Source: an uncultured Planctomycetales bacterium (GTDB taxonomy: Bacteria > Planctomycetota > Phycisphaerae > UBA1845 > Fen-1342). From it: a DNA stretch of 64,000 bases. The stretch lies in contig CAYQLG010000008.1 of NCBI GenBank assembly GCA_964418235.1, positions 2,164 through 66,163 on the forward strand, in the 5' to 3' direction. Under the pieces are notes generated by a model that did no database searches, had not been told where the DNA came from, and saw only the letters and a list, made by a program, of their open reading frames with translations. Made by a program: the position numbers and the translations under genes. This document shows positions 1 to 64,000 of the stretch, in pieces. Numbering within the stretch: position 1 is the stretch's first letter; each line of letters starts with the position of its first letter.

Positions 1-1205
1 CCGTCACAATCGAGGTCGCCCGCGGCTGCAATATTGGCGCCGAAGTACAAATGATTGAGATAGCGAAATGCCAGCGCCGGCTTGCCATTGGGCAGCAGCG
101 CCAGACTCTCCGGCCCGCCGCCCCAGCCGTCGCCCAGCGCCGTCCGCACCCAGCCGCCCGCCGTTCGGCGGTTGAGCGTCATCTCCGGCTCAAACGGAAA
201 CTGCCGCCGGGCATAGCCAACCATGAGCTCTCCCGCAGCGTCCACAGCCAGACTCGCCGGGCTGAACCATGAGCCAAAATCGAAGACGCGGTCGATCTCG
301 ACCGACTGCCAAACGCCGCCGATCAATTCTCGGACAGTCAGGCCGAACCCCACGCCGTGCACAATCACCGGTCTGCCATCGGGCGCATAGATCAGGCGAG
401 ACTCGATGCCGCCCGGCGCCGCGACGACGCTCCGCCGCCAGCCGAAGCCGTCGTGTTCGGCGAGCATGAGACGATCATGGGTAAAGTCGAGGTAAACGAT
501 GGCCGAGTGACCGGCCGGGCCGAAGGCGAGGCTGGCATAGTGGCCGCAGTTTGTCGTGTCATCGACGGTTTCGGCCCGCCAGTCGCGCCCGTCAAAAGCG
601 GCGAAGCGCAGCGTGCCCGCGAGGTGATCGCGATAGGCGATGGCGGGGTTGCCATCAGGCCGAATCGCCAGGCTCGTACCGAAAGCGGGGATCGCGACGG
701 GATCGACGACCGTGTTCTGCCAGTCTTTTCCGTCGAACCAGGCGTACTTTAAGCGGCCATTGCCGATGTCGTGATAGGCAATCGCCGGGTTGCCATCCGG
801 CAGGATCGCGAGGCTGGTGTATTCGCCGACCTGTCCATCGGCGTCGACCACGGTGGTGCGCCAGCCGATCGGCAGCCGCACGGAATAGCGCAGTTGCTGG
901 GCGAGAAGATCGAAATGACTGACGGCAGGGCTGCCGTCGGGCAGGATCGCCAGGCTGGAATAGGCGCCGACGCTGCCGACGCCTTCGCCGGCGTCCGCCA
1001 GTGCCGAGCGCCAATCAATCTGTGCCCAGACCGGCGACACGCTGAGCAGCGCGACGAGCAGCGCTCCCAGCGGCCCCCGCGTGCCGGCAGACCGCGCGGC
1101 CAACGGCCCCCCAACGTCGGCTTTTCCGACTCTGGCGAAACCATCCGGATGCGAAAGTCGCGCGTGTATGCCGAACGATTTCAGGCGATGCGATAAGCGA
1201 TACAT
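1..1205 (-). CDS. Exported beta-propeller-repeat protein whose C-terminus enters a dockerin-like loop; 3' end cut by window edge
   Basis: Not in ORF track (no stop in window). The third minus frame is open from 1205 to 1. ATG at 1205-1203 is preceded by GAGGAG. Signal-like GPLGALLVALLSVSPVWAQ. Units SLAI(L/R)PDG(N/S)PA(I/V) recur every ~140 nt (near 640-680, 780-820, 920-960). Last residues in window are AAAGDLDCDG. Confidence 0.6.
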   Translation of the reverse strand, partial: MYRLSHRLKSFGIHARLSHPDGFARVGKADVGGPLAARSAGTRGPLGALLVALLSVSPVWAQIDWRSALADAGEGVGSVGAYSSLAILPDGSPAVSHFDLLAQQLRYSVRLPIGWRTTVVDADGQVGEYTSLAILPDGNPAIAYHDIGNGRLKYAWFDGKDWQNTVVDPVAIPAFGTSLAIRPDGNPAIAYRDHLAGTLRFAAFDGRDWRAETVDDTTNCGHYASLAFGPAGHSAIVYLDFTHDRLMLAEHDGFGWRRSVVAAPGGIESRLIYAPDGRPVIVHGVGFGLTVRELIGGVWQSVEIDRVFDFGSWFSPASLAVDAAGELMVGYARRQFPFEPEMTLNRRTAGGWVRTALGDGWGGGPESLALLPNGKPALAFRYLNHLYFGANIAAAGDLDCD

Positions 1206-1539
1206 GGTGGCTCTCCTCGGCTCCGCCCGCCTGAGCGGCTGCGTCCGGCGACATCACGGCGCCGCGCAGACTCATTTATAACAAGATTGTACGTTCTAGT
1301 TCAAGCCCGTGACAGGGGACGAACGATTTTCGAGCGAGCAGGCGCTCCCTCAGACGCACGCTTTCGCCCAAGCAGGCAGGAAGAAGGCTGCTGCCGATCG
1401 ATCGGAAATCGACCGCACGCATGAGGCGTGTTCGGGAAGTGCGGCCGCCGGCTCCCAACTGATTCGCTGGGAGCCGGCCTCATCCTGGTTGAGACGGTTG
1501 CGCGCGGCCAGCTTCCATCCGCCGCGGCGGAACCCCAAC

Positions 1540-4500
1540 CTACTTCGCCGTCGTCAGCTTCGACTTGTCCGGCACCGGCGGCGGCGGCGAAGACTTCGGC
1601 GGATTTTTCTGGATCGCCTCCATCACCTCTTTGATCGCGCGGTCGAGTTGCGGGTCGCGGCCGGCCAGGAAATCTTCCGGCGTGAACTCGACCTCGATAT
1701 CCGGCTCGACGCCGCGGTTCTCGAGATCCCAGCCGCGCTTCGGCTCATACCAGGCGAACTCGGGCTGGGTCGTGCGGCCGCCGTCGACGAGCAACTTGTC
1801 GCCGCGAATGCCGATGACGCCGCCCCAGGTGCGCATGCCGATGACCGGACCGAGGCCGCGAATCTTGAAGCTTTCCGGGAAGATGTCGCCGTCGGAGCCG
1901 GCGTTCTGATTGACGATCACCGCTTTCGGGCCGATGTGCGTGCGAGCGGGATAGCGGGCGGTGACGCCGCGGCGCGGCCGCATGTAGGCCCATGTTTCGC
2001 GCGCGAGGCGCTGAATGAGCATCTGCGAGACAAACCCGCCGCCGTTGAAGCGGATGTCGATGACCAGGCCGTTCTTGTTCACCTGCGGATAGAAACCCTT
2101 GATGAATTCGAGCAGACCCGGCCCGCCCATGTTCGGCAGATGGAAATATCCGACCGTGCCTTTGGTCTGTAGCCAGACATATTCGCGATTGCGCCGCACC
2201 CAGTCGCGATAGCGCAGTTGCGACTCCGAATCGAGCGTCTCGATCTGCACGTCGCGCGCGTCGCCGCGGTCAGCGGCCTTGCCGACGGTCAGCACGACCT
2301 GCTTTCCGGCGAGTCCCTGCAAGTGCTGATGAACGCTCTCGGCCGGCTTGACCTCGACGCCATTGATCGCGAAGAGATATTCGCCCTCTTGCACATTGGC
2401 GTGCGTCATCGTCAGCGGCGATTTGACGTAGGTCTCCCACACTTCCGGTCGGAGGATGCGCTTGAAGCGATGCCGCCCGGCAGTTTTGTCGAGTTCGAGG
2501 TCTGCGCCGAGCAGGCCGACGCCGACCGTCTTGGCCGTTTCGAGATCGCCGCCGGAGACATACGTGTGGGACGTGCCCAGTTCGGCGATGAGTTGGCCGA
2601 TCAGGTCGTTCAGCTCCGCGCGCGTACTGACGCGGGCGACGAGCGGAGCGTATTTCTTGTATGCGCCCTCCCAATCGACGCCGGCCATGTTTTCAGCCCA
2701 GTAGAAATCCCGCTGAAGTCGCCACGACTCGCGGAAAATCTGGGCCCATTCGCCTTTCGGCTCGACTGAAAGCGGCAGCGTGGCGGGGTTGAGCTTCTCG
2801 ACGTCTTTGTCTTCCTTGTCTTTGCCGTCGCCGGGCTTGCTGTCCGTGCCGACGACGAGGATTTCTTCGCCGCTGCCGCGATAGGCGAGCTTCTTGCCGT
2901 CGGCGCTGGTCGTGTAGTCGCGGACCTTGTCGATGAAAAGCTCGTGCTTTTTCTTCTTCAGGTCGTAGACGCGCAGCGCCCGGCGCGCATTCCCGGCGTC
3001 GGGATTGGCCCAGCCCTCCATCAAGCCGGTCGTCGGCGACGTCGCGAAAAAGACCTTGCCGCGGATCGGCGCGAGGCCGCCGTAGTTGTCCGGCGGCGCC
3101 GGGAACTCGACGACGCGCTGCTGAATACCCTCGACATCGAGCTTCACGACCGGCAATTCGCGCGGCTTGTCCTTGGCTTTCCCGGATTTCTCGTCTTTCT
3201 CGTCTTTCTTGCCGTCCTTGTCATCCTTGTCGTCGGCGCTGTCGGGCAGCAGTTCATCCGGCAGGAATGGCGAGCGGCCGTCTTTCGCGAGAATCACGCA
3301 ATAGAGCTTGTCGGGCTTGATCGTGACATGCTCGAAGTCGAACAGGTCCATCACCGGGTTGAACGTGCGCGCGCCGATGAAGTAGAGGTACTTTCCATCC
3401 GGGTCCCAGGCCGGCTCGCGGTCATTTGAAAACTCCGCCGTCACGCGCGCCGGGGTCTTGCCCTCGACGCCCCAGATCCAGATCGAGTTCAACTCGGTGT
3501 CGTTCTGCATCGTGTATGCGAGCCACTTCCCATCCGGCGACCACGAGTATTCTGTGATCTCCCAGTTGGGGCTTTTGTCGACGACCGTGCTCGCGCCGCT
3601 CTCCGCGTCCACCACGTAGAGCGTCATCGTCAGATCGGCGTACGCGATGTGCTTGCCGTCAGGCGACCACTTCGGCGGAAAGAGCCAGCCCTTGCCGGCT
3701 TTGGTCAGCAGCCGCGGCTTGCCGATCGATTTGCCCGCTTCGCCCGCGCCGGGCACGTCGAAAATCGCCAGCTCCTGTTCGCCGGTTTCATCGGTGATGC
3801 AGGCCACGCGCTTGCCGTCGGGCGAAAACGTCGCCATGCGCTCACGCACGGCGGAACCGGCGGTTAGCCGGATCATGCGCCCGCCGGGCTTGGTCGCGGT
3901 CACCCAGAGTTCGCCGCGCGTCCCGACCAGGAGCCGCTTGCCCTCGTCGTCGAGTTCATAGCTTTCGAGCGTCTTGGCGGCGTCTTCGAAGCGCGGCTGT
4001 TGGCGCAGCCGATCGCTCGGCAACTCGACGGGAATCTTGGTGTCCTTACCGGCGGCGATGTCGAGCAGCCACAGATCGCCCGCGAGCGAATAGACCAAAC
4101 GCCCGCCCTGCAGATCGGGCCAGCGCGCGTCAAAGTCGGTGTGCCTGGTGTGCTGTTTCACGTCGGCGCCGTCGGGCTTGGCGGAGAAGACGTTCATGCG
4201 GCCATCGCGATCCGAGAGGAAGAAGACGCGCCCGTCACTCCAGAGCGGGAAGCGGTCGTCACCGTCCCAATCGGTGATCTTCGTGAATTTGTTGGTGCTC
4301 AGATCGCCGACCCAGATGTCATCGGCCAGGCCGCCGCGATAGCGCTTCCACGTGCGGAACTCGAGCGACCAGCGATTGAAGGCGATGTACTTGCCGTCGC
4401 CGGAGTAGGACGCGAGACAGCCATAGCCGAAGGGCAGTTGCTGCGGCTCGCCGCCGGTCAGCGGCACTTCGAAGAGGTACCACTCGCGGTTGTTGGTGGT

Positions 4501-4872
4501 GCGCTGGCTGCGGAAGATGAGCGACTTGCCGTCGGGCTTCCAGCAGAGCACTTCGTCGCGCCCGGGGTGCCAGGTCAGGCGCGTCGGCTCGCCGCCCTCG
4601 GCGGCCATGACATAGACATCGAGGTTGCCCTGATATTCGCCAGAAAAAGCGAGTTGCTGGCCGTCGGGGCTGAAGCGGGGGAAGAACTCATTGCCGGCGT
4701 GGGTTGTGAGGCGCTTGGCCACGCCGCCGGCGGTCGAGGTCTGCCACAGATCACCCTCGGCGCCGAAGACGATGGTGTCGCCGTGGATGGTGGGGAACTG
4801 GTAATAGCCCGCGACGCCCGCGAAGGCGGGAGCGGCGGCCAGCAGCACAATGAAAGTGGTACGAAGTGCCAT
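1540..4872 (-). CDS. Tricorn-protease-like S41 peptidase (TolB/WD40-type propellers + PDZ + S41 core)
   Basis: 1110-aa ORF with ATG at 4872 and signal peptide MALRTTFIVLLAAAPAFAG. Repeated propeller motifs FSPDGQQLAF, WSPDGKHIAY, WSPDGKWLAY. C-terminal S41-like core IDIRFNGGGFVSQ. Two Lys/Asp-rich low-complexity inserts. Confidence 0.85.
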   Translation of the reverse strand: MALRTTFIVLLAAAPAFAGVAGYYQFPTIHGDTIVFGAEGDLWQTSTAGGVAKRLTTHAGNEFFPRFSPDGQQLAFSGEYQGNLDVYVMAAEGGEPTRLTWHPGRDEVLCWKPDGKSLIFRSQRTTNNREWYLFEVPLTGGEPQQLPFGYGCLASYSGDGKYIAFNRWSLEFRTWKRYRGGLADDIWVGDLSTNKFTKITDWDGDDRFPLWSDGRVFFLSDRDGRMNVFSAKPDGADVKQHTRHTDFDARWPDLQGGRLVYSLAGDLWLLDIAAGKDTKIPVELPSDRLRQQPRFEDAAKTLESYELDDEGKRLLVGTRGELWVTATKPGGRMIRLTAGSAVRERMATFSPDGKRVACITDETGEQELAIFDVPGAGEAGKSIGKPRLLTKAGKGWLFPPKWSPDGKHIAYADLTMTLYVVDAESGASTVVDKSPNWEITEYSWSPDGKWLAYTMQNDTELNSIWIWGVEGKTPARVTAEFSNDREPAWDPDGKYLYFIGARTFNPVMDLFDFEHVTIKPDKLYCVILAKDGRSPFLPDELLPDSADDKDDKDGKKDEKDEKSGKAKDKPRELPVVKLDVEGIQQRVVEFPAPPDNYGGLAPIRGKVFFATSPTTGLMEGWANPDAGNARRALRVYDLKKKKHELFIDKVRDYTTSADGKKLAYRGSGEEILVVGTDSKPGDGKDKEDKDVEKLNPATLPLSVEPKGEWAQIFRESWRLQRDFYWAENMAGVDWEGAYKKYAPLVARVSTRAELNDLIGQLIAELGTSHTYVSGGDLETAKTVGVGLLGADLELDKTAGRHRFKRILRPEVWETYVKSPLTMTHANVQEGEYLFAINGVEVKPAESVHQHLQGLAGKQVVLTVGKAADRGDARDVQIETLDSESQLRYRDWVRRNREYVWLQTKGTVGYFHLPNMGGPGLLEFIKGFYPQVNKNGLVIDIRFNGGGFVSQMLIQRLARETWAYMRPRRGVTARYPARTHIGPKAVIVNQNAGSDGDIFPESFKIRGLGPVIGMRTWGGVIGIRGDKLLVDGGRTTQPEFAWYEPKRGWDLENRGVEPDIEVEFTPEDFLAGRDPQLDRAIKEVMEAIQKNPPKSSPPPPVPDKSKLTTAK

Positions 4873-5068
4873 TTCAATTAGTCCTCATCGATAAAATGAC
4901 AGATCAACTGGGCACGGCATCCGCGCATCCGGACCGAATACGCCGTACATCCCGGCAAAGCCGTGGCCCGTCCGTCCGATCGGTCTCAGCTCAGCCGCGA
5001 AGCGTCCGCGTAGGATCGCGCCGCCCAAACATTGCGTCAGTACACAGCCATCGCGTGGCGGCGCTACT

Positions 5069-5704
5069 TCACTTCTTCGGCGCTACGCCGACCAGCGCCG
5101 TGCGGATTTCGACCTTGTCCGCGACCAGGGCCGAGCCTTTGGCGCTGTCCACGCCGAAGTCCTTGCGCATCACGTCAAAATCGCTGCGCACGACGAATAG
5201 ATCGCCCTCGCGGCCGCCCATGCGCTCGCCGAGCTTTCCAGGCAGATATTCGATCCGCAGGCCGATCGTGATCGATTTGGTTTTGCCCTTCAGCGTGAAA
5301 TCACCGGTCGTCTCCAGCTCATATTTGTTCTCACCGCCGGCGCGCACGCTGTTGACGCCCGTGATTTTGAATTCGATCGTCTTGTGTTCCTCGACGTTGA
5401 ACCAGTCCTTGCCGTGCAAGACCTCGGTCATCTTCGCATTGGTGCACTTCACGCTGTCGGCGGCGACGATGATCGTGCCGGTGAGCTTGCGCGGATCGGC
5501 GGGATCGAACGAGAGCTTTCCGGTAACGCCGGAGGCGACGCCGAAGATCGGCTCCAGCGCCGAATCGGCGCTGAACGTCATCGCGTTGACGCCCTTGGGA
5601 TCCTTGAAATCGAACTCGATGGCATCAGCGGCCTGGAGACTCGCGGCCCCGAGCAGGGCCGTGGAAATCACGAGAAACAGTGTGCGATTCAGCTTCACGA
5701 GCAT
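5069..5704 (-). CDS. YceI-like periplasmic beta-barrel protein
   Basis: 211 aa with signal peptide LFLVISTALLGAASLQA. Segments FDFKDPKGVNAMTF and TGDFTLKGKTKSITI are typical of the YceI family. Confidence 0.8.
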   Translation of the reverse strand: MLVKLNRTLFLVISTALLGAASLQAADAIEFDFKDPKGVNAMTFSADSALEPIFGVASGVTGKLSFDPADPRKLTGTIIVAADSVKCTNAKMTEVLHGKDWFNVEEHKTIEFKITGVNSVRAGGENKYELETTGDFTLKGKTKSITIGLRIEYLPGKLGERMGGREGDLFVVRSDFDVMRKDFGVDSAKGSALVADKVEIRTALVGVAPKK

Positions 5705-6091
5705 GGTCCTCTTGTCAGTTTTTTACGGCGCCGTCGGCACGTTGAGCGGCCGACGGTTCCAAACGCCGCGAGGGATTTTAGCCGAAAACCGCCGCGCACG
5801 GCTGGGCTGCTCGAAGCTGGAATGCGCACGCTGTACACGGGCCGGATCGCCTGCTGCGGATGAATCGGCGGCGCAGCGGGTGGGCCGATCGCGTCCGCAG
5901 TCGGAGGCTCGAGCGATTGGGGCCCTCGGCGGCATCGAATCGGTTTCAGTCGGGCGCGGCGTGGTTCTGCGTGCGCACGGCGCGAGCATGTCGGTGCGGT
6001 CTGTAGACGGCTTCATCCGATTCCGGCGCATCGGCCCAACGCCGATGCTCGTCCGCCTTGCTTTTCGTGGTGCAGAACCCGAATCACTGCA

Positions 6092-7429
6092 TTACTTGAT
6101 CCGCTTGCGGGCAACGTTGCTGGGCGCGTCTTCGGGGTTGACCGTCGGTGGGAAGCCGTTGAGCTGACGCCAGATTTCCCAGCCCAGCGGCACCACGTCG
6201 AGCAATACCCAGCCTTTGGCTCGCACGCCTTGGCGGAGGTAGTTCGCCTCGGGCCAGGGCTGGTCTTTGGGGTCTTGCACAACGAGCACGCGAAAGCGGC
6301 CCTTGCCGTCATCGGTGGGGTCGATCAGCGTGACGATGCCGCCAAACGTGCCGACCGCGACGGAGGGCCAGCCGACAAACTGCACCGCGGGCCAGCCCTC
6401 GAATTGCAGGCGCACGTGCCGGCCCTCGCGCAGCAGCGGAAAATCATTGCCATCGACCCATAGCTCGACCGCCGTCTCGCCGCCTTCGGGCACGAGCATC
6501 ATCAGCGTCCGGCCGGCTTGCACGATTTGGCCGCGCTCGGCGGCGGTCAGGCGGAAGACCGTTCCGTCGCGCGGCGCGGTGATGATGCGGGCGTCCATGC
6601 GCGAAATGTCACGCTCAATCTGAAGCTTTCGGCGGCGGGCGTCCTCGAGCTGAGTCTTGGCGTCGTTGAGCGCGGCATCCGCGGCGGCGAGATTGGAATT
6701 GGCATCGGCCCGAATGCGCTCGACGTCGGCGCGGGCCGATTGCACGTCGCTCTGCGCGCCGCTCAGATTCGCCTGCGCCGATTTCAGATTGGCGATGCCC
6801 ACGTCCAGATTCGCCTTCGCGACTTCGAGGTCGCGCTCGGACGCCAGCCGCGGCTTTTGGTCGTACAGTTGCTTGACGCGATCATATTGCAACTCATCGC
6901 GGAGCTTGACCGCCTCGGCGCTGCGCAGGTTTTCCTCCGCCGACGCCAGCCGCTCCTTGATCATCCGTTCGCGATATTCGGCCGATTCGACGGCGTTGTC
7001 GCGCTGCAGGCGCAGGTTGTCGAGCCGCAGCATCAGGGCGTCAATCTTGCTGGCGGCCTGCTGCTCCTGCTGCTCGATGGCGAGCCGCTCGCGGTCGAGC
7101 CGCTCGGCAAATTGCGGGTCGATGTCCTGCAACTCGACGAGCGGATCGCCGGCCTTGACCTGCGAGCCTTCCTCGACGTGCCAGCGCAGGATGCGCCCAG
7201 GGATCGTCGCGTCGATCGTCTGCTGCCGGTCCATCGGGTTGGTGCGCGAGAGAAATCCGGCGCCATTGATGCTTTGCTGCCACGGCAAGAGCGGCAGACC
7301 GATCGCACCGACGACCACCATGCCGAGAATCGTATTCGCGGCGCGTTGTGCGACCCGCGGGCTGGAGACCAGATGGAGCGTCGGCAATCCGGCGCTGTCA
7401 TGCAGCGACATCGCGCGGGTACGGTTCAT
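6092..7429 (-). CDS. HlyD-family periplasmic adaptor (membrane fusion protein)
   Basis: ORF 6092..7582. The internal ATG at 7429 overlaps the stop of the upstream ABC gene as ATGA (7429-7426). N-terminal TM ILGMVVVGAIGLPLL, lipoyl-like hairpin IPGRILRWHVEEGSQVKAGDPLVEL, long coiled-coil segment, C-terminal barrel. Confidence 0.8.
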   Translation of the reverse strand: MNRTRAMSLHDSAGLPTLHLVSSPRVAQRAANTILGMVVVGAIGLPLLPWQQSINGAGFLSRTNPMDRQQTIDATIPGRILRWHVEEGSQVKAGDPLVELQDIDPQFAERLDRERLAIEQQEQQAASKIDALMLRLDNLRLQRDNAVESAEYRERMIKERLASAEENLRSAEAVKLRDELQYDRVKQLYDQKPRLASERDLEVAKANLDVGIANLKSAQANLSGAQSDVQSARADVERIRADANSNLAAADAALNDAKTQLEDARRRKLQIERDISRMDARIITAPRDGTVFRLTAAERGQIVQAGRTLMMLVPEGGETAVELWVDGNDFPLLREGRHVRLQFEGWPAVQFVGWPSVAVGTFGGIVTLIDPTDDGKGRFRVLVVQDPKDQPWPEANYLRQGVRAKGWVLLDVVPLGWEIWRQLNGFPPTVNPEDAPSNVARKRIK

Positions 7430-9723
7430 GCAGGCTCCTCCACCGGCTCGAGGCCGGCGCCATTGAGAATCGGAAGCAGTCCATTGAGGTCGGTCGGCCC
7501 GAGCCGTCCCTCGACCAACGGAATGATCCGGTCGCAGCCGCGCACCGCTTCCGGCACGCAAGTCAGGATGAGCACGCTCCACGGCGCGTCGGCCGCGTAG
7601 AGGGCGCGCTTGACCTGCTGCAGGCTGGCCTCGTCGAGATCGTCAAGCACGCCGTCGAGCACGACCAGCCGCGGGCGGGTCGCGAGGGCGCGGGCCAGCA
7701 TCAGCCGCCGCGCCTGGCCGAACGAGAGCGGGCTGCCGGTGGCGGAGAGCACGGTCTCCAAGCCGTCGGGCAGCGCGAGCAATTCGTCGAGCAGGCCGAC
7801 GTCGGTCAGCGCCTGGCGGGCGCAGGCGGACGAGACCTCCGGGCGGCGCATGCGCACGTTCTCGAGGATGTCGCCCTCGATGATTTCGAGGCCGCGGATC
7901 AGTGCGACCTGCTCGCGAAGCGCTTCGAGCTGCACGTTGCGCAGGTCGATACCGTCGATTTCGAGGTGGCCGTGGTCGGGCATGCGCAGGCCGTTGACGA
8001 GGTCGCCGATCGTGCTCTTGCCGGCGCCGTTGCGGCCGACGATTGCGACGCGCTCGCCGGGATCGACCCGCAAATTGACGTGCTTGAGGATCGGGCGCTC
8101 GGGGTCGTAGGAGAAATCAACGTCGCGCAGGATGAGCCGTGCGCCGACGCTGCTGGCCGCGAGCGTTTCGCCGGCGGTGCGTTCGAGCGGCAGATCGATC
8201 AGATGGCCGATTTTGTCAACGGAGGCGAGGAGGTCGTAGAAGCTGTCAAAGTGCTTGCCGCTCTTGACCAGCGACGCCAGCAGCGTCGAGACGATCAGCT
8301 CTGAGGCGACGAGCTGGCCGAGCGTGAGCTGACCATCGATGACCAGCCAGCCGCCGATCGTCAATAGGGCCGTGCTGGCCAGGACGAAGAGCGCGACCAT
8401 GCCGATGATCTGACGGATGACGATGTTGAAGTGAGCGCGGCGCGCGGTGAGATAGCGAAAGGCCAGCGTGTCGGCCCGCTCCTGGGCGAAGCGGGTTCCG
8501 CCGTTGTGTTTGAAGGTCGTCGGGTTACGAGCGATCTCTTCGAGCGAAGCGGCGACGCTGTATTTCGCGACCGATTCCTGGATCGCCGTCCGCACGGCGC
8601 CGCGCCCGACCACGAAAATCACGACCGCAATCACGAGCAACATGATCAGCGCGAAGACCAGCAGGTAGGGGTGGTAGAGCGCGAGCAGCACCAGACCGAT
8701 GAAGACCTGCAGCACGAGCGCCAGGCCGTCGAGCATGAGGGCGGCGCCGGCCTTTTGCAGGGTCAGCACGTCGAAGAAGCGATTGACCAGCTCCGGGCCA
8801 TGGCCGCGGTCAAACGCATCGACGCGCACGCGCGGCAAGCGCCAGGCCAGATCCGCCACGACGCGTATGAAGAGCCGACGCTGAATGATCTCCACCACGT
8901 ACGTATTGAGCAGACGAATCGAGCCATCCAGCAGCAGAAACGCCGCGAGCAGAATTCCCAGAATGAACAGCGGCTGCAACAGGCCGCCGAACGCAACCGT
9001 GTTGACCAGTGACTGCACGGCGACCGGCACGGTCAGACCCAGCACTCCCAGGGCGACGGCGAAGATGAAGATCATCCGCAGATCGCGGCGCTCGGGCCAG
9101 AGGATCAGCATCAATCGACGCAGCGGAGGGAGGTGGGCGTGACCGCCCGCATGGCCGCCGGAAGCGCCATGGGCGTGCTCGGCCGCGTCATGCGTGTGCG
9201 GCGCGCCCGGCGCCGCGTGGGCAGACTGCATGTGGTGGATTGAGCGGGCCTCCTCCAGCGGGGCCGCCGGCTGGCAGGAGAACCACTCCAGCGGCGCGGC
9301 GGGAGATTCCGCCAGCATCTTCTCCAACTCATTGATTTTCAGACGGTCCTCACGCGATCCGTGTGGCGTGAAGATCGTCACCCGCGCCCTCGAGCCATTG
9401 CTTTCGCGCAACAAGATGAGCGTCGCGTCGGGGGCGCCAGGCAGCAACGCCACGAGCGGCGTGCGCTTGGAGACAAAGTGCAGCGCCTCGCGTACAGGCA
9501 ACGTCACCGGACTGAGCCGCAAACCAAGCTGGCCGGCGATCGCGCGGAGCCGAACCGGCCAACTCGTCGCCAGGCCATGCAAGGCATGCTCGCAGGCACG
9601 GCGGATGGCGGGCGCTTCGCGCCGCTGACCGAGAGCCGCCGTCAGCGTGGAAAACAAATCGAGTAAGGCGGTGGGCACGGCCACATTCGGGCCGGGCGAT
9701 ATGGTTTCGTCTGAATGTCCCAT
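7426..9723 (-). CDS. ABC exporter (fused TMD-NBD) with N-terminal accessory domain, His-rich linker and atypical NBD
   Basis: 765 aa, ATG at 9723. About 160-aa N-terminal domain in the position of a C39-like domain, but no catalytic Cys motif is seen. His-rich stretch at aa 163-197. Multi-TM exporter core. Walker A GRNGAGKST (8012-8040), signature LSFGQ, Walker B region LVVLDGVLDDLDE (7630-7674). Confidence 0.8.
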   Translation of the reverse strand: MGHSDETISPGPNVAVPTALLDLFSTLTAALGQRREAPAIRRACEHALHGLATSWPVRLRAIAGQLGLRLSPVTLPVREALHFVSKRTPLVALLPGAPDATLILLRESNGSRARVTIFTPHGSREDRLKINELEKMLAESPAAPLEWFSCQPAAPLEEARSIHHMQSAHAAPGAPHTHDAAEHAHGASGGHAGGHAHLPPLRRLMLILWPERRDLRMIFIFAVALGVLGLTVPVAVQSLVNTVAFGGLLQPLFILGILLAAFLLLDGSIRLLNTYVVEIIQRRLFIRVVADLAWRLPRVRVDAFDRGHGPELVNRFFDVLTLQKAGAALMLDGLALVLQVFIGLVLLALYHPYLLVFALIMLLVIAVVIFVVGRGAVRTAIQESVAKYSVAASLEEIARNPTTFKHNGGTRFAQERADTLAFRYLTARRAHFNIVIRQIIGMVALFVLASTALLTIGGWLVIDGQLTLGQLVASELIVSTLLASLVKSGKHFDSFYDLLASVDKIGHLIDLPLERTAGETLAASSVGARLILRDVDFSYDPERPILKHVNLRVDPGERVAIVGRNGAGKSTIGDLVNGLRMPDHGHLEIDGIDLRNVQLEALREQVALIRGLEIIEGDILENVRMRRPEVSSACARQALTDVGLLDELLALPDGLETVLSATGSPLSFGQARRLMLARALATRPRLVVLDGVLDDLDEASLQQVKRALYAADAPWSVLILTCVPEAVRGCDRIIPLVEGRLGPTDLNGLLPILNGAGLEPVEEPA

Positions 9724-9934
9724 CAGCTACCTTCATCTCGCGGGGCTGTTCGACGGTCTGCGTACCGGCGTGGATCCTACGGACACGCCGGTTCGGGCGG
9801 CGGATTTCAAACTTCGCAAACACTTTGTAGGCGGCCGGCGGCCGATTTCTGCCGGCGCATTCTGATCGAAAGCTCCTCAATTTTTTGAGGCCGCCGCCAC
9901 GAATCTGGCGCCGCGCCAGCTTGTACCAACTAAC

Positions 9935-9958
9935 TTATTGTAGTTATTGAGATTATTG
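9935..9958. promoter_or_regulatory. Three direct TTATTG hexamers at exact 9-bp spacing in an AT-rich island upstream of the ABC-HlyD operon
   Basis: TTATTG at 9935, 9944 and 9953 (minus strand CAATAA x3). About 210-235 nt upstream of ATG 9723. The surrounding DNA is GC-rich. Confidence 0.4.
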
Positions 9959-10211
9959 CATGGAATCGGCGTTGCTCCGGCCCCGCTTGGTCGACGCTTG
10001 TATTGTTCTTTTGCTGCGGGCGGTTCCAGCAAATGAGCAAATTTGGAACGGCCAGTCGGCAGTGCCTCAATCAAGTCGCATGTGGTGCTGGGCCAGGCAA
10101 TGCAACGGTGGGCAGCCTTGCGACTCGATTGCGCGGGCTACGGCCCCGTGCAGAGGGCATATGCCCTGAGAGCCGCCGGGCTGTGCCGGGGCACTGAGGG
10201 GCTTTTGCGGC

Positions 10212-11357
10212 CTAGCCACCCTTGCCCGCGACTTCGGCGGTCTCGCCGGCTTTGTGAAGCAGCCCGCCGGGGCCGGCCTGACCACGGGCCTTGGCCTCGA
10301 TTTTGGCCTGGAACTCCGCCGGGAAGCGCGAGCGCTCGAGGCAATCTTCCGCGCCGCAGGTGCCCTCGTCGTAGAGCTTCCAGAGATGCTCATCGAGGAG
10401 TTGCATGCCGTACTTCTTGCCGGTCTGGATTGACGAGTCGATGCGATAGGTCTTGTTTTCGCGGATCAGGTTGCCGATCGCGGGCGTGACGAGCAGGAAT
10501 TCATACGCCGCGCGCCGGCCGGCGCCGTCGGCCGTGGGAACCAGCGACTGCGACAATACCGCCAGCAGCGTGGTCGAGAGCTGCACGCGGATCTGCTCCT
10601 GCTGCTGCGTCGGGAAGGCATCGATGATACGGTTGATCGTGCCCTGGGCGCCGGTCGTGTGCAGCGTGCCGAAGACCAGGTGGCCCGTCTCGGCGGCGCG
10701 AATGGCGGACTCGATCGTCTCAAGGTCGCGCATTTCGCCGACGAGGATGACGTCGGGATCCATACGCAGGGCGCGGCGGAGGGCCTCGGCAAAGCTCGGC
10801 ACGTCGACGCCGACCTCGCGCTGCGTAAAACAGCATTTTTGATGCGTGTGGTAATACTCGATCGGGTCTTCGACGCTGATGATGTGGCGATCGCCGACCT
10901 GGCGATTGATGTAGTCGAGCATCGTTGCGAGCGTGGTGGTCTTGCCCGATCCGGTCGGGCCGGTGACGAGGAACATCCCGCGCGGACGATGGCACAGCTC
11001 GCGCACCGCATTGGGCAGGCCGATGTCATTGAATGAGAGCAGCTTCGATGGAATCAACCGCAGCACCATCGAGATGTTGCCCTTCTGCCGAAAGACCGCC
11101 ACGCGGAAGCGGCCCTTGTCGCCAAAGGCAAAGCCGAAGTCGGTGCCGCCTTCTTCCTGCAGCTCCTGCTGATTGCGTTCGGGCGTGACGGATTTCATCA
11201 ACGCGACGGTGTCGTCGGGTTCGAGCGTCTTGGTCTCGAGCGTGCGCAGCCGACCGTGGATGCGAATGACGGGCGCGCGGCCGACGTGAATGTGAATATC
11301 TGATCCGCCATTGCGGATACATGTTTCGAGCAGACGATCGATATGGACGGTTGCCAC
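10212..11357 (-). CDS. pilT: Type IV pilus retraction ATPase PilT (twitching motility protein)
   Basis: Motifs GGSDIHI, Walker A GPTGSGKTTT, HIISVEDPIEY, ILVGEMRDLETI, GHLVFGTLHT. The ORF opens at GTG 11426. GTG 11357 (VATVHIDRLL), 9 nt after GAGGG, fits the PilT N-terminus better, but the start is uncertain. No other pilus genes adjacent. Confidence 0.85.
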   Translation of the reverse strand: MATVHIDRLLETCIRNGGSDIHIHVGRAPVIRIHGRLRTLETKTLEPDDTVALMKSVTPERNQQELQEEGGTDFGFAFGDKGRFRVAVFRQKGNISMVLRLIPSKLLSFNDIGLPNAVRELCHRPRGMFLVTGPTGSGKTTTLATMLDYINRQVGDRHIISVEDPIEYYHTHQKCCFTQREVGVDVPSFAEALRRALRMDPDVILVGEMRDLETIESAIRAAETGHLVFGTLHTTGAQGTINRIIDAFPTQQQEQIRVQLSTTLLAVLSQSLVPTADGAGRRAAYEFLLVTPAIGNLIRENKTYRIDSSIQTGKKYGMQLLDEHLWKLYDEGTCGAEDCLERSRFPAEFQAKIEAKARGQAGPGGLLHKAGETAEVAGKGG

Positions 11358-11565
11358 GCGGCGGCCCTCATGATGGTCTTGTGCGATCCGGCCGCGCGAA
11401 ACGCTGCATCGGCGGCGTCGGATCACGACGACGACGGCGCTAGCGCCGTCATCTCATCACCCTGATTCTACACCGGATTCATGGCGGGCGCGCGGATTGC
11501 CGCTCTAATTCCGACGAGCGGCCAGGGCAAGGGGATTCACACAGTTATCGTGAAGATGCGAAGGT

Positions 11566-11588
11566 GGGGCAGACCGCGCGCCTGCCCC
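11566..11588 (-). terminator. Hairpin terminator candidate after the DUF1571-like gene
   Basis: GGGGCAG-ACCGCGCGC-CTGCCCC. Same stem sequence family as the 19128 and 38559 hairpins. No clear T-tract. Confidence 0.35.
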
Positions 11589-11689
11589 TCGATAGCTTGG
11601 AGGCCGGTTCCATCGGCGGCGATCGCATGGATGGAATCGGCGGACGGTCACCCGCAAGGCGAGCCGCCGCTGGAGCAATCGGCGCGTGC

Positions 11690-12685
11690 TTAGAACTTGA
11701 ACGCGGCTTCGTCGAAGGCAGGGTTGAGTTTCACGTTGGTAAAGACATAGCTGCCCAGGAGCTTCTTTTCCTGCCGATCGGCATAGGAATAGATCGACAC
11801 GGGCAGCAGCCGCTCCTGCTCGATGTGCATCACCAGCCGGGCATCAGGATATTCACCCTTTTCACCCGTATAGGGCAGATGGCGGATGAAGATATACGTC
11901 GCCCGGCCATCGATGCGGCCGGGGCCGGCGTAAGTCAGGTAGTCCGGTCCCTGCTGCTTGTTTCGCCTAGTTTGCTCGTGATAGCGCTCAAACAGCGCAT
12001 AGAACGGCCCGAAGCCGCACTCGTCGATTGTCCGGCGACTGGCGGATTCGGCCATGCCGCCACGGATCGGCACCATCAGATCGGAGACGAAGAGGCGGGC
12101 GATCGAGCCGGCCGGCTCGACGCGCGCCTGCATCACACCCTTCTTGTCGCGATATTGCGGATCGTCGATGAAGAGCGCGCGGCGGGCGTCGGCCTCGTTC
12201 TTGCGCCAGAGCATATAAACCATCCGCGGCTTCTCGCGGACGCGCAGTTCGATTTCCTGCACACTGGTCAGCGTGCCCTTGACCAGCTCCTGCTTGGTTA
12301 GGGTGCAGGTATAGCCCTGCACGTTTTTCTTGAACTGTTCATGGGCCTTGATGATAAAGGCCGCCGGGTCGCGCTTGAGCAAATCATCGAGCGGGGCGTC
12401 GGCGGCGCTCTTGATGACGGCGGTCGCGGCGACGAGCGTCTCGCCCGCCGGTTGCGGCGCGGTCTCGACACCCTCAGAGATTTGCGCCGCGAATTCACTC
12501 GCAGCGCTCTGCTCAGGGTCGGCTGCACGCGTCGCATCGGCAGCGAGCGCTGAGAGCGGAACAATTACGACGAGCATGATCGCGCTGAGGCAGATCGCGC
12601 ATGGCAAAAGCGTGGCTCGCTTCAAGATCGACTCCATCAACATCGTGGCTAATGACTGGCGCCGCGTGCCATTTTCATACTCCAT
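11690..12685 (-). CDS. Exported hypothetical protein, DUF1571-like (LolA-like fold family common in Planctomycetes)
   Basis: 331 aa. Signal-like MESILKRATLLPCAICLSAIMLVVIVPLSALA (alternative ATG 12643). The body (YTCTLTKQELVKG...MVYMLWRK...YIFIRHLPY) resembles DUF1571 proteins from memory. Confidence 0.5.
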   Translation of the reverse strand: MEYENGTRRQSLATMLMESILKRATLLPCAICLSAIMLVVIVPLSALAADATRAADPEQSAASEFAAQISEGVETAPQPAGETLVAATAVIKSAADAPLDDLLKRDPAAFIIKAHEQFKKNVQGYTCTLTKQELVKGTLTSVQEIELRVREKPRMVYMLWRKNEADARRALFIDDPQYRDKKGVMQARVEPAGSIARLFVSDLMVPIRGGMAESASRRTIDECGFGPFYALFERYHEQTRRNKQQGPDYLTYAGPGRIDGRATYIFIRHLPYTGEKGEYPDARLVMHIEQERLLPVSIYSYADRQEKKLLGSYVFTNVKLNPAFDEAAFKF

Positions 12686-12777
12686 CGACCGCGCAGGCTC
12701 GGACGCTTCAGTCTTTTTGGCGTCTCAACTCCGTTTGAGAGCGCTCGCAGACCCTCGATTATAGCCGTGACAGCCGC

Positions 12778-13641
12778 TCAGGATGCGGCGAGTCCGCCGG
12801 CCCAATCCGCCAGGGCGGCGGCATACGCACGCTCATCGGTTTCGAACTCCAGCGTGTGTGCGCCCGGCAAGGTGCGCACCGCCCCCCGTTCGGCAAAGCG
12901 TCGCTCAAACCAGCGGCGCGTCTCCGCATTCCGGATGATCGCATCCGACTCGGCCAGGAGCAGGTTCGCCCGCACAGGGCTTGACCGCGCGCGCCGCGCA
13001 CGGCGATCAAGCTCGGCCGAGGTCACCAGAAACCGCGCGGTGGCCTGCTCAAGCTTGAGCGAATCATCAGCAATATAGCGTTGCCCGGCCGGGTTTTGCG
13101 TAAACAGCGCCGGATCGCCCAGCGGAATCGGGTAATACGTGTGTCCGCCCGCCAGATAGCTCAGCACGATCGACGCCTTGCGGGTCAGCGACACGTCGAT
13201 CGCCGGATAGACGCCCGGTGCGATCAGCAGCAAGTCGGCGACGGCGCGCGGATCGTGATCGACAAACGCCGCGGCCAGCTTGCCGCCCCAGCTCACGCCG
13301 ACCAGCGCGATCCGCGCTACGCCCGCGGTGCGACGCAGCCAATCGATCTGGGTCTGCAGATCCTCGAAGAGTTGTCCGGCGCTGACGGCATCGCCGCGCG
13401 CGACTGCGTTGCGCCCGCTGCCGCGCCGGTCGGGCATCAGCAGCGGTGCGCCACTGATGGCCGTGAGCAGACTGCCCGACCACTCATACCAGCCGCCATG
13501 CGACTGAATGCCATGCAGATAGATGATGCCGAGGGAGGAGTTTTTTCGGTCGGCGGAAGGGAACCACGCGCGGGCAAAGCCCTCATAGCCATCGGACAGG
13601 GGCAACGTGAGATACTCCGGCGCTGGCAGAGCGGGCCGCAT
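12778..13641 (-). CDS. Alpha/beta hydrolase (lysophospholipase/monoacylglycerol-lipase-like)
   Basis: 287 aa. Oxyanion-region IYLHGIQSHGGWY and nucleophile elbow GVSWG (GxSxG). Confidence 0.7.
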   Translation of the reverse strand: MRPALPAPEYLTLPLSDGYEGFARAWFPSADRKNSSLGIIYLHGIQSHGGWYEWSGSLLTAISGAPLLMPDRRGSGRNAVARGDAVSAGQLFEDLQTQIDWLRRTAGVARIALVGVSWGGKLAAAFVDHDPRAVADLLLIAPGVYPAIDVSLTRKASIVLSYLAGGHTYYPIPLGDPALFTQNPAGQRYIADDSLKLEQATARFLVTSAELDRRARRARSSPVRANLLLAESDAIIRNAETRRWFERRFAERGAVRTLPGAHTLEFETDERAYAAALADWAGGLAAS

Positions 13642-14054
13642 GGCAGGAGCTTAGGCGCTGGCGGCGGCTGCGCCTTGGGGGTGCGCCGGTCTGGCAGCGG
13701 CGCGGTTCAAACTTCTACGTGCTGCCGAAGAGGGCTGCTGCGGCGCGGCGCGCCGGTCGAAAGGGTGGGTGCTGCGCGGGCCACGACCTGCGCCGGAAAG
13801 CACGAAAAGCCGCCGGTCTGGAGCGCTCCCACAAAAAATCTTCGAGAAAATCAGTGATTTTTGGGCCGCCGCCCTTGACGAAAAACGAGAATGGCCCCAA
13901 ATAGTGCGAAAACCCCGCAAATTTGCGTGGTTTCGTATCGCCTGGGCGACGGCAGCGCCACGCCGCCGCTGGGCGCAGTAACAATGTGGTCCTATGGATG
14001 GGGCCGTGAACAGCCGCAAGAACGCTGGCCACCGCCCCCGGAGGTAACGCACGG

Positions 14055-14381
14055 ATGGCGAAAACCGCAGGTAAGAAGAGCGGCCCGCGCACCAAGTCGG
14101 AAGTCTTCAAGGAGCTGGCCGAAACCGCCGGCGTTTCGAAGAAGCAGATCGCCGCGGTCTTTGACGGCATGTCCGACATGATCAAGCGCGATCTGAACAA
14201 AGGTCCGGGCATCTTCACGGTGCCTGGGCTGATGAAGATCACGGTCGTCAAGAAGCCGGCGACCAAGGCGCGCGAGGGCATCAGCCCCTTCACCGGTGAG
14301 AAGATCATCTTCAAGGCCAAGCCGGCGCGCAAGGCCGTGAAGGTTCGCCCGTTGAAGGGTCTCAAGGCGATGGTGATGTAG
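14055..14381 (+). CDS. HU/IHF-family nucleoid-associated DNA-binding protein
   Basis: 108 aa. KSEVFKELAETAGVSKKQIAAVFDGM...FTVPGLMKITVVKKPATKAREGISPFTGEKIIFKAKPA is a typical HU fold with a beta-arm. GGAGG lies upstream of the ATG. Followed by a strong terminator. Confidence 0.85.
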   Translation: MAKTAGKKSGPRTKSEVFKELAETAGVSKKQIAAVFDGMSDMIKRDLNKGPGIFTVPGLMKITVVKKPATKAREGISPFTGEKIIFKAKPARKAVKVRPLKGLKAMVM

Positions 14382-14417
14382 GCCGGGCCTGCTCACACCG
14401 TGAATTTGAGTTTTTCC

Positions 14418-14460
14418 GCCGCGGCGTCCGGTCGAATGATCTGACGCCGCGGCGTCTTTT
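14418..14460 (+). terminator. Rho-independent terminator after the HU gene
   Basis: 11-bp GC stem GCCGCGGCGTC (14418-14428) pairs with GACGCCGCGGC (14443-14453). Followed by GTCTTTT. Confidence 0.8.
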
Positions 14461-14590
14461 GTAGCGTCAGCGCCGGATGGTCAAACCCGGCGTCGTCGCT
14501 GGTTGATGCGTTTTCAGCAGACGGGCCCCCAGTAACCACAGTGTCTTTGGGGTTCGTAGACGTGGGGGTTCTTGCTCGGCTTCTGCTGCT

Positions 14591-16063
14591 TCAAACGCGT
14601 GTCTCGCGCCAGCGGCCATAGGCGAAGCGCAGGCTGGAGAGAATCGCGCGGACGATGTTGTCGGCCCACATGCCGCACCACGCGCCGATTAATCCGCCGC
14701 CCAGCGTGATCGCCCCGACATATGCCAACGGCACGCGCAGGCCGACGCCGCAGATCAGGCTGATGTACATCGGCCAGCGCGTATCGCCGGCGCCGCGGAG
14801 GGCGTTGAAGTAAACAATCGCCGCGCCGATGAAGGGCTGGGCGAAGGCGATCAGCCGAAACGCCGGCGCGCCGACCGCGCGCACCGCCGGGTCATGGGTC
14901 ATGAGCTGAAAGAGCACGTCGGCCAGAAAGAAAAACCCGATGCCGACGCTGCTGGTGATGAGCACGCTCTGTAGGGCCGCGCGCTGGCCGGCGTGATAGG
15001 CCGTCTGGGGTTGGCCGGCGCCGAGATACTGACCCACCAGGGTGGCGGCGGCCGTGCCCCATGCAAAAGCCGGCAGATAGCTGATCGCTTCGAGCCGCAT
15101 CGCGATCATGTGGGCGGCATAGTTGGCCGTGCCGGCGTCGGCGGCGCCGCTACGGCTGACGATCTGAATGAACGCGAACTGGGCGGCGCTCATCACGATT
15201 GCATCGAGCGCCGCCGGCCCGCCGATGCGCAGAATTCTCCCGATCATGACGGGGTCGGGGCGGAAATCGGCCCGGCGCAGATGCATCCCGCGCAATCCAC
15301 CCGCCAGCAGCACGAGCATGGCCAGCGCGCCGAGGCACCGCGCAGCCAGCGTCGCATAGGCGATACCCTGCACGCCCGTCGGCGGGCCAAACCAGCCATA
15401 TACGAGTCCGGCTGCCAGAAGCGAATTCACGATGTTGACGCCGAGCATGATGCGCATCGGCGTGAGCATGTCGCCTGACGCGCGCAGGACTGCGCCGCCC
15501 GCCGTCGTGATGCACAGGAAGAGATAGCCGCCGGCGTCGATCTGCAGAAACTGCTGGCATAGCTCGCGGGCTGTCGGGGTCTGCGTCAGCGCTCGCGCTA
15601 CCTGTCCCGAAGCCAGCCATGTGCCGATGCTGGCGACCAGCCCGGCGGCCAGCGCCAGCAGGATCGCCTGATTGAGTGCCCGCTGCGCGACGGCTAGATC
15701 GCGCCCGCCGAACGAGCGGGCCACGACCGCCGCGGCGCCCGTGCCGACGAGCGCAAAGATCATGCCGACCATCCAGCCCATGTAGGAAGCCGTGCCGACA
15801 GCGGCGGTGGCCTCTTTGCTGATCGTGCCGGCGAGGTAGGAATCGATCAGGCCGATGAGGAAGTAGAAAAACTGCTCCCCCAGCATCGGCAGGGCCAGCC
15901 GGAAAACCTGGGCCATCAACGTTCCGCCAGGCAGCGACGTTAGCTCTGGTGGCGCCGCGCCGATCGCGGCGGTGCGCGTGGCATCGTCCGTTATGGCGCT
16001 GGCGGGTGACTCCGATGGATCGACGACGCGAATGAGCAGGCTCCCGGCGCGGTGGCTGCGCAT
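14591..16063 (-). CDS. MATE-family efflux transporter
   Basis: Polytopic protein with a MATE-like start region FRLALPMLGEQFFYFLIGLIDSYLAG and 12-TM-like hydrophobic periodicity. Candidate starts are ATG 16063 or ATG 15916; the ORF is open to 16102. Confidence 0.8.
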   Translation of the reverse strand: MRSHRAGSLLIRVVDPSESPASAITDDATRTAAIGAAPPELTSLPGGTLMAQVFRLALPMLGEQFFYFLIGLIDSYLAGTISKEATAAVGTASYMGWMVGMIFALVGTGAAAVVARSFGGRDLAVAQRALNQAILLALAAGLVASIGTWLASGQVARALTQTPTARELCQQFLQIDAGGYLFLCITTAGGAVLRASGDMLTPMRIMLGVNIVNSLLAAGLVYGWFGPPTGVQGIAYATLAARCLGALAMLVLLAGGLRGMHLRRADFRPDPVMIGRILRIGGPAALDAIVMSAAQFAFIQIVSRSGAADAGTANYAAHMIAMRLEAISYLPAFAWGTAAATLVGQYLGAGQPQTAYHAGQRAALQSVLITSSVGIGFFFLADVLFQLMTHDPAVRAVGAPAFRLIAFAQPFIGAAIVYFNALRGAGDTRWPMYISLICGVGLRVPLAYVGAITLGGGLIGAWCGMWADNIVRAILSSLRFAYGRWRETRV

Positions 16064-16125
16064 ATGCAGCCAGCCTGACTCACTGTAGCACCGATTTCGC
16101 ACGGCGCGGCTGGGCAGGAGAGAAG

Positions 16126-16625
16126 ACGTGATAAGGTGATAAAGTGAGAAGGTGATAAGGGCCGCGGTTCTGAGATCGCGACGCCGGCGGGTTCAATTCG
16201 TTCTTCGCTACTTGCGCTTTGCACTTACAGATACGCCGTCGGCCACAGAGGGCCGACGCACAGTGGCGTGAGAATGTGGGAAGGTGGGAAGGTTAAGATG
16301 CGACGCGTCCGTGGCTCACGCCAGTGCTTCTGTTAATAGCGCGGTAGCGCGATGATCGCAGCGTGCGGCATCCTCAATTCGTTCTTCGCTACTCGCGCTT
16401 CGCACTTACAGATACGCCGTCGGCCACAGAGGGCCGACGCACAGTGGCGTGAGAATGTGGGAAGGTGGGAAGGTTAAGATGCGACGCGTCCGTGGCTCAC
16501 GCCAGTGCTTCTGTTAATAGCGCGGTAGCGCGATGATCGCAGCGTGCGGCATCCTCAATTCGTTCTTCGCTACTCGCGCTTCGCACTTACAGATACGCCG
16601 TCGGCCACAGAGGGCCGACGCTACA
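16126..16625 (+). repeat. Family A composite repeat, with its 3' part tandemly amplified (181-bp period, 2.4 copies)
   Basis: GTGATAAG-type 8-mers x4 (16128-16159), TTCAATTCGTTCTTCGC, hairpin CGCCGTCGGCCACAGAGGGCCGACGC, GTGGGAAG x2 (16276-16291). CAATTCG recurs at 16194, 16375 and 16556. Copies 1 and 2 differ at 2 positions. Partial copy 3 equals copy 2 up to 16622. Confidence 0.9.
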
Positions 16626-17031
16626 GCGCGGCGGTCGTGGGATACGGTGGGCCGACCCGACAGCTTCACATGTCGGCAGAAGTCAGTGGCGATCCACGCG
16701 ACGAAATGCCCTGTGTGATTCAATCGCGTCAATCACGATCTATTTTTCGTGCGCGGTTTAGTCATGTCTGAGGGCATTCACGGCCCACAAATGCGAGGCA
16801 GACACTTGGCATCCGCCGAGAATATGCGCGTGGTCGCCGATCGGCGGCCGGTCTGAGAGAGTGTTCGATCCAAAGCTAAGTCAACGCGGCTGGCAGAACG
16901 ATCGCCGCACGGCGCCGAGCCTCAAGGTGCGCCGGTAACGGTTCGTTTTTTTTGTCCTGGAATCACACTGTTGTGGACGCGCTGGTTATGTCGCCATGCG
17001 CCTGTCCACAAAGCTCTCATTGGAGTGTTTT

Positions 17032-19092
17032 ATGTTTCATTCTCATCACTCGAGAAGTTGGAGCGTCAATGGCTTGGCATTGGTCATGCTGCTTGCCGCC
17101 GGCGCGTCGGCGGCTCCGCCGCGCGTGTGGACCTGGGGGCCGCCGCTGGATGACGGCACGACAGATCCAAGTACGCTCTCTGCGTGCGCACCGCGGTTTA
17201 TCCAAACCGTGCGCGTCAAAGTGATCACCGGGCATCCTACGTTGCCGATTGAAATCGGCATGACCGGCACGCAAGCCGCGACGGCGGTGTGTGAGCTGAT
17301 TCAGGCGCGTGGTTTGCAAGCCGGCGAAGTGGCGATCATTCTGCAGGACTTCGCGAAAGGAGACGGCGCACCGGATAATCCATTCCGCTATTCCGTTTCA
17401 TTGACCACCAACCACGCGGACGGTCTTACGGCGTGTGGGCCTGAGTGCCTGGTCGCTGACTGGTGGATGACGCCGTGGATGTCGAACGGCATCGCGGAAA
17501 CCCGCGCCTGGATGGAGGAGTTCGTGGCGCGCTATCAGTTTCTACAAGCGGAGGCGGCTGGGGGCGGCGGGGGTGGTCTCGAGAAATTGCCAGTGCCGCC
17601 GATTCCGAATCCTTCCCGCTTCATCTTTGACAATGAATTCGAAGTGATTTCTGGCTCTAACATGGAGGAGGTCTTCAGGTTGATGCAGTTGGAGTCGCGC
17701 TGGTACACCGAACCCATTCCGGGCTGGTTTGCTCAGACCCCAACCGGCTTGACGCCGCTCACGATGGAGGAGATCTATGACCAGGCTGGCCGGCCCCCAT
17801 ACCCGTCGGGGGCTGGTCAGGACGATCCCCCATATCTGAACTGGTTGAACTGGTACACCGGCGTGACGTACCAAGCGATTGAGGGTGCGATGAATGCGGC
17901 CGCCTACAGCGTCATTCGGCAGGCCTGGCCTGAATGCATGAGCAGCGATTACCGCACGTCATGCCGGACGGACAATGTGACCGACGAAACGCTGCCGCCC
18001 TACATCGCACGGCGTTATTACTTCGAGACGAAGCCGGGCCACCACGCTTATTGGCAGGGCTATAGCGACATGCAATCGCCGATCACCCCGCTGGTCTGGA
18101 CGCGGCACCTTCGGCCGAATGAGAGTATTTATGACTCCACCTTGCGCATCCACCGCGCCACGTTTGATTCGCTGCTGCATTCCTTCGGCGGGCAAAATCC
18201 GCCGATCGTGCCGTGGTTCAATGTGACGGTATATCTGGACCAGCTTCTGACGACGGCGGATCGCCATCATCAGCGCGATCTGCTCGCGTTGATTCGCAGC
18301 AAGGGCGTCGAAGAGCTGATCGCGTGGAGTGACGGCAACATTTTCATGGATTCACGCTTCACCTGGAATAATCTGTCCAGCGTCATCGCGCAGGTGTGGC
18401 TGGCCGCGGTGACGGATGTCAGCGTAGCGCGCGGCGTTTCAGGCAGCACGAGCGGGCCGCCGCAGGATTTGCTGCGTCACGCCGATGCCGACCCGCTGAC
18501 CTTGCTCGGCGATGGCGGAGCGGGGCAGCAGCTCGAAGTGGTCGTGGGCTTCTCGAGTTGCCTCAACAACCCCGCACGGCTGCGCGTTTCGTTGGATTCG
18601 GTTGAACAGGTCATTGGCGTACCGGACCCGACCGGTATTCCTGCAGACGCCGTGACGACGCAGGTTTCGATTCGCGACTGGAGCGCGGGCGGAACGACGC
18701 CGACCTGGCATTCGATTGGGTTCACGCGCGCCGACGCTTGCGGCAAGATCGAGGCTTTCTACGTCGAAGACGCGACCAGCTACATACGTCCCACCGACGG
18801 GCGCATCGAGATGCGGGTTGCGTATTCGTCCAGCATCGGCGGCATAGTCTCGGTGAAGCTCGATCACATCGCGGCGATCGAACTCGATCCCAGCCCGCTT
18901 GTGCCGAAGTGCCGGTTGGCCGATATCAATCATGATGATCGCTTGAACATCAACGATATCGCCGCATTCACTCTCGCATACGATGCCCAATGCCTGAAGG
19001 CTGATGTCAATCATGATGGCGTGGTGGATGCTCAGGACACGGCAGACTTTTATGAAGCGCTCACTGCCGATCCGAGTTGCTGGTCGCAGTGA
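17032..19092 (+). CDS. Exported hypothetical protein with C-terminal dockerin-like double EF-hand module
   Basis: ATG 17032 gives MFHSHHSRSWSVNGLALVMLLAAGASAAPP (signal-like). No recognisable catalytic domain. C-terminus ADINHDDRLNINDIAAF...ADVNHDGVVDAQDTADFYEAL carries two DxNxDxxxxxxD loops. Confidence 0.6.
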   Translation: MFHSHHSRSWSVNGLALVMLLAAGASAAPPRVWTWGPPLDDGTTDPSTLSACAPRFIQTVRVKVITGHPTLPIEIGMTGTQAATAVCELIQARGLQAGEVAIILQDFAKGDGAPDNPFRYSVSLTTNHADGLTACGPECLVADWWMTPWMSNGIAETRAWMEEFVARYQFLQAEAAGGGGGGLEKLPVPPIPNPSRFIFDNEFEVISGSNMEEVFRLMQLESRWYTEPIPGWFAQTPTGLTPLTMEEIYDQAGRPPYPSGAGQDDPPYLNWLNWYTGVTYQAIEGAMNAAAYSVIRQAWPECMSSDYRTSCRTDNVTDETLPPYIARRYYFETKPGHHAYWQGYSDMQSPITPLVWTRHLRPNESIYDSTLRIHRATFDSLLHSFGGQNPPIVPWFNVTVYLDQLLTTADRHHQRDLLALIRSKGVEELIAWSDGNIFMDSRFTWNNLSSVIAQVWLAAVTDVSVARGVSGSTSGPPQDLLRHADADPLTLLGDGGAGQQLEVVVGFSSCLNNPARLRVSLDSVEQVIGVPDPTGIPADAVTTQVSIRDWSAGGTTPTWHSIGFTRADACGKIEAFYVEDATSYIRPTDGRIEMRVAYSSSIGGIVSVKLDHIAAIELDPSPLVPKCRLADINHDDRLNINDIAAFTLAYDAQCLKADVNHDGVVDAQDTADFYEALTADPSCWSQ

Positions 19093-19127
19093 CGTGTAAC
19101 CATCGACGCTTGAGTCTGTATGCAGAT

Positions 19128-19160
19128 GGGGCAGGCAATCGGCCTGCCCCGTCCGATTTT
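19128..19160 (+). terminator. Rho-independent terminator after 17032..19092
   Basis: Stem GGGGCAGGC (19128-19136) pairs with GCCTGCCCC (19142-19150), 5-nt loop, then GTCCGATTTT. Confidence 0.7.
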
Positions 19161-19252
19161 GACGAGTGCTTGGCGGCAGCATGCGCGGGCGCTGACGGCA
19201 TTCCGCGCGGGGTGCTGGCGGTGGTGCGCCGTCTACGGGAAGATTCCCGCCT

Positions 19253-20509
19253 ATGAATCAGCCGGCGTCTGCACGCAGCCCGATCGCGATTGTTCTCTTG
19301 ACCGTGCTGATCGATACGATCGGTCTGGGCATCATCATCCCGGTGATTCCGAAACTCGTGATGGAGCTGGCGCATGTGCCGACCGAGGGGGCATCACTCT
19401 ATGGCGGCTGGCTGGCGTTTTCGTACGCCGTCACCCAGTTTCTCTTCAGCCCGATCGTCGGCGGATTGAGCGACTGCTTCGGCCGGCGTCCGGTGCTTCT
19501 GTTTAGCCTGCTCGCTTTCGGCGTTGACTATCTCATCATGGGCTTCGCGCCGCACTGGTCCTGGCTGGTGGTGGGGCGCGTGATTGCGGGCATCACCGGC
19601 GCGTCGCACTCGACCGCGAATGCGTACCTGGCCGACATCACGCCGCCGGAGCAGCGTGCCCAGCGCTTTGGCCTGATCGGCGCGATGTTTGGGATCGGCT
19701 TTATCCTCGGGCCGGCTCTGGGCGGCTTGCTGGGGCAGGTGCATTCGCGCCTGCCGTTCTTTGCGGCGGGCGTGCTGGCGCTGCTCAATTGCCTATGGGC
19801 GTTTGCGGTGCTGCCCGAGTCGCTGCGGCCCGCGGAACGGCGGCCATTTACGCTGCGCCGCTCCAATGTGCTGGGAGCGCTGCTGCAGTTGGCGACATTT
19901 CCCGGCGTGCTGGGCATTCTCCTGGCGATTTTTCTGTGGCAGCTCGCCCATCAGTCGTTGCCAAGCACGTGGTCGTACTACACGATGTCGCGCTATCAGT
20001 GGAATGAGTTTCAGGTGGGGCTGTCGCTGGCGTTTGTGGGGGTGTGCATGGCGGTTGTGCAGGGCGGCTTGACGCGGAAGCTTATCCCGCTGCTCGGCGA
20101 ATATCGCGCCGCGATTGTGGGGTTTGCGTTTGGCGCGCTGGGCTATGCGGGCTATGCATTCGCGCCGTATGGCTGGGTGATCTACGCCGTCGTCGCCGGC
20201 TCGGCGATTGGCGGGATCGGCTATCCGGCGTGTAACGCGCTGCTTTCCAAATCTACGCCTTCAAACTCGCAAGGCGAGTTGCAGGGCATCCTGGTCAGCA
20301 GCTTTAGCCTGACGGCGATCGTCGGGCCGCTCCTGATGACGAATGTGTTCTACGCATTCTCACGCGCAGATGCGGTGCTGCGTTTTCCGGGAGCGGCGTT
20401 TCTGCTTTCAGCGATTTTGTCGTTGATCGGGGGCGCGGTGTTTCTATTCACGCAGCGCCGCCAACCGGCGATGGGGGATGCAGCAGTGCGAATTGCGAAT
20501 AGCGAATAG
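19253..20509 (+). CDS. MFS transporter (TetA/TCR-like DHA1 family)
   Basis: 418 aa. N-terminal IAIVLLTVLIDTIGLGIIIPVIP, motif-A-like GGLSDCFGRRPVLL, 12-TM-like profile. The last codons (RIANSE*) come from a family A repeat. Confidence 0.8.
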   Translation: MNQPASARSPIAIVLLTVLIDTIGLGIIIPVIPKLVMELAHVPTEGASLYGGWLAFSYAVTQFLFSPIVGGLSDCFGRRPVLLFSLLAFGVDYLIMGFAPHWSWLVVGRVIAGITGASHSTANAYLADITPPEQRAQRFGLIGAMFGIGFILGPALGGLLGQVHSRLPFFAAGVLALLNCLWAFAVLPESLRPAERRPFTLRRSNVLGALLQLATFPGVLGILLAIFLWQLAHQSLPSTWSYYTMSRYQWNEFQVGLSLAFVGVCMAVVQGGLTRKLIPLLGEYRAAIVGFAFGALGYAGYAFAPYGWVIYAVVAGSAIGGIGYPACNALLSKSTPSNSQGELQGILVSSFSLTAIVGPLLMTNVFYAFSRADAVLRFPGAAFLLSAILSLIGGAVFLFTQRRQPAMGDAAVRIANSE

Positions 20510-20587
20510 CGAAGAACGAATGAAGTCGCCGCCATCGTGAATTGAGCGCCGCGGCCCTTATCACCTTGTCACGTTATCACCTATCAC
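20487..20587 (-). repeat. Family A repeat, partial copy (no hairpin module)
   Basis: GCGAATTGCGAATAGCGAATAGCGAAGAACGAATGAAG followed by GCCGCGG and CTTATCAC-type 8-mers (20555-20587). Confidence 0.75.
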
Positions 20588-20677
20588 GTCTTCCCCCGCG
20601 GCGCGATGTGCAATGCGGCTGCCCTCATCGAGTGCCGTTGGTCACGCCGGCGCAAGCAGCGACTACAGTACCCCGGC

Positions 20678-21859
20678 ATGCGTGTCGCGATCTGCCAGGA
20701 AACCATCGACGTGCGCCGCGGCGGGGCCGAGACCTCGACGCTCGAAATGGCGCGCCATCTTCGCGCGCTCGGGGCGATCGTGACGCTCGTAGCATCCGCC
20801 GAGCCGGCCCAACTCGAGCGGGTTTGCACGGCCGAAGGCCTGGGGTGTGTCGCAATCTCGCCGGCCGGCGGCAAACGGACGCGCACACGCCGCTACGTTG
20901 AGCAGCAGGCCCGCGTCTGCCGCGCCGGCGCGTTCGACATCGTGCACGCTGTCACGCCGTGCCGTGTCGCGGATGTCTATCAGCCGCGCGGCGGCACCTA
21001 TCCCGAGACAATCCGGCGGAGCGTCGCGCTGGGCGGCGCTCGACTGACGCGGCTGATTCGCGCCATCACGCGGCGGTTTAACTTCCGGCAGCAATATCTG
21101 CGCGACATCGAGCGGCGGCTGCTTATCCAGCGACCGGGGCCGTGCGTGGCGGCGCTTTCGCGCTACGTCGGTTATCAGATTCGCCGCGATTTTCCGGATT
21201 TGCCCGAGCCGCAGTTGTTCGACGTTTTCAACGGCGTGGATTTTGAGCCACTACCGGCAGACATCGAGGCGCAGACGCGCGCCCGCCTGCGGCAGACGTG
21301 GGACGCGCAGCGCGGACGACCGGTGGCGCTCTTCGTCGCGCACAACTTCAAGCTCAAGGGGCTGGCCGAATTGATCCGCGCCAGCGCGACGGCGACCGGG
21401 CGTGCGGCGGATTGGCTCGTGGTCGTCGCCGGTCGCGACAATGCCCGGCCCTATCAGCGTTTGGCGGCGCGGCTGGCGATCGCGTCGCGCGTGAAGTTCA
21501 TCGGGGCCGAGACGCCGGTGGCGCAGCTCTATGCGGCGAGCGACGTGCTAACGCACCCAACGTGGTATGACCCGTGCAGCCGCGTCGTGCTAGAGGCGCT
21601 GTGTGCCGGCCTGCCGGTGGTGACGACACAATGGAACGGCGCGGCGGAGGCAATCGAGCGCGGGCGCACGGGTATTGTGATCTCCGATCCGGGTGACGCA
21701 GAGTCGCTCGCCGGGGGGATCGCGGGGGCGCTGGGGCCACGCCTGGCCGCGACCTGTCGGCAGGCCGCGGACGCGGCGCGGGAAAAACTCTCGATGGCAC
21801 GGCATGCACGGGAACTGCTTGCGCTCTACAAGCTCATCCTGGAGCGCCGCGCGCGGTAG
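20678..21859 (+). CDS. Glycosyltransferase family 4 (GT-B, RfaG-like)
   Basis: Internal ATG 20678 (MRVAICQETIDVRRGGAETS). C-terminal GT1/GT4 signature region THPTWYDPCSRVVLEALCAGLPVVTT. Confidence 0.75.
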   Translation: MRVAICQETIDVRRGGAETSTLEMARHLRALGAIVTLVASAEPAQLERVCTAEGLGCVAISPAGGKRTRTRRYVEQQARVCRAGAFDIVHAVTPCRVADVYQPRGGTYPETIRRSVALGGARLTRLIRAITRRFNFRQQYLRDIERRLLIQRPGPCVAALSRYVGYQIRRDFPDLPEPQLFDVFNGVDFEPLPADIEAQTRARLRQTWDAQRGRPVALFVAHNFKLKGLAELIRASATATGRAADWLVVVAGRDNARPYQRLAARLAIASRVKFIGAETPVAQLYAASDVLTHPTWYDPCSRVVLEALCAGLPVVTTQWNGAAEAIERGRTGIVISDPGDAESLAGGIAGALGPRLAATCRQAADAAREKLSMARHARELLALYKLILERRAR

Positions 21860-21884
21860 CGCGGCGATTGACAGCGAAGGGGAT

Positions 21885-22083
21885 GTGATCACGTGATAAT
21901 GCGAGAAAGTGATAAGGAGATGAATTCACGGGCGGATTCAGGATTTCTGTAGCGTCGGCCCTCCGTGGCCGACGGCGGATCTGTAAGTGCGAATGGCGAA
22001 TTGCGAAGAACGAATTGAACGCGCCGACCTCGTGAGCTCAAGGCCGCTGCCCGTATCACTTTATCACCTTATCACGTCATCAC
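21885..22083 (-). repeat. Family A composite repeat (inverted relative to the 23653-23853 copy)
   Basis: GTGATAA-type 8-mers (21885-21915), hairpin CTGTAGCGTCGGCCCTCCGTGGCCGACGGCG (21947-21976), GCGAAGAACGAATTGAAC (22001-22018), CTTATCAC-type 8-mers (22049-22083). The reverse complement aligns by eye over ~140 nt with 23653-23790. Confidence 0.9.
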
Positions 22084-23483
22084 TTTTTCAAATGTTCCGT
22101 CGCGGCTTCGCCGGTGATGAGGCGGGCGGAGCGATTTCTCGTCCAGTAGTTCCAGGCCCACTGCACAAGAATCAACACGCGATTCTCAAACTCCACGATG
22201 AAGAGGATGTGAATGAAGAGCCACAACAGCCACGCCGGATAGCCCCAGAAGCGCACCCACCCAAAATCGGCGACCGCCGCCGCGCGGCCGATAGTCGCCA
22301 GGTCGCCTTTGTGCTGATAGACGAAAGGCGGATCAGCGGCGGTGCTCGGCGGCGTGGCGGGCGTGCTCGCAGCGTTGGAATTGGCCAGCCGCCGCGTGAT
22401 TTGCCGCGCGACATAGCGGCCCTGTTGCATGGCGACCGGGGCGGTGCCGGGCAGCGGCTTGCGATCGGGCCGCTGAACGCACGCAAGATCTCCGATGACG
22501 AAAATCTCCGGGTGGGCGGTGATGGTCAGGTTCGGCTCGACGCTGACGCGCCCGGCGCGATCGAGCGTGACGCCGGCCGCTTCGTGCAGGATGCGCCCCC
22601 ACGGGGAGGCCTGCACGCCGGCAGCCCAAAGTACGGTGTGGGCGCCGATGCGCTCGTTTTGCAGACCGGTTTGAATCAGCACGCAATCGGGCTGCACGTC
22701 GGTGACGCGCACGCTGGTCCAGACGGTGACGCCGAGATGCTCGAGTGAGCGCTTGGCGCGCCAGGACAACTCCGGCGGGTAGGGGGGCAGGACACGCTCG
22801 GCCGCGTCGAGCAGGATGATGCGCGCATCGCGGGGGTTGATGTGGCGGAAGTCGTGCTTAAGCGTGTCGCGCGCGATCTCGGCGATGGCGCCGGCCAGCT
22901 CGACGCCGGTCGGCCCGGCGCCGATGATCACGAACGTCAGCCACGAATCGTCGCGCTGGCCGCGGGCGCAGCGGCGCTCGGCCTCTTCGAATGCGTGCAG
23001 GATGCGGGCGCGGATTTCGGTCGCGTCTTCGATCGTCTTGAGACCCGGCGCATGTCGAGCCCAGTGGTCATGGCCGAAATAGTTGTGACTGGCGCCGGTG
23101 GCGACGATCAGCGTGTCGTATTCGACGAAGTCGTCGCGACTCGGCGCTGTGCTGGTGGTGGCGGGGGCGGGCGGCTGATCAACCGGCGTCTGCGGGGCAG
23201 GGATGGGCTTGAGGAAAATGCGCCGCGCGGCTGGGTCGAGGCCGCTGGCCTCCGCGAGCAAAACGCGCGCATTTCTCTGGCGCTTCAGGATGCCGCGGAG
23301 CGGGACCGCGATATCCGCCGGCGATAGTCCGCCCGTCGCGACCTGATAGAGCAACGGCTGAAACAGGTGGAAGTTGCGGCGATCGATCAATGTGATGTCC
23401 ACCTCTTGTCGCTTCAGCGATTGAGCCGCGAGCAGACCGCCAAACCCCCCACCCAGAATGACCACGCGATGACGCTTGTTCAT
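22080..23483 (-). CDS. ndh: Type II NADH dehydrogenase (NDH-2), FAD-dependent
   Basis: 467 aa. VVILGGGFGGL and a second dinucleotide fold FVIIGAGPTGVELAG. FVIGDLA motif and a C-terminal membrane-associating tail. Confidence 0.85.
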   Translation of the reverse strand: MNKRHRVVILGGGFGGLLAAQSLKRQEVDITLIDRRNFHLFQPLLYQVATGGLSPADIAVPLRGILKRQRNARVLLAEASGLDPAARRIFLKPIPAPQTPVDQPPAPATTSTAPSRDDFVEYDTLIVATGASHNYFGHDHWARHAPGLKTIEDATEIRARILHAFEEAERRCARGQRDDSWLTFVIIGAGPTGVELAGAIAEIARDTLKHDFRHINPRDARIILLDAAERVLPPYPPELSWRAKRSLEHLGVTVWTSVRVTDVQPDCVLIQTGLQNERIGAHTVLWAAGVQASPWGRILHEAAGVTLDRAGRVSVEPNLTITAHPEIFVIGDLACVQRPDRKPLPGTAPVAMQQGRYVARQITRRLANSNAASTPATPPSTAADPPFVYQHKGDLATIGRAAAVADFGWVRFWGYPAWLLWLFIHILFIVEFENRVLILVQWAWNYWTRNRSARLITGEAATEHLKK

Positions 23484-23603
23484 CCGGCGAATGGTACGGT
23501 CGTGGGAGGAAATGAACAGGCTGGCGGCATGAGCTGGTGAAAGCGTGTGTTGCGCTACTGGCGAAATAACTTCGCGAAGCGGCGCACCGTAGGAGTGATG
23601 CCG

Positions 23604-23853
23604 TGCTGTAGCGTTGGGACTCCGTGCCCAACGCCGGGTCGATACGCAAGAAGTGATAAGGTGATCAGGTGAAAAAGTGATAAGGGCCGCGGCTTTGAGC
23701 TGACGAGGTCGGCGCGTTCAATTCGTTCTTCGCCATTCGCCATTCGCACTTTCCAGTACGCCATCGGCCACGGAGGGCCGACGCTACAGCGCACTTACGG
23801 TCAGCCGCGGAAGACCGACACAAGGGGGCGTGGGAAGGTGGGAACGTGGGAAG
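23604..23853 (+). repeat. Family A composite repeat preceded by an extra hairpin module
   Basis: Hairpin GCTGTAGCGTTGGGACTCCGTGCCCAACGCCGGGTCG (23604-23640), GTGATAAG-type x4 (23653-23685), TTCAATTCGTTCTTCGC (23717-23733), hairpin CCATCGGCCACGGAGGGCCGACGCTACAG, GTGGGAAG-type x3 (23830-23853). Confidence 0.9.
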
Positions 23854-23867
23854 ATGATCAGGCTGGT

Positions 23868-24947
23868 TCAGCGCGGGCCGAGATCGGCGCCGGTCACGAT
23901 CTTGACCCGGCCGCCGTTTTGTTCGGCGATGCGGCGAAGCGTGCGCACGCCGTCGGTCTCGCGCGGCAACTGGCTCGTGTCGCCCAGGAGCAGTTCGTCG
24001 AAGACGAGCGTGTAGAGCTTGGTGTTGGTCTTGTTCAGCGAGCGGATTTCGCGCTCGGCGGCGGCAGCATCTTCGAACAGGCCATCGGAGAAGATGAACA
24101 TGACTTCGGGCTTGAGGCTCAGCCCGCGGCGGATCGCCGGCAATGGATCGCTGCCGCCCTCCGGGGCTTTTGAATTGAGCCAGTCGAAGAAGCGCTTTTT
24201 CGTCGGTTCGGTCGCGGCGACGAGGCTGCCGCTGAACGCATCGGCGACAATGCGATCCTGTTGCACTTTGCTGTAGAAGAGAATCACTTCAAAGGATTGC
24301 TCGGGCTTGAGGCTGCCGATGGAACGACGCAGCTCGCGCTTCAGGTCATCGACCGCCACCACGATTGAGCCTGAGAAATCGACCACGTAGACGATCTTCG
24401 ACGCGGCGACGGATAGATCCCATACGCCCGCGCGCAGCAGCCGCGAACTGCCGCCGCCGAGGCCGCTCCCAAAGCCGCCGGCGCCGGCCGCGCCCGCGCC
24501 GGTGCCCGTGCCGAGCAGACTCAGCCGGCCCTCGCCGAGGCCAAAGCCGTCATCGCTGCCGCCGGATTTGCCGATGTCGGTCGGCGTGATGGCGGCGGTG
24601 TCGAGTTGGCGGAGATCGCTGAGGTCCATCAGGTCTTCGAGCGGGGTGGTTGGGCGCTGTTCGAGCGCCTGGAGCAACTCTTGATTACCCCACTGAAACG
24701 CGGCGCTCATCTGATCGGCGAGGCTTTGCGTCAGGCCGGCGCGATAGTCGCCGACATCAAGCGTCTCGCGCTGAAAAATCGAGAAGGTCTTGAGCGCGAG
24801 GAAGATCAATAGCGCCACGTGCAGCAACAGGCTGATCGTCATCGGCACCCCCAAATGCATCAGCCAGCGCAGGGCCGGGTTGTGCTGCTCGCGATCGGGC
24901 AGCGGCTCGGAGGCGGCGGCGGGGGTGGAGTGGGGTGCGTCCGTCAT
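23868..24947 (-). CDS. Membrane-anchored von Willebrand factor A (vWA) domain protein
   Basis: 359 aa. N-terminal TM MTISLLLHVALLIFLAL. MIDAS-like IVYVVDFSGSI. C-terminal vWA fold (VMFIFSDG). Confidence 0.7.
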   Translation of the reverse strand: MTDAPHSTPAAASEPLPDREQHNPALRWLMHLGVPMTISLLLHVALLIFLALKTFSIFQRETLDVGDYRAGLTQSLADQMSAAFQWGNQELLQALEQRPTTPLEDLMDLSDLRQLDTAAITPTDIGKSGGSDDGFGLGEGRLSLLGTGTGAGAAGAGGFGSGLGGGSSRLLRAGVWDLSVAASKIVYVVDFSGSIVVAVDDLKRELRRSIGSLKPEQSFEVILFYSKVQQDRIVADAFSGSLVAATEPTKKRFFDWLNSKAPEGGSDPLPAIRRGLSLKPEVMFIFSDGLFEDAAAAEREIRSLNKTNTKLYTLVFDELLLGDTSQLPRETDGVRTLRRIAEQNGGRVKIVTGADLGPR

Positions 24948-25000
24948 GGCGGATCAGGAGGCAGAGGTTGGGTGTTTTTGGGGCAGAAGACACCGGAATG

Positions 25001-25150
25001 CGGGTCGGAGACCCGCGAAAACAATCACCGGTCGGAGACCGGTGCCACACGCACAATCACCGGTCGGAGACCGGTGCCACAAGCACAATCACCGGTCGGA
25101 GACCGGTGCCACACGCACAATCACCGGCCAGAGAACCGGTGCCACACACA
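25001..25150. repeat. Tandem array of five phased hairpins: one related upstream hairpin plus a 32-bp repeat in 3 perfect-stem copies and 1 degenerate copy
   Basis: Units start at 25021, 25053, 25085 and 25117. Each contains CACCGGTC-GGA-GACCGGTG (8-bp stem). The upstream GCGGGTC-GGA-GACCCGC hairpin (~25000-25016) has the same loop. There are no unique spacers between units. Confidence 0.9.
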
Positions 25151-25186
25151 GCTCAGGACTGCGCTCCGTCGCGTAGAGCATTTTCA

Positions 25187-25651
25187 CTACATGACCAATC
25201 CGCCGCGCGGTTTTCCGCCGGGGTCTTTGCCTGGAAGCGCGCCGGAAGGACCAGGGCCGGCGGCCGCACCGGGCGCAACGCCGCTCATCGCGGTTGTGAT
25301 CTGCACATACGCCATGCGCAGGTCGTAGAGCGTTTGATCGAGGAAGTGCTTTTCCTCCGGCGTCAGGTTGCCCTTGGTCTTTTGATCGAGAACGTCGAGC
25401 GTGTCGATCAGGAATTTGGCCGACTCGAGATTGGGCGGGATACGCTCGCCATTGGGCATGGTCATCAGCCCGAGCGACATCACGACCTGCAGCGCGAGCG
25501 AGTTAATCAACTCTGAGAAGCTGGCGGGCGGGGCTTGCTCCTGCGGGTGCGACTCAGTCGCTTCGGTCAGTTGTTCCTTTTCCTTACGCGCCTGGGCCTT
25601 CCAATCGTCGTCGACAATGATCTTCGGCGTTTCGTCCGCCATCGGGCACAC
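25187..25651 (-). CDS. DUF1844-like small acidic protein
   Basis: 154 aa. SFSELINSLALQVVMSLGLM...LESAKFLIDTLDVLDQKTKGNLTPEEKHFLDQTLYDLRMAY matches the DUF1844 pattern from memory. Confidence 0.6.
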   Translation of the reverse strand: MCPMADETPKIIVDDDWKAQARKEKEQLTEATESHPQEQAPPASFSELINSLALQVVMSLGLMTMPNGERIPPNLESAKFLIDTLDVLDQKTKGNLTPEEKHFLDQTLYDLRMAYVQITTAMSGVAPGAAAGPGPSGALPGKDPGGKPRGGLVM

Positions 25652-25828
25652 TCCTTCGTTGAGATTGTAACGGCAGACCGGATGTTACGTCCGCGTACAC
25701 CGAGCCGCGCCCGTGAGCGGCGCCGAGCACCCAAGCGGAGCCGCGACCGTAAGGAAGCGATTCGAATCGATCAACGCCTGATCCGCGCGTCGCGCTGCGC
25801 ATCAGAAACAGACCAGATCGCCTGCATT

Positions 25829-25897
25829 CGCCGACAGCGCCAACATCCGCCGAGAGCGCCCGCACTCGCCGACAGCGCCGCAATCGCCGATAGCGCG
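25829..25897. repeat. Four direct copies of CGCCGA(C/G/T)AGCGC(C/G) at 18-19-bp spacing
   Basis: Copies at 25829, 25848, 25867 and 25885, between the gcvP stop (25994) and the DUF1844 gene start (25651). Confidence 0.7.
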
Positions 25898-25993
25898 CGC
25901 CCTGACGGGCATTCAGCGGCCGAGCTGAAACACGACGACCGGCTCGACCCCAATCGCTTCCTTACGGGCGCGGCTCCGCTCATGCGGTTCGGC

Positions 25994-28900
25994 TCAGACG
26001 GAGAGAGTCGCCGCGGCTTCGACCGGCACGCAGGAGCAGAACAGGTTGCGATCGCCCCAGACGTTATCGACGCGCGCGACCGGCGGCCAGTACTTGTGCG
26101 CCCGCACCCACGCCGCCGGAAACGCCGCGGTCTCGCGCGAGTAGGGATGCGCCCAGGAGTTTGCACAGACCTCCTGCGCCGTGTGCGGGGCGTTCTTGAG
26201 CGGATTGTCGGCGCGATCGCCGCGTCCGGTCTCGATTGCGCGAATTTCGGCGCGGATCGCGATGAGCGCGTCGCAGAGCCGATCCAGCTCCGCGCGTGCT
26301 TCGCTTTCGGTCGGCTCGATCATGAGCGTGCCGGCGACGGGCCAGCTCATGGTCGGCGCGTGGAAGCCATAGTCCATCAGCCGCTTGGCGATGTCTTCGA
26401 CCTTAATGCCGGCCGATTCTTCGAAGGCGCGGCAATCGACGATGAACTCATGCGCGACGCGGCCGTTCTTGCCGCGATAGAGAATCGGGTAGTGCTCCTC
26501 AAGCCGGCGGGCCATGTAGTTCGCATTCAAGATCGCGGCTTGCGTCGCCTTGGTCAGGCCCGACGAACCCATCATGGCGATGTACATCCATGAAATGGTC
26601 AGGATGCTCGCGCTGCCGAACGGGGCCGCCGAGACCGGACCGACGCGGGAGGAGGAGGGTGATAAGGTGATAAGGTGATACGGTGATAAGGCAGCGGCAT
26701 CGTCCGCGTCAGCGATTCCCGATATCGCTGCGGCGACAGTTGTGTCTCTGCCCTTTCCACCTTCCCACGTTCCCACCTTCCCACTGGCATCCGCCGTACG
26801 CACGCCCGGATCGACGACCGGATGCCCCGACAAGTACGGCGCAAGATGAGCGGCGACGCCGATCGGGCCCATGCCGGGGCCGCCGCCGCCATGCGGGATG
26901 CAGAAGGTTTTGTGCAGATTGAGGTGGCAGACATCCGCGCCGATGTCGGCGGGGCGCGTCAGGCCGACCTGCGCATTCATATTCGCGCCGTCCATATAGA
27001 CCTGCCCGCCATAGCGATGCACGACCTCGCAAATTTCGCGGATGCCCTCTTCGAAGACGCCGTGTGTCGAGGGGTAGGTCACCATCAGGGCGGCGAGACC
27101 GGCGCGGTGCTGCTCCGCTTTGACCGAGAGGTCTTCGACGTTGATATTGCCCAGATCGTCACACGCAACGGGCACGACTCTGAAGCCCGCCATGACGGCG
27201 CTGGCCGGGTTGGTCCCGTGCGCCGAGACGGGAATCAGGCAGATGTTTCGCCGGCTGTCGCCGCGGCTTTCGTGATACGCGCGGATCGTCAGCAGGCCGG
27301 CGTATTCGCCCTGCGCCCCGCTGTTGGGTTGCAGGGAAACCGCGGCAAACCCGGTGATTTCGGCCAGCCAGCTTTCGAGCGAGTAGCACAGCTCCTGATA
27401 GCCGCGCGTCTGATCGGCGGGGGCGAAGGGGTGCATGCGGCCGAACTCGGGCCAGGTAACCGGGATCATCTCGCTCGTGCCGTTGAGTTTCATCGTGCAC
27501 GAGCCGAGCGGGATCATGCTGGTCGTCAGTGAGAGATCCTTTGCTTGCAGCCGGTTGAGATAGCGGAGCATTTCGTGCTCGCTGTGATACTGATTGAAGA
27601 CCGGGTGCGTGAGATAAGCCGTCTCGCGCCGCAGCGCCGCCGGTATGACGTCCGGGTCCGATGGGATCGGCGCCTTCGGGTCGAGCTCGAAGCCGCGCCC
27701 GCAGCCGAACGACCCGAGCACCTGTTTCACGTCTTCGAGGGTCGTGGTTTCATCGAGCGAGACGCCGAGCGTTCCGTCGCCGTAGTCGCGCAGGTTCAGT
27801 CCGTGTTCGACGCCGGCCTTGAGCACGCCGACGGCGTCGTTTTTGCAGTGCTCGCCGATGACCGGGCGCACACGGATCGTGTCGAAGTACGTCGGCGTGA
27901 GCACCTCATGGCCGAGCCAGCGCATGCCGTTGGCGAGGATGCGGGTGAAGCCGTGCACGCGCTCCGCGATGCGGCGGAGGCCCTTCGGGCCGTGATAGAC
28001 CGCGTACATGCTCGCCATGACCGCGAGCAGCACCTGCGCGGTGCAGATGTTGCTGGTAGCCTTCTCGCGGCGGATGTGCTGCTCGCGCGTCGCCAGCGAC
28101 AGGCGATACGCCGTCTGGCCGCGCGCGTCCTTCGAAACGCCGATGAGCCGGCCCGGAATCTGCCGCTTGAATTCATCGCGGCAGGCGAGAAACGCGGCGT
28201 GCGGCCCGCCAAAGCCCAGCGGTACGCCGAAGCGCTGCGCGCTGCCGATGACGATGTCGGCGCCCCACTCGCCCGGCGGTTTGAGCAGCGTGAGGGCTAA
28301 CAGATCGGTGGCCACAATCACCCGCGCGCCGCCGGCGTGCATGCGCGCGACCGCCTCGGAGTAATCGTTCACATTGCCGAAGGTGTTGGGATATTGCAGC
28401 AGCACGCCGAAGAAGTCGTTCTTCGAATAATCGGTCTCGCGCGGGCAGTCGATGACGACCTCGATGCCGAGCGGCCGCGCGCGGGTTTGTACGACCGCAA
28501 TCGTCTGCGGGTGGCAACGCTTGGCGACGAGAAACTTGTTGCGGCCGCCGTCGCTGAGCGCGTGGGCCATGTGCATCGCCTCGGCGGCCGCGGTGGCCTC
28601 GTCGAGGAGCGATGCGTTGGCGATCGGCAGACTGGTCAGGTCGGCCACCATCGTCTGGAAGTTGATCAGGGCCTCGAGCCGGCCCTGTGAGATCTCCGCC
28701 TGATAGGGCGTGTATTGCGTGTACCAGCCGGGATTCTCAAGCACGTTGCGCAGAATGACCGGCGGCGTGATCGTGTCGTAATAGCCCATGCCGATGTAAC
28801 TGCGCAAGACGCGGTTTTTCAGGGCGATGGCGCGCAAGCGCGCGAGCGTCTCGTTTTCGCCGCGCGGCGGGTCGAGACGGAGCGGGGCTTTCATGCGAAT

Positions 28901-29056
28901 CGCCGCGGGCACGGTCTGATCGATCAATTGCTCAAGTGAGCTGCAAGAGAGCGTGGAGAGCATGCCGCGAATATCGGCGTCGGATGGGCCGATGTGGCGG
29001 TGCACAAAAGTATCGGAAGGCGAAAGCGGCTCGAAATCCTGAAACGACGCGGCCAT
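25994..29056 (-). CDS. gcvP: Glycine dehydrogenase (decarboxylating), glycine cleavage system P protein
   Basis: ORF open to 29290. The conserved N-terminus begins at ATG 29056 ([25 protein letters not shown]), with GGGAGA 9 nt upstream. Motifs [34 protein letters not shown] and [23 protein letters not shown]. Carries a ~48-aa extra loop encoded by a repeat element. Confidence 0.95.
26658..26783. repeat. Short family A-type element (8-mer arrays flanking a hairpin core) embedded in frame in gcvP
   Basis: GGTGATAA x4 (26658-26691). 59-nt core with CAGCGAT-N7-ATCGCTG. CTTTCCAC/CTTCCCAC-type 8-mers (26751-26783). 126 nt = 42 codons with no stop in the gcvP frame. Confidence 0.85.
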
Positions 29057-29539
29057 TAGGCGGAGTCTCCCTTGGGGGACCAAACAACCGGCCCGGCGAC
29101 AGTTCACCCGGCTATCTGCTGCTATTGTAGCGATGCCGCGCGGCTTGGGGTTGTGCGGCGGCAGCACGCCCGGCGCCATCCGGAATGGTTGGACCTGGCC
29201 ACAACAAACCATGCGGGTGGCGGCAGTTCTGATGGCTTTTTTTGAAATGATCAGCAACGACCGGCCGTGAGTCTGGATTGAGCCATCCATTTCGGATCAT
29301 GGCGACTGAGCCGGAGTTGTCCGGAGTTGTGCCGGCGCGGGTTTCTGAGACACGGGATTCTGCGGGGCAAGATGTTGACAGATGTGACGCGGTGGTAACG
29401 TATCCGGATGATGCCGTACACATTTAATACGAAAACTTGAAGGGTTGATGAAGAAAGGGCGATTTGTCAGCCGACCGATCTCCTCGCGATTATCGGGCTA
29501 TTCCGATTGCACAACCTCGCACATGTTTTGCGGGGTAAG

Positions 29540-29548
29540 TGTTAGAAT
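29540..29548 (+). promoter_or_regulatory. Candidate extended -10 promoter element (TGtTAGAAT) for the PEP-CTERM gene
   Basis: TGTTAGAAT lies in an AT-rich patch ~80 nt upstream of ATG 29627. No good -35 was seen. Confidence 0.3.
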
Positions 29549-29626
29549 ATCTATCGATGTGACTGTGTTCGCTTGATTGATCGGGGCAGCATGCTGGTCA
29601 TGAGCGCACACCGAGGAGGCTTTTCC

Positions 29627-30343
29627 ATGCGCCTTACCCTATCTCACTGTGTGCATACAATACATCGTCAAAGCCACACAAGTCATCAACTCGCCGCAGT
29701 GTCAGTCATCGTCGTTCTTTTGGGCGTGATCCCGCTCGAAGCGCGGATTCAGGGCGTGATTTTCGGCAGCTCGGCCCGCCCGGCCATGCTGGGTGATTTT
29801 CCAATGACGCCGTTCAATCCTGATCCGCGCCCGCCGTTTCATTTCGGCGCCGATCCAGCTACGTACACCGTGTCGGATGTGCCAACACCGCATGGCGGGG
29901 TGGTTGATTTTCGGTATGACCTTTATCATGTTCGCTGGGGTGTTGGCTGGACCGCGTGGGATGCGGTACACGGGCCGCCGTACGACATCTACACCACTAA
30001 TTCGCCGGGCAGCCCGACAGAATTCGTCGAGATGGACTTGCCCGCGGGCACGCGCGCTATCTATTTCGCCGCGTCCCATGCGTTGGGTTCATTCGGCACA
30101 TTCCACGCGATTGCCAATCAGGATATTGATACAACGGTCAGTTACAGCGTGGATGCGACACATAGCGGCTTGTTCGGCTTCTATGTCGAGAATCCGGCCG
30201 ACCCGGACATTCGCCATGTGAGCGTGGTTCTGGCCAGCTTCAGTACGATGGCGATTGGTTCGTTCGGAATTTACATCCCGGAACCGACGGCGCTGCTGCT
30301 GCTCGCGCCCGGGCTGGCATTGGCCGGTCGCGGACGGCGCTGA
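29627..30343 (+). CDS. PEP-CTERM sorting-domain exported protein
   Basis: ATG 29627 lies 7 nt after GAGGAGG. The C-terminus IPEPTALLLLAPGLALAGRGRR is PEP + TM + Arg cluster. Confidence 0.7.
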   Translation: MRLTLSHCVHTIHRQSHTSHQLAAVSVIVVLLGVIPLEARIQGVIFGSSARPAMLGDFPMTPFNPDPRPPFHFGADPATYTVSDVPTPHGGVVDFRYDLYHVRWGVGWTAWDAVHGPPYDIYTTNSPGSPTEFVEMDLPAGTRAIYFAASHALGSFGTFHAIANQDIDTTVSYSVDATHSGLFGFYVENPADPDIRHVSVVLASFSTMAIGSFGIYIPEPTALLLLAPGLALAGRGRR

Positions 30344-30762
30344 CCCCCGTTTGCACGAAACTCGGGTGCGACAGGCTAACGGCATGGAAATTGTAACCAT
30401 CAGCGACAGGCTGAAACCTGACCCGCCCAATCTTGCGGGCCCACCGAGGGACGGCCCTCACATTCCTGCACGCCGCCGGAGCGCCTGCATCACCCATTCG
30501 CGCGGTCTGAGCAAAGGCCTGTCGCCGCTTGAGCGGTTCATCGAGGGCTTGACGATGCCAACCGCATCAAGCCACGCGAAAGGGGATCGCCCGGATCGGT
30601 GAACGCGTGAGCCAGGAAATCTCTCGACGCGCGATCGGCCGGTCGGCTATTCTGAAGGCGGACGGGAGAGCGGCATTCGAAGCGGCAGGGGCGCAGCCTG
30701 CCGGACCGGCTCTCTCAATGTCCGCCTTCCGCGGACTGGCGCGAAGATCGGGAGCTATTGCT

Positions 30763-31881
30763 ATGTTTGACTCAATCACACGCGGCTGTCGTCGTTGTAC
30801 GGGGCTGTTCGTGGGCGCTTTGGCGTGTGCGGTGCTGACGCCGCTCGCCGCGGCTCAGGATATTCGCCTCGATCCGCCGGCGAATTGGATCGAAGAGCGC
30901 GCTGAGCCGCGGCCGTCGCCCGCCGCCCGCCGGGGCGCTCGAGCGCTGACCCGGAACTCTACCGCCGATGGCGGCGCGTTTACCAACAACATCATGATCA
31001 CCGGCTATTGGCCGCCGACGAACGAGATGATCCGCCGCTTCAGTGATGATCCGACCCAGAACCCGGCCGGCTGGGTCGGCGGCAATTGGGAGGGGCGCGG
31101 CTATGACATCTATGCGTTCTTCCCGGAGTTTCCCGGCGGCGTGCTGGCCCGCGGCGTCGGCGACTTCGAGGTCGATTATCAGGATACGTCCAATGACTGG
31201 TGGCCGCTGGTGCAGCAGTTGCAGCCGGTCGCGATCATCACCTTCAGCCGGGCCAACACGCAGCGCGGCTGGGAATTGGAAGGGGGGCATCGCAAGTACG
31301 ATCTGAGCCTTTGGACGGTGGACTATCTCGCGCCGACGCGGCCCACGCCGGAGTTGCCGATCGCGAGCGAGCCGAACAACAACGAGCGGTTCAGCTCGCT
31401 GCCGATGCAGGCGATCGTGAATGCGGTCGACGAGACGCCGGCGCTGGTTGATCCGTTCATCGCTCCCTTTGACGAGGGTCGTTTTCTCTCGAATTACATT
31501 GGCTATCACGGCTGCTGGTATCACGATCTGCACGCCGCACCGAGCGACCCGGCGTGGAACGTCGCCGCCGGCCATATTCACGTCGGCCAAAACACGGCCT
31601 TGCCCGATGCGGTCAGCGCAACCGAGACCACGTTGCGCGTGCTGATCGACGTTGTGAATCGGCGGCTGGGGGTGGTCGCGGCGCCGGCGGACATGAATTG
31701 CGACGGGTTGGTGAATTTTGACGACATCACCGGCTTTGTGCTGGCACTGACCGACCCGAGCGCGTATGCCGCGGCGATCCCGGCGTGCCGCTATCTGAAC
31801 GCCGACACGAATGACGACGGGCTGGTGAATTTCGATGATCTCAATGGGTTCGTGCAGTGCTTGACGGGCGCGTGCCCTTAG
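30763..31881 (+). CDS. Exported pyroglutamyl-peptidase I (C15)-like domain protein with dockerin-like C-terminal module
   Basis: ATG 30763 after GGGAG. Signal CRRCTGLFVGALACAVLTPLAAAQ. IMITGYWPP, PVAIITFSRANTQRGWELE, SLPMQAIVNAV, GRFLSNY and AGHIHVG align by eye with the PGP-I blocks LLTGFDPF, PDIIICVGQAGGR..PE, GLPIKRIVEEI, GTFVCNH and GGFIHIP. C-terminus DMNCDGLVNFDDITGFV...DTNDDGLVNFDDLNGFVQCLTGACP. Confidence 0.65.
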   Translation: MFDSITRGCRRCTGLFVGALACAVLTPLAAAQDIRLDPPANWIEERAEPRPSPAARRGARALTRNSTADGGAFTNNIMITGYWPPTNEMIRRFSDDPTQNPAGWVGGNWEGRGYDIYAFFPEFPGGVLARGVGDFEVDYQDTSNDWWPLVQQLQPVAIITFSRANTQRGWELEGGHRKYDLSLWTVDYLAPTRPTPELPIASEPNNNERFSSLPMQAIVNAVDETPALVDPFIAPFDEGRFLSNYIGYHGCWYHDLHAAPSDPAWNVAAGHIHVGQNTALPDAVSATETTLRVLIDVVNRRLGVVAAPADMNCDGLVNFDDITGFVLALTDPSAYAAAIPACRYLNADTNDDGLVNFDDLNGFVQCLTGACP

Positions 31882-32034
31882 TGCTTCGTCACAATTGAAT
31901 TTGCGGGTTCGAAACGAGGGTAGCATGGGCCTCCGGCCCGTGCGTCCCACTACAAAAATAGGCACGAATCTCATGCCGTGACGTCGGAGCTCCTTTCCAC
32001 TTCATCCGAAAATTCAAACTTGACGAAGCACTAG
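31878..32034 (-). mobile_element. Family B MITE-like element (copy B1)
   Basis: Inverted termini TTAGTGCTTCGTCACAATTGAAT ... ATTCAAACTTGACGAAGCACTAG. Central GGGCCTCCGGCCC hairpin. Near-identical (reverse complement) to 50853-51009. The terminal TAG is the stop codon of the upstream gene. Confidence 0.8.
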
Positions 32035-32150
32035 TGCTTCGTCAACTTTGAATACACGGGTAGCGCGGAATTCACACCCGGCGACATGCCGTGAATAAGT
32101 GCCGCGGTTGGTTGTTGGACGCAAGGGGCCGGAGGCCCATGCTACCCTCG
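32031..32150 (+). mobile_element. Family B MITE-like element (copy B2, right end truncated), abutting B1 through a shared CTAG
   Basis: CTAGTGCTTCGTCAACTTTGAAT...GCGCGGAATTCACACCC...GTGCCGCGGTTGGTTGTTGGACGCAAGGGGCCGGAGGCCCATGCTACCCTCG. Similar to 56084-56235. Confidence 0.7.
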
Positions 32151-32201
32151 ATAAACGCGCGACGATGAAAGCGCCGCAGTCAGATGATCCTTACGCGGGT
32201 C

Positions 32202-32954
32202 TCACCTTGGGGCTGTGCCCATTTGCCGCGCCAAGTCGAGGATGACGCGCGGATAAAGCTCGCGCTCCGCCGCCTGTACGCGCGCGCCCAGCGTTTCGGG
32301 GGTGTCGTTGGGTAACACCGGCACTCGCTGTTGGGCCAAGATTGGGCCGTGATCGTATTCGTGATCGACCCAGTGCACGGTGCAGCCGCTCTCCCGCGCG
32401 CCAGAGGCCAGCACCGCCGCATGCACGTGTCGTCCAAACATGCCTTTTCCGCCAAAGGCCGGGAGCAGGGCGGGATGGATGTTGATCACGCGGCGTTCAA
32501 AGCGGGGGGGATAGAGCCACAGCGCCAGATATCCGCCCATGACGACCAACTCGACGCCGGCCCGGTCGAGCGCGGCGGCGACCGCCTCCGAAAAGGCCGT
32601 CGGAGTGGCAAAATTGCGTGGCGCCACGACTTCGAGCGGCAGCCCCGCAGCGCAGGCGATCGCGATCCCGCCGACGTCCGCCCGTGAGCTGATCACGAGC
32701 TTGATCTCTACGCCCGGCAGCCGGCCCGCCGCGCGCTGCGCCAGCAGATTGGCCAACGTGCTGCCGCCGCCGGAGATCAAGACGGCGATCGGCAGGGGGC
32801 GTCGCGGCGGACAAGCCGCTGGTTGTGTTGGCGGCGGTTGTTCGGCGGCGTCGTGAGCTGCACGGCGATTTTCGCCCGGCGGATCGCGCATGCGGGGATC
32901 GTCGCGCGGTCGAAGCCCGCCGTCAACGGCAGGCTGACAGGCCGCGATGACCAC
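32202..32954 (-). CDS. purN: Phosphoribosylglycinamide formyltransferase
   Basis: IAVLISGGGSTLANL, INIHPALLPAFGGKGM, CTVHWVDHEYDHGPI. Start uncertain: ORF start 32954 or ATG 32891. Confidence 0.85.
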   Translation of the reverse strand: MVIAACQPAVDGGLRPRDDPRMRDPPGENRRAAHDAAEQPPPTQPAACPPRRPLPIAVLISGGGSTLANLLAQRAAGRLPGVEIKLVISSRADVGGIAIACAAGLPLEVVAPRNFATPTAFSEAVAAALDRAGVELVVMGGYLALWLYPPRFERRVINIHPALLPAFGGKGMFGRHVHAAVLASGARESGCTVHWVDHEYDHGPILAQQRVPVLPNDTPETLGARVQAAERELYPRVILDLARQMGTAPR

Positions 32955-33035
32955 GGTACACTCCGGGGCTCGGCGGTGTGCCCGCGTGCGCGCAGAACGC
33001 GCGCTATTCCCCGGCGAAATGAGAAGGAGTCTGCG

Positions 33036-33392
33036 GTGGCGTTAGACATCAAGAGCTACGAAGGGCAAGCCCGGCTCAGCGTGATTCTGGGTGCTGTCGG
33101 AGGTCTCGGCGTGATTCTGGCAGCCGGGCTGATGGGGCGAAACTACAACGCCACCAGCAACTGGATTGTTTACAGCCCGGCGTCGATGTGGTTCTACGCA
33201 TTTGGGGCCAGCCTGGGCCTGGGATTGCTCGCCAGCAGCTTCGGCTTTTTCATCGGGTTGAACAGCGCCGGACAGAAGCGCAACACGCAGAACCGTCTTT
33301 CGTGGATCGGCTTCTTTGTGAGTGCGTTCACGCTGACGCTGGGCATGTGCGCCGCGTCGCTGTTTTACTTCTTTCGTCAGACGCTCGGTTGA
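33036..33392 (+). CDS. Small hypothetical membrane protein (3-4 TM)
   Basis: GTG 33036 lies 6 nt after GAAGGAG, in frame with ORF 32823..33392. Hydrophobic segments LSVILGAVGGLGVILAAGL, FYAFGASLGLGLLASSFGFFIGL, IGFFVSAFTLTLGMCAASLFYFF. Confidence 0.4.
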   Translation: MALDIKSYEGQARLSVILGAVGGLGVILAAGLMGRNYNATSNWIVYSPASMWFYAFGASLGLGLLASSFGFFIGLNSAGQKRNTQNRLSWIGFFVSAFTLTLGMCAASLFYFFRQTLG

Positions 33393-33610
33393 GCGCCGCG
33401 GCCCGCGCTGCGCGCTAGGATGAGAGGTCGAAATGCCCGCGCGCGGGAAGCCGCGGACCGCGGCCGCGTGTCGGCGGCGCCGCTTGTGAATCGCGGCCGC
33501 ACCCGGGCGGTTTCCGGATTGCTCCGGCGGCCGCACTGGTATTGGGCGAACCCGACCGAAGCCGGAAAACCTGACACACGTTCACCTGCAGAAATCAAGG
33601 AGAAAATGCC

Positions 33611-34117
33611 ATGGCTCGTACCGTGACACTCAAAGGCAACCCGCTTACGTTGGCCGGCGCCGCGATCAAAGTCGGCGACACCGCTCCCGACGCCGTCCTG
33701 CGCAAAGACTTGGTCAGCGACTTTCGTCTGAGCGAGACGCGCGGCAAGGCGCGCATCTTCAGCGTCGTGCCATCGCTCGACACGCCCGTCTGCGCCGCCC
33801 AGACCAAGCGCTTCAATGAAGAAGCGACCAAGATCCCCGGCGTGAAGATCTACACGATCAGCACCGACCTGCCCGTCGCGCAGAAGCGCTTCTGCGGTGC
33901 GGAGGGGGTCGATCCGGAGCGCGTGATGACGCTGTCGGATCACAAGGAGACCGCTTTCGGCCTGGCGTATGGCACGCTGATTCCTGATTTGCGGATTCAC
34001 TGCCGGGCGGTCTTTGTCGTCGGCGCCGATGACAAAGTGAAATACGCCGAGTATGTGCCCGAAATCGCCGAGCATCCGAACTACGACGCGATCTTGGCGG
34101 CGGCCCGCTCGGCCTGA
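33611..34117 (+). CDS. tpx: Thiol peroxidase (atypical 2-Cys peroxiredoxin Tpx)
   Basis: 168 aa. VTLKGNPLTLAG, peroxidatic Cys in SVVPSLDTPVC, resolving-Cys region QKRFCGAEG. AAGGAG upstream. Confidence 0.9.
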   Translation: MARTVTLKGNPLTLAGAAIKVGDTAPDAVLRKDLVSDFRLSETRGKARIFSVVPSLDTPVCAAQTKRFNEEATKIPGVKIYTISTDLPVAQKRFCGAEGVDPERVMTLSDHKETAFGLAYGTLIPDLRIHCRAVFVVGADDKVKYAEYVPEIAEHPNYDAILAAARSA

Positions 34118-34190
34118 TCGCATTGCCGGCCGCGATGCGTGCACAGCCTGCCTATCTCCGCAACGCAAGCTGATGCCCGCATGCAGGGCT

Positions 34191-36323
<2,133 letters not shown>

Positions 36324-36391
36324 TCCGCGAGATTGTAGGCGAACGGCGCGACCGTCTGGCAGGGGGCGCGATGGATTGCACGTGAGTGTGG

Positions 36392-36631
36392 GCCACTGTT
36401 CGTAGAGCGGGCCGCTCGAGCGCAGCGTTCGTTTCGGGACCGTCGCGGCCCGCTCAGAGAACAGTGCGGCGTGGCAGGCGGCTCGACAACGAGAGCATGC
36501 TCCCCACCGGCACTGTTCTCCGCGCGAATTTCGCGGCGGCCTTTGCCGGCATTCGTTGCTCTTCGAGATGAATGGGGAGCCGAGCGCGAGACGTACCCCT
36601 CCCGCGCGAAATCCGCTGTGCGAACAGTGGC
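36392..36631. promoter_or_regulatory. Four copies of CACTGTTC/GAACAGTG (two inverted pairs) in the lig-uvrB intergenic region; candidate operator or leader structure
   Basis: GCCACTGTTCG at 36392-36402 (+) and 36621-36631 (-). GCACTGTTCTC at 36510-36520 (+) and 36457-36467 (-). 70-310 nt upstream of the uvrB ATG. Confidence 0.35.
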
Positions 36632-36683
36632 ACCCATCCCAGCACACTTGCACCCATCTCAACAGAGCCACCCGCCGCGGGAG

Positions 36684-38285
36684 TTATTCACTACACCCTC
36701 CCGCCATCAATTTCCGCACCGCCTCCAGGGTATCCGCATCGATCGCGCGCTTGTCCAGGCGCTGCCGCAGAATGCGCGGAAAGCGCAGCGCGATCCCCGC
36801 GCGGTGGCGCGTCGAATCCTGCAACGCCTCGAAACCGAGTTCAAAGACCAGCTCGGGCTTGACGATGCGCAGCGGCCCGCGGCGGCCCAGCGTATTGTCG
36901 CGGATGAAGCGATCGACCGCGCGGATTTCTTCATCCGACAGGCCCGAGTACGCCTTCGCCACCGGCAGCAGTTCGCTGTTGCTCCAGACGGCGAAGGTGT
37001 AGTCGGTGTAGAGGCCCGCGCGCCGGCCTGAGCCGCGCTGCGCAAAGACCAGCACGGCGTCGATGCAGAACGGCTCACACTTCCATTTCCACCAGTCGCC
37101 GCGCGTCCGTCCGACGCCGTAGGGCGACGTGAGCTTTTTGAGCATGAATCCCTCGACGCCGCGTGCGCGCGCGGATTCGAGCAGGGCGCGGGCGGCGGCC
37201 CAGTCCGGCACATGCTCCAGCGGAGAAATCCGCAGCGGCAGTTCGCGCGGCATGTCGGCGACGAGCGCCTCCAAGCGTGCCCGGCGCTCGGCGAGCGGCG
37301 TCGAACGGATGTCCGCGCCGTCTGCCTCCAGCAGGTCATAGACCAGGAACACGACCGGGGTTTCAGGCCAGAAGCGCGGCTGCTCGTGCTTGCGCGTGAT
37401 GCGCCGCTGCAAGCGCGTGAAAGGCAGCGGCCGCTCATCTTCCCATGCGAGTATTTCGCCGTCGAGGACGACGCCGTCAGGCAGATGGCTGATGATGTGG
37501 AGTAATTCCGGGAAACGTGCCGTGATCAATTCCTCGCCGCGCGACCAGAGCAGACGCTCGTCGCCGCGATGGATCATCTGCGCGCGGATGCCATCCCATT
37601 TCCATTCGATCTGCCACGCCGTGAGCGGGCCGAGATCGTCGGCTTGGCCCTCGAGCGGCGAAGCCAGGAAGAATGGATAGGGCTGGGCCGGGTCGCGCTC
37701 GGTCGTCGGCGGGTCGAGCAGACGCTGATAGTCCGCCGGTGTCGGTCGCCAGCGACGCAGCAGACGATGCTGCATCACGGCCGGATCGACACCCGCGATC
37801 TCGGCGATGGCGCGCAGGACCAGCCCGCGCGCCACGCCCACGCGAAACGTGCCCGAAATCAGCTTGTGAAAGAGATAGCACTGCGGCCGGCTCAGCTCGC
37901 TCCAGGTCTGACGGAGGATCGACCGGCGGCCGTCGTCGCTGAGCGCGCGCAGCGGAACCAGCCGCTCCTCCACCAGCGTATGCAGCGGCACGTCAACCGG
38001 CGCGGGATTTTCCGGCAGCAGCAGCGTCAGCGTTTCGGATTGATCGCCGACAACGTCATAACACTCCTGAATCAGCCACAACGGATAGCCGGTGAATTCG
38101 GCAATCCACTCGCGCAGCCGCGGACTGGCGACACTGCGCAGCAGCCGCTGACCCGTCAGGAAAAAGAGCGCCCACGCCGCATCCGCCGGCGGCGCCTCGC
38201 GGAAGTAGCGCTGCAGCGCCGCGACTTTGTCGGCGGTCCGGCTGGTCGCATCGAGTTCGGCGTAGAGCTGGGCGAAGCGGCGCAC
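36684..38285 (-). CDS. ATP-dependent DNA ligase
   Basis: Adenylation motif I EWKWDGIRAQ, later motifs FMLKKLTSPY and GDWWKWK, OB-domain tail. ORF open to 38552. GTG 38285 (VRRFAQLYAELD) is proposed as the start (~534 aa), but this is uncertain. Confidence 0.8.
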   Translation of the reverse strand: MRRFAQLYAELDATSRTADKVAALQRYFREAPPADAAWALFFLTGQRLLRSVASPRLREWIAEFTGYPLWLIQECYDVVGDQSETLTLLLPENPAPVDVPLHTLVEERLVPLRALSDDGRRSILRQTWSELSRPQCYLFHKLISGTFRVGVARGLVLRAIAEIAGVDPAVMQHRLLRRWRPTPADYQRLLDPPTTERDPAQPYPFFLASPLEGQADDLGPLTAWQIEWKWDGIRAQMIHRGDERLLWSRGEELITARFPELLHIISHLPDGVVLDGEILAWEDERPLPFTRLQRRITRKHEQPRFWPETPVVFLVYDLLEADGADIRSTPLAERRARLEALVADMPRELPLRISPLEHVPDWAAARALLESARARGVEGFMLKKLTSPYGVGRTRGDWWKWKCEPFCIDAVLVFAQRGSGRRAGLYTDYTFAVWSNSELLPVAKAYSGLSDEEIRAVDRFIRDNTLGRRGPLRIVKPELVFELGFEALQDSTRHRAGIALRFPRILRQRLDKRAIDADTLEAVRKLMAGGCSE

Positions 38286-38548
38286 GGCCCGATTGTACGC
38301 GCCGGCGGGAGGGGGAGATGAAGAGCGAAGGTCGAATAGCGAGGAGCGAAATACGAAATCGCGGTTCTGCTCGATCGTGGTCCGATGGAAGCCGTGATCG
38401 GATATCTGAGCGGTCGTGCTGTCGCGCTGCTCCGGCTCGAAGTTGCCCCAAATGGCTCGAGCTCGCTTTTTTTGATCGGCGCTCCATCGATGGGGAGGAC
38501 CATCAGTTTCGCCGCCTGTGCATCCAAGCCGCGACTCGGGTGCGCTCG

Positions 38549-38587
38549 TCAAAAAAATGACGGGGCAGGCGCCAGGCCTGCCCCGTC
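38549..38587 (-). terminator. Rho-independent terminator after 38617..41268
   Basis: 12-bp stem GACGGGGCAGGC (38559-38570) pairs with GCCTGCCCCGTC (38576-38587). On the minus strand it is followed by TCATTTTTTTGA (plus-strand A7 at 38551-38557). Confidence 0.75.
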
Positions 38588-38616
38588 CAGACGGCTCGCT
38601 TGGATTTCAGGAAGCC

Positions 38617-41268
38617 TTACCCGCCGGCGACCAGCGCCTGCACGAAGGGCCCGATGTCGTTGAACGTGACGAGGTTGTCACCGTCCACGTCCGCCTGCAG
38701 GTAATCACACGCCGGGAATTGGGCGTCATAGGGCGCCTGCCCGACCAGCGCGACGACGAACGGGTTGATGTCGTTGAAATCGACGCGTCCATCGCAGTTC
38801 GTATCGCCGGGCAGCGTAACGCGGACCTCGACCGTGGCATGCGCCGTTTCGCCGCGCGCATCCGTGGCCGACAGGGTGATCGTGTGGAGCGCCAGATAGC
38901 GCTCCGGCGAGATCGACAGTTGCAGGGCCGCGCACGGGTTGAGCGTCGTGCCCAGCGGGGTTTCGGTGGTAGCGTCGTTCCATCTCACCGAATAGGGCGG
39001 AATGCCGCCGTTGACGCGGCCGTTGAAACAGACCTCAGCGCCCGGTCGCACGCGCACGCCGTCGACGGGCGCGACAACATCGGCCGCCAGCGGCGGGGCA
39101 TCCACGTGGATGTCGAGCGTCGCGCCGCTGCGGTTGCCGGCGGTATCGGTCAGCGTGACCAACAAGTGCGCCGTCGGGCGAATCCATTGCTGCGGAATGG
39201 CGCAGGGCTGCTCGTAGTAACCGAACTGCACGTCGTCGACCTGGATCGAACGCACCGGCGTGCGGACGTTGCCGATCGTGATAGCCGGGCCGAGCGCCGC
39301 CAGGTCGCCGAGCACGCGCGTCAGCGGCAACAGCGTCACCGTGCCCTCAGGTTGCAACATGCGATAGCCGTGCCGGGCGGTCCGCAGAAGTTGCCCGTTG
39401 TCGCCGAGGATCACGTTCAACTCCCCGCCCGGGCCGAAGACCGGCGTCTGGGCCGGGCCGAGCGTGCGGCGGAAGACCACGCGCTGCGCGAGGTTGAAGC
39501 TGCTGGCCGCCAATTCTTCGCCGCTGCGCCGATCCACATCAGCCTGGCGGATGAAATCGACAAACGCCACCTGGGCGCCAGTCGGGAATTGTCCCCACGC
39601 CGTCAGAAAGCCGGTGGCGGTCTCGACGGCCTGACTGGCGCTGAGCAGGCGCGGCGGGGCGGCGCGCGGCGTGAGCCAGGTGCGCTCGTCGGTCAGCTCG
39701 ATCGCGCGCGTAGCGCGGCAGACGCGCAACTTGATTGGACCATCGACGGCATGAATCGTGTCGCCGCTGGGGTTGGTGGCGATTTGCGCGCCGCAGAGCT
39801 GCTGGCCAGTGCCGCACAAACGCTCCGCGATCGCGGCGACCGTTTGCTCGGTGGCCGGCTGCGTGATGTTGCGAAAGAGCGTCGCCGTCGCCGGCAGACC
39901 GCCGTTGGCCGCGAGCAGATTCGCGGAAACGATCACTTCGACGCTCTCGCTGGAATCGGCGTTGGCATCGAAGACAACGGGATTCTCAACCGGCGGCTGA
40001 GCCTGGTGCTGATAGCGGATCAGTGCGGACGGATGCTCTTCGCCGTCCGAGTCGGAGGTGGTGACGAAGTTCCAGCGCGTGTAGCAGCAATCGACGACCG
40101 GATCGGCGGCGACGGTCCCTTCGCCCCAGATGTAATCGTTGCCCATCGTGCTGTTTTCACCGATCACGCGGATATCGACGCCGCTGCCCATGAAGCGATC
40201 CATCGTTTCGAACCAGGCGGTCTTGACGCGCGTCGCGCCGTCGAGGAACCAGGTCGAGACGAGCCGCTCGCCGAAATCTTCGCCATATTCGGCGTCGGCG
40301 ATGTTGTCGACCGCGCCGCAGATCAGGTGCAGCCCGTCCATCGCATTGGCCCAGCCGCCATCGCTGGTGAGCGTCTGACAGACGGCGAGCGCGACCCACT
40401 CGAGATCGCCATCGCCCCAGGCGCCGCTGGCGTCGCCGGTGGAGACGCAGCAATCGTCGCGGGTCTGGTTGCCGAAGATGAAGCTGGTCGAGTTGCCGTG
40501 GCCGGCGAAATAGGCGAAATCGCGCGCGTCGGGGTATGTGCCTTCGGTGCCGCCGCTCGCGGAGCGCTTCCAATCCTCTTCCCAAGCCGAGCTATTTCCG
40601 TAGCCGGCCCAGGCCCAGCCGGCGTCATCGAGTTCGTCGCGCAGGCCCCAGGCGTCGTCGTCGCAGGCCGGCAGGTTGATCTGTCCGGTTCCGGCATAGT
40701 TCACCACATATTCATAGAAAAACGTGTTCCCGCCGCCGTCGCCGCTGTCATCGAGATCGGTCTGCTCGAGCCGCGGGATGATCTGGATGACGCCACGGCC
40801 ATCAGGCTTCTCGGGGTCCGCCGGCGTAACGAGCCGCACCGCCTGCGCGTGAACCGCTTCGCCGAAAATCCAGCTTTCGCCGCTGCCGGCAACAATCGTG
40901 GCGGCGTAGGGTTGCCAGGCGCCGTCGAGGTCTTGAACTTCCACGGTGTGTATCGCGGCGGCTCCGACGATTTGAAGCGTGTTCAGCCAGCGTGGCGCGC
41001 CCAGGCGCAGGATTTGTTCTGTTTGACCATCGCCGCGCTGGGTCAGGTGAACGCGCGCCGCAGCTTCCGCCGTAACGATTTGCCCGCGAAAAACCGGCGC
41101 TCCGCCGGCAGCGCCCCAGCCCCCGGCAGAGTGCGCCTCTCCGGCCACGAGCGGGGCCGTTGCCATCAAGGCCCCCGCGAGGCTTGAAGACAAGATCCGC
41201 CGGCAAGCCGGTCGCAAACGAGCTGATTTATCGCCAAGTGGATGCGATGTTCGGCGAAGCCGATCCAT
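38617..41268 (-). CDS. Large exported multidomain protein: discoidin-like N-domain, clan-CD-like His/Cys dyad region, Ig-like repeats, dockerin-like C-terminal module
   Basis: ORF open to 41337; ATG 41268 gives MDRLRRTS...SSSLAGALMATAPLVAGEA. FAYFAGHG and WVALAVCQ lie 40 residues apart. C-terminus GDTNCDGRVDFNDINPFVVAL...ADVDGDNLVTFNDIGPFVQALVAGG. The 889-aa plus-strand ORF is antisense noise. Confidence 0.7.
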   Translation of the reverse strand: MDRLRRTSHPLGDKSARLRPACRRILSSSLAGALMATAPLVAGEAHSAGGWGAAGGAPVFRGQIVTAEAAARVHLTQRGDGQTEQILRLGAPRWLNTLQIVGAAAIHTVEVQDLDGAWQPYAATIVAGSGESWIFGEAVHAQAVRLVTPADPEKPDGRGVIQIIPRLEQTDLDDSGDGGGNTFFYEYVVNYAGTGQINLPACDDDAWGLRDELDDAGWAWAGYGNSSAWEEDWKRSASGGTEGTYPDARDFAYFAGHGNSTSFIFGNQTRDDCCVSTGDASGAWGDGDLEWVALAVCQTLTSDGGWANAMDGLHLICGAVDNIADAEYGEDFGERLVSTWFLDGATRVKTAWFETMDRFMGSGVDIRVIGENSTMGNDYIWGEGTVAADPVVDCCYTRWNFVTTSDSDGEEHPSALIRYQHQAQPPVENPVVFDANADSSESVEVIVSANLLAANGGLPATATLFRNITQPATEQTVAAIAERLCGTGQQLCGAQIATNPSGDTIHAVDGPIKLRVCRATRAIELTDERTWLTPRAAPPRLLSASQAVETATGFLTAWGQFPTGAQVAFVDFIRQADVDRRSGEELAASSFNLAQRVVFRRTLGPAQTPVFGPGGELNVILGDNGQLLRTARHGYRMLQPEGTVTLLPLTRVLGDLAALGPAITIGNVRTPVRSIQVDDVQFGYYEQPCAIPQQWIRPTAHLLVTLTDTAGNRSGATLDIHVDAPPLAADVVAPVDGVRVRPGAEVCFNGRVNGGIPPYSVRWNDATTETPLGTTLNPCAALQLSISPERYLALHTITLSATDARGETAHATVEVRVTLPGDTNCDGRVDFNDINPFVVALVGQAPYDAQFPACDYLQADVDGDNLVTFNDIGPFVQALVAGG

Positions 41269-41596
41269 CCGGCTGTCGGCGCCGCGCCGCCGCACCAAAC
41301 CGGATTCGCCCCTTAAGCTTCTTCCGTAACTGACCATAAGAAGTCTCCGAAAAAGTTATCAAAAAAACCACTCTTTGCCCGCCGCCGCACGTGCGCCGGC
41401 ATCGACTTTTCGCATGAGCTTGTTTCTGAGAGCTACATGCCTGGCTTCTGCGAGATCATCCGGAAATACAAACGTAGATTAGCTCGCTTTGTTTGCAGCT
41501 TGTTTCAGCCTAGCTTGTTGCGGGGACAGCACCAAACGATTTTCTGGAAGTGGACGCGGCTTTCACAGGCGGGCGCGATCGTTTATCGTAAATTCC

Positions 41597-42544
41597 ATGG
41601 CCCCCGCCCTTGAGACACCGGTTTGGACGCGGAAACATCTGCTCGATCTGGAGAGTCTTTCACGCGAAGAGATTCTCTTTGTGCTGGACACCGCCGAGAG
41701 CTTCAAAGAGGTCTCGACGCGCAGCATCAAGAAAGTGCCTGCGCTGCGCGGGCGGGTCGTGGTCACGATGTTTTTTGAGGACAGCACACGCACGCGCATG
41801 AGCTTTGAGCTGGCGGCGCAGCGGCTCTCGGCCGACGTGATCGACTTCACCGAAAAATTCAGCAGCACGCAAAAAGGCGAGACGCTGCTCGACACCGCCC
41901 GCAACATCGAGGCGATGGGCGTCGATTTCATGGTGCTGCGTCATCCCGCCGCCGGCGCGGCCGAGCATCTCGCCAAGAGCGTCTCGTGCACCGTGATCAA
42001 TGCCGGCGACGGCCAGCATGAGCACCCGACGCAGGGTCTGCTCGACCTCTTCACGATTCGCGAGCGGCTGGGGCGCGTGGCCGGGTTGCACGTCGCGATC
42101 GTCGGCGACATTGCGCATAGCCGCGTGGCCCGCTCCGACATTCACGGCTTGCTCAAGCTGGGGGCGAAGGTGACGCTGGTGGGGCCGCCGACGCTCGTAC
42201 CGAAAGCGTTTGAGCAGATGGGCTGCCGCGTGTCGCATGATTTCGATTCACTGCTGCCGGATTTGGACGTGATCAATCTCCTGCGAATTCAGAAGGAGCG
42301 AATCACGAGCCAGGTCTTTCCGTCGGTGCGCGAGTATGTGCGTTTCTTCGGGATGAATCGTGAGCGGCTGGCGCGCTGTCGCAAAGACGTGCTGATCATG
42401 CATCCGGGGCCGGTCAACCGCGGCATCGAGCTGGCGGCCGACGTCGCCGACGGGCCGAACTCCAGCATCCTCCGGCAGGTGACCAACGGCCTGGCGGTGC
42501 GGATGGCGGTGTTGTTCCTCTGTCAGCAAGCGGGCAGCGCGTAG
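41597..42544 (+). CDS. pyrB: Aspartate carbamoyltransferase catalytic subunit
   Basis: Internal ATG 41597 (MAPALETPVWTRKHLL). FFEDSTRTRMSFE, HEHPTQGLLD, IMHPGPVNRGIE. Confidence 0.9.
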   Translation: MAPALETPVWTRKHLLDLESLSREEILFVLDTAESFKEVSTRSIKKVPALRGRVVVTMFFEDSTRTRMSFELAAQRLSADVIDFTEKFSSTQKGETLLDTARNIEAMGVDFMVLRHPAAGAAEHLAKSVSCTVINAGDGQHEHPTQGLLDLFTIRERLGRVAGLHVAIVGDIAHSRVARSDIHGLLKLGAKVTLVGPPTLVPKAFEQMGCRVSHDFDSLLPDLDVINLLRIQKERITSQVFPSVREYVRFFGMNRERLARCRKDVLIMHPGPVNRGIELAADVADGPNSSILRQVTNGLAVRMAVLFLCQQAGSA

Positions 42545-42550
42545 AGCAAT

Positions 42551-42706
42551 CAATGCTTCGTCACGCTTGTATTGGCGGGTTCGAAACAAGGGAAGGGTAG
42601 CATGGGCCTACGGCCTATGCGTCTGGCAGCAAACAACGGCACTCATTTCACGCCATGACGCCGAAACCCGTTCCGTTCATTCCGAAAATTCAAGCGTGGC
42701 AGACTA
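42551..42706 (-). mobile_element. Family B MITE-like element (copy B3, degenerate termini)
   Basis: CAATGCTTCGTCACGCTTGTATTGGCGGGTTCGAAACAAGGGAAGGGTAGCATGGGCCTACGGCC...CCGAAAATTCAAGCGTGGCAGACTA. Starts 7 nt after the pyrB stop. Confidence 0.65.
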
Positions 42707-42736
42707 CAAGAGCATGTTCAGAAAGGCCTCTCGCTT

Positions 42737-42941
42737 AGCGGAGCCACGACCGTAAGAGACTGTCGAAATACACCGCAACGGCGCGCCGAATGCTTGGCGC
42801 AGCATCAGACCTGGGGTTTGGATGCCAAGCCAGGCGATCGGCAGGCTGTCGAGCTTGATTTTGAGATGTATTTCGACAGCCTCGTAAGGGAGTGGTTAGA
42901 TTTTCCGTGAAGCTCCGCTTCCTTACGGTCGCGGCTCTGCT
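42737..42941. repeat. About 205-bp element with nested inverted repeats (structured RNA or another MITE)
   Basis: Outer arms 42737-42756 / 42922-42941 (18 of 20 complementary). Inner arms 42760-42772 / 42867-42879 (13 of 13). Extra 7-bp pair CGTAAGG 42883-42889 / CCTTACG 42921-42927. Confidence 0.7.
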
Positions 42942-42989
42942 ACGGAGGGTGAATTCTGCCGCGTGATATTATTCACAGACTCCGGCTGA

Positions 42990-43025
42990 TGCAATTCGTT
43001 CTTCGCTGTTCGACATTCGAACTTG
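42990..43025 (+). repeat. Family A core fragment
   Basis: GCAATTCGTTCTTCGCTGTTCGACATTCGAAC resembles the TTCAATTCGTTCTTCGCCATTCGCCATTCGCAC core. Confidence 0.5.
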
Positions 43026-43040
43026 ACGATCGATGTCGCC

Positions 43041-43628
<588 letters not shown>

Positions 43629-43732
43629 CGGGTCGCTTTCGGCAGATTTTCGCACGGATCGGCCGGCTGCATCGGCGCGGGTCACGCGGGGCACTGGCCG
43701 CCGCGCGCCGGCGCGGCTAGCCTCTCTGCGTC

Positions 43733-44113
43733 ATGATACGCATCTCGCATGAAGAGTTCGACCAGGCGGTCGAGTCGGCCCTGGCCTCGATTCCGGATCA
43801 GTTTCGCAGTTACATCGAGAATGTCGTGGTCGAGGTACACGAGCGCCCCAGCGCGAAGCTGCTGCGAGACGAGGAAATCGACGGCGAACCCGACGAGATA
43901 CTCGGGCTTTATCTGGGTACGCCGGTCGGGCACGATCTGCTGGAGGCGGCGCCGCAACTGCCCGATCGCGTGCTGATCTTCCGGGCCAACCTGTGCGACT
44001 TATGCGAGAGCCGGGAAGAACTGATCGAGGAAATACGCATCACGGTCCTGCACGAGATCGGTCATCACTTCGGAATGGATGAAGACCGGCTGGAGGAGCT
44101 GGGTTACGACTGA
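43733..44113 (+). CDS. Small zincin-like metallopeptidase family protein (DUF1025/Zincin_1-like)
   Basis: 126 aa. HEIGHHFG (HExxH) near the C-terminus. Family-typical N-terminus EEFDQAVESALASIPDQF. Confidence 0.75.
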   Translation: MIRISHEEFDQAVESALASIPDQFRSYIENVVVEVHERPSAKLLRDEEIDGEPDEILGLYLGTPVGHDLLEAAPQLPDRVLIFRANLCDLCESREELIEEIRITVLHEIGHHFGMDEDRLEELGYD

Positions 44114-44150
44114 CGCAATGTTTGTGCGCGGATGTAAGCAGTCGAGCCGC

Positions 44151-44249
44151 GCTGTAGCGTTGGGCCTCCGTGCCCAACGCCGGGTCGTGCGGGCGCTTCA
44201 TTCGAGCGGCCGACGCGCGGGATGGTGGGTAGGTGGAAATGAGGAATGG
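44151..44249 (+). repeat. Family A hairpin module plus a degenerate GTGGGAAG-like array
   Basis: GCTGTAGCGTTGGGCCTCCGTGCCCAACGCCGGGTCG (44151-44187) nearly equals 23604-23640. GATGGTGGGTAGGTGGAAATGAGGAATGG at 44221-44249. Confidence 0.65.
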
Positions 44250-44331
44250 TTCAGGCTGGAAACATTTCCGGTGGTTCACGCAACAACCCTCGCCATCGCC
44301 TGAAGCGGAACAAGTCGGCAAACAATCAACA

Positions 44332-44368
44332 GCAACGGCAGGGTCGCAGTGATGCGCCCTGCCGTTGC
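44332..44368 (-). terminator. Hairpin terminator candidate after 44422..45837
   Basis: 12-bp stem GCAACGGCAGGG / CCCTGCCGTTGC with a 13-nt loop. On the minus strand it is followed by TGTTGATTGTTTG. Confidence 0.45.
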
Positions 44369-44421
44369 CGACGTTGGCTAAAAGCTCATGCGCGCCACGG
44401 CGCGTGAATCAAGGCGATGGC

Positions 44422-45837
44422 TTAGCAGCCACCCGCGACGACGCAGGCCACGAAGCCGTTGATGTCGTCGAAGTTGACGACGCCGTCCTGATTGACGTCC
44501 GCCGTGAGCGGATCGCAGGCCGGATACTGAGCCAGGTAAGCCGCCTGATCAATGATCGCCAGCGTAAACGGCGTGATATCGTCGAAGTTGACGACGCCGT
44601 CGCAATTCGTATCGCCCAGCGGGCCGACCGGCACCGGCGTCGGGACGCTGACGCCCGAAACGACCAGGTTGCCCAGCGTGCCCGGACGGAAGAGGCCGAT
44701 CGTCACGTTGCCGTTGGTCGGCGGGCGGGTCGAGTCGAAGCGGAAGTTGTAGAGCGTGCTCCAGCGGAGGGCGTTGGCCGTCAGGTCATTCGCTGTGGTC
44801 CACGTCTCCGTGCTCCAGGTGATCGCGTTGCCGGCGGTGGAGTTGGTCCAGTCGGTGCCGACCTGGCGCTCGCCGCTGTGATAGGCGATGTCGCGGAATT
44901 CGATGTTCGAAAGTGTGCCGCCGCGATTGGGCACGCTGAATGAATTGGCCCCGCGATGCGAATTCAGGTTGTACAGAGCATACTCATAGTGCCAGCGACC
45001 GCCGCCGAGGTCGGTGGTTTTCCAACCGAGATAGAAGCGACCCTCACTGGGAACCTGCACGATGCGGACCTGGGCGCCCGGGTCGTTGGCCGGCCAGGCC
45101 ATGATCGCCGGCAAAAGGCGGAAGGTCGGACCGGTGGCGCTGACGATATAACCGCCGCCGCTCAGCGCACCGACCGAGAGGCGCTCATAGGAAGCGTTGT
45201 TGTTGCCGTTGCTGCCGCCGTCGGCTTGTCCAAAGAACTGAGCGTCGTCTTGGGTGATGTATTGTCCTTCGGCGAAGTAGATGGCGCCGGGGTTGAGCGA
45301 GGGGTTGAAATCGTCGTTGCTGACCTGAATGCGCTTATAGATCGCATCGCCGGTCTGGCTGCGCGCGAAGTGCGGGAAGGCGAAAACGCCGGTCCAGGCG
45401 TTGACTTCGAACTTCGGACCGAGGTTGCCCTGCGAGCCGTTGAGGCCGGCGCTGTACGGATCGGAGCAGCCGACGCCGAGCACCGAGCCGCCCTGGCCGC
45501 TGCACGAGTGGCAGAGACTCTGCGTCAGAGCGGTGAAACCATGCTTGAGCCAGCCCTGGCCGATCATCTCGAACCGGCCATTCTTGAGCCTGTACATGTT
45601 CTGGGCGATGACCGGGTGACGGTTCGTGCTCGAAACCCAGGCGATCGTCGCCGAGCCGATGTTGCACGAGGTGGTGCCGATCGAGTAGGACGTGGTGTTG
45701 CCGATGGTGCCCCACTTGTTGATGTCGAGCAAGTCGCCCACGATGACGTCGGGTCCATTCGTGCGTGTTTGGGCGCTCGCGACCAGCGCAGCATAACCCA
45801 GACAGAACCCCAGCATTGCAAACCGAGTGCGCTTCAT
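44422..45837 (-). CDS. Exported hypothetical protein with dockerin-like C-terminal module
   Basis: ATG 45837 after GGGAGAGG. Signal MKRTRFAMLGFCLGYAALVASAQ. C-terminus GDTNCDGVVNFDDITPFTLAI...ADVNQDGVVNFDDINGFVACVVAGGC. Confidence 0.65.
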   Translation of the reverse strand: MKRTRFAMLGFCLGYAALVASAQTRTNGPDVIVGDLLDINKWGTIGNTTSYSIGTTSCNIGSATIAWVSSTNRHPVIAQNMYRLKNGRFEMIGQGWLKHGFTALTQSLCHSCSGQGGSVLGVGCSDPYSAGLNGSQGNLGPKFEVNAWTGVFAFPHFARSQTGDAIYKRIQVSNDDFNPSLNPGAIYFAEGQYITQDDAQFFGQADGGSNGNNNASYERLSVGALSGGGYIVSATGPTFRLLPAIMAWPANDPGAQVRIVQVPSEGRFYLGWKTTDLGGGRWHYEYALYNLNSHRGANSFSVPNRGGTLSNIEFRDIAYHSGERQVGTDWTNSTAGNAITWSTETWTTANDLTANALRWSTLYNFRFDSTRPPTNGNVTIGLFRPGTLGNLVVSGVSVPTPVPVGPLGDTNCDGVVNFDDITPFTLAIIDQAAYLAQYPACDPLTADVNQDGVVNFDDINGFVACVVAGGC

Positions 45838-46144
45838 GCAACCTCTCCCAAAGGACTTGTTCAAGTGCCTGATTCCAGTCGCGGTTTCGACCCCGGCGCC
45901 TCGCCGAGCGTGAACCGATCCGACCTCTGCCAAGAATCTCAGTCTACAACACGCCGCCCAAGACTCAAGAGTATTTGCATATCGCTGGGAAGTTTTGCCG
46001 AATAATTTTCGGTCGATGTCGGCTATTTCGTTCAAATCGTTCAGCGCGATCGCGTACTGAAAACTAGAGTGATCGATCCGTTTGTCCGGCATCGAGCCGC
46101 CTGGTCGCCGCCTCTGCTGCCGGAGCGGCAGGGTGGCGGCCGGC

Positions 46145-47923
46145 TCAAGGCGGGGATTCGACCTGGGGAAGCGCTTGCGCGACCAGCGGCCCCAGCAGGT
46201 CGCTCTGCATGGCTTCGGCCTGCAATCCCGGCGCGAGCCGCAGCGCTTCGGCCAGGTGCGGCGTTGCTTCCTTGCCGCGGCCGAGTTTGGCGTGGGCCAA
46301 AGCCAGGAGCAGGTGCGCCGGCGGCCGGCGCGGGTCGAGCGCCACGGCCCGATTCAGAAGCTCAACCGCACCGCTCGCATTGCGCCCATTCAGCTCCAGC
46401 ACGCCCAAAAGCTCCAGCGTCGGCACGTGTCGCGGCTGATTGGTGAGTGCGTTGCGCAGATAGAGCCGCGCCGCGTCAAGCTCATCGCGCCGCGCCTCCA
46501 TGGCGCCGCGCCAGTAATAGGCCTCCGGCTGATCGGGCGCAAGCGACGTCGCGGCGTCGAGCTGCCGCGTCGCTTCTTCAAAGGCCCCGGCCTGCACCAG
46601 TGCCGCCCCGCGCCACACGTCAATCTGATAGGGCGCGACCGGCGGTTGCTCCGCCGCGCGCAAGGCATCGAGCGCCCCAAGGCCCAGAACATGCTGCCCC
46701 GCCGTGATCAATCCAACAGCGCGGTAAAAATTGAGCGCGGCTTGTTCGCGCGCGTCGGCCGGTCGCGCCAATTCGACCCAGCGCTGCAAGCGCTCGAGCT
46801 GATCCAGCCGCAGACACACGTCAAAGATCTTGAACCAGTCGCCGATCGCGAAGGCCGCATCCGCCCCGATCTGATCCAGCGCCGCCGCCGCACCGGCCGT
46901 ATCTCCTTTCGACAGCCGCGCGGTTGCCAGCAGCGCCTGCACTTCCGGTCTGTTGTCGCGCTCGCCGAGCGGCGCGAGCCGGGCAAGGGCCTCGTCAGGA
47001 TCCTGCCGGTCCAGCGCCCGACGGGCACAAAACTCCTGGTAGAGCCGGCCGGCGTGGCCGCGCGCATCGCCGCGCTTCGCGAGGCCGTCGGCGGCGCTGG
47101 CGCGGTTGGACAAGCGCGCGACCGCGGCACAGCGCTCCCAGAGTTCGCCCGGGAGTTGATCCGCCGGCAGCGCGCTGCAGAAGCTGATCAGTTCTTCCGC
47201 GGCGGCCGGGTCGCCCAAGGCCCATGTGCTCGGATCAGCGCCTCGCAAAGCCCGTGCGAGCAGATCGAGCACGCGCCGATCGCGCGCCGCGGGAGTTGTC
47301 GTGCGGCGTGACAGGCCGGTCGATCCGGAAGAGCCATCTGCGGCGCTGGGTCGATGTGAACCGGAATTGGGTGCATCACGCCGATCGGCGCCCGCGCCAG
47401 CGGCCGGGGCCGCACTCCGCGGTGTCGAGCTGCCGGCCGGGGACGCCCCCGCGCCGTTGCCCGGTCGAGACGGCGCCCTTTGCGTTGTCGCGGCCGCGGG
47501 TGAGCCTGGGGGGGGCGCGGCGTCACCCGTGCCGTTGCCGATGGCTTCGCTCGCGCCGCGCTGAATGAGCAAACGGTCGAGCTTCTCATTCACCTCGCGC
47601 AGGCGGTTATCGTTGGATAGAAGCGCTTTGCGCTGCTGACGCACGTCAGAGCGCAGGAATAAGAATGGGACCAGCGCGACGAACAGCAACAGGACCGTGC
47701 TGATGATCCAATAGGCGTAGAGCCGCTCCACCGCGCGCATGGCCCGGCCGGCATCAGGCAGCGCCGGCGCGGGTGGGACAGTCGCGCCGGGCTTGCCCGT
47801 CAAGGTTTGCGCACCGGCCGGTTGGGGCGTTGGGGCGGGGCGCTGTGCCGCGGGGGCTGCCGATTGCTGAGCGCCTGGCTTGGGCACCGGCGCGCCAGGC
47901 CTCGGTGGATTCGGGCCGGTCAT
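46145..47923 (-). CDS. Membrane-anchored tetratricopeptide (TPR) repeat protein with Pro/Ala-rich N-terminus
   Basis: 592 aa. Pro-rich N-terminus, TM YWIISTVLLLFVALVPFLFL. C-terminal TPR-like repeats (AYYWRGAMEARRDELDAARLYLRNAL..., LLLALAHAKLGRGKEATPHLAEALRL). Confidence 0.65.
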   Translation of the reverse strand: MTGPNPPRPGAPVPKPGAQQSAAPAAQRPAPTPQPAGAQTLTGKPGATVPPAPALPDAGRAMRAVERLYAYWIISTVLLLFVALVPFLFLRSDVRQQRKALLSNDNRLREVNEKLDRLLIQRGASEAIGNGTGDAAPPPGSPAAATTQRAPSRPGNGAGASPAGSSTPRSAAPAAGAGADRRDAPNSGSHRPSAADGSSGSTGLSRRTTTPAARDRRVLDLLARALRGADPSTWALGDPAAAEELISFCSALPADQLPGELWERCAAVARLSNRASAADGLAKRGDARGHAGRLYQEFCARRALDRQDPDEALARLAPLGERDNRPEVQALLATARLSKGDTAGAAAALDQIGADAAFAIGDWFKIFDVCLRLDQLERLQRWVELARPADAREQAALNFYRAVGLITAGQHVLGLGALDALRAAEQPPVAPYQIDVWRGAALVQAGAFEEATRQLDAATSLAPDQPEAYYWRGAMEARRDELDAARLYLRNALTNQPRHVPTLELLGVLELNGRNASGAVELLNRAVALDPRRPPAHLLLALAHAKLGRGKEATPHLAEALRLAPGLQAEAMQSDLLGPLVAQALPQVESPP

Positions 47924-47926
47924 GCG

Positions 47927-48463
47927 TCACCGTCGCGGTGCGCCGGGACCGTGAGCATCGTCTTGATCATGATCATCATCCGGGCGGTCCTCATCATCCT
48001 GGTCGCGTTCGACTTCACGGTCTTCGTCCGCATCCTTCTGATCACCCTTTCCGCGCCCGCCCTGGCCGCCGGGCGGGGCATCATCCTCACGCGTGGCGGC
48101 AGTGACCTGCTCGTCGGAAATCCGATAACGGCTCCAGGCGTCGACATAGCGTGTAGGCTTTCCGCCCACGCTCGATTCCGTCACAGCGCGTCCGAGACGA
48201 ATCACCAGGTACGCCCCCAGCACAAACACAAGGATCAGCAAGGCCGCCGCAAGCAGCAGGACGAGCAGCGCCTTCAGCCGGCGCTCCTGCGCCGCGCTGA
48301 CGGGGTCGGCCGGGTCGAACTCGGTCGGAATGACCGGGTAATACATCGCGCGGCCAAGGTAAAGATACATCGTCGCCGCGACGAGCAGGCCGATCCCGGC
48401 CAAAACGAACCAGGTGAATATCCGTCCGTCGGAAGGCCGGCCCGGTGGTGCGCGCCTCGTCAT
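47927..48463 (-). CDS. Hypothetical two-TM protein with a strongly acidic C-terminal tail
   Basis: ATG 48463 overlaps the upstream J-protein stop as ATGA (48463-48460). TMs [21 protein letters not shown] and [24 protein letters not shown]. Tail [24 protein letters not shown]. Confidence 0.5.
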
Positions 48464-49395
48464 AGCCACTCCACATCGGCCCGCGGCCGTTGGTGCAGCT
48501 CCATGTCCAGTTCATCCAGCAGCGCCGCCGCGCGCGGCGAGAGCGCCGTGGGAACCACAATCTTCACGACGGCGTACATGTCGCCCGGTTCGCCGCGGCG
48601 TGGGTCGGGCACACCCCTGCCGCGCAGCCGCAGCTTCCGCCCGCTCGATGAGCCAGGCGGAATCTTGATGGTCGTGCGGCCCGAGAGCGTGGGAATATCA
48701 AGCGTCGCGCCGCGCGTCGCCTCGACGATGCTGAGCGGGACATCGAGCAGGATGTCGCGCCCCTCGCGACGATAGTAAGGATGCGGCGCAATCCGCACGC
48801 AGATCAGCAAATTCCCACGTCCGCCGCTGCCGGGCTGGCCGCGTCCGCGCACGCGGATGATCTGTCCATCATCCACCCCCGGCGGAATCCGCACCGCGAT
48901 GTGCTCCTGCTCGTCGCCTTGCAGGATGATCTCGCGGGTTGTGCCGTGAATCGCCTCGTCAAACGAGATGACGACGTCGTGTTTGATGTCTTCGCCGAGG
49001 GTTGCGGCGGACGCGCCGCGACGGCCGCGGGAGGTGACGCGCCCGCCGCGTGAGAAGAACTGCTCGAAGATGCCGCCGAGGTCGCCGATGTCTCCGAAGT
49101 GGATCGAGCCTTCGGCGTGATGTCCGGGGCCGCGGCCAGCGGCTTGATCGTTCCACCCGCGCATGTCGGGAGGCGGGCCGCCGGCGCCGAAGCGATCGTA
49201 TTGCGCTCGTCGATCAGCATCGCCCAGCACGTCGTAGGCGGCCTGGGTTTCCTTGAAGCGCTTTTCCGCGGCCTTGTCGCCGGGGTTTCGGTCGGGGTGG
49301 TATTGCTTGGCGAGCCGGCGGTAGGCCTTTTTGATTTCTTCCGCGCTCGCCGTTCGCGACACCCCCAGGATGACATACGGGTCTTTGCTGCTCAT
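48460..49395 (-). CDS. cbpA: J-domain co-chaperone of the CbpA type (DnaJ C-terminal domains, no zinc finger)
   Basis: [34 protein letters not shown] (HPD motif), a G-rich linker, and CTD I/II ([17 protein letters not shown]..., [21 protein letters not shown]). No CxxCxGxG repeats. Confidence 0.8.
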
Positions 49396-49538
49396 GCAGC
49401 CCAACATCTTATTTCGCCGCGGCGGGACGGACAATCGGCTCATCGCATCCCAAGCGCCGACCAGCCGCCGCGGAATTCTTGGGGTTGGGCCGGTTCGCTC
49501 CGCAGCGGCGCGGCACGGTTACTTTTATACTCTTGGGT

Positions 49539-49937
49539 ATGAACTGGCTGGTAAAAAGCGATCCGGACGAATATTCCGCCGACGATCTCAAGCGTGATGG
49601 CCGCACGCGCTGGACGGGGGTGCGCAACCCCGCGGCCCGCAAAGCGCTCACGGCGATGAAAAAGGGCGACGTGGTGTTGATCTATCACACCGGCGACGCG
49701 CGCGCGATCGTCGCGCTGGCCAAAGTCGCCGCGCCGGTGGGAGACGATGCCGCCGAACCGGAGCTGGTTTTTCAGCGCCGGTTGAAGCAGCCGATCCCGC
49801 TGAGCGCGATCAAGGCCGATGCGTTCTTTGCTGATTTTGCGCTTGTTCGCCAGGGGCGGTTGTCGGTTATGCCCGTGACTGCGGAGCAATGGACGCGGCT
49901 GCTTGCGCTGGAGTCGGTGGTCGAGCCACGGGCGTAG
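49539..49937 (+). CDS. EVE (PUA-like, DUF55) domain protein
   Basis: Internal ATG 49539. MNWLVKSDPDEYSADDLKRDGRTRWTGVRNPAARKALTAMKKGDVVLIYHTG is typical of EVE domains. Confidence 0.75.
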   Translation: MNWLVKSDPDEYSADDLKRDGRTRWTGVRNPAARKALTAMKKGDVVLIYHTGDARAIVALAKVAAPVGDDAAEPELVFQRRLKQPIPLSAIKADAFFADFALVRQGRLSVMPVTAEQWTRLLALESVVEPRA

Positions 49938-50059
49938 CGCGCCCGAACCGCCCGATTGGAGTACGTGGTGGCGTGATCGGGTAGTGGGGGGCGCGGTCGT
50001 TTGTCTGCTCGGCGTTTCAACAATCAGCGGCGAAGTGACCCCATCGCGCCGAGCGGCGC

Positions 50060-50172
50060 TCGCCAATCATTCTTCGATCTTCGCGATTCGCCATTTCTCA
50101 TCCGCCGTCGGCCGCGGCTGGTGATGCGAGTGGCGTGAGAAGGTGCGAAGGTGATAACGTCATAAGGTGAAG
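50060..50172 (+). repeat. Degenerate family A copy
   Basis: CGCCAATCATTCTTCGATCTTCGCGATTCGCCATTTC, then CCGCCGTCGGCCGCGGC, then 8-mer-like GTGATGCGAGTGGCGTGAGAAGGTGCGAAGGTGATAACGTCATAAGGTGAAGG. Confidence 0.5.
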
Positions 50173-50382
50173 GCGTCTGGGGTTGTCGCTCAGATGGGGC
50201 CAAATGACTTCAGTTGCGGAGCCGGTGCGCCCCAAGCGATGTATGACCAATGGCCAACGCTTTGGCATGCCCTCGAGACCGAGGATTTTCCCCCCCTTGT
50301 GCTACGGCGTGCAGATCGCCCCAAACGCCGTCGAGTCGCCCGACGTGGCGCGGCTGTCTGAACAGCCTGCGCCGCCGGTCGA

Positions 50383-50574
50383 TCACAGCGGATAGGTGTC
50401 GCGCTGGATTCGCTTGATGGACTTGCGGACTTTGCGCCGGCGACGCTCAGAGGGCTTCTCGTAATAACTCGTGCGCTTAATGTCGCGCGTCAGACCCTCT
50501 TTCTCACACAGCTTCTTGAAGCGGCGGACCATCTGCTCCACCGTCTCGTTTCCGCGTACCTTCACACGAATCAT
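50383..50574 (-). CDS. rpsU: 30S ribosomal protein S21
   Basis: Internal ATG 50574. MIRVKVRGNETVEQMVRRFKKLCEKEGLTRDIKRTSYYEKPSERRRRK, 63 aa. Confidence 0.9.
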   Translation of the reverse strand: MIRVKVRGNETVEQMVRRFKKLCEKEGLTRDIKRTSYYEKPSERRRRKVRKSIKRIQRDTYPL

Positions 50575-50852
50575 GCACACCGTTCCTTTCATTGCCGCCC
50601 GGAGATATCGATATCCTCCAAGGCGAGCCACATATCGTAATGTCCCCGGCGGTTTCAGCAAGGCGATTTTCGGATTTATCGGCGTTCCGGTAAAGCGGCT
50701 TTCCGACCTCCCGACTTTTTCGTAGATGCTGGACGGTCCGCATGCTGCGGGGGGGGCAGGCTCGGCAGTCGCCCGGCGGCCATGCTGCGACCTAGCTCGT
50801 CGGACACGGTACTCATCCCTTGAACGGCTTGTGGCTGTCGCATCTCTCCGGC

Positions 50853-51009
50853 CTAGTGCTTCGTCAAACTTGAATCTTCGGATGAAGTGGAAAGGAGCTC
50901 CGACGTCACGGCATGAGTTTAGTGCCTATCTTTGTAGTGGGACGCACGGGCCGGAGGCCCATGCTACCCTCGTTTCGAACCCGCAAATTCAAGTGTGACG
51001 AAGCACTAG
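50853..51009 (+). mobile_element. Family B MITE-like element (copy B4, intact)
   Basis: 157 bp. CTAGTGCTTCGTCAAACTTGAAT ... ATTCAAGTGTGACGAAGCACTAG. Reverse complement of 31878-32034 with few differences. It creates the spurious N-terminal extension of the argS ORF. Confidence 0.85.
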
Positions 51010-51131
51010 GATGCGCCCGCGGGCATCGATTGCCCCATGGCCTTCGGCTGCATCTGCTTGGCGCCTCCCCAGCTTCGAGGGGTTGGCTTCATGGCTTGCG
51101 ACGCGCGGGGTTCGTCGGTAGCTTCGACCGC

Positions 51132-53351
51132 ATGAATGCCTTGAGCCTGTTCGCGGAATTGCGGACGCGATTTTCCGAGGCCGTCGCGCAGGTCGCGGGG
51201 GCCCCTCCGGTCGACCCGCTCGTGCGCCCTTCGGCCGATGCCAAGTTCGGCGACTATCAATGCAACATCGCGATGTCGCTGGCCAAGACGCTCGGCGCGA
51301 AGCCGCGTGACGTGGCCGAGCGTGTCAAGGCCGCCGCCGCGCCGTTGTTGTCCGACTTGGCCGAACCACTTGAGATCGCCGGAGCGGGATTCATCAACAT
51401 CCGTCTGAAGAACGCAGCTATGTTGGCCCGGCTGCGCGCGATCGAGCCGATGGCCGCAGCGACCGCCGCCGTGGACCGTTGCGGCATCCCGCCGGCGACA
51501 GCGCCGCAGCACGTGCTGGTGGATTACTCCTCGCCGAACATCGCGAAGCAGATGCACGTCGGCCATCTGCGCAGCACGATCATCGGCGATGTGTTTGTGC
51601 GGGCGCTGGGCTTCTTTGGCCATACGGTGACGCGGCAGAATCACGTCGGCGACTGGGGCACGGCGATCGGCATGGTCGTGCTCGGCTATTGGTATGTGCA
51701 GATGCGCTTCCGTCGTGGCGAAAGCGCCGCACAAATCGAGGAACGCATCCGCGCGTTCGCCGTTCCCAAGAATGAGCCGCTCGACCGGCTGAACGCGCTG
51801 GGCCGGCAGATCTGCGACGAGTGGAGCGACGATCTGCAAGACCCCGCCTTCGATCGTTTTTCCGAGGAGAGCTTTGGCGCGCAGCGGATCGGCCTCGACG
51901 AGCTGGAGCTGGGCTATCGCTTTGTGCAGGCGCTGATCGCCATCGCCCAGCGGCTCGATTGGCGCGTGCGCAACCGCCAGCCCTCGGCCTCCGCCGAGGG
52001 TGAAACCGAGTGGGAACGCATCGCTAACATTCCGCGCAAGGTAACGCGCATGCTGCAACTGGGCGGCGCGCGAAATGAGCCGGAGCGCCGCGCCTGGCAG
52101 CAGGCCCGCCACATTTCGCTGGCCGAGTGTCAAGGCGTCTATGACCGGCTCGGCGTCATGCTGACGGAGCGCGACGTCTGCGGCGAGAGCTTTTATGAAC
52201 AGGGCGAGCGCCTGCCGCGCGTCGTCGCCGAGCTGCGTGAAAAACTCGGGGGCGCCGGCCGCTGCAGCCCCGACGGCACGCGCGCGGTCTTCCGCACGGA
52301 CGCCGGCGCCGAGTGTGTCTTCCTTGAGCAGGCCGACGGCCAGCCGACGTACAAAACGCCCGAGGGCCAGCCGCAGCCGCTGATCGTTCGCAAATCCGAC
52401 GGCGCTTATCTCTATGCGACCACGGACCTCGCCGCCGTACGCTATCGCATCGAAGAGCTGGGCGCGCGGCGGTTGATCTATGTGACCGATGCGCGCCAGA
52501 AGCAGCATTTTGAAATGTTTTTCCGGGTCGCGCGGATCGTCGGCTGGGCCTGCCACGAGGTTTCGCTCGAGCACACCACGTTCGGCAGCGTGCTGGGAGA
52601 GGACAAGAAGCCGCTGAAGACGCGCGACGGGCGCAACATCAAGCTGCGCGAACTGCTCGACGAGGCCGCGCGCCGCGCATTCGCGGTTATCCAGGAGCGT
52701 CGCGCGGCGGTGGACGCCGACGGGCCATCCACCGTGGCGACGGCTCAGGAGCGCCCGGTTGTGCCTGTCGCGCCCGCCATTGCGGATTCCGCCGCGGCTG
52801 ATGCCCTTGACGCGGGCGTCGGGGAAGGAGCCAGCGCGGAAGAAAGCGACGCCGAGATCGCCCGCATCGTCGGCATCGGCGCGGTGAAATACGCCGATCT
52901 TTCGCGCGACCGCAACACCGACTATGTCTTCAGTTGGGACAAGATGCTGGCGCTGCAGGGCAACACCGCGCCTTACATGCTCTATGCCTATGCCCGCGTC
53001 CGCTCGATCTATCGCAAGGCCGCCGCCACCGCGGGAATCGCCGCACAACAGGTTTATGCGTCCGACCTGGCGCTCGCCGAACTCGCCCCCGCCGAGCGCG
53101 CCCTGGCCCTGCGGCTGTGCCGATTGCATGAGACGCTTGAGACGCTGGCGGCGGACTTACAGCCGCATGTGCTCTGCGCCTATCTCTACGATCTGGCCGC
53201 CGACTTCATGCGCTTTTATGAGAGTTGTCCGGTCTTGGCGGCGGAGTCGGAAAGCACCCGACTGGCCCGGCTGCGCCTGTGCGATCTGACGGCGCGGGCG
53301 CTGCGGCTAGGCCTGCACCTGCTCGGCATCGAGACGCTGGAGCGCATGTAA
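51132..53351 (+). CDS. argS: Arginine--tRNA ligase (long form, 739 aa)
   Basis: Internal ATG 51132 (MNALSLFAELRTRF). SPNIAKQMHVGHLRS (HIGH region). C-terminal anticodon-binding DALR-type domain (YLYDLAADFMRFYESCPVL), ending ...ETLERM. Confidence 0.9.
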   Translation: MNALSLFAELRTRFSEAVAQVAGAPPVDPLVRPSADAKFGDYQCNIAMSLAKTLGAKPRDVAERVKAAAAPLLSDLAEPLEIAGAGFINIRLKNAAMLARLRAIEPMAAATAAVDRCGIPPATAPQHVLVDYSSPNIAKQMHVGHLRSTIIGDVFVRALGFFGHTVTRQNHVGDWGTAIGMVVLGYWYVQMRFRRGESAAQIEERIRAFAVPKNEPLDRLNALGRQICDEWSDDLQDPAFDRFSEESFGAQRIGLDELELGYRFVQALIAIAQRLDWRVRNRQPSASAEGETEWERIANIPRKVTRMLQLGGARNEPERRAWQQARHISLAECQGVYDRLGVMLTERDVCGESFYEQGERLPRVVAELREKLGGAGRCSPDGTRAVFRTDAGAECVFLEQADGQPTYKTPEGQPQPLIVRKSDGAYLYATTDLAAVRYRIEELGARRLIYVTDARQKQHFEMFFRVARIVGWACHEVSLEHTTFGSVLGEDKKPLKTRDGRNIKLRELLDEAARRAFAVIQERRAAVDADGPSTVATAQERPVVPVAPAIADSAAADALDAGVGEGASAEESDAEIARIVGIGAVKYADLSRDRNTDYVFSWDKMLALQGNTAPYMLYAYARVRSIYRKAAATAGIAAQQVYASDLALAELAPAERALALRLCRLHETLETLAADLQPHVLCAYLYDLAADFMRFYESCPVLAAESESTRLARLRLCDLTARALRLGLHLLGIETLERM

Positions 53352-53405
53352 AGACGGTCGAAGGCGATGGGAGAAAATCCGCGTGGGATGGCGCTCGCGC
53401 GCTGC

Positions 53406-53957
53406 TCACGGTTGCGCATCGTTCGGCTCTTGGGCCTCCGCCGGCAGCGGAAAGCACCGCTGCGCAGCGGCGATGCGCGCACTGCGTTCCGCGCTGCGGG
53501 CGCGCTGCGCCGCCGCCTGTTCCGGCGCGGCGTCCGGCGGCAAATCCTGTCCGTGCAGGTACAACGCTATGGCCTCATCGATGTCGGCGCGTGTAAATGA
53601 CTCTGCTTGCAACAGCGCGCCATCGCTGTCGATCACAAGCACGCGAAAGGTGTCGCCCTCCGGGTGGTCGCGATCCACGCGCGTCTCCATGAAGACGGTC
53701 TTGTCGCCGACGCGCTTCTCCGAGGAAAGCGCCAGCCGATCAACTCCGGCCTCCCAGGCTTTGCGCAGCAAGATCGCATCGAGCAGCTCCTGCCGCTCAT
53801 GCGCGGCGAGTTGATCAATAAAGTGTTCCCAGCCGGCGTCGATCTGTGCCTGCTGCTCATCGTTCAGTCGGTCGGGCATCGGCTTGACCCCGAGGGAACT
53901 GCACCCAGTGAGCGCCAGCAGCACCAGCAGGGCCGCCACGAAGAAAGCAGGGTTCAT
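53406..53957 (-). CDS. Hypothetical lipoprotein
   Basis: ATG 53957 after GGGAGA. Lipobox LVLLALTGC in MNPAFFVAALLVLLALTGCSS. Confidence 0.55.
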   Translation of the reverse strand: MNPAFFVAALLVLLALTGCSSLGVKPMPDRLNDEQQAQIDAGWEHFIDQLAAHERQELLDAILLRKAWEAGVDRLALSSEKRVGDKTVFMETRVDRDHPEGDTFRVLVIDSDGALLQAESFTRADIDEAIALYLHGQDLPPDAAPEQAAAQRARSAERSARIAAAQRCFPLPAEAQEPNDAQP

Positions 53958-54139
53958 CTTTTTCTCCCGGTGTCGAATTTGATAGCGGCCAATGACCTTA
54001 AACGAGCCGCCTACATCTTTGTTTCCGCGAAAATTTCGAGCCGACGATGCTGCCACCGTCCGCATGAAACGTCAACGCCGCGTACAACCGCGGCTGAGGC
54101 GGTGGCACACGGCGGACAGACAGCTCGGAGCAGACGGGG

Positions 54140-54349
54140 TTACGATGCGGCGAGCGCGCGAACGTTCGACGCTTTCAGACCTTTCGGGCTTTCCAAAAGG
54201 TCGAACTCGACCTTCTCGCCCTCCTTAAGCGAGCGAAACCCGTCGGCCTTGATTTCCGAATGATGCACAAACACGTCCTTGCCATCATCGAGCTGAATGA
54301 AGCCAAATCCTTTGGCGTCATTGAACCACTTTACGACTCCAGTTGACAT
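54140..54349 (-). CDS. cspA: Cold-shock protein (CspA family)
   Basis: Internal ATG 54349. [33 protein letters not shown] carries the RNP-1 and RNP-2 motifs. Confidence 0.9.
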
Positions 54350-54445
54350 GGCGAACAACCTCAGGACGGCCCGGATACTAAGCCGCGAAACAACGCCGTC
54401 TCGCACAGCCCAGACCCACCGGACAGGCCGGCCTTAACAGAATCC

Positions 54446-54477
54446 ATAAAAATGAGCAAATCTGCGGATGGTGTCAA
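54446..54477 (-). promoter_or_regulatory. Candidate promoter for csp (TTGACA plus an AT-rich -10 region), implying a ~100-nt leader
   Basis: Minus strand reads CTTGACACCATCCGCAGATTTGCTCATTTTTATGG. The spacing to a clean -10 hexamer is not ideal. Confidence 0.25.
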
Positions 54478-54963
54478 GTTCTTTGGCGACAAGGGCTTTT
54501 GTGCGTCCGCATCAGAGGATGCTGGGCTGAAACTTGATGTTGCCGTCGTCAAACGCCAAAAATGATGAAAAACAACGGCAATCGTGGGGAGATTACCACA
54601 TGCTTGGCGGGTTTGGCGGCAACGCCGATAGGCGTTATTGGACAGCATTTCCATGCAAAAATTTCGTTCACGCGGTCGGTTGTGGCGCGGCGGAAGCGCC
54701 TGGGGGTGTCGGGACGCTTCCACGGGCGGGCGCGATCGCGATTGGCTCGCGCATTCAGCGCGCGACGGACGAGGAATCGCGCCAGCGCGCTAGAGCGGAG
54801 CTTGCCGCGGCAGTACATTCGTCGCTTGACCGAGCGAGGCGGCGGTCGCCTCGACCGGGCGAGAATGCGAACATCGCGACTCGACGGTCGGCCAGCGGCG
54901 CGCTGCGCTCGCATGGCTTCCCGATCACGCCGCTATTCAAGGACCGCAGCCGCGACAGCACCC

Positions 54964-56007
54964 ATGTCAACTCACGCCGAAAAAGTGCTGGTTACGGGCG
55001 GGTCGGGTTACTTCGGCTCGTTGCTGGTGCGCGAGCTGCGCGCCCGCGGGGCGGCGGTGCGCGTCTTTGATCTTCATGACGCCGATGATCGCCCGCGCGA
55101 GGTCGAGTTTGTGCAGGGCGACATCCGAGATGCAGCGACGGTCGCGCGGGCCTGCGCGGACGTCGCGACTGTGCATCACAACGTGGCGCAGGTGCCGTTG
55201 GCGAAGGATCGCGCGCTGTTCAAATCGGTGAACATCGATGGCACGCGCAACCTCCTGCAGGCCGCGACCGCCGCCGGCGTGGTCAAAGTCGTCTATACGT
55301 CATCAAGCGCCGTGTTTGGCGCGCCGCGCGTCAACCCGGTCACGGAGGAGACCGTGCCGACGCCGGCGGAGGCGTATGGTCGCGCGAAGCTGTCGGGGGA
55401 AGCGCTCTGTCGCGAATACGTTGCGCGCGGCCTGGATGTCTCGATCGTTCGTCCGCGCACGATCCTCGGGCATGGGCGGCTGGGCATTTTTCAGATTCTC
55501 TTTGAGTGGGTGCGCGAAGGACGCAACGTGCCGGTGCTGGGGCGCGGCGACAACCGCTATCAGTTCGTGCATGCCCAAGACCTGGCGCAGGCCTGCATCC
55601 TCGCGGGCGAGCGGCCCGGACCGCGCGTCTTCAACTGCGGCGCCGCGCGCTTCGGCACGATGCGGCAGTTGCTCGAAGCGCTCTGTCGCCATGCCAAGAC
55701 CGGATCCCAGGTGCGGGGCCTGCCGGCGGGGCCGGTGATCGCGGCGATGAAGCTGACCGGCGCGATCGGCCTGTCGCCGTTGGGCGCCTATCACGCCCTG
55801 ATGTATGGGCGCGAGATGTACTTTGATCTGACACGCATCACCGCGGAACTGAACTGGGCCCCGCGCTATTCGAATGAGGAGATGATCATCGAAAGTTATG
55901 AGTGGTATCTGGCCCATCGCGCGCAGGTGCTCGCCGCGCGCGCGGGCAGCCACCACCGCTCCGCCGTCAGGCAGGGTGTTCTCGCGCTGGTCAAGCGCTT
56001 GATATGA
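54964..56007 (+). CDS. NAD-dependent epimerase/dehydratase (extended SDR)
   Basis: Internal ATG 54964. VLVTGGSGYFGS Rossmann motif, catalytic YGRAK (YxxxK). Confidence 0.8.
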   Translation: MSTHAEKVLVTGGSGYFGSLLVRELRARGAAVRVFDLHDADDRPREVEFVQGDIRDAATVARACADVATVHHNVAQVPLAKDRALFKSVNIDGTRNLLQAATAAGVVKVVYTSSSAVFGAPRVNPVTEETVPTPAEAYGRAKLSGEALCREYVARGLDVSIVRPRTILGHGRLGIFQILFEWVREGRNVPVLGRGDNRYQFVHAQDLAQACILAGERPGPRVFNCGAARFGTMRQLLEALCRHAKTGSQVRGLPAGPVIAAMKLTGAIGLSPLGAYHALMYGREMYFDLTRITAELNWAPRYSNEEMIIESYEWYLAHRAQVLAARAGSHHRSAVRQGVLALVKRLI

Positions 56008-56083
56008 GGCTCGCATGACCGGCGCCGCGCTCCGCCTAGTGACATCGCGGGGCCGAGATTTGGCCCACCAACACGGAACATGG

Positions 56084-56235
56084 CTAGTGCTTCGTCGGCT
56101 ACTTTTCGGGAAGCGCGGAATTCAACCCCAGCGTCATACCGTGTATCTGTGCCGCGGCTGGTTGTTGGACGCACGGGCCGGAGGCCGATGCAAACGCTTC
56201 TCGAACCGGCAACTTCAAGTGTGACGAACCATTAG
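56084..56235 (+). mobile_element. Family B MITE-like element (copy B5, variant subfamily)
   Basis: CTAGTGCTTCGTCGGCTAC ... AACTTCAAGTGTGACGAACCATTAG. Aligns end to end with B1/B4 at ~70% by eye. The hemW TAA stop (56234-56232) lies in its degenerate terminus. Confidence 0.75.
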
Positions 56236-57386
56236 AGAAAATCAGCGATCACCGTGTCAGCCAGCAGGCGCCCGGCGGACGTGAGCCGGATACGTCCGCC
56301 GCTGTTTTCCAGCAGTCCCGCCGGCGTGTGCCGTTCGAGCGCTTCGGCAAAGAGCGCTTCGGGCGGCTGACCAAAGCGCGCGGCGAAACGCGCCGTGTCG
56401 ATCCCGTCATTCAATCGCAGCCACATCATCGCGGTCTCACGCGCTCGGCGGTCCGGCGGCAGCGTCTCGCGCTCGATCTGGGGTGAACGACCGGCTTGCA
56501 TGGCGCGCACATACTCGGCAGTGTCTGGGATGTTTCGATAGCGGGTCGCGCCGACCAGACCGGCGGCGGACGGGCCAACTCCCAGGCATGGCTCGTTGTG
56601 CCAATAGCGGAGATTGTGCCGGCACTCACAGCCCGGCCGCGCGAAATTGCTGATCTCGTACTGACGATAGCCCCGCTGCGCGAGCCATTCGATCGTCCGC
56701 TCGTACATCTCGGCTTCGATCTCCTGTTCGATCGGACGAACCTGGCCGGCGGCGCGCGCCCGATAGAGCGGCGTGCCCGGTTCGTAGGTCAGGCCATAGC
56801 ACGACAGATGATCCGGCTCGAGTTCGAGGGCCGCTTCGAGATTGCGCTGCCACGAGCCGATCCGCTGTCCCGGCACGCCAAAAATCAGATCGAGATTGAG
56901 CTGGCCGATGCCCGCCGCCCGGCAAATCGCAACAGTCTGCTCCACCTGGGCCGGTTGATGGATGCGGTCGAGCACGCGCAGCTCGCCTGGGTCGAACGAC
57001 TGTGCCCCGATCGAGACGCGCGTCACGCCGTTCTCGACCAGCGTACGTGCGATCTCGACGTTGACGGTGGCGGGGTTGGCCTCGACGGTGAATTCGAGCT
57101 GGGCTTCCGGGGCGCGCCCCGCAGCGAGCCGCGCGAGCAGCCGGGCAAGCTGCTCCGGCGGGAGTGTCGTGGGTGTTCCGCCGCCGACAAAAATCGTCTC
57201 GAAGGAGAAAGCAGCCCGCTCGGCGTGATGGTCTAGTTCGAGCAACAGGGCATCGACCAGCGGCCCCACCGCCCGCTTGTCATAGACCTCGGAGTAGAAG
57301 TCGCAGTAGCCGCAGATCGTGTGACAAAAGGGGACATGAACATAGACGGATTTATGAGGACCTTCGGTTGTCTGCGATGCGCTCAT
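56232..57386 (-). CDS. hemW: Radical SAM heme chaperone HemW (HemN-like, oxygen-independent coproporphyrinogen oxidase family)
   Basis: VYVHVPFCHTICGYCDFYS (CxxxCxxC), GGGTPT, HemN C-terminal domain. Confidence 0.85.
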   Translation of the reverse strand: MSASQTTEGPHKSVYVHVPFCHTICGYCDFYSEVYDKRAVGPLVDALLLELDHHAERAAFSFETIFVGGGTPTTLPPEQLARLLARLAAGRAPEAQLEFTVEANPATVNVEIARTLVENGVTRVSIGAQSFDPGELRVLDRIHQPAQVEQTVAICRAAGIGQLNLDLIFGVPGQRIGSWQRNLEAALELEPDHLSCYGLTYEPGTPLYRARAAGQVRPIEQEIEAEMYERTIEWLAQRGYRQYEISNFARPGCECRHNLRYWHNEPCLGVGPSAAGLVGATRYRNIPDTAEYVRAMQAGRSPQIERETLPPDRRARETAMMWLRLNDGIDTARFAARFGQPPEALFAEALERHTPAGLLENSGGRIRLTSAGRLLADTVIADFL

Positions 57387-57669
57387 TCCCTATGATTGTA
57401 GTGAGCGCTCATGATTCTTCGCATTTGGGCCGCACTAAATGTGCGCGTCCGCTGCATTCCGTGCTGGAATGGTCAACCGCAGGGCTTGGCGGTCGGCTCT
57501 TGGCCAGCACATCAGAACGCCGAAGTGCTTGTGAGCGCAATGGTTGGATGAATCGGCCCGGGGGCCGAGTGTCGCCGGCGGCGTCGTGGTCGTAGGTGCG
57601 ACCCGCGCGCCACTTCAGGGATTAACACCCGTTTGCCGCGCCGGGCGGCGACGGATTTGGGCTGAAATC

Positions 57670-58143
57670 GTGGCCACAAAGGTTGTACTGACACTCTTCA
57701 AGGATGGTGAACGGAAGGATTTTCCGCTTCGCCGTGGGATTTGGTCGATTGGCCGGCACCCGGATTGTCTGCTGCAAATTCCAGCCAAAGAAGTCTCCCG
57801 CAAGCACTGTGAACTCACTATTGGCGAAGGGGGCGTCAGCGTCGCGGACATGGAGAGCGCCAACGGCACCTATGTCAATGGTCAGCGTGTTCGCAAAAAG
57901 TCGCTGCGGCCGGGGGATCAGCTCCGCATTGGGCCGGCCACATTCGTTGTTCAAATCGACGGCAAGCCGGAGAAGATCACACCGATCGACGGCGTCGAGC
58001 CAAAGCTGGGGGCAGCCGCCCGCATGATGGACGAAGATGACGAAGGCGATCTGATCGCGCTCGACGACGACGACAAAGAGATCGACCTCAACGATCTCGC
58101 CACCGCGATCGACGATGACGACGAGGATGAGCCGCGGCGCTGA
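57670..58143 (+). CDS. FHA-domain protein with an acidic C-terminal tail
   Basis: FHA core WSIGRHPDCLLQIPAKEVSRKHCELT...SANGTYVNGQRV...GDQLRIGPATFVV. Start uncertain (GTG 57670); the ORF is open to 57544. Confidence 0.6.
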   Translation: MATKVVLTLFKDGERKDFPLRRGIWSIGRHPDCLLQIPAKEVSRKHCELTIGEGGVSVADMESANGTYVNGQRVRKKSLRPGDQLRIGPATFVVQIDGKPEKITPIDGVEPKLGAAARMMDEDDEGDLIALDDDDKEIDLNDLATAIDDDDEDEPRR

Positions 58144-58199
58144 TGCGTCGCGCGACGGGGCCTTTTCTCATCGGCGCGGGTTTGTCTTACTATCCCGTC

Positions 58200-58949
58200 A
58201 TGAGCACGCATCTGCTTTCCGTTCGGACGGATCACGCCATCGAACTGACGTTGAATCGGCCGGAGGCGCGTAACGCACTCTCACGCGCGCTGATCGCGGA
58301 TCTGACTGCGGCGCTGGAGGAAGCCCAGCGCGACGCGGAGGTGCGCAGCGTGATCATCACGGGCGCGGCGCCGGCCTTTTGCGCGGGGCTGGACCTGCGC
58401 GAAGTGGCCGCGACGACCGCGGATCAGGCCGAGCATGACGCCAGTTCGCTGCTGACGCTCTTTGAGACAATCGACAATCTGAGCAAGCCGGTCATTGCCG
58501 CCGTCAATGGGCCGGCGGTCGCGGGCGGGGCCGGGCTGATCTCGGTGTGTGACATCGTCCTATGCGGCGATTCGGGCCGGGTCGGCTATCCCGAGATCAA
58601 GCGCGGCCTCGTCGCGGCGATCGTGATGACTTATCTGCGCCGCCTGGTCGGCGAGCGGCAGGCCAAGTGGCTGCTGCTGACAGGCGAGACGCTCTTACCG
58701 GCGGCGGCGCAGCAAATGGGGCTGATCAACGAGGCGGTCAGCGACTCCGAATTGTTGCCGCGTGCGCGCCATTACGCCGCTGTGTTTGCCGGCTATCCGC
58801 CGCAGGCCTTGGCGAATACGAAGCTGCTATGGGGCAAGATTCGGAGTCTGGCTCATGCCGACGCGGTGCAGGAGGCGCGGAACCTCAATGCGTCGATGCG
58901 CCTGACCAACGAATCGCGCGCCGGCGTGAGCGAATTCCTGAAGCGCTAG
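58200..58949 (+). CDS. Enoyl-CoA hydratase/isomerase (crotonase) family protein
   Basis: Internal ATG 58200. IELTLNRPEARNAL, ITGAAPAFCAGLDL, AAVNGPAVAGGAGL. Confidence 0.8.
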   Translation: MSTHLLSVRTDHAIELTLNRPEARNALSRALIADLTAALEEAQRDAEVRSVIITGAAPAFCAGLDLREVAATTADQAEHDASSLLTLFETIDNLSKPVIAAVNGPAVAGGAGLISVCDIVLCGDSGRVGYPEIKRGLVAAIVMTYLRRLVGERQAKWLLLTGETLLPAAAQQMGLINEAVSDSELLPRARHYAAVFAGYPPQALANTKLLWGKIRSLAHADAVQEARNLNASMRLTNESRAGVSEFLKR

Positions 58950-59539
58950 CGCCGTCTTCGTCGCAGCATGATGGGGCAGAGCAGCAGCATGGCAGCGGTC
59001 GCCGGCTCAGGAATCGCGCTCACACGCAGGTTGAAGGTGTAGTTGTGCCGGCGCGACGTGTCGAGTTCCATCAACCACAATGAATAAACCCCGGGGCCGA
59101 GCGGCGGCGCAAAGCCGATTGCCCCAGGCCCCGTCGCGATCACCGGCAGGATGTCCTGACCCTGATCGGCGGAGCCGTAGTGCGCCCAGCCGAGGAGCGG
59201 ACCGGCGTCGACCGTGGTGTAGGGCACGGTGATCTGCGGGCCGGCTTGCAGCCCGATGAATGAAAAGGCGCCGCCGACATCGGCCTCCGCCACAATGAAG
59301 GCCTCGAGTTGCAGACCCGCGGGGATCGTGATCGTGGCATAGTCGAGGTCAAGCTGAAAGATCGCGGCTCCCGCTCCGAATGTTCCGCGCAGCACATTAT
59401 CTCCCGCGCCGAGCAGCAGCGGCGTGGGCGCCAGCCGCTCGTCCGAAAGATCGCCGGAGAGCGCTTCGTCATAGCTGTTCGCGAGGGCAGCGCTGAGAGG
59501 AGCCAGCAGCATGAGCAACATGATCGGGTAACGGTCCAT
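58946..59539 (-). CDS. PEP-CTERM sorting-domain exported protein
   Basis: ATG 59539. Signal MDRYPIMLLMLLAPLSAALA. C-terminus IPEPATAAMLLLCPIMLRRRRR. Its stop overlaps the convergent crotonase stop at CTAG (58946-58949). Confidence 0.7.
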   Translation of the reverse strand: MDRYPIMLLMLLAPLSAALANSYDEALSGDLSDERLAPTPLLLGAGDNVLRGTFGAGAAIFQLDLDYATITIPAGLQLEAFIVAEADVGGAFSFIGLQAGPQITVPYTTVDAGPLLGWAHYGSADQGQDILPVIATGPGAIGFAPPLGPGVYSLWLMELDTSRRHNYTFNLRVSAIPEPATAAMLLLCPIMLRRRRR

Positions 59540-59701
59540 AGTTGAACTGCTCAATGGGGTTAGAGTTTTCCGTGTCGCGGCATCAAGACCGTCGGAGGCA
59601 TGAGATTCCTTACGCGACGCCCATGCGTCGTTCATTTCACGTGCGCCGGGCATGACGCGTGCGCCGGGGGGCGTTGAACGGCGCACGCCGGGTTCAAAGC
59701 G

Positions 59702-61009
59702 TTAGAGGCTGCCGACGAATCCGCCGATGTCGGCAAAGTCGACCACGCCATTGCCGTCGAAATCAGCTTGCAGCCATTCGCAATCGCGCTGTTCAAGGCG
59801 ATAGTCGGCGCGGCTGATGACGGCGAGCACGAAAGGCTCGATATCGTTGAAGTCGCGGGCGCCGTCGCAATTCATGTCGCCGATCTCGAAGGGAAAGTGA
59901 AAGAGCTTGCCGAAGATGCCGTCTTCTTCGTTGTTGGGGCCGGCGGTGAAGTAAAGGTGGTTGGTGCGCCCGAGCTGGTCGCCGTTGCCGTATGTCAAGC
60001 CCCAGATGCCGTCGATCACGACCGGCTCGCCGTTACGGTCGCGCAAGTAGTCGATGAAGCGGCGGGTGGTGCGGTCAAATGCGATGATCGTGCCGTCGCC
60101 GAAGTTCGCCGCGAGCAGCGCGCCGCTCAGCGCGCCGAAGTCGTCGGGCGCAATCGCCAGCCCCCAGGGGGCATTCAGGAAGAGGCCGTGCTCATAGCTG
60201 GCGAGATAGCGGCCCTCAAGATCAAACTCCGAGATATAGCCATAACCCGGATAGGCGTCCTCTTCGCCGGTTTCATCGCCCAGGCGCGCCCACGCGACGA
60301 AAATCTTGCCATCGAGAAGCTGCATGTTGTACTGCGAAAAGACCGGCCAGACGTTGGGATCACGGAAATCGCCCGCAACGGGAATACGGCGGAACTGCTC
60401 GTCGTAGACGGCCCACGTCTCCAGCCCGAAATCGCACAGATAGAGCCGATTGCCCGACGGAAAATCCGTAATGGCCATGCCCGTATAGGCGCTGCCCGCG
60501 GCGGACGTGTCGATCATATTCACCGCGGTCGTCATGCCGGTGGTCCAGGCCGAAACGGTTCCGTCAAGCGTGCAGAAGATGAAGCGCGACGGCCCGGTCA
60601 AGCCCTCGCCGCTGATGATGAAGTCGGTGCGTGAGCCGCAAAAGACCTGACCGGTTGGTTGCGAGAGGGTCTCGGGCAGGCGCGCGAAGATCATCGACGA
60701 CGGAATATCCACCACGCGCAAGTCGTCTTGAAAAATCGGCAAGCCCGGGACATCGCCGACGTAGGTCGTCGTCGTGCCGCTGCCGGCGTTGGAGGTCCAG
60801 AAGTGGCCGCCGACGGCCGGCGGGCGCAGGGCAATGCCCCACGGGTTGATGAGCAGCGGGTCGATGAGCTGCGGCTCGAACTCGGCGCGGTTGGCGACGA
60901 GATTGACCTGCTGATAGCGATTGACTTCGGCCCAGCTCGATACGGTCAGCGCGGCGGCGATGAGCGCGGCGAGAATTCGTCCCGAGTTTGAGAAGTATGG
61001 AGTGCTCAT
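59702..61009 (-). CDS. TIGR03118-like beta-propeller protein with dockerin-like C-terminal module
   Basis: Signal ILAALIAAALTVSSWA. YQQVNLVANRAEFEPQLIDPLLINPWGIALRPPAVGGHFWTSNAGSGTTTTY resembles the TIGR03118 N-terminus (from memory). C-terminus GDMNCDGARDFNDIEPFVLAV...ADFDGNGVVDFADIGGFVGSL. Confidence 0.65.
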   Translation of the reverse strand: MSTPYFSNSGRILAALIAAALTVSSWAEVNRYQQVNLVANRAEFEPQLIDPLLINPWGIALRPPAVGGHFWTSNAGSGTTTTYVGDVPGLPIFQDDLRVVDIPSSMIFARLPETLSQPTGQVFCGSRTDFIISGEGLTGPSRFIFCTLDGTVSAWTTGMTTAVNMIDTSAAGSAYTGMAITDFPSGNRLYLCDFGLETWAVYDEQFRRIPVAGDFRDPNVWPVFSQYNMQLLDGKIFVAWARLGDETGEEDAYPGYGYISEFDLEGRYLASYEHGLFLNAPWGLAIAPDDFGALSGALLAANFGDGTIIAFDRTTRRFIDYLRDRNGEPVVIDGIWGLTYGNGDQLGRTNHLYFTAGPNNEEDGIFGKLFHFPFEIGDMNCDGARDFNDIEPFVLAVISRADYRLEQRDCEWLQADFDGNGVVDFADIGGFVGSL

Positions 61010-61409
61010 TGTCGTCTTGTCCTCGCTGAATGAAGCGCTTGGGTGCGCTCTCAGCCGGCACCGATCGAGTTTCGATGATGTCAGCGGGCGCTGCTGCCAT
61101 CAGCGCACGGCGCGATGGCGACAGACCTTGTCCAAAGATGTTTACAGCCATCCGTGAAGAAACGGCCAGCTTGCCATGAAAAATGAATGAGCTACGCGCG
61201 ATGCGCTGCATGTGCGCGCACCAGGCTGTCAAGGAAAATGAGGAACATTCATCATGTCTTGACAAATCCAGCAGCGATCGTTGACCGGCTCTTTACATCG
61301 GAGTCCTACATTCCTGGGGTTGACGTGGTCAAAAACAAACAACACGAGCGCGTCGCCGGCGGGCGACAGGCCACGCCAGTGTTTCCGACAGGCAACAGGA
61401 GAGGCTCCC

Positions 61410-63227
61410 ATGAATCGCATGATGATGATCGGCGGCGCGTGTAGCGCGCTGCTCTGCGCGGCGAGCGTTCAGGCTCAACTGCGCGGTCCCAGCACCAGCC
61501 AGGATCCTTACATTCTGCCGTCCAGCACGACTAGCGGCGTGGTCACGATCTCGATCGCCAGCAACGGCAACGGAACGAGTGCGCCAAATGAGACATTCAC
61601 GCGCACCACGACCGGCGCGAATGACTATCGTCTGGTCGGCATCCCCGACGGCATGGGCGCCTATCAGACGGCCGCCGACATTGCCGCCGGCCGGTTTGTC
61701 CTGCTGTGCAATCACGAGTTGGGCGCGACCAGCGGCATCGTCCGCCGGCACGGCAACCGCGGCGCGTTTGTTTCATCGTGGATCATTAATGCCGACCCGG
61801 CTGACCTGCGCGTGCTGAGCGCCGACGACATGCACACGACGTTCAACCTGTGGGTAAGCGGCGCGTATAGCGCGTTTGACACGACCAACCCGATGCCGGC
61901 CTACACCGGCACGCTGGCGCCGCCGCCGGCGGTCGCGCCGTTCAACGGCATCGGTCGCTTTTGCTCGGCCGACCTGGCTGAGCCGGGCGCCTATCGCTTC
62001 GGCAGCTTGGGCACAGATGCGCGCATCCTGCTGAATGGCGAGGAAATCGGCGCGAGCGGCCGCGCGTTTGCGCACGTCGCGACCGGCCCCGAGGCGGGTG
62101 TATCGTATGAGCTGCCCTATTACAGCAAGTATTCATGGGAAAACGCTGTCGCCAGCCCGTTCCCGCAGCAGAAGACGGTTGTCATCGGCCTCGATGACTC
62201 GACCCCCGGCGGCATCTACATCCACGTCGGTACGAAGCAGGCCAGCGGCAACGAAATTCAGAAAGCCGGCCTCGACAATGCTCAGCTTCTCGGCATTGTG
62301 GTGGCGGGCGTGTCGATTACCGCCGGCCAGCCGGTGGAAGATCGCGTCTGGGGTCTGGGCACCTCGACGACCGGCTTCATCGGCAGCAAGCCCTTTACCA
62401 CGTATGACTTCGGCACGACGCCGTCGCTGACCGGCGCGCAGTTGCAGTCTATCGGCGACGCCAACGGCGTGATCAACTGGCTCCGTCCGGAAGACGGCTG
62501 CTGGGACACCCGCGACCCGCGCAAGTTCTACTTTGTCACGACCGACACATTCGCCGGCAACAGCCGCATCTGGGAGCTCGAGTTCACCGATATCACACAA
62601 CCCGAGCTGGGCGGCGTGGTGACGATGCTGGGCGACGGTTCGGTTCCGGGGAGCTTCGCCGGCGGCATCCGCTCGGCCACCGGTCTGACCGACGTGCGCA
62701 TGATGGACAACATCGGCATGTCGCGCTACAACCAGATCGTCATTCAGGAAGACGTCGGCAACAACCCGCGCCTCGGCCGGCAGTGGCTGTATGACATCGC
62801 CCGCGACCGCATCACTGAGATCACGATCTCGGCGGCGGATCGCTTCACGCTCGGCCGGCCGGGCTTCCTGACGCAGGACGAAGAGGCTTCGGGTGCGATC
62901 GACGTGACCGGCATTCTTGGCCGCGGCTGGTGGGCGATCAACATGCAGTCGCACTACGGCATTTCCGGCGAATTGGCCGAAGGCGGCCAGCTTTTGGCGA
63001 TGTATGTGCCCAAGACGGTGAGCTGGCTCGGCGACGTGAATTGCGACGAGGTCGTGAATTTCGACGACATTGACGGCTTTGTGCTGGCGCTCACCGGCCG
63101 GGCGGCTTACGAGGCGGCCTATCCGGGTTGTGAATTCATGCTGGCCGATGCCAACGATGACGAGGTCGTCAACTTCGACGACATCTCGACCTTTGTCGAT
63201 TGCATCGTGAGCGGCGCTTGCCCGTAA
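61410..63227 (+). CDS. Exported propeller protein, distantly PhoX/DUF839-like, with dockerin-like C-terminal module
   Basis: ATG 61410 after AGGAGAGG. Signal MNRMMMIGGACSALLCAASVQAQ. GIPDGMGAY...LLCNHEL and IVIQEDVG resemble PhoX-family blocks; the functional call is weak. C-terminus GDVNCDEVVNFDDIDGFVLAL...ADANDDEVVNFDDISTFVDCIVSGACP. Confidence 0.6.
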   Translation: MNRMMMIGGACSALLCAASVQAQLRGPSTSQDPYILPSSTTSGVVTISIASNGNGTSAPNETFTRTTTGANDYRLVGIPDGMGAYQTAADIAAGRFVLLCNHELGATSGIVRRHGNRGAFVSSWIINADPADLRVLSADDMHTTFNLWVSGAYSAFDTTNPMPAYTGTLAPPPAVAPFNGIGRFCSADLAEPGAYRFGSLGTDARILLNGEEIGASGRAFAHVATGPEAGVSYELPYYSKYSWENAVASPFPQQKTVVIGLDDSTPGGIYIHVGTKQASGNEIQKAGLDNAQLLGIVVAGVSITAGQPVEDRVWGLGTSTTGFIGSKPFTTYDFGTTPSLTGAQLQSIGDANGVINWLRPEDGCWDTRDPRKFYFVTTDTFAGNSRIWELEFTDITQPELGGVVTMLGDGSVPGSFAGGIRSATGLTDVRMMDNIGMSRYNQIVIQEDVGNNPRLGRQWLYDIARDRITEITISAADRFTLGRPGFLTQDEEASGAIDVTGILGRGWWAINMQSHYGISGELAEGGQLLAMYVPKTVSWLGDVNCDEVVNFDDIDGFVLALTGRAAYEAAYPGCEFMLADANDDEVVNFDDISTFVDCIVSGACP

Positions 63228-63515
63228 GCGGCGTTGACCGACGCGAATGATCTCATTATTTCGGTGGCGCCGGCGCGGCTTCTCCTGCGCGTCGGCGCTG
63301 CTTGATTTTAGTGCTCTGCGAGCCGCCGCGGAGACGGCCCACCGTGGCCGACGGCGAGTCGAAATCAGCGGGAGCGTCATGATCAGTTCTACGTTTCGAG
63401 CTCCCGCATGTGAAATGTCAACTTCAGATTTTTAGCTTCGCGTCGAACTGCCGTCCTTGGAGATTCGCGCGTTCCCACTTATCAAAATCCGCTGAAGGCC
63501 GCATCATGCGCTTCG

Positions 63516-64000
63516 ATGCCGCTCATTCAATCCATCCTGCTCGACATCGAGGGCACGATCGCCCCGCTGGCGTTTGTGCGCGATGTGCTGTTTCCGTATG
63601 CCCGCTTGCGCCTCGATGATTATCTCGCCGAGCACTGGGACGCCGCGGAAGTCATCGCCGCGCGAGAGCAGATCGCGCGCGACGCGGCCACGGACGCGAC
63701 GACGCCGGACGCGCTGCTCGGCGTGGCGCGCCTGGAGGCCGCCGCGAAGAATTTGCCGGCCTCCGCGGTGCGCCGCGCGCTGGTCGCGCATCTGCACGCG
63801 CTGATGGACCGCGACGCCAAGACCACCGGACTGAAGCTGCTGCAGGGTTTGATCTGGGAGCGCGGCTTCGCCGCGGGCGTTCTGCGCGCGCCGCTCTTTG
63901 ACGAGGTCGTGCCGACGCTTCACCGTTGGCGGAAGGCGGGCATTGCGCTGGCGATCTACTCGAGCGGCAGCCGCGCTGCGCAGCGGCTCTTCCTCGCGCA
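63516..64000 (+). CDS. mtnC: Enolase-phosphatase E1 / acireductone synthase (methionine salvage), 3' end cut by window edge
   Basis: Not in ORF track (no stop). ATG 63516 gives MPLIQSILLDIEGTIAPLAFVRDVLFPYA...LKLLQGLIWERGF...GIALAIYSSGSRAAQRLF, with HAD motifs. Confidence 0.8.
   Translation, partial: MPLIQSILLDIEGTIAPLAFVRDVLFPYARLRLDDYLAEHWDAAEVIAAREQIARDAATDATTPDALLGVARLEAAAKNLPASAVRRALVAHLHALMDRDAKTTGLKLLQGLIWERGFAAGVLRAPLFDEVVPTLHRWRKAGIALAIYSSGSRAAQRLFLA

Follow-up and report, generated by a model that had tools for sequence, protein, structure and literature searches.

The window, by which we mean the whole 64,000-nucleotide stretch analyzed, encodes a set of putatively exported proteins that share a C-terminal module. 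Six-frame translation and HMMs of the module gave five open reading frames with a clear C-terminal copy of 60–67 aa each, together with an edge fragment and a divergent copy, all at the positions given in a preliminary description of this DNA. These carriers and two PEP-CTERM proteins next to them are as follows:

1..1253, minus strand: carrier 1, cut by the window edge; signal peptide, start near 1205 (MYRLSH...LLSVSPVWAQ); repeat-rich passenger
16996..19092, plus strand: carrier 2, likely start 17032 (MFHSHH...); divergent dockerin-like tail at 18910–19089
29573..30343, plus strand: second exported PEP-CTERM protein, just upstream of carrier 3; tail IPEPTALLLLAPGLALAGRGRR
30607..31881, plus strand: carrier 3, likely start 30763 (MFDSIT...); module at 31687–31878, last residues GACP
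38617..41337, minus strand: carrier 4; module at 38620–38808, without the C-terminal Cys pair; DUF6345 in the passenger
44422..46092, minus strand: carrier 5, likely start 45837 (MKRTRF...); module at 44425–44616, last residues GGC
58946..59686, minus strand: small exported PEP-CTERM protein, directly downstream of carrier 6; tail of IPEP, a hydrophobic stretch, and RRRRR
59702..61009, minus strand: carrier 6; module at 59705–59881, without the C-terminal Cys pair; TIGR03118 passenger
61281..63227, plus strand: carrier 7, likely start 61410 (MNRMMM...); module at 63030–63224

At the left edge of the window, carrier 1 breaks off in ...AAAGDLDCD (bases 20–3), so that half of the first loop of a sixth copy is visible. 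The five canonical copies scored 109–122 bits with an HMM made from these same five copies, which is circular, and 84–101 bits with an HMM built from 226 copies of other organisms. For carrier 3, the two scores were 115 and 96.9 bits, and the modules of carriers 5 and 7 reached 122 bits (five-copy HMM) and 119 bits, the latter with Glu replacing the usual Gly in both calcium loops (NCDE and NDDE). The scores rule out an origin of the module by chance or from low-complexity sequence. The tail of carrier 2, described earlier as a more divergent member, is indeed so, with 24 bits on the module HMM against 84–122 bits for the canonical copies. It has a Cys close to either end, scores 25.7 bits on the NCBIfam model NF041540, 16.9 bits on Dockerin_1, and 30.5 bits on an ad hoc GC-type HMM, and takes an intermediate place, with the window type on one side and the GC-type dockerins discussed below on the other. 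The seven carriers originally counted comprise five canonical copies, one edge fragment, and one copy about as near to the GC-type as to the window type. Besides these, no translated sequence in any of the six frames of the window matched the module HMM above 5 bits.

Each of the seven carriers has a signal-peptide-like N terminus, judged by eye from the translations, and the export assumed earlier is plausible, by the Sec pathway. Their N-terminal regions are mutually unrelated, the best pair of passengers in the pairwise comparison reaching an E value of 0.007. Searches of the window passengers against Pfam, NCBIfam, and PDB sequences returned only DUF6345 in carrier 4 (Pfam, E value 8e-38) and TIGR03118 in carrier 6 (NCBIfam, 349 bits). 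TIGR03118 was among the families named initially, and the labels "C15-like," "PhoX-like," and "clan-CD-like" were not reproduced by these searches. The passenger of carrier 1 and the PEP-CTERM protein at 29573–30343 were without Pfam matches, in the latter case at E ≤ 0.001, and four passenger regions compared with PDB sequences had no match.

Relationship of the Module to Known Dockerins

As in dockerins, the module repeats a segment of about 22 residues twice in tandem, with a 12-residue EF-hand-like calcium loop and then a helix in either half. The loop pattern has Asp or Asn at positions 1, 3, 5, 9, and 12 and Gly at position 6. Loop 1 (D5/N7/D9/G10/V12/D16) and loop 2 (D43/N45/D47/G48/V50/D54) show conservation of 0.7–0.99 across the 226 copies, and D/N13 and D/N51 are likewise among the conserved loop columns (226 copies; alignments A1 and A2). 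In A1, the alignment of the window copies, D5, N7, C8, D9, F14, D16, I17, F20, A23, Y30, C37, A42, D43, V50, F52, D54, F58, and V59 are invariant, in agreement with the consensus derived earlier. We infer that both loops bind Ca2+.

One conserved cysteine lies within the first calcium loop and another just ahead of the second, and an optional second pair (C-x5-C) is found at the extreme C terminus. In raw counts over the 226 copies that ignore kinship, C8 and C37 are both present in 180 copies, both missing from 28, and present singly in 18; the numbers for C61 and C67, counted in the same raw manner, are 62, 150, and 14. This co-occurrence as pairs suggests that C8–C37 and C61–C67 may form disulfide staples.

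An AF2 model of the module, computed for the copy of carrier 5, has a mean pLDDT of 97 and a pTM of 0.85 and shows three main helices and a short fourth one. The top 19 PDB matches found for it with Foldseek were dockerins throughout, type I dockerins being the best with TM scores of 0.6–0.7. For the closest ones, 4dh2_B and 4fl4, the TM score was 0.68–0.70 with probability 0.99–1.0 and 28–38% identity. Over the best PDB matches, E values for this short domain were only 0.04–0.5. A profile of the family matched dockerins among PDB sequences at E values from 2e-6 to 1e-3. Of 119 relatives, 45 matched Pfam Dockerin_1 (PF00404) at E ≤ 0.01, often partially or below threshold, as did 14 of 78 at E ≤ 1e-3; some of these matches exceeded the gathering cutoff. 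With the Pfam and NCBIfam models that the preliminary description had pointed to, the window copies matched in part, all under the curated cutoffs: on Dockerin_1, they scored 7.6–16.9 bits (gathering cutoff 22.9 bits), the copy of carrier 6 having no match. Judged from the predicted fold, the PDB profile matches, the partial PF00404 matches, and the conservation of both loops, the module is a homolog of dockerins, and the core of the earlier reading, a portable Cys-containing dockerin-like module at the C terminus of unrelated exported proteins, is borne out.

Type I dockerins (PF00404; 4dh2_B, 4fl4, and 1ohz_B) resemble the module in their length of about 60–70 aa, their usually C-terminal position on secreted proteins, and their two tandem F-hand loops with D-x-N-x-D-G-x-V-x-x-x-D spacing and a helix after each. 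The two halves of the module are near-identical, which suggests a possible dual binding mode, a property shared with type I dockerins. Unlike these, the module has conserved cysteines at three places (within loop 1, ahead of loop 2, and C-terminally) and a conserved helix motif F-D-D-I-N-P-F-V-x-A-L, and it occurs in a Gram-negative-type planctomycete on passengers that are not chiefly carbohydrate-active enzymes. No cohesin or scaffoldin was found in the window and the related loci searched.

The module had been thought to belong, perhaps, to a dockerin variant already catalogued. NCBIfam does contain a sister variant, NF041540 ("GC-type dockerin domain-anchored protein"), which is also a C-terminal tail and also occurs on TIGR03118 passengers, but neither the window copies nor any of the 119 relatives reach its cutoff of 29 bits. 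Two of the five window copies had no match to it, the other three scored 16.1, 18.1, and 28.9 bits, and 28.9 bits was also the best score among the relatives, whereas bona fide GC-type tails scored 33.6–73.8 bits. The two families are nevertheless related, as hhalign aligned them with 97.3% probability (E value 1.8e-11), placing the Gly-x-Cys with which the window type ends on the terminal Gly-Cys of the GC-type. This terminal motif is all that the cysteine patterns share: the GC-type domain opens with a Cys and lacks both the loop-1 Cys and the Y-x4-P-x-C linker of the window type, whose interrepeat linker is longer by 11 alignment columns. A domain that begins with Cys and ends in GC suggests an N-to-C-terminal clasp in the GC-type. 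By its sequence, the module is a poorly catalogued dockerin variant, "NCDG...PxC," distinct from the GC-type. When searched with the GC-type HMM, the window showed no additional GC-type carriers, and in the literature searched, we found neither the term "GC-type dockerin" nor dockerin together with PEP-CTERM.

Distribution of the Module and Exchange with Other Tails

A word-indexed search with a single module gave two matches only, and profile searches were needed to recover the family. These identified 9,811 representative proteins with the module at E ≤ 1e-3, nearly all from metagenome-assembled genomes of Phycisphaerae/Planctomycetota. Among GTDB species representatives, the closest match to the module had 67% identity; complete identity was seen only with a 7.5-kb Logan contig from run SRR12977061. 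Present Pfam and NCBIfam cutoffs miss most module-bearing Phycisphaerae proteins, and recognition of the family would give thousands of their "hypothetical" proteins a defined and modeled C-terminal domain.

In 80 genomic loci, the module ended at most 8 aa from the stop codon in 162 of 167 carriers, and the same extreme C-terminal position was found in 136 of the 152 best database matches. Other arrangements are internal copies, tandem copies, and copies at the N-terminal end of giant RHS-repeat proteins. Some proteins, such as P0003, consist of a signal peptide and two or three tandem modules with nothing else, and in others, such as P0010 and P0011, modules alternate with thrombospondin-type calcium repeats. 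A crude hydrophobicity test for a signal peptide was passed by 78 of 109 full-length relatives, and 78 carriers matched 105 Pfam families, among them beta-helix, FG-GAP, subtilase, Kelch, and Ig/PKD. Over the 80 loci and the window, 158 of 861 called genes were carriers.

PEP-CTERM/exosortase tails (PF07589), which coexist with the module in the window (29573–30343 and 58946–59686), occupy the same C-terminal junction in the same passenger families. Proteins of the TIGR03118 family often end in PEP-CTERM. Among the 120 best TIGR03118 homologs, 19 have a PEP-CTERM tail, at least 22 a dockerin-like tail, 3 RTX repeats, and 62 no tail; the RTX-tailed homologs are cyanobacterial. In one related locus, a homolog of the PEP-CTERM protein at 58946–59686 has the dockerin-like module where that protein has its PEP-CTERM tail. 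That one junction bears either the module or PEP-CTERM in two passenger families supports a retention or anchoring role. The swaps show that the two tails are interchangeable, from which equal function does not follow. The tails also differ in kind: PEP-CTERM combines a short motif, a transmembrane helix, and basic terminal residues and is processed by an enzyme of its own, whereas the module is predicted to be a soluble, folded, calcium-binding domain. The tails of the window carriers are without a hydrophobic stretch, and models of PEP-CTERM (PF07589), the T9SS C-terminal domain (TIGR04183), and RTX repeats (PF00353) had no match in the six full-length carriers.

Candidate Partners and Function of the Tail

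The reported absence of a cohesin-like partner from the window agrees with our finding of no Pfam Cohesin match among its approximately 36 proteins. A cohesin HMM made from three Clostridium thermocellum CipA cohesins (sequences checked against 1aoh, 1ohz, and 3kcp) gave a best E value of 0.9 on the six-frame open reading frames of the window and 1.25 Mb of DNA from the 80 related loci, a negative that is weak because the profile is narrow. We also scanned six large carriers with internal modules for a scaffoldin-like protein with both dockerin and cohesin; their Pfam matches were RHS repeats, PEP-CTERM, WD40/Kelch, and RCC1, with no cohesin among them. Clustering of the 861 genes of the loci and the window revealed no conserved noncarrier gene beside the carriers, the recurrent neighbors (Ser/Thr kinases with TPR, sigma-54 response regulators, ABC ATPases, and ECF sigma factors) being ordinary planctomycete paralogs. 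No conserved motif or cleavage site was found upstream of the module. Among the other genes of the window are those for an HlyD and ABC exporter pair and for an ATPase of the T2SS/T4P type.

The reading that we consider probable is that the module is a dockerin-family knob that docks exported carriers to a common envelope receptor. The carriers would leave the cytoplasm through Sec by means of their N-terminal signal peptides; outside, the tail would take up two Ca2+ and, stapled by one disulfide or two, become a small and rigid knob of three helices. This knob would dock noncovalently on a common receptor of the cell envelope, so that varied enzymes and binding proteins stay attached to the cell and are not lost to the water, and in this retention role the NCDG-type tail would be interchangeable with the PEP-CTERM tail of the same genome. 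The docking itself and its place, at the cell surface or in the large planctomycete periplasm, we infer, and the receptor could be a cohesin-like protein from another part of the genome or be of a different nature. A related idea has been put forward for freshwater Phycisphaerae (Nemodlikiaceae) as the "planctosome," in which noncellulosomal cohesin–dockerin complexes hold peptidases at the outer membrane (PMC6461901). It concerns the same lineage and the same tethering of noncellulase enzymes; it is a hypothesis built on recognizable cohesins and dockerins, whereas no cohesin was found around the NCDG-type module.

The dockerin-like fold could also work without a partner of the cohesin type, binding a nonprotein component of the envelope (for example peptidoglycan, a glycan layer, or an anionic exopolysaccharide), perhaps by way of the calcium sites, or associating with itself and thereby cross-linking surface proteins. 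The cohesin-negative searches of the window, the related loci, and the large carriers fit this, as do the tandem-only proteins such as P0003 and thrombospondin-repeat proteins such as P0010 and P0011, which look like cross-linkers, and the swaps with PEP-CTERM, whose tails are tied to exopolysaccharide-producing systems. In many noncellulosomal genomes, moreover, dockerin-like modules far outnumber cohesins. On the other hand, the two helices are very similar within the module and strongly conserved across thousands of proteins, as would be expected if they formed a face for docking to a protein in two alternative orientations, and the absence of cohesins is weak evidence, as the searches were narrow and covered a small fraction of any genome; overall, we regard glycan binding or self-association as rather unlikely. 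We think it improbable that a dedicated machinery reads the tail as a signal for secretion or sorting, comparable to the T9SS C-terminal domain, RTX, or exosortase systems, and that the tail is removed or modified after transport. In favor of such a signal are the strictly C-terminal position in most carriers, the exchange with PEP-CTERM, the exchange with RTX repeats in cyanobacterial homologs of TIGR03118, and the presence of the exporter pair and ATPase in the window. Yet the carriers have N-terminal signal peptides of the Sec kind, absent from type I substrates, and the module is a compact, confidently predicted helical domain with no transmembrane segment or basic tail that also occurs internally, in tandem, and N-terminally on giant RHS-repeat proteins; further, no cleavage motif is conserved upstream, no T9SS, PEP-CTERM, or RTX model matches the window carriers, and no conserved machinery gene adjoins carriers in the loci and the window. 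Least probable, in our view, is that the tail has no targeting role and is a cap that aids folding or stability through calcium and disulfides and shields exported proteins from proteases at their C terminus. The Cys pairs and calcium loops do suggest a very stable knob, and no partner emerged from the window and related loci, but one would not expect such a cap to trade places with sorting and anchoring tails at one junction, to occur as passenger-free tandem modules, or to keep exposed helix residues so conserved.

If the envelope-docking knob is a retention device, it would explain how these planctomycetes, which abound in water and soil, prevent the loss of a very large and diverse exported repertoire that includes proteases, beta-helix proteins, propellers, and RHS toxins; the tail itself would then also offer a clear handle for fishing out the receptor. 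A bolder version, which we hold to be doubtful, is that the NCDG-type tail is a lineage-specific, cohesin-independent retention system that keeps about a tenth of the gene products of some Phycisphaerae at or within the cell envelope through one receptor; if true, it would be a major and so far undescribed anchoring route beside PEP-CTERM/exosortase. A small dockerin prestapled by disulfides could serve as a docking tag in engineering.

Module copies in the window

The window has a G+C content of 64% and is ordinary chromosome with housekeeping genes throughout, among them those for glycine dehydrogenase, UvrB, ATP-dependent DNA ligase, aspartate carbamoyltransferase, arginyl-tRNA synthetase, DnaJ and transporters; a DUF1571 protein is also encoded. 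The preliminary description had counted seven carriers, exported proteins with a Cys-containing dockerin-like tail. Five of these hold clear module copies, the left edge contributes the start of a sixth, and the protein whose start lies at 17032 ends in a divergent version:

30607-31881 (+), ORF ending in a clear module copy (module HMM)
38617-41337 (-), ORF ending in a clear module copy (module HMM)
44422-46092 (-), ORF ending in a clear module copy (module HMM)
59702-61009 (-), ORF ending in a clear module copy (module HMM)
61281-63227 (+), ORF ending in a clear module copy (module HMM)
left edge of the window (-), edge-truncated ORF with the beginning of a sixth copy, its in-window end reading '...AAAGDLDCD'
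18910-19089 (+), divergent tail of the protein starting at 17032 (module HMM and GC-type models)

The five clear copies scored 109–122 bits on an HMM built from those same five, which is a circular test, and 84–101 bits on an HMM built from 226 copies of other organisms. Six-frame translation of the window gave no other match above 5 bits with the five-copy HMM. Judged by eye, the N-termini of all seven carriers combine a stretch of basic residues, a hydrophobic segment and a site resembling Ala-x-Ala. Together with the HMM scores and the edge fragment, this bears out the presence of module-bearing exported proteins. Their passengers, described earlier as unrelated, indeed showed no significant similarity in pairwise comparison of all seven.

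The divergent tail reached 24 bits with the module HMM, 25.7 bits with the NCBIfam GC-type dockerin model (NF041540) and 30.5 bits with an ad-hoc GC-type HMM. Its carrier coincides with the G+C minimum of the window, at 16001-20000 (0.609, compared with about 0.64–0.66 elsewhere), and the ORF also failed a third-position G+C filter, so it may be a more recent acquisition. Another unusual copy is the module at 63030-63224 (carrier 61281-63227, +), where Glu replaces the family Gly at loop position 6 in both calcium loops (NCDE... and NDDE...), the same change in both halves.

Relation of the module to dockerins

Curated models leave the window copies unclaimed because the scores fall below their cutoffs: 7.6–16.9 bits for Pfam Dockerin_1 (cutoff 22.9) and at most 28.9 bits for NF041540 (cutoff 29). 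EF-hand models matched them weakly. The AlphaFold model of the module, computed from an alignment of 119 sequences, has a mean pLDDT of 97 and consists of three main helices and a short fourth one. When this model was compared with the PDB using Foldseek, the top 19 matches were all dockerins, the best being 4dh2_B and 4fl4 (TM 0.68–0.70, probability 0.99–1.0, 28–38% identity), with E-values of 0.04–0.5, which are in line with a query as short as 67 residues. Among the PDB sequences, the family profile recovered dockerins at E-values of 2e-6 to 8e-4, and Pfam Dockerin_1 matched 45 of the 119 relatives at E ≤ 0.01. Both halves keep the loop D-x-N-x-D-G-x-V-x-x-x-D at frequencies of 0.7–0.99, each followed by 'I-N-P-F-V-x-A-L'. 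The feature is real, and the preliminary description was correct in reading it as a dockerin-like module: the structural matches, the PDB profile hits, the sub-cutoff Pfam matches and the kept loops all support that reading, and we consider it very probable that the module has the predicted dockerin fold and is a dockerin homologue. The module would, by analogy, work in a similar manner to the type I dockerins to which it is homologous, yet it stays under the Pfam cutoff.

The cysteines come and go in pairs. Across 226 copies, C8 and C37 (numbered by module alignment position) were both present in 180, both absent in 28 and found singly in 18 (Fisher P = 1.6e-20, kinship ignored), and C61 and C67 were both present in 62, both absent in 150 and found singly in 14 (P = 2.8e-39, kinship again ignored). 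The two window copies lacking C61 also lack C67. Because of this paired presence and absence, we read the pairs as two putative disulfide staples, which would fit an exported domain.

An open point had been whether the module was already catalogued. Homologues of the TIGR03118 family include tails with an initial Cys and a final Gly-Cys that score up to 73.8 bits across the whole NF041540 profile and are therefore true GC-type dockerins. Since profile–profile comparison of these with the window type gave 97.3% probability and an E-value of 1.8e-11, the two are sister variants. The suggestion thus holds in part: the GC-type is a catalogued sister, but the window copies lie under its cutoff and have another Cys layout. 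Unlike the GC-type, the window type lacks an N-terminal Cys, and its loop 1 has a Cys in position 4; its linker, longer by 11 alignment columns, bears 'Y-x4-P-x-C', and the module may end in an optional C-x5-C. None of the 119 window-type relatives reached the NF041540 cutoff, and NCBI, JGI and other sources annotate them as 'hypothetical protein'. One paper notes that dockerins are expanded in Planctomycetes (PMC5264255), and another puts forward a 'planctosome' in freshwater Phycisphaerae (PMC6461901); our literature search found no paper on this module variant, the name 'GC-type' or the interchange with PEP-CTERM.

Tail exchange and distribution

Two window proteins end in another type of tail, and the organism therefore uses both PEP-CTERM and dockerin-like tails:

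29573-30343 (+), small exported protein with a classical PEP-CTERM tail (IPEP, hydrophobic helix, Arg run)
58946-59686 (-), small exported protein with a classical PEP-CTERM tail (IPEP, hydrophobic helix, Arg run)

The latter lies directly downstream of carrier 59702-61009, a TIGR03118 member (349 bits). Among the best 120 TIGR03118 homologues, 62 had no tail, 19 a PEP-CTERM tail, at least 22 a dockerin-like tail of either variant, and 17 some other extension, which in three cyanobacterial cases contained RTX repeats by Pfam (PF00353). One further homologue had a dockerin-like segment followed by PEP-CTERM. A case independent of TIGR03118 is the homologue of 58946-59686 in a Phycisphaerae MAG (locus L047), where the module is fused at the same junction ('...NLRF' vs. 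'...NLRV'). That the module and an established cell-envelope sorting tail replace each other at one and the same junction is our best evidence, at the level of sequence, that the module may serve to retain or anchor proteins. Sample SRR12977061 contains this organism or a very near relative, as a 7.5-kb locus (L001, Logan SRR12977061_24768) encodes a protein identical to carrier 59702-61009, along with an identical PEP-CTERM protein and, in conserved order, an enoyl-CoA hydratase, an FHA protein and a HemN-like gene.

When 1.84 billion representative proteins were searched exhaustively with the HMM, 9,811 matched at E ≤ 1e-3 and 4,598 at the stricter E ≤ 1e-10, and a GTDB scan with one genome per species gave at least 234 confirmed matches. 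The best 80 of the latter were spread over about 29 MAGs, almost all of which bear the label Phycisphaerae, Phycisphaerales or Planctomycetota; one module contig (L064, VAYX01000137.1) belongs to an 'Actinobacteria' MAG, which could reflect a binning error or gene transfer. The closest module among the GTDB matches listed was 67% identical to that of the window, and the closest TIGR03118 homologues, several labelled Phycisphaerales, showed 61–67% identity. Taken with the DUF1571 protein, these matches assign the window to Phycisphaerae or a closely related group.

The 80 loci (1.25 Mb) contained 167 module-bearing ORFs, with no more than 8 residues between the end of the module and the stop codon in 162 and a single copy of the module in 164. 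By a simple gene call, the loci and the window together contained 861 genes, of which 158 were carriers; without the 80 seed genes the share is about 1 in 10, a figure biased upward because loci were picked for having a carrier. Between them, 78 full-length carriers matched 105 different Pfam families, including beta-helix, FG-GAP, NosD, LVIVD, subtilase, Kelch, Ig/PKD and thrombospondin-type repeats, and carbohydrate-active enzymes did not dominate their passengers. Some proteins, such as database protein P0003, consist of a signal peptide and two or three modules alone. Two giant RHS-repeat proteins found in databases outside the window, P0031 (2,142 aa) and P0037 (2,363 aa), carry the module near the N-terminus and may be surface-tethered polymorphic toxins.

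Partner search and possible modes of attachment

That no cohesin is visible in the window was confirmed, with no Pfam Cohesin match in about 36 proteins. The searches, which took in far less than 1% of the genomes in question, gave no partner: a narrow cohesin HMM had no match in the window or the 80 loci, six large multi-domain carriers contained no cohesin, and neighbour clustering returned no conserved non-carrier gene, only common planctomycete paralogue families.

We lean towards a model in which the carrier would be exported through Sec, its tail would fold with two Ca2+ ions and one or two disulfides, and the folded tail would dock non-covalently onto a shared envelope receptor, although the searches found no such receptor. 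Binding of a non-protein ligand or self-association of the module seems doubtful, as the near-symmetric conserved helices point to a protein interface. It is improbable that the tail is a cleavable secretion signal: carriers have Sec signal peptides, the module fold is compact, the module also occurs internally and in tandem, and no conserved cleavage or processing motif was found upstream of it. A role purely as a stability cap is very improbable, given that the module swaps with sorting tails and that tandem modules without a passenger exist. The final location of carriers would be the surface or the enlarged planctomycete periplasm, between which the sequence does not discriminate. Proof of a dedicated receptor, or of an anchoring route that needs no cohesin, would make the module more interesting.

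Three envelope- or secretion-related systems with no demonstrated link to the module are also encoded: a tricorn-type protease with PD40 propellers, PDZ and S41 (1540-4872, -), an HlyD-type adaptor with an ABC exporter (6092-9723, -) and a T2SS/T4P-type ATPase (10212-11426, -). At 34191-38552 (-), a three-domain ATP-dependent DNA ligase (DNA_ligase_A_N/M/C) comes directly after UvrB. The long ORFs at 46082-47311 (+) and 47807-48775 (+) give meaningless Arg-rich translations and probably arise as antisense artefacts from the high G+C; the real gene seems to be 46145-47923 (-), just upstream of carrier 44422-46092, encoding a 592-aa membrane protein with TPR-like repeats.

Follow-up and report, generated by a model that had tools for sequence, protein, structure and literature searches.

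A multi-phylum, single-copy family of HlyB/PCAT-like ABC exporters with an apparently constitutively non-canonical nucleotide-binding domain

P0001, an ABC half-transporter encoded in the window (the whole 64,000-nucleotide stretch of Planctomycetales DNA that was analysed), belongs to a large, multi-phylum, single-copy family with a constitutively non-canonical nucleotide-binding domain (NBD). Our favoured reading, which we hold to be probable, is that P0001 forms a homodimer with two hydrolysis-deficient sites, in which ATP would be a gating or dimerisation ligand and energy would come from elsewhere. ABC exporters are textbook ATP-hydrolysis-driven machines and, to our knowledge, degenerate sites are thought to be tolerated solely when paired with a competent site. 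The P0001 family would break this pairing rule, as single-gene, hence homodimeric, exporters with two degenerate sites in TolC-type tripartite systems. The open-access full-text literature that was searched yielded no account of the family, nor of any homodimeric exporter in which both sites are degenerate.

Results

P0001 has the predicted architecture of a HlyB/PCAT-like exporter

The uninterrupted 765-aa reading frame of P0001 encodes a C39-like domain, a His-rich linker, a 6-TM domain and an NBD, in that order (Table 1). Pfam matched ABC_membrane to residues 217–484 and ABC_tran to residues 546–690, with scores above the cut-offs (51.7 against 28; 81.2 against 25). The closest PDB folds to the full-length AF2 model (pLDDT 86, pTM 0.87; pLDDT 94–98 in the NBD) were HlyB (8dck_A) and PCAT1, with TM287/288 and others among the top matches. 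By this model, P0001 is a type IV-fold ABC exporter, with a six-helix exporter transmembrane domain (TMD) followed by an ABC NBD fold. P0001 scored below the NCBIfam cut-offs for HlyB-type type 1 secretion systems (T1SS; TIGR01846, 199.6 against 725.55; TIGR03375, 198.1 against 693.1).

The original prediction had placed an N-terminal domain of ~160 aa, lacking the catalytic Cys, in the position of a C39-like domain, and this is borne out by both fold and family consensus. AF2 gave residues 1–160 a C39-peptidase-like fold (pLDDT 83.6), for which the best Foldseek matches were the PCAT1 and ComA peptidase domains and a Vibrio C39-like domain (CLD 3b79; E = 1e-4); the family consensus of the domain has no conserved Cys or His. 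The domain was identified by fold comparison only, because the sequence searches were empty: Pfam gave nothing at E ≤ 10, Peptidase_C39 included, and a 20-sequence profile gave no sequence-level match in the PDB. P0001 does not have the C39 domain with catalytic Cys and His that defines a PCAT. The linker that follows has a pLDDT below 50 at residues 177–193, and His/Gly-rich linkers resembling it were found in 67 of 153 long-form relatives. Across the family, 91 TMD positions are at least 90% conserved, the majority of them family-specific, and the near-invariant family-specific residues include D332 (TM3), H351 and E475 (TM6). E475 alone among the invariant Glu residues is clearly intramembrane, the membrane placement of E475 and D332 coming from secondary-structure reasoning on the AF2 helices.

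Table 1. Coordinates of the P0001 operon features in the window
Feature	Position	Strand	Basis
ABC half-transporter gene P0001, HlyB/PCAT-like, degenerate NBD	7426..9723	(-)	ORF, Pfam, AF2
C39-peptidase-like domain without catalytic Cys/His, aa 12-160	9244..9690	(-)	AF2 + Foldseek
His-rich disordered linker, aa 163-197, right before elbow helix and TM1	9133..9237	(-)	sequence
Six-helix type IV exporter TMD, aa 200-510	8194..9126	(-)	AF2 helices
NBD, aa 526-745	7489..8148	(-)	Pfam ABC_tran; alignments to solved ABC exporters
Walker A GRNGAGKST, aa 563-571, K569, intact	8011..8037	(-)	sequence
Q-loop region VALIRGLE; Gln absent, one residue shorter than in canonical exporters	7885..7908	(-)	alignments
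Signature LSFGQ, aa 666-670; Ser and Gln retained, first Gly to Phe	7714..7728	(-)	sequence
Walker B and D-loop LVVLD-G-VL-DDLD	7633..7668	(-)	HMMER, family alignments
H-loop region LILTCVP; switch His to C722 (TGC)	7552..7572	(-)	HMMER, family alignments
ATGA overlap of ABC stop codon with adaptor start codon	7426..7429	(-)	sequence
HlyD-family membrane-fusion/adaptor gene, 445 aa, N-terminal TM anchor	6092..7429	(-)	Pfam
Upstream intergenic region, AT-rich patch about 9930-9960	9724..10211	(-)	sequence

P0001 retains nucleotide-binding motifs and lacks canonical catalytic residues

The nucleotide-binding motifs of P0001 are complete, comprising the A-loop aromatic Y539, GRNGAGKST, LVVLD and LSFGQ; sequence and alignments thus agree with the earlier claim that the ATP-binding motifs are kept. 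A HMMER profile alignment of the NBD to P-gp-type and solved exporter chains placed no canonical Gln, Glu or His at the three positions proposed to be substituted. G691 (GGC) was paired with the catalytic Glu, with codons GAC GGC at 7656–7651, exactly where a Glu to Gly change had been called, and C722 fell on the H-loop His, as anticipated. The proposed loss of the Q-loop Gln also holds; the aligned residue is ambiguous because the family carries a 1-residue deletion there, HMMER pairing the Gln with G611 and MAFFT, run with canonical paralogues included, with R610. Hence, the change may be Gln to Arg rather than Gln to Gly as originally proposed. The catalytic set without canonical residues therefore reads R610/G611, G691 and C722. 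The X-loop Glu upstream of the signature is also missing, D690 and D697 are retained in the Walker B/D-loop region, and the D-loop Ser is replaced by a family-specific residue, D694. Overall, P0001 retains all 9 of the binding motifs scored and only one of the 4 catalytic residues, a tally identical to that of 43 other members.

The complete catalytic set is missing across the family

A TMD-only search returned 1,304 representative clusters at E ≤ 1e-30. At 50% identity the family spans at least 1,300 clusters, with members in Planctomycetota, Methylococcales, Myxococcota, Acidobacteriota, Verrucomicrobiota and Bdellovibrionota; the nearest relative of P0001 is about 51–53% identical. Three short TMD-only matches (P0126, P0137 and P0176) were rejected as NBD-less relatives, since tblastn showed that their NBD coding sequence persists, either frameshifted in long-read contigs or cut by the contig end.

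We scored motif states in 235 non-redundant family members. Binding residues were widely retained (Walker A Lys, 95%; Walker B Asp, 99.6%; signature Ser/Thr, 99%; signature Gln, 94%; A-loop Tyr/Phe, 76%), and the ICL coupling motifs were mostly retained. The Q-loop Gln was found in at most 6 of the 235. Glu, Gly and Asp were near-equal at the catalytic position (85, 64 and 62 members, with other residues in the remainder), and the H-loop position was His in 83 members (35%), Arg in 39, Gly in 35, Asn in 22 and other residues in the rest. No member had all four catalytic residues together. On the question, raised with the original prediction, of whether orthologues conserve the G/G/C substitutions, the exact residues vary: Gly occupies the catalytic position in 27% of members and Glu in 36%, Cys at the H-loop is essentially unique, and the nearest relative has D and R at the two positions. 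As far as these sequences indicate, the conserved trait is the absence of canonical residues and not the exact G/G/C set. About a third of members keep both the Glu and the His; the ancestral protein may have been a real, atypical ATPase, and P0001 itself may have some residual ATPase activity.

P0001 is the only ABC gene of an adaptor-coupled operon

The predicted ATGA coupling of the ABC gene to an HlyD adaptor was verified. The adaptor matches HlyD_3, HlyD_D23 and Biotin_lipoyl_2 in Pfam, has EmrA, HlyD and LipC as PDB relatives, and is 38–47% identical to the adaptors of related operons. Among 80 related loci, the ABC and membrane-fusion protein (MFP) genes are adjacent in 76, an outer-membrane factor (OMF) gene lies downstream in at least 58, and there is always one ABC gene. 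The earlier observation that no OMF, cargo gene or second ABC half lies nearby is true within the window; however, an OMF orthologue is present in the same genome on another contig (G000:C14:40119-41789) and shares 46% identity with the OMF encoded in a relative's operon. The OMF is within the operon in 8 of 9 same-order relatives and unlinked in the present genome. P0001 thus has the partners of a HlyB-type T1SS, an ATGA-coupled HlyD-type MFP and a TolC-like OMF, adjacency holding only for the MFP.

No secreted substrate, whether an RTX protein or a protein with a C-terminal signal, is encoded near P0001, and no cargo gene is conserved across the 80 related loci. The only recurrent neighbours there are NhaR-type LysR and ArsR regulators and an S30AE-like protein, none of which is present at the P0001 locus. 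The YceI, PilT and tricorn-like protease genes beside the operon were rejected as clues to cargo, as these neighbours are not conserved in relatives. The intergenic region upstream of P0001 probably holds the operon promoter/operator; a promoter and terminator scan of 5600–10300 gave nothing useful, the sigma-70 scan being empty.

Degenerate sites occur classically in heterodimers (review PMC7756269), and the original prediction had suggested that P0001 might belong to a split system with its other half encoded elsewhere. Four further ABC exporters are indeed present in the genome, of which two have fully canonical motifs, and at 93% completeness a competent partner could be unassembled. By contrast, a search of the whole genome for a paralogous consensus half (tblastn and Pfam ABC_membrane) found no close paralogue of P0001; the other exporters are only ~30% identical to it and were rejected as dedicated partners on this ground. 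A second family member is absent from this and every other genome searched, the copy number being one in 35 of 401 genomes of the phylum and in 9 other same-order genomes. Related operons of many phyla contain a single ABC gene, and the translational coupling of P0001 is to an adaptor and not to a second ABC gene. We therefore give very little credence to P0001 being the degenerate half of a heterodimer. With a single ABC gene, a homodimer would have two non-canonical sites, as had been proposed, and the single-gene operons and lack of a paralogue support this.

The family is maintained by purifying selection

In congeneric pairs, omega was 0.01–0.06 for the TMD and 0.06–0.2 for the NBD, and NBD dN was 3–5 times TMD dN. 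By contrast, for a canonical ABC exporter taken as a control from those genome pairs, TMD dN and NBD dN were about equal. The family is therefore selectively maintained, under purifying selection measured in these congeneric relatives rather than on the lineage of P0001 and its G691/C722 pair, as the dS of P0001 is saturated against all relatives.

A rival reading is that P0001 is still an ATP-driven pump, with non-standard catalysis by, for example, D694 at the D-loop Ser site, E613 or the basic residue 610, such that G691 and C722 do not abolish hydrolysis. These residues are specific to the family and strongly conserved close to the active site (D/E at 694, 99%; E/D at 613, 94%; K/R at 610, 80%), the conserved Walker A and signature imply that nucleotide handling is under selection, and Glu and His persist in over a third of members each. 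However, 11 members lack the Walker A Lys, and D694, E613, E475 and D332 are conserved in all 11, indicating that the role of these residues is independent of ATP catalysis and weakening the case for D694 or E613 as an alternative catalytic base. Moreover, E, D, G, N, Q, R and A all occur at the catalytic position and H, R, G, N, S and Q at the H-loop, a drift expected of unconstrained sites, and the faster evolution of the NBD is not seen in the canonical control. An ATP-driven P0001 is, in our view, unlikely. Conservation of Walker A means that nucleotide matters, which is compatible with gating and equally with slow hydrolysis.

It had also been reasoned that substitutions not conserved in orthologues would point to a decaying gene. 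Consistent with recent inactivation in this lineage, a single transition separates G691 (GGC) from the Asp (GAC), and C722 (TGC) from the Arg (CGC), found in the nearest clade, the H-loop Cys is essentially unique, the OMF is unlinked, and no relative is close enough for a selection test. Nevertheless, the 765-codon frame is intact with its ATGA coupling preserved, an intact orthologous OMF is retained elsewhere in the genome, and members under purifying selection often carry Gly at the catalytic position. Of the positions conserved in the family, P0001 departs from the consensus at only 5 of 91 in the TMD and 1 of 29 in the NBD, which is normal for a member. Decay is thus quite improbable, and variation of the substitutions does not imply it.

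Discussion

The analysis directly shows the domain architecture, the motif states and their pattern across the family, the single copy, the operon organisation and the purifying selection; from these we infer a homodimer, ATP binding without hydrolysis (read from the motifs alone) and the energy source. We take P0001 to be the subunit in the inner membrane of an envelope-spanning exporter of HlyB/PCAT-like type, most likely a homodimer in which two identical sites would bind ATP with extremely slow hydrolysis or none. The bound nucleotide would serve as a dimerisation or gating signal and not as fuel, and export would be powered by an outward substrate gradient, or by an ion gradient via the acidic residues E475 and D332. 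Of the roles first suggested, that of a non-hydrolytic transporter-like protein fits best at present.

A broader possibility, which we hold with considerable doubt, is that the whole family gave up ATP hydrolysis as its power, relying on an ion gradient (Glu475, Asp332, His351) or downhill substrate flux, with the ABC domain as a nucleotide-sensing gate or dimerisation module. If true, the family would form a natural bridge from primary ABC exporters to secondary transporters of the SbmA kind, inside a TolC-type machine. Members lacking the Q-loop Gln alone, members with binding motifs only, like P0001, and members in which the Walker A Lys has been lost as well form a graded natural series for the question of ATP binding alone, and the same series could reveal alternative energisation of an envelope-spanning pump. 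Members occur in the culturable Methylotuvimicrobium buryatense 5G, Methylomonas defluvii and Cystobacter fuscus, making the energisation question experimentally tractable.

Among known systems, HlyB-HlyD-TolC, a group 2 T1SS with a C39-like domain (PDB 7sgr/8dck), is the best structural match to the full-length model. The two systems share the order of inactive C39-like domain, 6-TM type IV exporter domain and NBD, an adjoining gene for a TM-anchored HlyD-type adaptor, and a TolC-like OMF. By contrast, HlyB is a fully canonical, essential ATPase, whereas P0001 lacks the Q-loop Gln, catalytic Glu, H-loop His, X-loop Glu and first signature Gly, has no RTX-type or other cargo gene nearby, and carries the family-specific invariant E475, D332 and H351 in its TMD. 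PCAT1 and ComA have the peptidase-domain fold seen at the N terminus of P0001, and their core is among the top sequence and fold matches; P0001 differs in lacking the N-terminal catalytic Cys/His and a double-glycine leader peptide gene. PCATs are active ATPases, usually without an OMF, unlike the P0001 system.

Substitutions similar to those of P0001 are found in the heterodimeric exporters TM287/288, TmrAB, BmrCD, TAP1/2, ABCC1 and CFTR, where the Walker B Glu is changed to Asp or another residue, the H-loop His is lost and the signature is altered. The degenerate site of these exporters binds ATP tightly without hydrolysing it (PMC7756269); the same review does not discuss two identical degenerate sites from a single gene. 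Heterodimers pair a degenerate site with a competent site from a second NBD. By contrast, the single P0001 gene implies two identical degenerate sites, there being no second ABC half in the window or in related operons and no family paralogue in the genome.

SbmA/BacA and NBD-less LmrA are related cases, from which P0001 differs by its well-folded NBD and conserved ICL motifs. SbmA/BacA are importers outside tripartite systems and, unlike P0001, have no NBD or coupling helices; the intramembrane Glu ladder of such SLiPT proteins has in P0001 only E475 as a clearly intramembrane counterpart. SbmA/BacA (SLiPT) combine an ABC-exporter-like TMD with ATP-free, proton-driven transport via conserved glutamates (PMC8442886), and are thus a precedent for the non-ATP energy source proposed for the P0001 family.

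P0001 retains nucleotide-binding motifs without a full catalytic set

The ABC half-transporter P0001 has Pfam matches to ABC_membrane (residues 217-484) and ABC_tran (546-690). In NCBIfam, the highest-scoring models describe T1SS exporters of the NHLP and HlyB types, all far under cut-off (e.g. 199.6 vs 725.55 for TIGR01846). The stop codon of the gene overlaps the start codon of the HlyD-type adaptor (MFP) gene (GCATGAAC, ATGA at 7429-7426). An AlphaFold2 model built from an alignment of 59 sequences was confident (pLDDT 86, pTM 0.87; 94-98 in blocks of the nucleotide-binding domain, NBD), and its best PDB matches were HlyB in the HlyB/D complex (8dck_A) and PCAT1.

We assigned the NBD motifs using HMMER alignments to P-gp-type chains and MAFFT alignments, which were in agreement outside the Q-loop. 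Both recovered the Walker A motif GRNGAGKST and the signature LSFGQ of the original prediction, together with the A-loop aromatic Y539 and the D-loop DDLD. Two predicted catalytic substitutions were likewise borne out: Walker B (LVVLD) is followed by G691 (GGC at 7653-7651) where the catalytic Glu is expected, and the H-loop His is replaced by C722 (TGC). The X-loop Glu is also missing. The Q-loop Gln is missing as predicted; however, its replacement, which had been read as Gly, is alignment-dependent and may be Arg. The family to which P0001 belongs has a one-residue deletion exactly at the Q-loop, such that the Gln corresponds to G611 when counted from the upstream anchor R603 (HMMER), and to R610 when counted from the downstream anchor N622 (MAFFT). 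Residue 610 is Gln in 6/235 relatives, with D/E/G-P next in three of these (P0024, P0057 and L146), favouring 610 as the true Q-loop position.

Coordinates of features at the P0001 locus, elsewhere in its genome and at related loci
Feature	Position	Strand	Remarks
ABC half-transporter gene (P0001)	7426-9723	(-)	uninterrupted ORF, 765 aa
HlyD-family adaptor gene	6092-7429		445 aa, TM-anchored; next gene after the ABC gene
His-rich disordered linker, aa 163-197 of P0001	9133-9237		between C39-like domain and TM1
AT-rich patch	9930-9960		~210-235 nt upstream of ABC start; spacer otherwise GC-rich
PilT-family ATPase gene	10212-11426	(-)	immediately upstream of P0001 gene
Secreted YceI-like gene	5069-5704	(-)	polyisoprenoid-binding family; 388 bp downstream of adaptor gene
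Tricorn-like protease gene	1540-4872	(-)	1,110 aa, signal peptide; PD40 beta-propeller repeats, Tricorn C1/PDZ, Peptidase_S41
OMF orthologue, window's genome	G000:C14:40119-41789 (L010:8090-10195)	(-)	unlinked to ABC-MFP; Pfam OEP domain
NhaR-type LysR and S30AE-like genes, examples at related loci	L069:1510-2409; L009:8477-9388; L009:9592-9948	(-); (-); (+)	
GspE/PilB-type ATPase gene, Methylotuvimicrobium	L094:3339-5123	(-)	upstream of the operon

Degenerate motifs are a family trait under relaxed constraint

We counted motif states in 235 non-redundant family members. None of the 235 has all four catalytic residues together. P0001 retains 9/9 binding motifs and 1/4 catalytic residues, as do 43 other members; with its binding motifs intact, it stands at the mild end of the series of degenerate pumps. 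A rooted FastTree phylogeny groups the whole family in one clade, separated from canonical paralogues by a long branch, and shows numerous independent changes at positions 691 and 722. The degeneracy is a family trait rather than an accident. P0001 groups with P0002, its nearest clade relative, which has D/R at 691/722; a single transition separates the P0001 codon GGC from GAC, and likewise TGC from CGC.

Conservation and residue counts in 235 non-redundant family members (P0001 numbering; first seven rows, nucleotide-binding residues; last four rows, catalytic residues)
Position	State
Walker A Lys	kept 95%
Walker A Ser/Thr	kept 99%
Walker B Asp	kept 99.6%
Signature Ser/Thr	kept 99%
Signature Gln	kept 94%
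A-loop Tyr/Phe	kept 76%
N622	kept 100%
610	K/R 80%, Gln in 6 members
Catalytic position 691	E 85, G 64, D 62; remainder N/R/A/Q/S
H-loop 722	H 83, R 39, G 35, N 22, S 18, Q 13
D-loop Asp 697	kept 70%

Several residues are near-invariant and specific to the family: D694 (replacing the D-loop Ser), E613, TM6 E475, TM3 D332, and H351. All five are retained in the 11 members that have no Walker A lysine, which argues against a substitute catalytic role. The ICL1 motif ELVNRFFD is also highly conserved.

Selection was measured by the NG86 method in congeneric genome pairs. Omega was 0.01-0.06 for the membrane domain (TMD) and 0.06-0.2 for the NBD, also where positions 691 and 722 are both Gly. NBD dN was 3-5 times TMD dN. 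By contrast, a canonical ABC exporter from the same genome pairs had approximately equal TMD/NBD dN values (0.012/0.018 and 0.066/0.055), indicating that purifying selection still maintains the family NBD, although constraint on it is clearly relaxed; ABC proteins usually show the opposite pattern. For P0001 itself, dS was saturated against every relative; the protein deviates at 5/91 conserved TMD positions and 1/29 conserved NBD positions, within the normal family range.

The N-terminal domain resembles an inactive C39 peptidase

The original prediction placed a ~160-residue domain without a catalytic Cys in the position of a C39-like domain. A separate model of the N-terminal 160 residues (pLDDT 83.6) upheld this view, with matches to the C39 peptidase domains of both PCAT1 and ComA as well as to 3b79, a C39-like domain from Vibrio (E 1e-4 to 2e-3, target TM ~0.62-0.64). 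This likeness was undetected by sequence, either with Pfam or with a family profile against PDB. The family consensus of the domain has no conserved Cys or His. Together with the predicted fold, this identifies an inactive C39-like domain, which HlyB likewise carries.

The linker that follows this domain is not peculiar to P0001: 67/153 long-form relatives have at least four His, frequently in HG repeats, within the 45 residues that precede a conserved PPxRRL motif. The His-rich linker may have a role related to metal, in sensing or cargo.

The family is large, multi-phylum and patchily distributed

A protein search with P0001 gave >3,600 matches; the top 120 all scored at least 612 bits, and the named proteins among them are mostly from Planctomycetota. 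Searching 1.84 billion representatives with the TMD alone yielded 1,304 clusters (50% identity) at E<=1e-30; relaxing the threshold to E<=1e-3 raised this only to 2,412, indicating that the membrane domain is distinctive and the family large. Short candidate relatives that seemed to have no NBD proved, in this subfamily, to be frameshifted assemblies. At least 594 family loci were found in a scan of species-representative genomes, including loci from Planctomycetota (including Kuenenia), Methylococcales (Methylotuvimicrobium buryatense 5G, Methylomonas defluvii and Methylobacter), Myxococcota (Cystobacter fuscus), Acidobacteriota, Verrucomicrobiota and Bdellovibrionota. Taxonomic labels of some metagenome-assembled genomes (MAGs) call for care. 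L072 (JANQQE010000007.1; G461:C12) is labelled 'Alphaproteobacteria bacterium', its genome is placed in the planctomycete order of the window, and it is probably a mislabelled MAG; similar caution may be due where further MAG matches are labelled 'Akkermansia' or 'Alcaligenaceae'.

Within the phylum of the window, the family is patchy (35/401 genomes); within the class, it is confined to the window's own order. All of these carriers have one copy per genome. The gene is present in 1/7 genomes of the window's taxonomic family. For one pair of congeneric genomes (G438/G479), dS was ~1.5-1.8 for the family gene (L045 vs L047) and ~0.5 for a canonical ABC exporter (L152 vs L154). The higher dS and the patchy spread hint at horizontal exchange of the operon.

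Most related loci encode an ABC-MFP-OMF operon

[quoted passage not shown] The MFP is adjacent in 76/80 loci from many phyla, with an OEP-family OMF next in at least 58/80; the three genes are contiguous in 8/9 relatives from the window's order. The original prediction of no OMF gene nearby holds for the window; contig C14 of the same genome encodes an orthologue with 46% identity to a relative's operon OMF, the next-best match scoring just 52 bits. The neighbours of this orphan TolC-like OMF gene are unrelated (epimerase, D12 methyltransferase-like). The window likewise has no visible substrate gene nearby, and related loci share no conserved cargo gene.

A divergently transcribed NhaR-type LysR regulator gene, scoring over the NCBIfam NhaR cut-off (232 vs 219), lies upstream in 21/80 related loci across phyla, and in 11/80 the gene directly upstream encodes a small S30AE/HPF-like protein, suggesting Na+/alkaline or stress-responsive control of relatives' operons. 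An ArsR-type regulator gene is upstream in 8/80. None of these three genes is found at the P0001 locus, where the AT-rich patch, which contains three CAATAA (TTATTG) repeats at 9-bp intervals, may be an operator; a consensus scan found no sigma-70-like promoter upstream of the ABC gene. The YceI-like, tricorn-like protease and PilT neighbours are unconserved in relatives. Since a PilT/GspE-type ATPase gene is upstream in just 2/81 loci, its position beside the operon is probably a coincidence.

A proposed homodimer with two hydrolysis-crippled sites

The possibility that P0001 is half of a split system, an obligate heterodimer with a partner encoded elsewhere, is unlikely, because P0001 is the sole family member in the window's genome (93% complete) and related operons have a single ABC gene. 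The other ABC exporters of this genome are ~30% identical to P0001; two have fully canonical motifs. On the most economical reading, P0001 would work as a homodimer, an HlyB-like exporter whose two identical sites can bind nucleotide but are crippled for hydrolysis. Searches of open-access papers found none on this family, or on any exporter that is a homodimer with both of its sites degenerate. Retention of the NBD and of coupling motifs makes it probable that NBD closure on nucleotide still gates the membrane domain. Net transport energy would come from a source other than ATP hydrolysis, for which proton-driven SbmA/BacA offer a precedent. The invariant E475, which the helix map of the model puts approximately two helical turns below TM6's periplasmic end, is a candidate site of ion coupling; D332 would be a second candidate.

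Canonical exporters keep the Walker B Glu and the switch His, and loss of either nearly abolishes ATPase activity (PMC7756269), whereas P0001 lacks both, as well as the Q-loop Gln. SbmA/BacA, which has an ABC-exporter-like membrane fold, is proton-driven via conserved glutamates (PMC8442886).

What the first reader, a model, noticed from the sequence alone, without database searches (positions are those of the whole stretch)
16126..23853. Dispersed modular repeat family A built from tandem 8-mer arrays, a conserved core and a hairpin
A composite element of about 170-200 bp recurs at 16126-16297 (then amplified), 20487-20587 (partial), 21885-22083, 23604-23853 and 26658-26783 (short, intragenic). 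Degenerate pieces lie at 38318-38365, 42990-43025, 44151-44249, 50060-50172 and probably 63338-63483. The module order is: [GTGATAAG]x3-4, GCCGCGG, TTCAATTCGTTCTTCGC(C/T)A..TCGC, hairpin (C)GTCGGCC-N6-GGCCGAC(G) with flanking CTACAG/CTGTAG, then [GTGGGAAG]x2-3. The two array types differ at 2 of 8 positions. They occur either in direct arrangement (16128, 23653) or inverted like terminal repeats (21885-22083; 26658-26783). In the 16-24 kb stretch almost every intergenic gap carries one. No transposase is present in the window. The element also donates codons to gene ends, such as the MFS C-terminus RIANSE* and the region next to the ndh stop. I do not recognise this architecture as a described REP, BIME or MITE family.
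Basis: seen in the sequence. Interest (0 to 1): 0.6.

Follow-up and report, generated by a model that had tools for sequence, protein, structure and literature searches.

The report
Mosaic of REP hairpins and short tandem arrays
The "family A element" is not one mobile unit: it is a genome-wide patchwork of a classical GTAG-tagged REP hairpin and 7- and 8-base tandem arrays that sits just after gene ends in a planctomycete. This is a known kind of bacterial repeat landscape with some unusual positional rules.

Summary
All listed copies are in the window and are far beyond chance. The modules occur throughout the 4.74-Mb genome: 312 raw hairpin matches (294 after merging), 65 cores, 52 (GTGATAAG)n, 106 (GTGGGAAG)n, 92 (NATTCGC)n and 69 (ACTCGCY)n arrays. 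Between 71% and 97% are intergenic.

There is no fixed A-core-hairpin-B element. Of 403 module clusters, 246 are single modules, and the full order occurs essentially only in this window.

The hairpin is a GTAG-tagged REP, with REPIN-like inverted doublets at fixed 22- and 39-nt spacers. The arrays resemble cyanobacterial STRR repeats and TAACTGA-type heptamer repeats. Their combination, with local 104-184-bp tandem amplification, is BIME-like.

New points:
- Modules avoid divergent promoter gaps and hug gene 3' ends, with the purine-rich strand as sense. (GCGAGTR)n starts a median of 6 nt after the stop codon.
- Unit positions GTG..AA. and GCGA... are 94-99% invariant.
- (GTGGGAAS)n recurs in many PVC and other phyla.
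- No RAYT flanked by this REP is in the assembly.

The scan had already noted related arrays in this and other genomes.

The parts
16128..16159 (+). A array, 4 units of GTGATAAG-type octamers
16192..16225 (+). Core TTCAATTCGTTCTTCGC followed by degenerate NNTTCGC heptamers; this is the first unit of the 181-bp tandem amplification
16193..16626 (+). Tandem amplification, 181 bp x 2.4 copies at 98% identity. Each unit holds core, REP hairpin (16238-16257, 16419-16438, 16600-16626) and B array (16268-16291, 16449-16472)
20488..20522 (-). Heptamer array with degenerate core. In the sense of the MFS gene it reads (GCGAATR)n GCGAAGAACGAATG and supplies the last codons and the TAG stop (20507-20509)
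20557..20580 (-). A array, 3 units, reverse orientation (CTTATCAC)
21885..21916 (+). Degenerate A array (GTGATCAC GTGATAAT GCGAGAAA GTGATAAG), 26 nt after the glycosyltransferase stop, purine-rich strand in sense
   Evidence: read directly; below the threshold of the census
21947..21973 (-). REP hairpin R. On the + strand it reads CTGTAG-CGTCGGCC-CTCCGT-GGCCGACG (GTAG tag plus 8-bp stem)
   Evidence: fold -22.1 kcal/mol, z -2.7
21989..22019 (-). Heptamer array plus core, reverse orientation
22052..22083 (-). A array, 4 units. In the sense of ndh it reads GTGATGAC GTGATAAG GTGATAAA GTGATACG and overlaps the ndh stop codon
23606..23634 (+). Second GTAG-tagged hairpin, a REP variant: CTGTAG-CGTTGGG-N-CCCAACG
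   Evidence: read directly; same type as 44152-44178
23653..23684 (+). A array, 4 units
23717..23747 (+). Core plus (CATTCGC)n heptamers
23763..23789 (+). REP hairpin R with its GCTACAG tag
   Evidence: fold -23.3 kcal/mol, z -3.2
23830..23861 (+). B array (GTGGGAAG-type), ending 7 nt before the 3' end of the minus-strand gene 23868..24947
26659..26784 (+). It folds as a long imperfect hairpin
42990..43025 (+). Core (1 mismatch) plus degenerate heptamers, abutting the 3' end of the minus-strand gene 43041..43694
44152..44178 (-). Variant GTAG-tagged REP (GTTGGGC-N6-GCCCAAC-GCTACAG)
50060..50166 (+). Degenerate heptamers, a half REP, then an A array (50135-50166)

Best explanation
WHAT IT IS. 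'Family A' is a BIME-like mosaic of two independent kinds of non-coding repeat.
1. A GTAG-tagged REP hairpin (CTGTAG-CGTCGGCC-N6-GGCCGACG). It occurs singly and as REPIN-like inverted doublets.
2. Short tandem arrays of two unit classes: octamers GTGnnAAs (A = GTGATAAG, B = GTGGGAAG) and heptamers GCGAnnn, written on the other strand as NATTCGC or ACTCGCY. The 'core' is simply the conserved end of a heptamer array.

HOW IT WORKS.
- Inferred: the REPs spread by a RAYT-type Y1 transposase acting in trans on single-stranded hairpins.
- Inferred from runs of identical variant units within arrays: the arrays grow and shrink by slipped-strand mispairing.
- Shown: modules are joined and multiplied by local tandem duplication of 104-184-bp blocks.
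- Shown: the patchwork survives where it does not break promoters, that is, directly downstream of genes. Orientation follows transcription, not replication. The purine-rich, C-poor strand is the sense strand right after the stop codon.
- Shown by prediction only, for one 146-nt composite: apart from the hairpin, the arrays there fold no better than shuffled sequence.
- Inferred: the elements are transcribed into 3' untranslated regions, where the REP hairpin (no U tail) acts as a 3'-exonuclease barrier or pause site. The arrays are tolerated or mildly useful spacer that often supplies the stop codon.
For: Genome-wide census:
- 312 raw R matches (294 after merging overlaps), 65 cores, 52 A, 106 B, 92 H and 69 E arrays.
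- 71-97% are intergenic, against about 21% non-coding DNA.
- 246 of 403 clusters are single modules.

REP identity:
- GTAG tag, 7-8-bp GC-rich stem and 6-nt loop (ACGGAG in 124 copies, ACAGAG in 42).
- 38 tag-outward inverted pairs against 1 of the opposite kind, with spacers of 21-22 nt (16 pairs) and 39 nt (12 pairs).
- One stem pair shows a C-G to G-C swap (215 versus 45 copies).
- Stable fold, z -2.7 to -3.2.
- GTAG REPs are described in Planctomycetes (PMC3733652).

Mosaic and amplification:
- Co-occurrence is 50-fold or more above random.
- 15 tandem amplifications with periods of 101-184 bp, mostly 2-4 copies, at 86-100% identity contain modules.

Position:
- Divergent gaps are depleted: H 1 of 69 (13.7 expected), E 0 of 52, R 19 of 228 (45 expected).
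- Convergent gaps are enriched: R 96 against 48 expected.
- In tandem gaps H is oriented 30:6 and E 32:6.
- Sense-(GCGAGTR)n starts a median of 6 nt after the stop; 36 of 55 start within 20 nt.
- Orientation is not tied to GC skew.

Lineage-specific expansion: the core 14-mer occurs 29 times here against 0-3 in 24 other genera of the family. The REP pattern occurs 91 times against 0-9.

The two orthologous gene ends I could compare in a relative have no modules in this genome.
Against: - No RAYT flanked by this REP is in the assembly. The only free-standing Y1 gene scores as IS200-type and is flanked by a different hairpin.
- Most arrays occur without any REP, so REP mobilisation cannot explain how they spread.
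- Unit positions GTG..AA. and GCGA... are 94-99% invariant, while positions 8 and 7 are free (entropy 1.55 and 1.68 bits).
- A and B arrays peak sharply at 4 units.
- The same octamer array occurs in many phyla.
- The last three points fit a recognised motif better than neutral slippage.
- Gene calls come from my own crude caller.
Confidence: 0.6

Rival explanations
1. A discrete non-autonomous transposable element (MITE-like 'family A') of 170-200 bp, with a defined order A-core-hairpin-B, moved as a unit by an unseen transposase.
For: - The three good window copies share the order A, GGCCGCGG, core, heptamers, hairpin.
- An A array precedes 11 of 65 cores against 0.04 expected.
- Nine inverted array pairs look like terminal inverted repeats.
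- Copy number is strongly lineage-specific.
Against: - 61% of clusters are single modules, and the full order is seen once in the cluster census and at no more than 3 of 65 cores.
- There are no conserved ends and no target-site duplications.
- The DNA between inverted arrays is unique in 5 of the 6 intervals for which BLAST results were seen, and holds only other repeats in the sixth.
- Arrays differ in nearly every copy.
Confidence: 0.07
2. The arrays are functional cis elements. They would be periodic binding sites in the 3' untranslated RNA (or in DNA) for a protein or for the ribosome, acting after transcription. This is analogous to what was proposed for TAACTGA heptamer repeats. REP association would be secondary.
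For: - Position-specific conservation within units.
- A modal size of 4 units for A and B arrays.
- Tight, strand-specific placement a few nt after stop codons.
- (GTGGGAAS)3 is present in at least 107 stretches from Planctomycetota, Verrucomicrobiota, Chlamydiota, KSB1, Hydrogenedentota, Chloroflexota and others, usually next to sister octamers such as GTGAGAAC, GTGCGAAC and GTTTGAAC.
- The A unit contains AGGTGAT and the B unit AGGTG, both complementary to the 16S 3' end GGATCACCTCCTT. This was noticed post hoc.
- Precedent: PMC4679880.
Against: - Distribution is patchy: B dimers in only 12 of 60 other family genomes, and A dimers in 0 of 300 genomes across the phylum.
- Both orthologous gene ends that could be compared lack them.
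- Genes without arrays show no purine skew after the stop.
- In several verrucomicrobial loci, by eye, the arrays lie upstream of start codons in the opposite orientation.
- No binding partner has been identified.
Confidence: 0.2
3. The arrays act as strand-specific Rho-loading sites that stop antisense and convergent read-through transcription. The antisense strand of every unit is C-rich and G-poor and carries a conserved YC dinucleotide (YCAC in octamers, TCGC in heptamers).
For: - The purine-rich strand is sense at the adjoining gene end, so the C-rich strand is met only by transcripts entering from the other side.
- Convergent gaps are the favoured location.
- Position 4 of the octamer is restricted to purines (G 0.60, A 0.36), which gives a YC on the antisense strand.
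- The one array-containing composite that was folded is predicted to be unstructured apart from the hairpin.
- No intrinsic terminators lie at these sites.
Against: - This is purely compositional inference.
- From my own knowledge, reported spacing of C residues in rut sites is about 11-13 nt, not 7-8.
- B arrays show little orientation bias in tandem gaps (14:11).
- There are no transcript data.
Confidence: 0.08

Closest known systems
GTAG-tagged REPs and REPINs (Di Nocera, De Gregorio & Rocco 2013, PMC3733652; the RAYT/REPIN literature is from my own knowledge)
   Same: - Unpaired GTAG tag next to a GC-rich 7-8-bp stem and a short loop.
- About 300 copies, 91% extragenic, mostly downstream of genes.
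- Inverted doublets with fixed spacers.
- Several REP families in one genome, and occasional intragenic copies.
   Different: - No RAYT gene flanked by this REP is in the assembly.
- The RAYT-like sequences present are in-frame inserts in ileS and purH, flanked by other REP families.
- This REP is regularly joined to tandem heptamer arrays.
BIMEs (bacterial interspersed mosaic elements) of enterobacteria (own knowledge; the abbreviation is listed in PMC3733652)
   Same: - A mosaic of REP hairpins with other short conserved motifs in preferred order and orientation.
- Clusters are built by tandem repetition of a composite unit.
- Location is at gene ends and between convergent genes.
   Different: - The non-REP motifs here are themselves tandem 7- and 8-nt arrays.
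- Those arrays are also common without any REP.
Cyanobacterial STRR heptamer repeats and prokaryotic long simple-sequence repeats with 5-11-nt units
   Same: - Tandem heptamer arrays at on the order of 50-100 mostly intergenic loci per genome.
- Several unit families in one genome.
- Origin unknown.
   Different: - A different phylum, and octamers as well as heptamers.
- A strict stop-codon-proximal, strand-specific position.
- Association with REPs.
TAACTGA heptamer direct repeats of Beggiatoaceae, Cyanobacteria and Bacteroidetes (MacGregor 2015, PMC4679880)
   Same: - Many intergenic sets of a specific short direct repeat.
- Patchy distribution across distant phyla with no evident transfer mechanism.
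- Tight positioning relative to a codon landmark.
   Different: - TAACTGA sets lie a few nt upstream of start codons, whereas these arrays lie a few nt downstream of stop codons.
- The units are different.
MITEs
   Same: - Small, non-coding and dispersed.
- Some copies have inverted ends that fold into long hairpins.
- Some copies are inserted in frame in genes.
   Different: - No conserved internal sequence.
- No target-site duplication.
- No fixed length.

Membership tests
GTAG-tagged REP / REPIN | Short (20-40 bp) imperfect palindrome with an unpaired GTAG at one end | tested here: met
   CTGTAG-CGTCGGCC-N6-GGCCGACG. The tag reads GCTACAG in 172 of 294 copies. The stem pairs are kept in 215-277 of 294 copies per position.
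GTAG-tagged REP / REPIN | High copy number, mostly extragenic, mostly downstream of genes | tested here: met
   312 raw matches (294 merged), 91% intergenic. Convergent gaps 96 against 48 expected; divergent gaps 19 against 45 expected.
GTAG-tagged REP / REPIN | Frequent inverted doublets with a characteristic spacer | tested here: met
   38 tag-outward inverted pairs against 1 of the opposite kind. Spacers of 21-22 nt (16 pairs) and 39 nt (12 pairs). Doublets fold at -46 to -87 kcal/mol.
GTAG-tagged REP / REPIN | A cognate RAYT gene flanked by the same REPs | tested here: not met
   In this genome NF047646 matches only in-frame inserts in ileS (79 and 90 bits) and purH (73 bits). These are flanked by other hairpin families. 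The free Y1 gene scores as IS200-type. The assembly is 92.8% complete in 263 contigs, so absence is not proven.
BIME | REPs combined with other conserved short motifs in preferred order and orientation | tested here: met
   The pattern REP-core-heptamers-REP occurs at 13 of 65 cores. Strings of co-oriented modules dominate.
BIME | Clusters formed by tandem repetition of the composite unit | tested here: met
   15 loci with periods of 101-184 bp, 1.8-3.8 copies, at 86-100% identity. One is window 16193-16626.
BIME | Binding of IHF, gyrase or Pol I to specific BIME classes | not testable with these tools
   Needs biochemistry.
MITE | Terminal inverted repeats flanked by target-site duplications | tested here: not met
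   Nine inverted array pairs were inspected by eye and no flanking direct repeats were seen.
MITE | Copies homologous along their whole length, of uniform size | tested here: not met
   Inner segments of 8-229 nt. Five of the six for which BLAST results were seen are unique in the genome. 61% of clusters are single modules.
STRR / long simple-sequence repeats | Head-to-tail arrays of 5-11-nt units at many, mostly intergenic loci | tested here: met
   TRF finds 146 arrays of GTGnnAAn and 111 arrays of GCGAnnn. They are 71-90% intergenic.
STRR / long simple-sequence repeats | Unit number polymorphic between strains (slippage) | not testable with these tools
   No near relative was found in the metagenome scan (best match 60% identity).

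The most novel reading that the evidence does not exclude
The octamer arrays (GTGnnAAs)n and heptamer arrays (GCGAnnn)n may be a distinct, undescribed class of constrained periodic element shared across the PVC superphylum and beyond. The supporting features are: invariant unit positions; a preferred 4-unit (32-nt) module; strand-specific placement within a few nucleotides after stop codons; and inverted 4-unit pairs that bracket unique DNA and get inserted in frame into essential genes. On this reading they would be recognised by a still unknown protein or RNA (for RNA 3'-end biology or for mobilisation), rather than being neutral slippage products riding with REPs.
Probability: 0.2. Interest if true: 0.75.

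Novelty: new variant of a known kind. Interest (0 to 1): 0.45.

Why it matters
- REPs, BIMEs and STRR-like repeats have been known for decades, yet their spread and function are still debated.
- This genome offers an unusually clean natural data set. Hundreds of modules follow strict positional rules: avoidance of promoter gaps, a transcription-linked strand choice, and arrays that start within a few bases of stop codons and sometimes supply the stop.
- If the rules hold in other PVC genomes that carry the same octamers, they point to a transcript-level role or constraint for short tandem arrays. That could be tested with 3'-end mapping.
- For annotation the message is practical. These modules create gene ends, in-frame protein inserts and assembly breaks in planctomycete MAGs.

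Tried and rejected
- **Near relatives for filled or empty sites.** The metagenome scan with the ndh protein gave at best 60% identity, and none of the 80 loci holds any module. The genus has no second genome in the collection.
- **Replication-strand explanation of orientation.** There is no clear link to local GC skew.
- **A general purine-rich rule after stop codons.** It is absent in the 1442 genes without modules.
- **Known RNA families.** No Rfam match at E<=1 in 15500-27500.
- **Intrinsic terminators or sigma-70 promoters at the modules.** None, and the counts equal those in shuffles.
- **Target-site duplications at inverted array pairs.** None seen.
- **Inner segments as captured genomic copies.** They are unique.
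- **RAYT presence as a correlate of B arrays in the family.** RAYT-like genes are in 54 of 61 genomes, so this does not discriminate.
- **The stop-proximal rule in other phyla.** My crude ORF caller placed 41 of 91 arrays inside 'genes', so the test is inconclusive.
- **Array-donated TAG stops.** TAG is 47% of stops within 10 nt of E arrays against 36% genome-wide, which is only a mild excess.


Full report
**1. Observation**

It holds:
- octamer arrays of GTGATAAG type (A) and GTGGGAAG type (B);
- the core TTCAATTCGTTCTTCGC, followed by NNTTCGC heptamers;
- the hairpin GTCGGCC-N6-GGCCGAC with a GCTACAG or CTGTAG flank.

Tandem Repeats Finder lists the arrays and a 181-bp unit repeated 2.4 times at 98% identity at 16193-16626. 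In the 64-kb window the core matches 6 times at <=2 mismatches against 0.00 expected. The hairpin matches 6 times against 0.09 expected.

The MFS ORF (19253..20509) ends RIANSE* inside the heptamer array. The ndh ORF (22080..23483, minus strand) ends in an A array. Four of the five intergenic gaps between 16.1 and 23.9 kb carry modules.

**2. The modules are genome-wide**

The window is G000:C8:2164-66163 of a 4.74-Mb assembly with 263 contigs, 64% G+C and 92.8% completeness. I called genes with a simple codon-likelihood caller, which gave 3035 genes and 79% coding DNA, and then catalogued the modules.

| Module | Count | Intergenic |
|---|---|---|
| A arrays (GTGATAAG)n | 52 | 88% |
| B arrays (GTGGGAAG)n | 106 | 71% |
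| H arrays (NATTCGC)n | 92 | 90% |
| E arrays (ACTCGCY)n | 69 | 90% |
| Cores (<=2 mismatches) | 65 | 97% |
| Hairpins R (<=4 mismatches) | 312 raw, 294 merged | 91% |

Only about 21% of the genome is non-coding, so all module types are strongly intergenic.

**3. It is not one element**

Grouping modules that lie within 100 nt of each other gives 403 clusters, of which 246 are single modules. The full order A-core-heptamers-hairpin-B appears once in the cluster census, at window 23653-23861. Relative to the 65 cores:
- a hairpin follows within 110 nt in 32 cases (0.5 expected);
- a hairpin precedes in 25 cases;
- heptamers follow in 35 cases;
- an A array precedes in 11 cases (0.04 expected);
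- a B array follows in only 3 cases.

The commonest composite is hairpin-core-heptamers-hairpin, in 13 cases. The modules therefore associate far above chance, but in variable combinations.

Fifteen tandem amplifications containing modules exist. Their periods are 101-184 bp, copy numbers 1.8-3.8 and identities 86-100%; one is the window's 181-bp case. The 'core' is best read as the conserved end of a heptamer array: TTCAATTCG|TTCTTCGC|YATTCGC...

**4. The hairpin is a classical REP**

Read on the other strand it is CTGTAG-CGTCGGCC-N6-GGCCGACG, an unpaired GTAG tag next to a GC-rich palindrome.
- The loop is ACGGAG in 124 copies and ACAGAG in 42.
- The stem pairs are kept in 215-277 of 294 copies per position. 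One pair shows a C-G to G-C exchange in 45 copies.
- There are 38 tag-outward inverted pairs against a single pair of the opposite kind. Their spacers are 21-22 nt (16 pairs) and 39 nt (12 pairs).
- The partner is a variant REP (CGTCGGG...CCCGACG), so these are heterodimeric, REPIN-like doublets.
- Single copies fold at -22 to -23 kcal/mol, with z of -2.7 to -3.2.

GTAG-tagged REPs, their dimers, their bias for gene 3' sides and their occasional intragenic copies are described. The description includes Planctomycetes such as R. baltica (PMC3733652). There is no U tract after the stem, and the terminator scan finds nothing at these sites.

**5. Search for a transposase partner**

PF01797 and NF047646 searches of the genome gave four places.
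- One is a free 150-aa Y1 gene on C13. It scores as IS200-type (74.7 bits against a cut-off of 55) and fails the RAYT model (33.9 against 80). It is flanked by a different hairpin family.
- The other three are RAYT-like domains lying in frame inside an IleS-like ORF of 1683 aa (two inserts, 79.9 and 90.5 bits as protein segments) and inside a PurH-like ORF of 921 aa (73.5 bits).
- The second ileS insert is flanked by inverted copies of another GTAG REP, GTAGCATGGGCCTCCGGCCCGTGC, which has about 200-250 copies in the genome. The first insert is flanked by GGGACAGGCTTCCAGCCTGTCC-type hairpins.

No RAYT is flanked by the REP of this finding. High-scoring free RAYTs (170-193 bits) are common in the other genera of the family. 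RAYT-like hits inside open frames of more than 700 aa also recur there.

**6. The arrays**

TRF on the whole genome shows two dominant unit classes:
- octamers: GTGGGAAG, GTGGGAAC, GTGGGAAA, GTGATAAG, GTGATAAA, GTGATAAC and GTGAGAAG;
- heptamers which, read on the purine-rich strand, are GCGAGTA, GCGAGTG, GCGAGTT, GCGAATA, GCGAATG, GCGAATT, GCGAAGA and GCGAAGT.

Cutting TRF-defined arrays into units gives strongly position-specific variation.
- Octamer positions 1-3 (GTG) and 6-7 (AA) are 96-98% invariant. Position 8 is free (G 0.55, C 0.29, A 0.12). Position 4 is a purine in 96% of units.
- Heptamer positions 1-4 (GCGA) are 94-99% invariant. Position 7 is free.

A and B arrays peak at exactly four units (30 of 52 and 45 of 106). 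Almost every array differs in exact sequence. In the one 146-nt composite I folded, the sequence apart from the hairpin folds no better than shuffles (z +0.59).

**7. Positional rules**

Each module was turned to its + orientation and compared with the genome's mix of gap types.

| Module | Divergent gaps (observed / expected) | Convergent gaps (observed / expected) |
|---|---|---|
| A | 2 of 42 / 8.3 | 21 / 8.8 |
| H | 1 of 69 / 13.7 | 32 / 14.5 |
| E | 0 of 52 / 10.3 | 14 / 10.9 (not enriched) |
| R | 19 of 228 / 45 | 96 / 48 |

In tandem gaps the orientation counts are 30:6 for H, 32:6 for E and 73:40 for R. The consistent reading is that the purine-rich, C-poor strand is the sense strand of the adjoining upstream gene.

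In that orientation:
- E arrays start a median of 6 nt after the stop codon, and 36 of 55 start within 20 nt;
- H arrays start a median of 43 nt after it, and 30 of 77 start within 20 nt;
- A arrays start a median of 65 nt after it;
- in the opposite orientation the medians are 150-250 nt.

The arrays lie nearer to that 3' end than to the other flanking gene in 43 of 46 cases for E and 55 of 62 for H. Module orientation does not follow local GC skew. Genes without modules show no purine excess after the stop. Modules in one cluster are not independent, so the P values are optimistic.

In the sense orientation GTGATAAG, GCGAGTAG and GCGAATAG carry stop codons. GTGGGAAG is open in all six frames, which fits its higher genic share of 29%.

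**8. Inverted array pairs**

Nine pairs have the form (GTGnnAAG)4-5 - N(8-229) - (CTTnnCAC)3-4; most arms are exactly 4 units. Only two pairs have the reverse arrangement. Six of the nine lie inside ORFs, among them the window's 26659-26784. No flanking direct repeats are visible by eye. Of the six inner segments for which BLAST results were seen, five are unique in the genome; the sixth holds only other repeats. The window copy folds at -54.5 kcal/mol, z -3.6. This is not MITE behaviour, and I cannot explain it.

**9. Distribution**

- In 40 relatives, the core 14-mer occurs 29 times here and 0-3 times elsewhere. The REP pattern occurs 91 times here and 6, 9 and 1 times in three other genera, and not at all in the rest. 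The reversed-pattern controls gave 0.
- GTGATAAG dimers occur 15 times here and in none of 300 genomes sampled across the phylum.
- GTGGGAAG dimers occur in 12 of 60 other genomes of the family. There they stand beside sister arrays such as (GTGAAAAC)n, (GTGATAAC)n, (GGGAACAA)n and (TAGTTTC)n.
Most are in Planctomycetota and Verrucomicrobiota. Others are in Chlamydiota, KSB1, Hydrogenedentota, Gemmatimonadota, Nitrospirota, Chloroflexota, a cyanobacterium, a Burkholderia and a Serratia symbiotica. Typically they lie next to related octamer arrays.
- Both orthologous gene ends I could compare with a relative carry no module in this genome.

**10. Reading**

What it is: a BIME-like mosaic of a GTAG REP/REPIN family and STRR-like tandem arrays, greatly expanded in this lineage. 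I hold this with fairly high confidence.

How it works is mostly inference:
- REP spread by a RAYT acting in trans;
- array growth by slippage, suggested by blocks of identical variant units within arrays;
- shuffling by local duplication, which is shown;
- retention at gene 3' ends, with selection acting on the transcript.

The invariant unit positions, the four-unit mode, the stop-codon proximity and the cross-phylum recurrence are not well explained by neutral slippage. They keep open a functional reading, such as a periodic binding site or C-rich antisense Rho-loading sites. The closest published parallel for such arrays is the TAACTGA heptamer system, which lies just upstream of start codons and is likewise patchy across phyla and unexplained (PMC4679880).

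**11. Limits**

- The gene calls are crude.
- The assembly is fragmented. Many arrays sit at contig ends, so the counts are lower bounds.
- No transcript or population data could be used.
- Earlier notes of this scan reported the in-frame gcvP copy and the 181-bp amplification in this window. They also reported similar octamer arrays in other genomes: inverted pairs bracketing unique DNA, a block starting 1 nt after a stop, and in-frame copies in uvrA and rsmA. I used those notes as leads only.

Noticed in passing
G000:C79:10482-15530 (+) and G000:C192:1077-3839 (-), outside the window: RAYT-like Y1 transposase domains (HUH motif VMPDHVHML; NF047646 at 79.9, 90.5 and 73.5 bits) lie in frame inside an IleS-like ORF (1683 aa, two inserts) and a PurH-like ORF (921 aa). 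The second ileS insert is flanked by inverted GTAG REPs (13201+, 13763-, 13841-), so a whole REPtron-like unit is read through as protein. RAYT-like hits inside open frames of more than 700 aa recur in many genera of the family, which suggests old, retained inserts.
   Followed up: partly
whole genome G000 (k-mer census): Several other high-copy hairpin and repeat families exist. GGGTAGCATGGGCCTCCGGCCCGTGCGTCCCAC has roughly 200-250 copies and is also GTAG-tagged. The others are CGGGCGCGGTTCGGTTTG (about 200), CAGAGCCGCGACCGTGAGGGAG (about 150), ACAGGCTTCCAGCCTGT (about 105) and TTCATCCGAAAATTCAA (about 100).
   Followed up: no
whole genome G000 (TRF): A third octamer array family, (GAAGCGAC)n with the variants ACGGAGCG and ACGCAGCG, occurs in about 50-80 arrays. 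Smaller heptamer families such as GAAGAGT and GTTAAGA often sit between E and H arrays.
   Followed up: no
G000:C41:16622-16791; C73:19021-19100 and 20612-20756; C93:10108-10400 and 10657-10768; C79:14490-14671: Inverted octamer array pairs, mostly 4 units per arm, lie inside long ORFs and bracket unique DNA. The window's 26659-26784 copy is one of a recurrent class of in-frame inserts.
   Followed up: partly
G000:C13:24796-25251 (-), locus L001: The only free-standing Y1 (IS200-type) gene is flanked by CTTCGCCCGGAGGGCG and GCCAGTGACTTCAGTCACTGG hairpins. The same hairpin repeat stands beside B arrays in relative G346 (loci L035 and L043).
   Followed up: partly
loci L131-L210 (other phyla): (GTGGGAAS)n arrays in Verrucomicrobiota, KSB1, Hydrogenedentota, Chloroflexota and others grade into sister octamers (GTGTGAAG, GTTTGAAG, GTGAGAAC, GTGCGAAC, GTAAGAAC). 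They sit next to unrelated short arrays. In several Opitutales loci, by eye, they lie directly upstream of start codons in the C-rich orientation.
   Followed up: partly
whole genome G000 (crude gene calls): Stop-codon usage by my caller is TAG 36%, TGA 42% and TAA 22%. The TAG share is high for a 64% G+C genome. Of the stops within 60 nt of a REP in the favoured orientation, 46 of 79 are TAG, so the REP's CTGTAG tag probably supplies some stops.
   Followed up: partly
G000:C69, about 1.5 kb from the end of the reverse strand: The 16S rRNA 3' end reads GGATCACCTCCTTTCT, a canonical anti-Shine-Dalgarno sequence. The A unit junction AGGTGAT and the B unit AGGTG are complementary to it.
   Followed up: no
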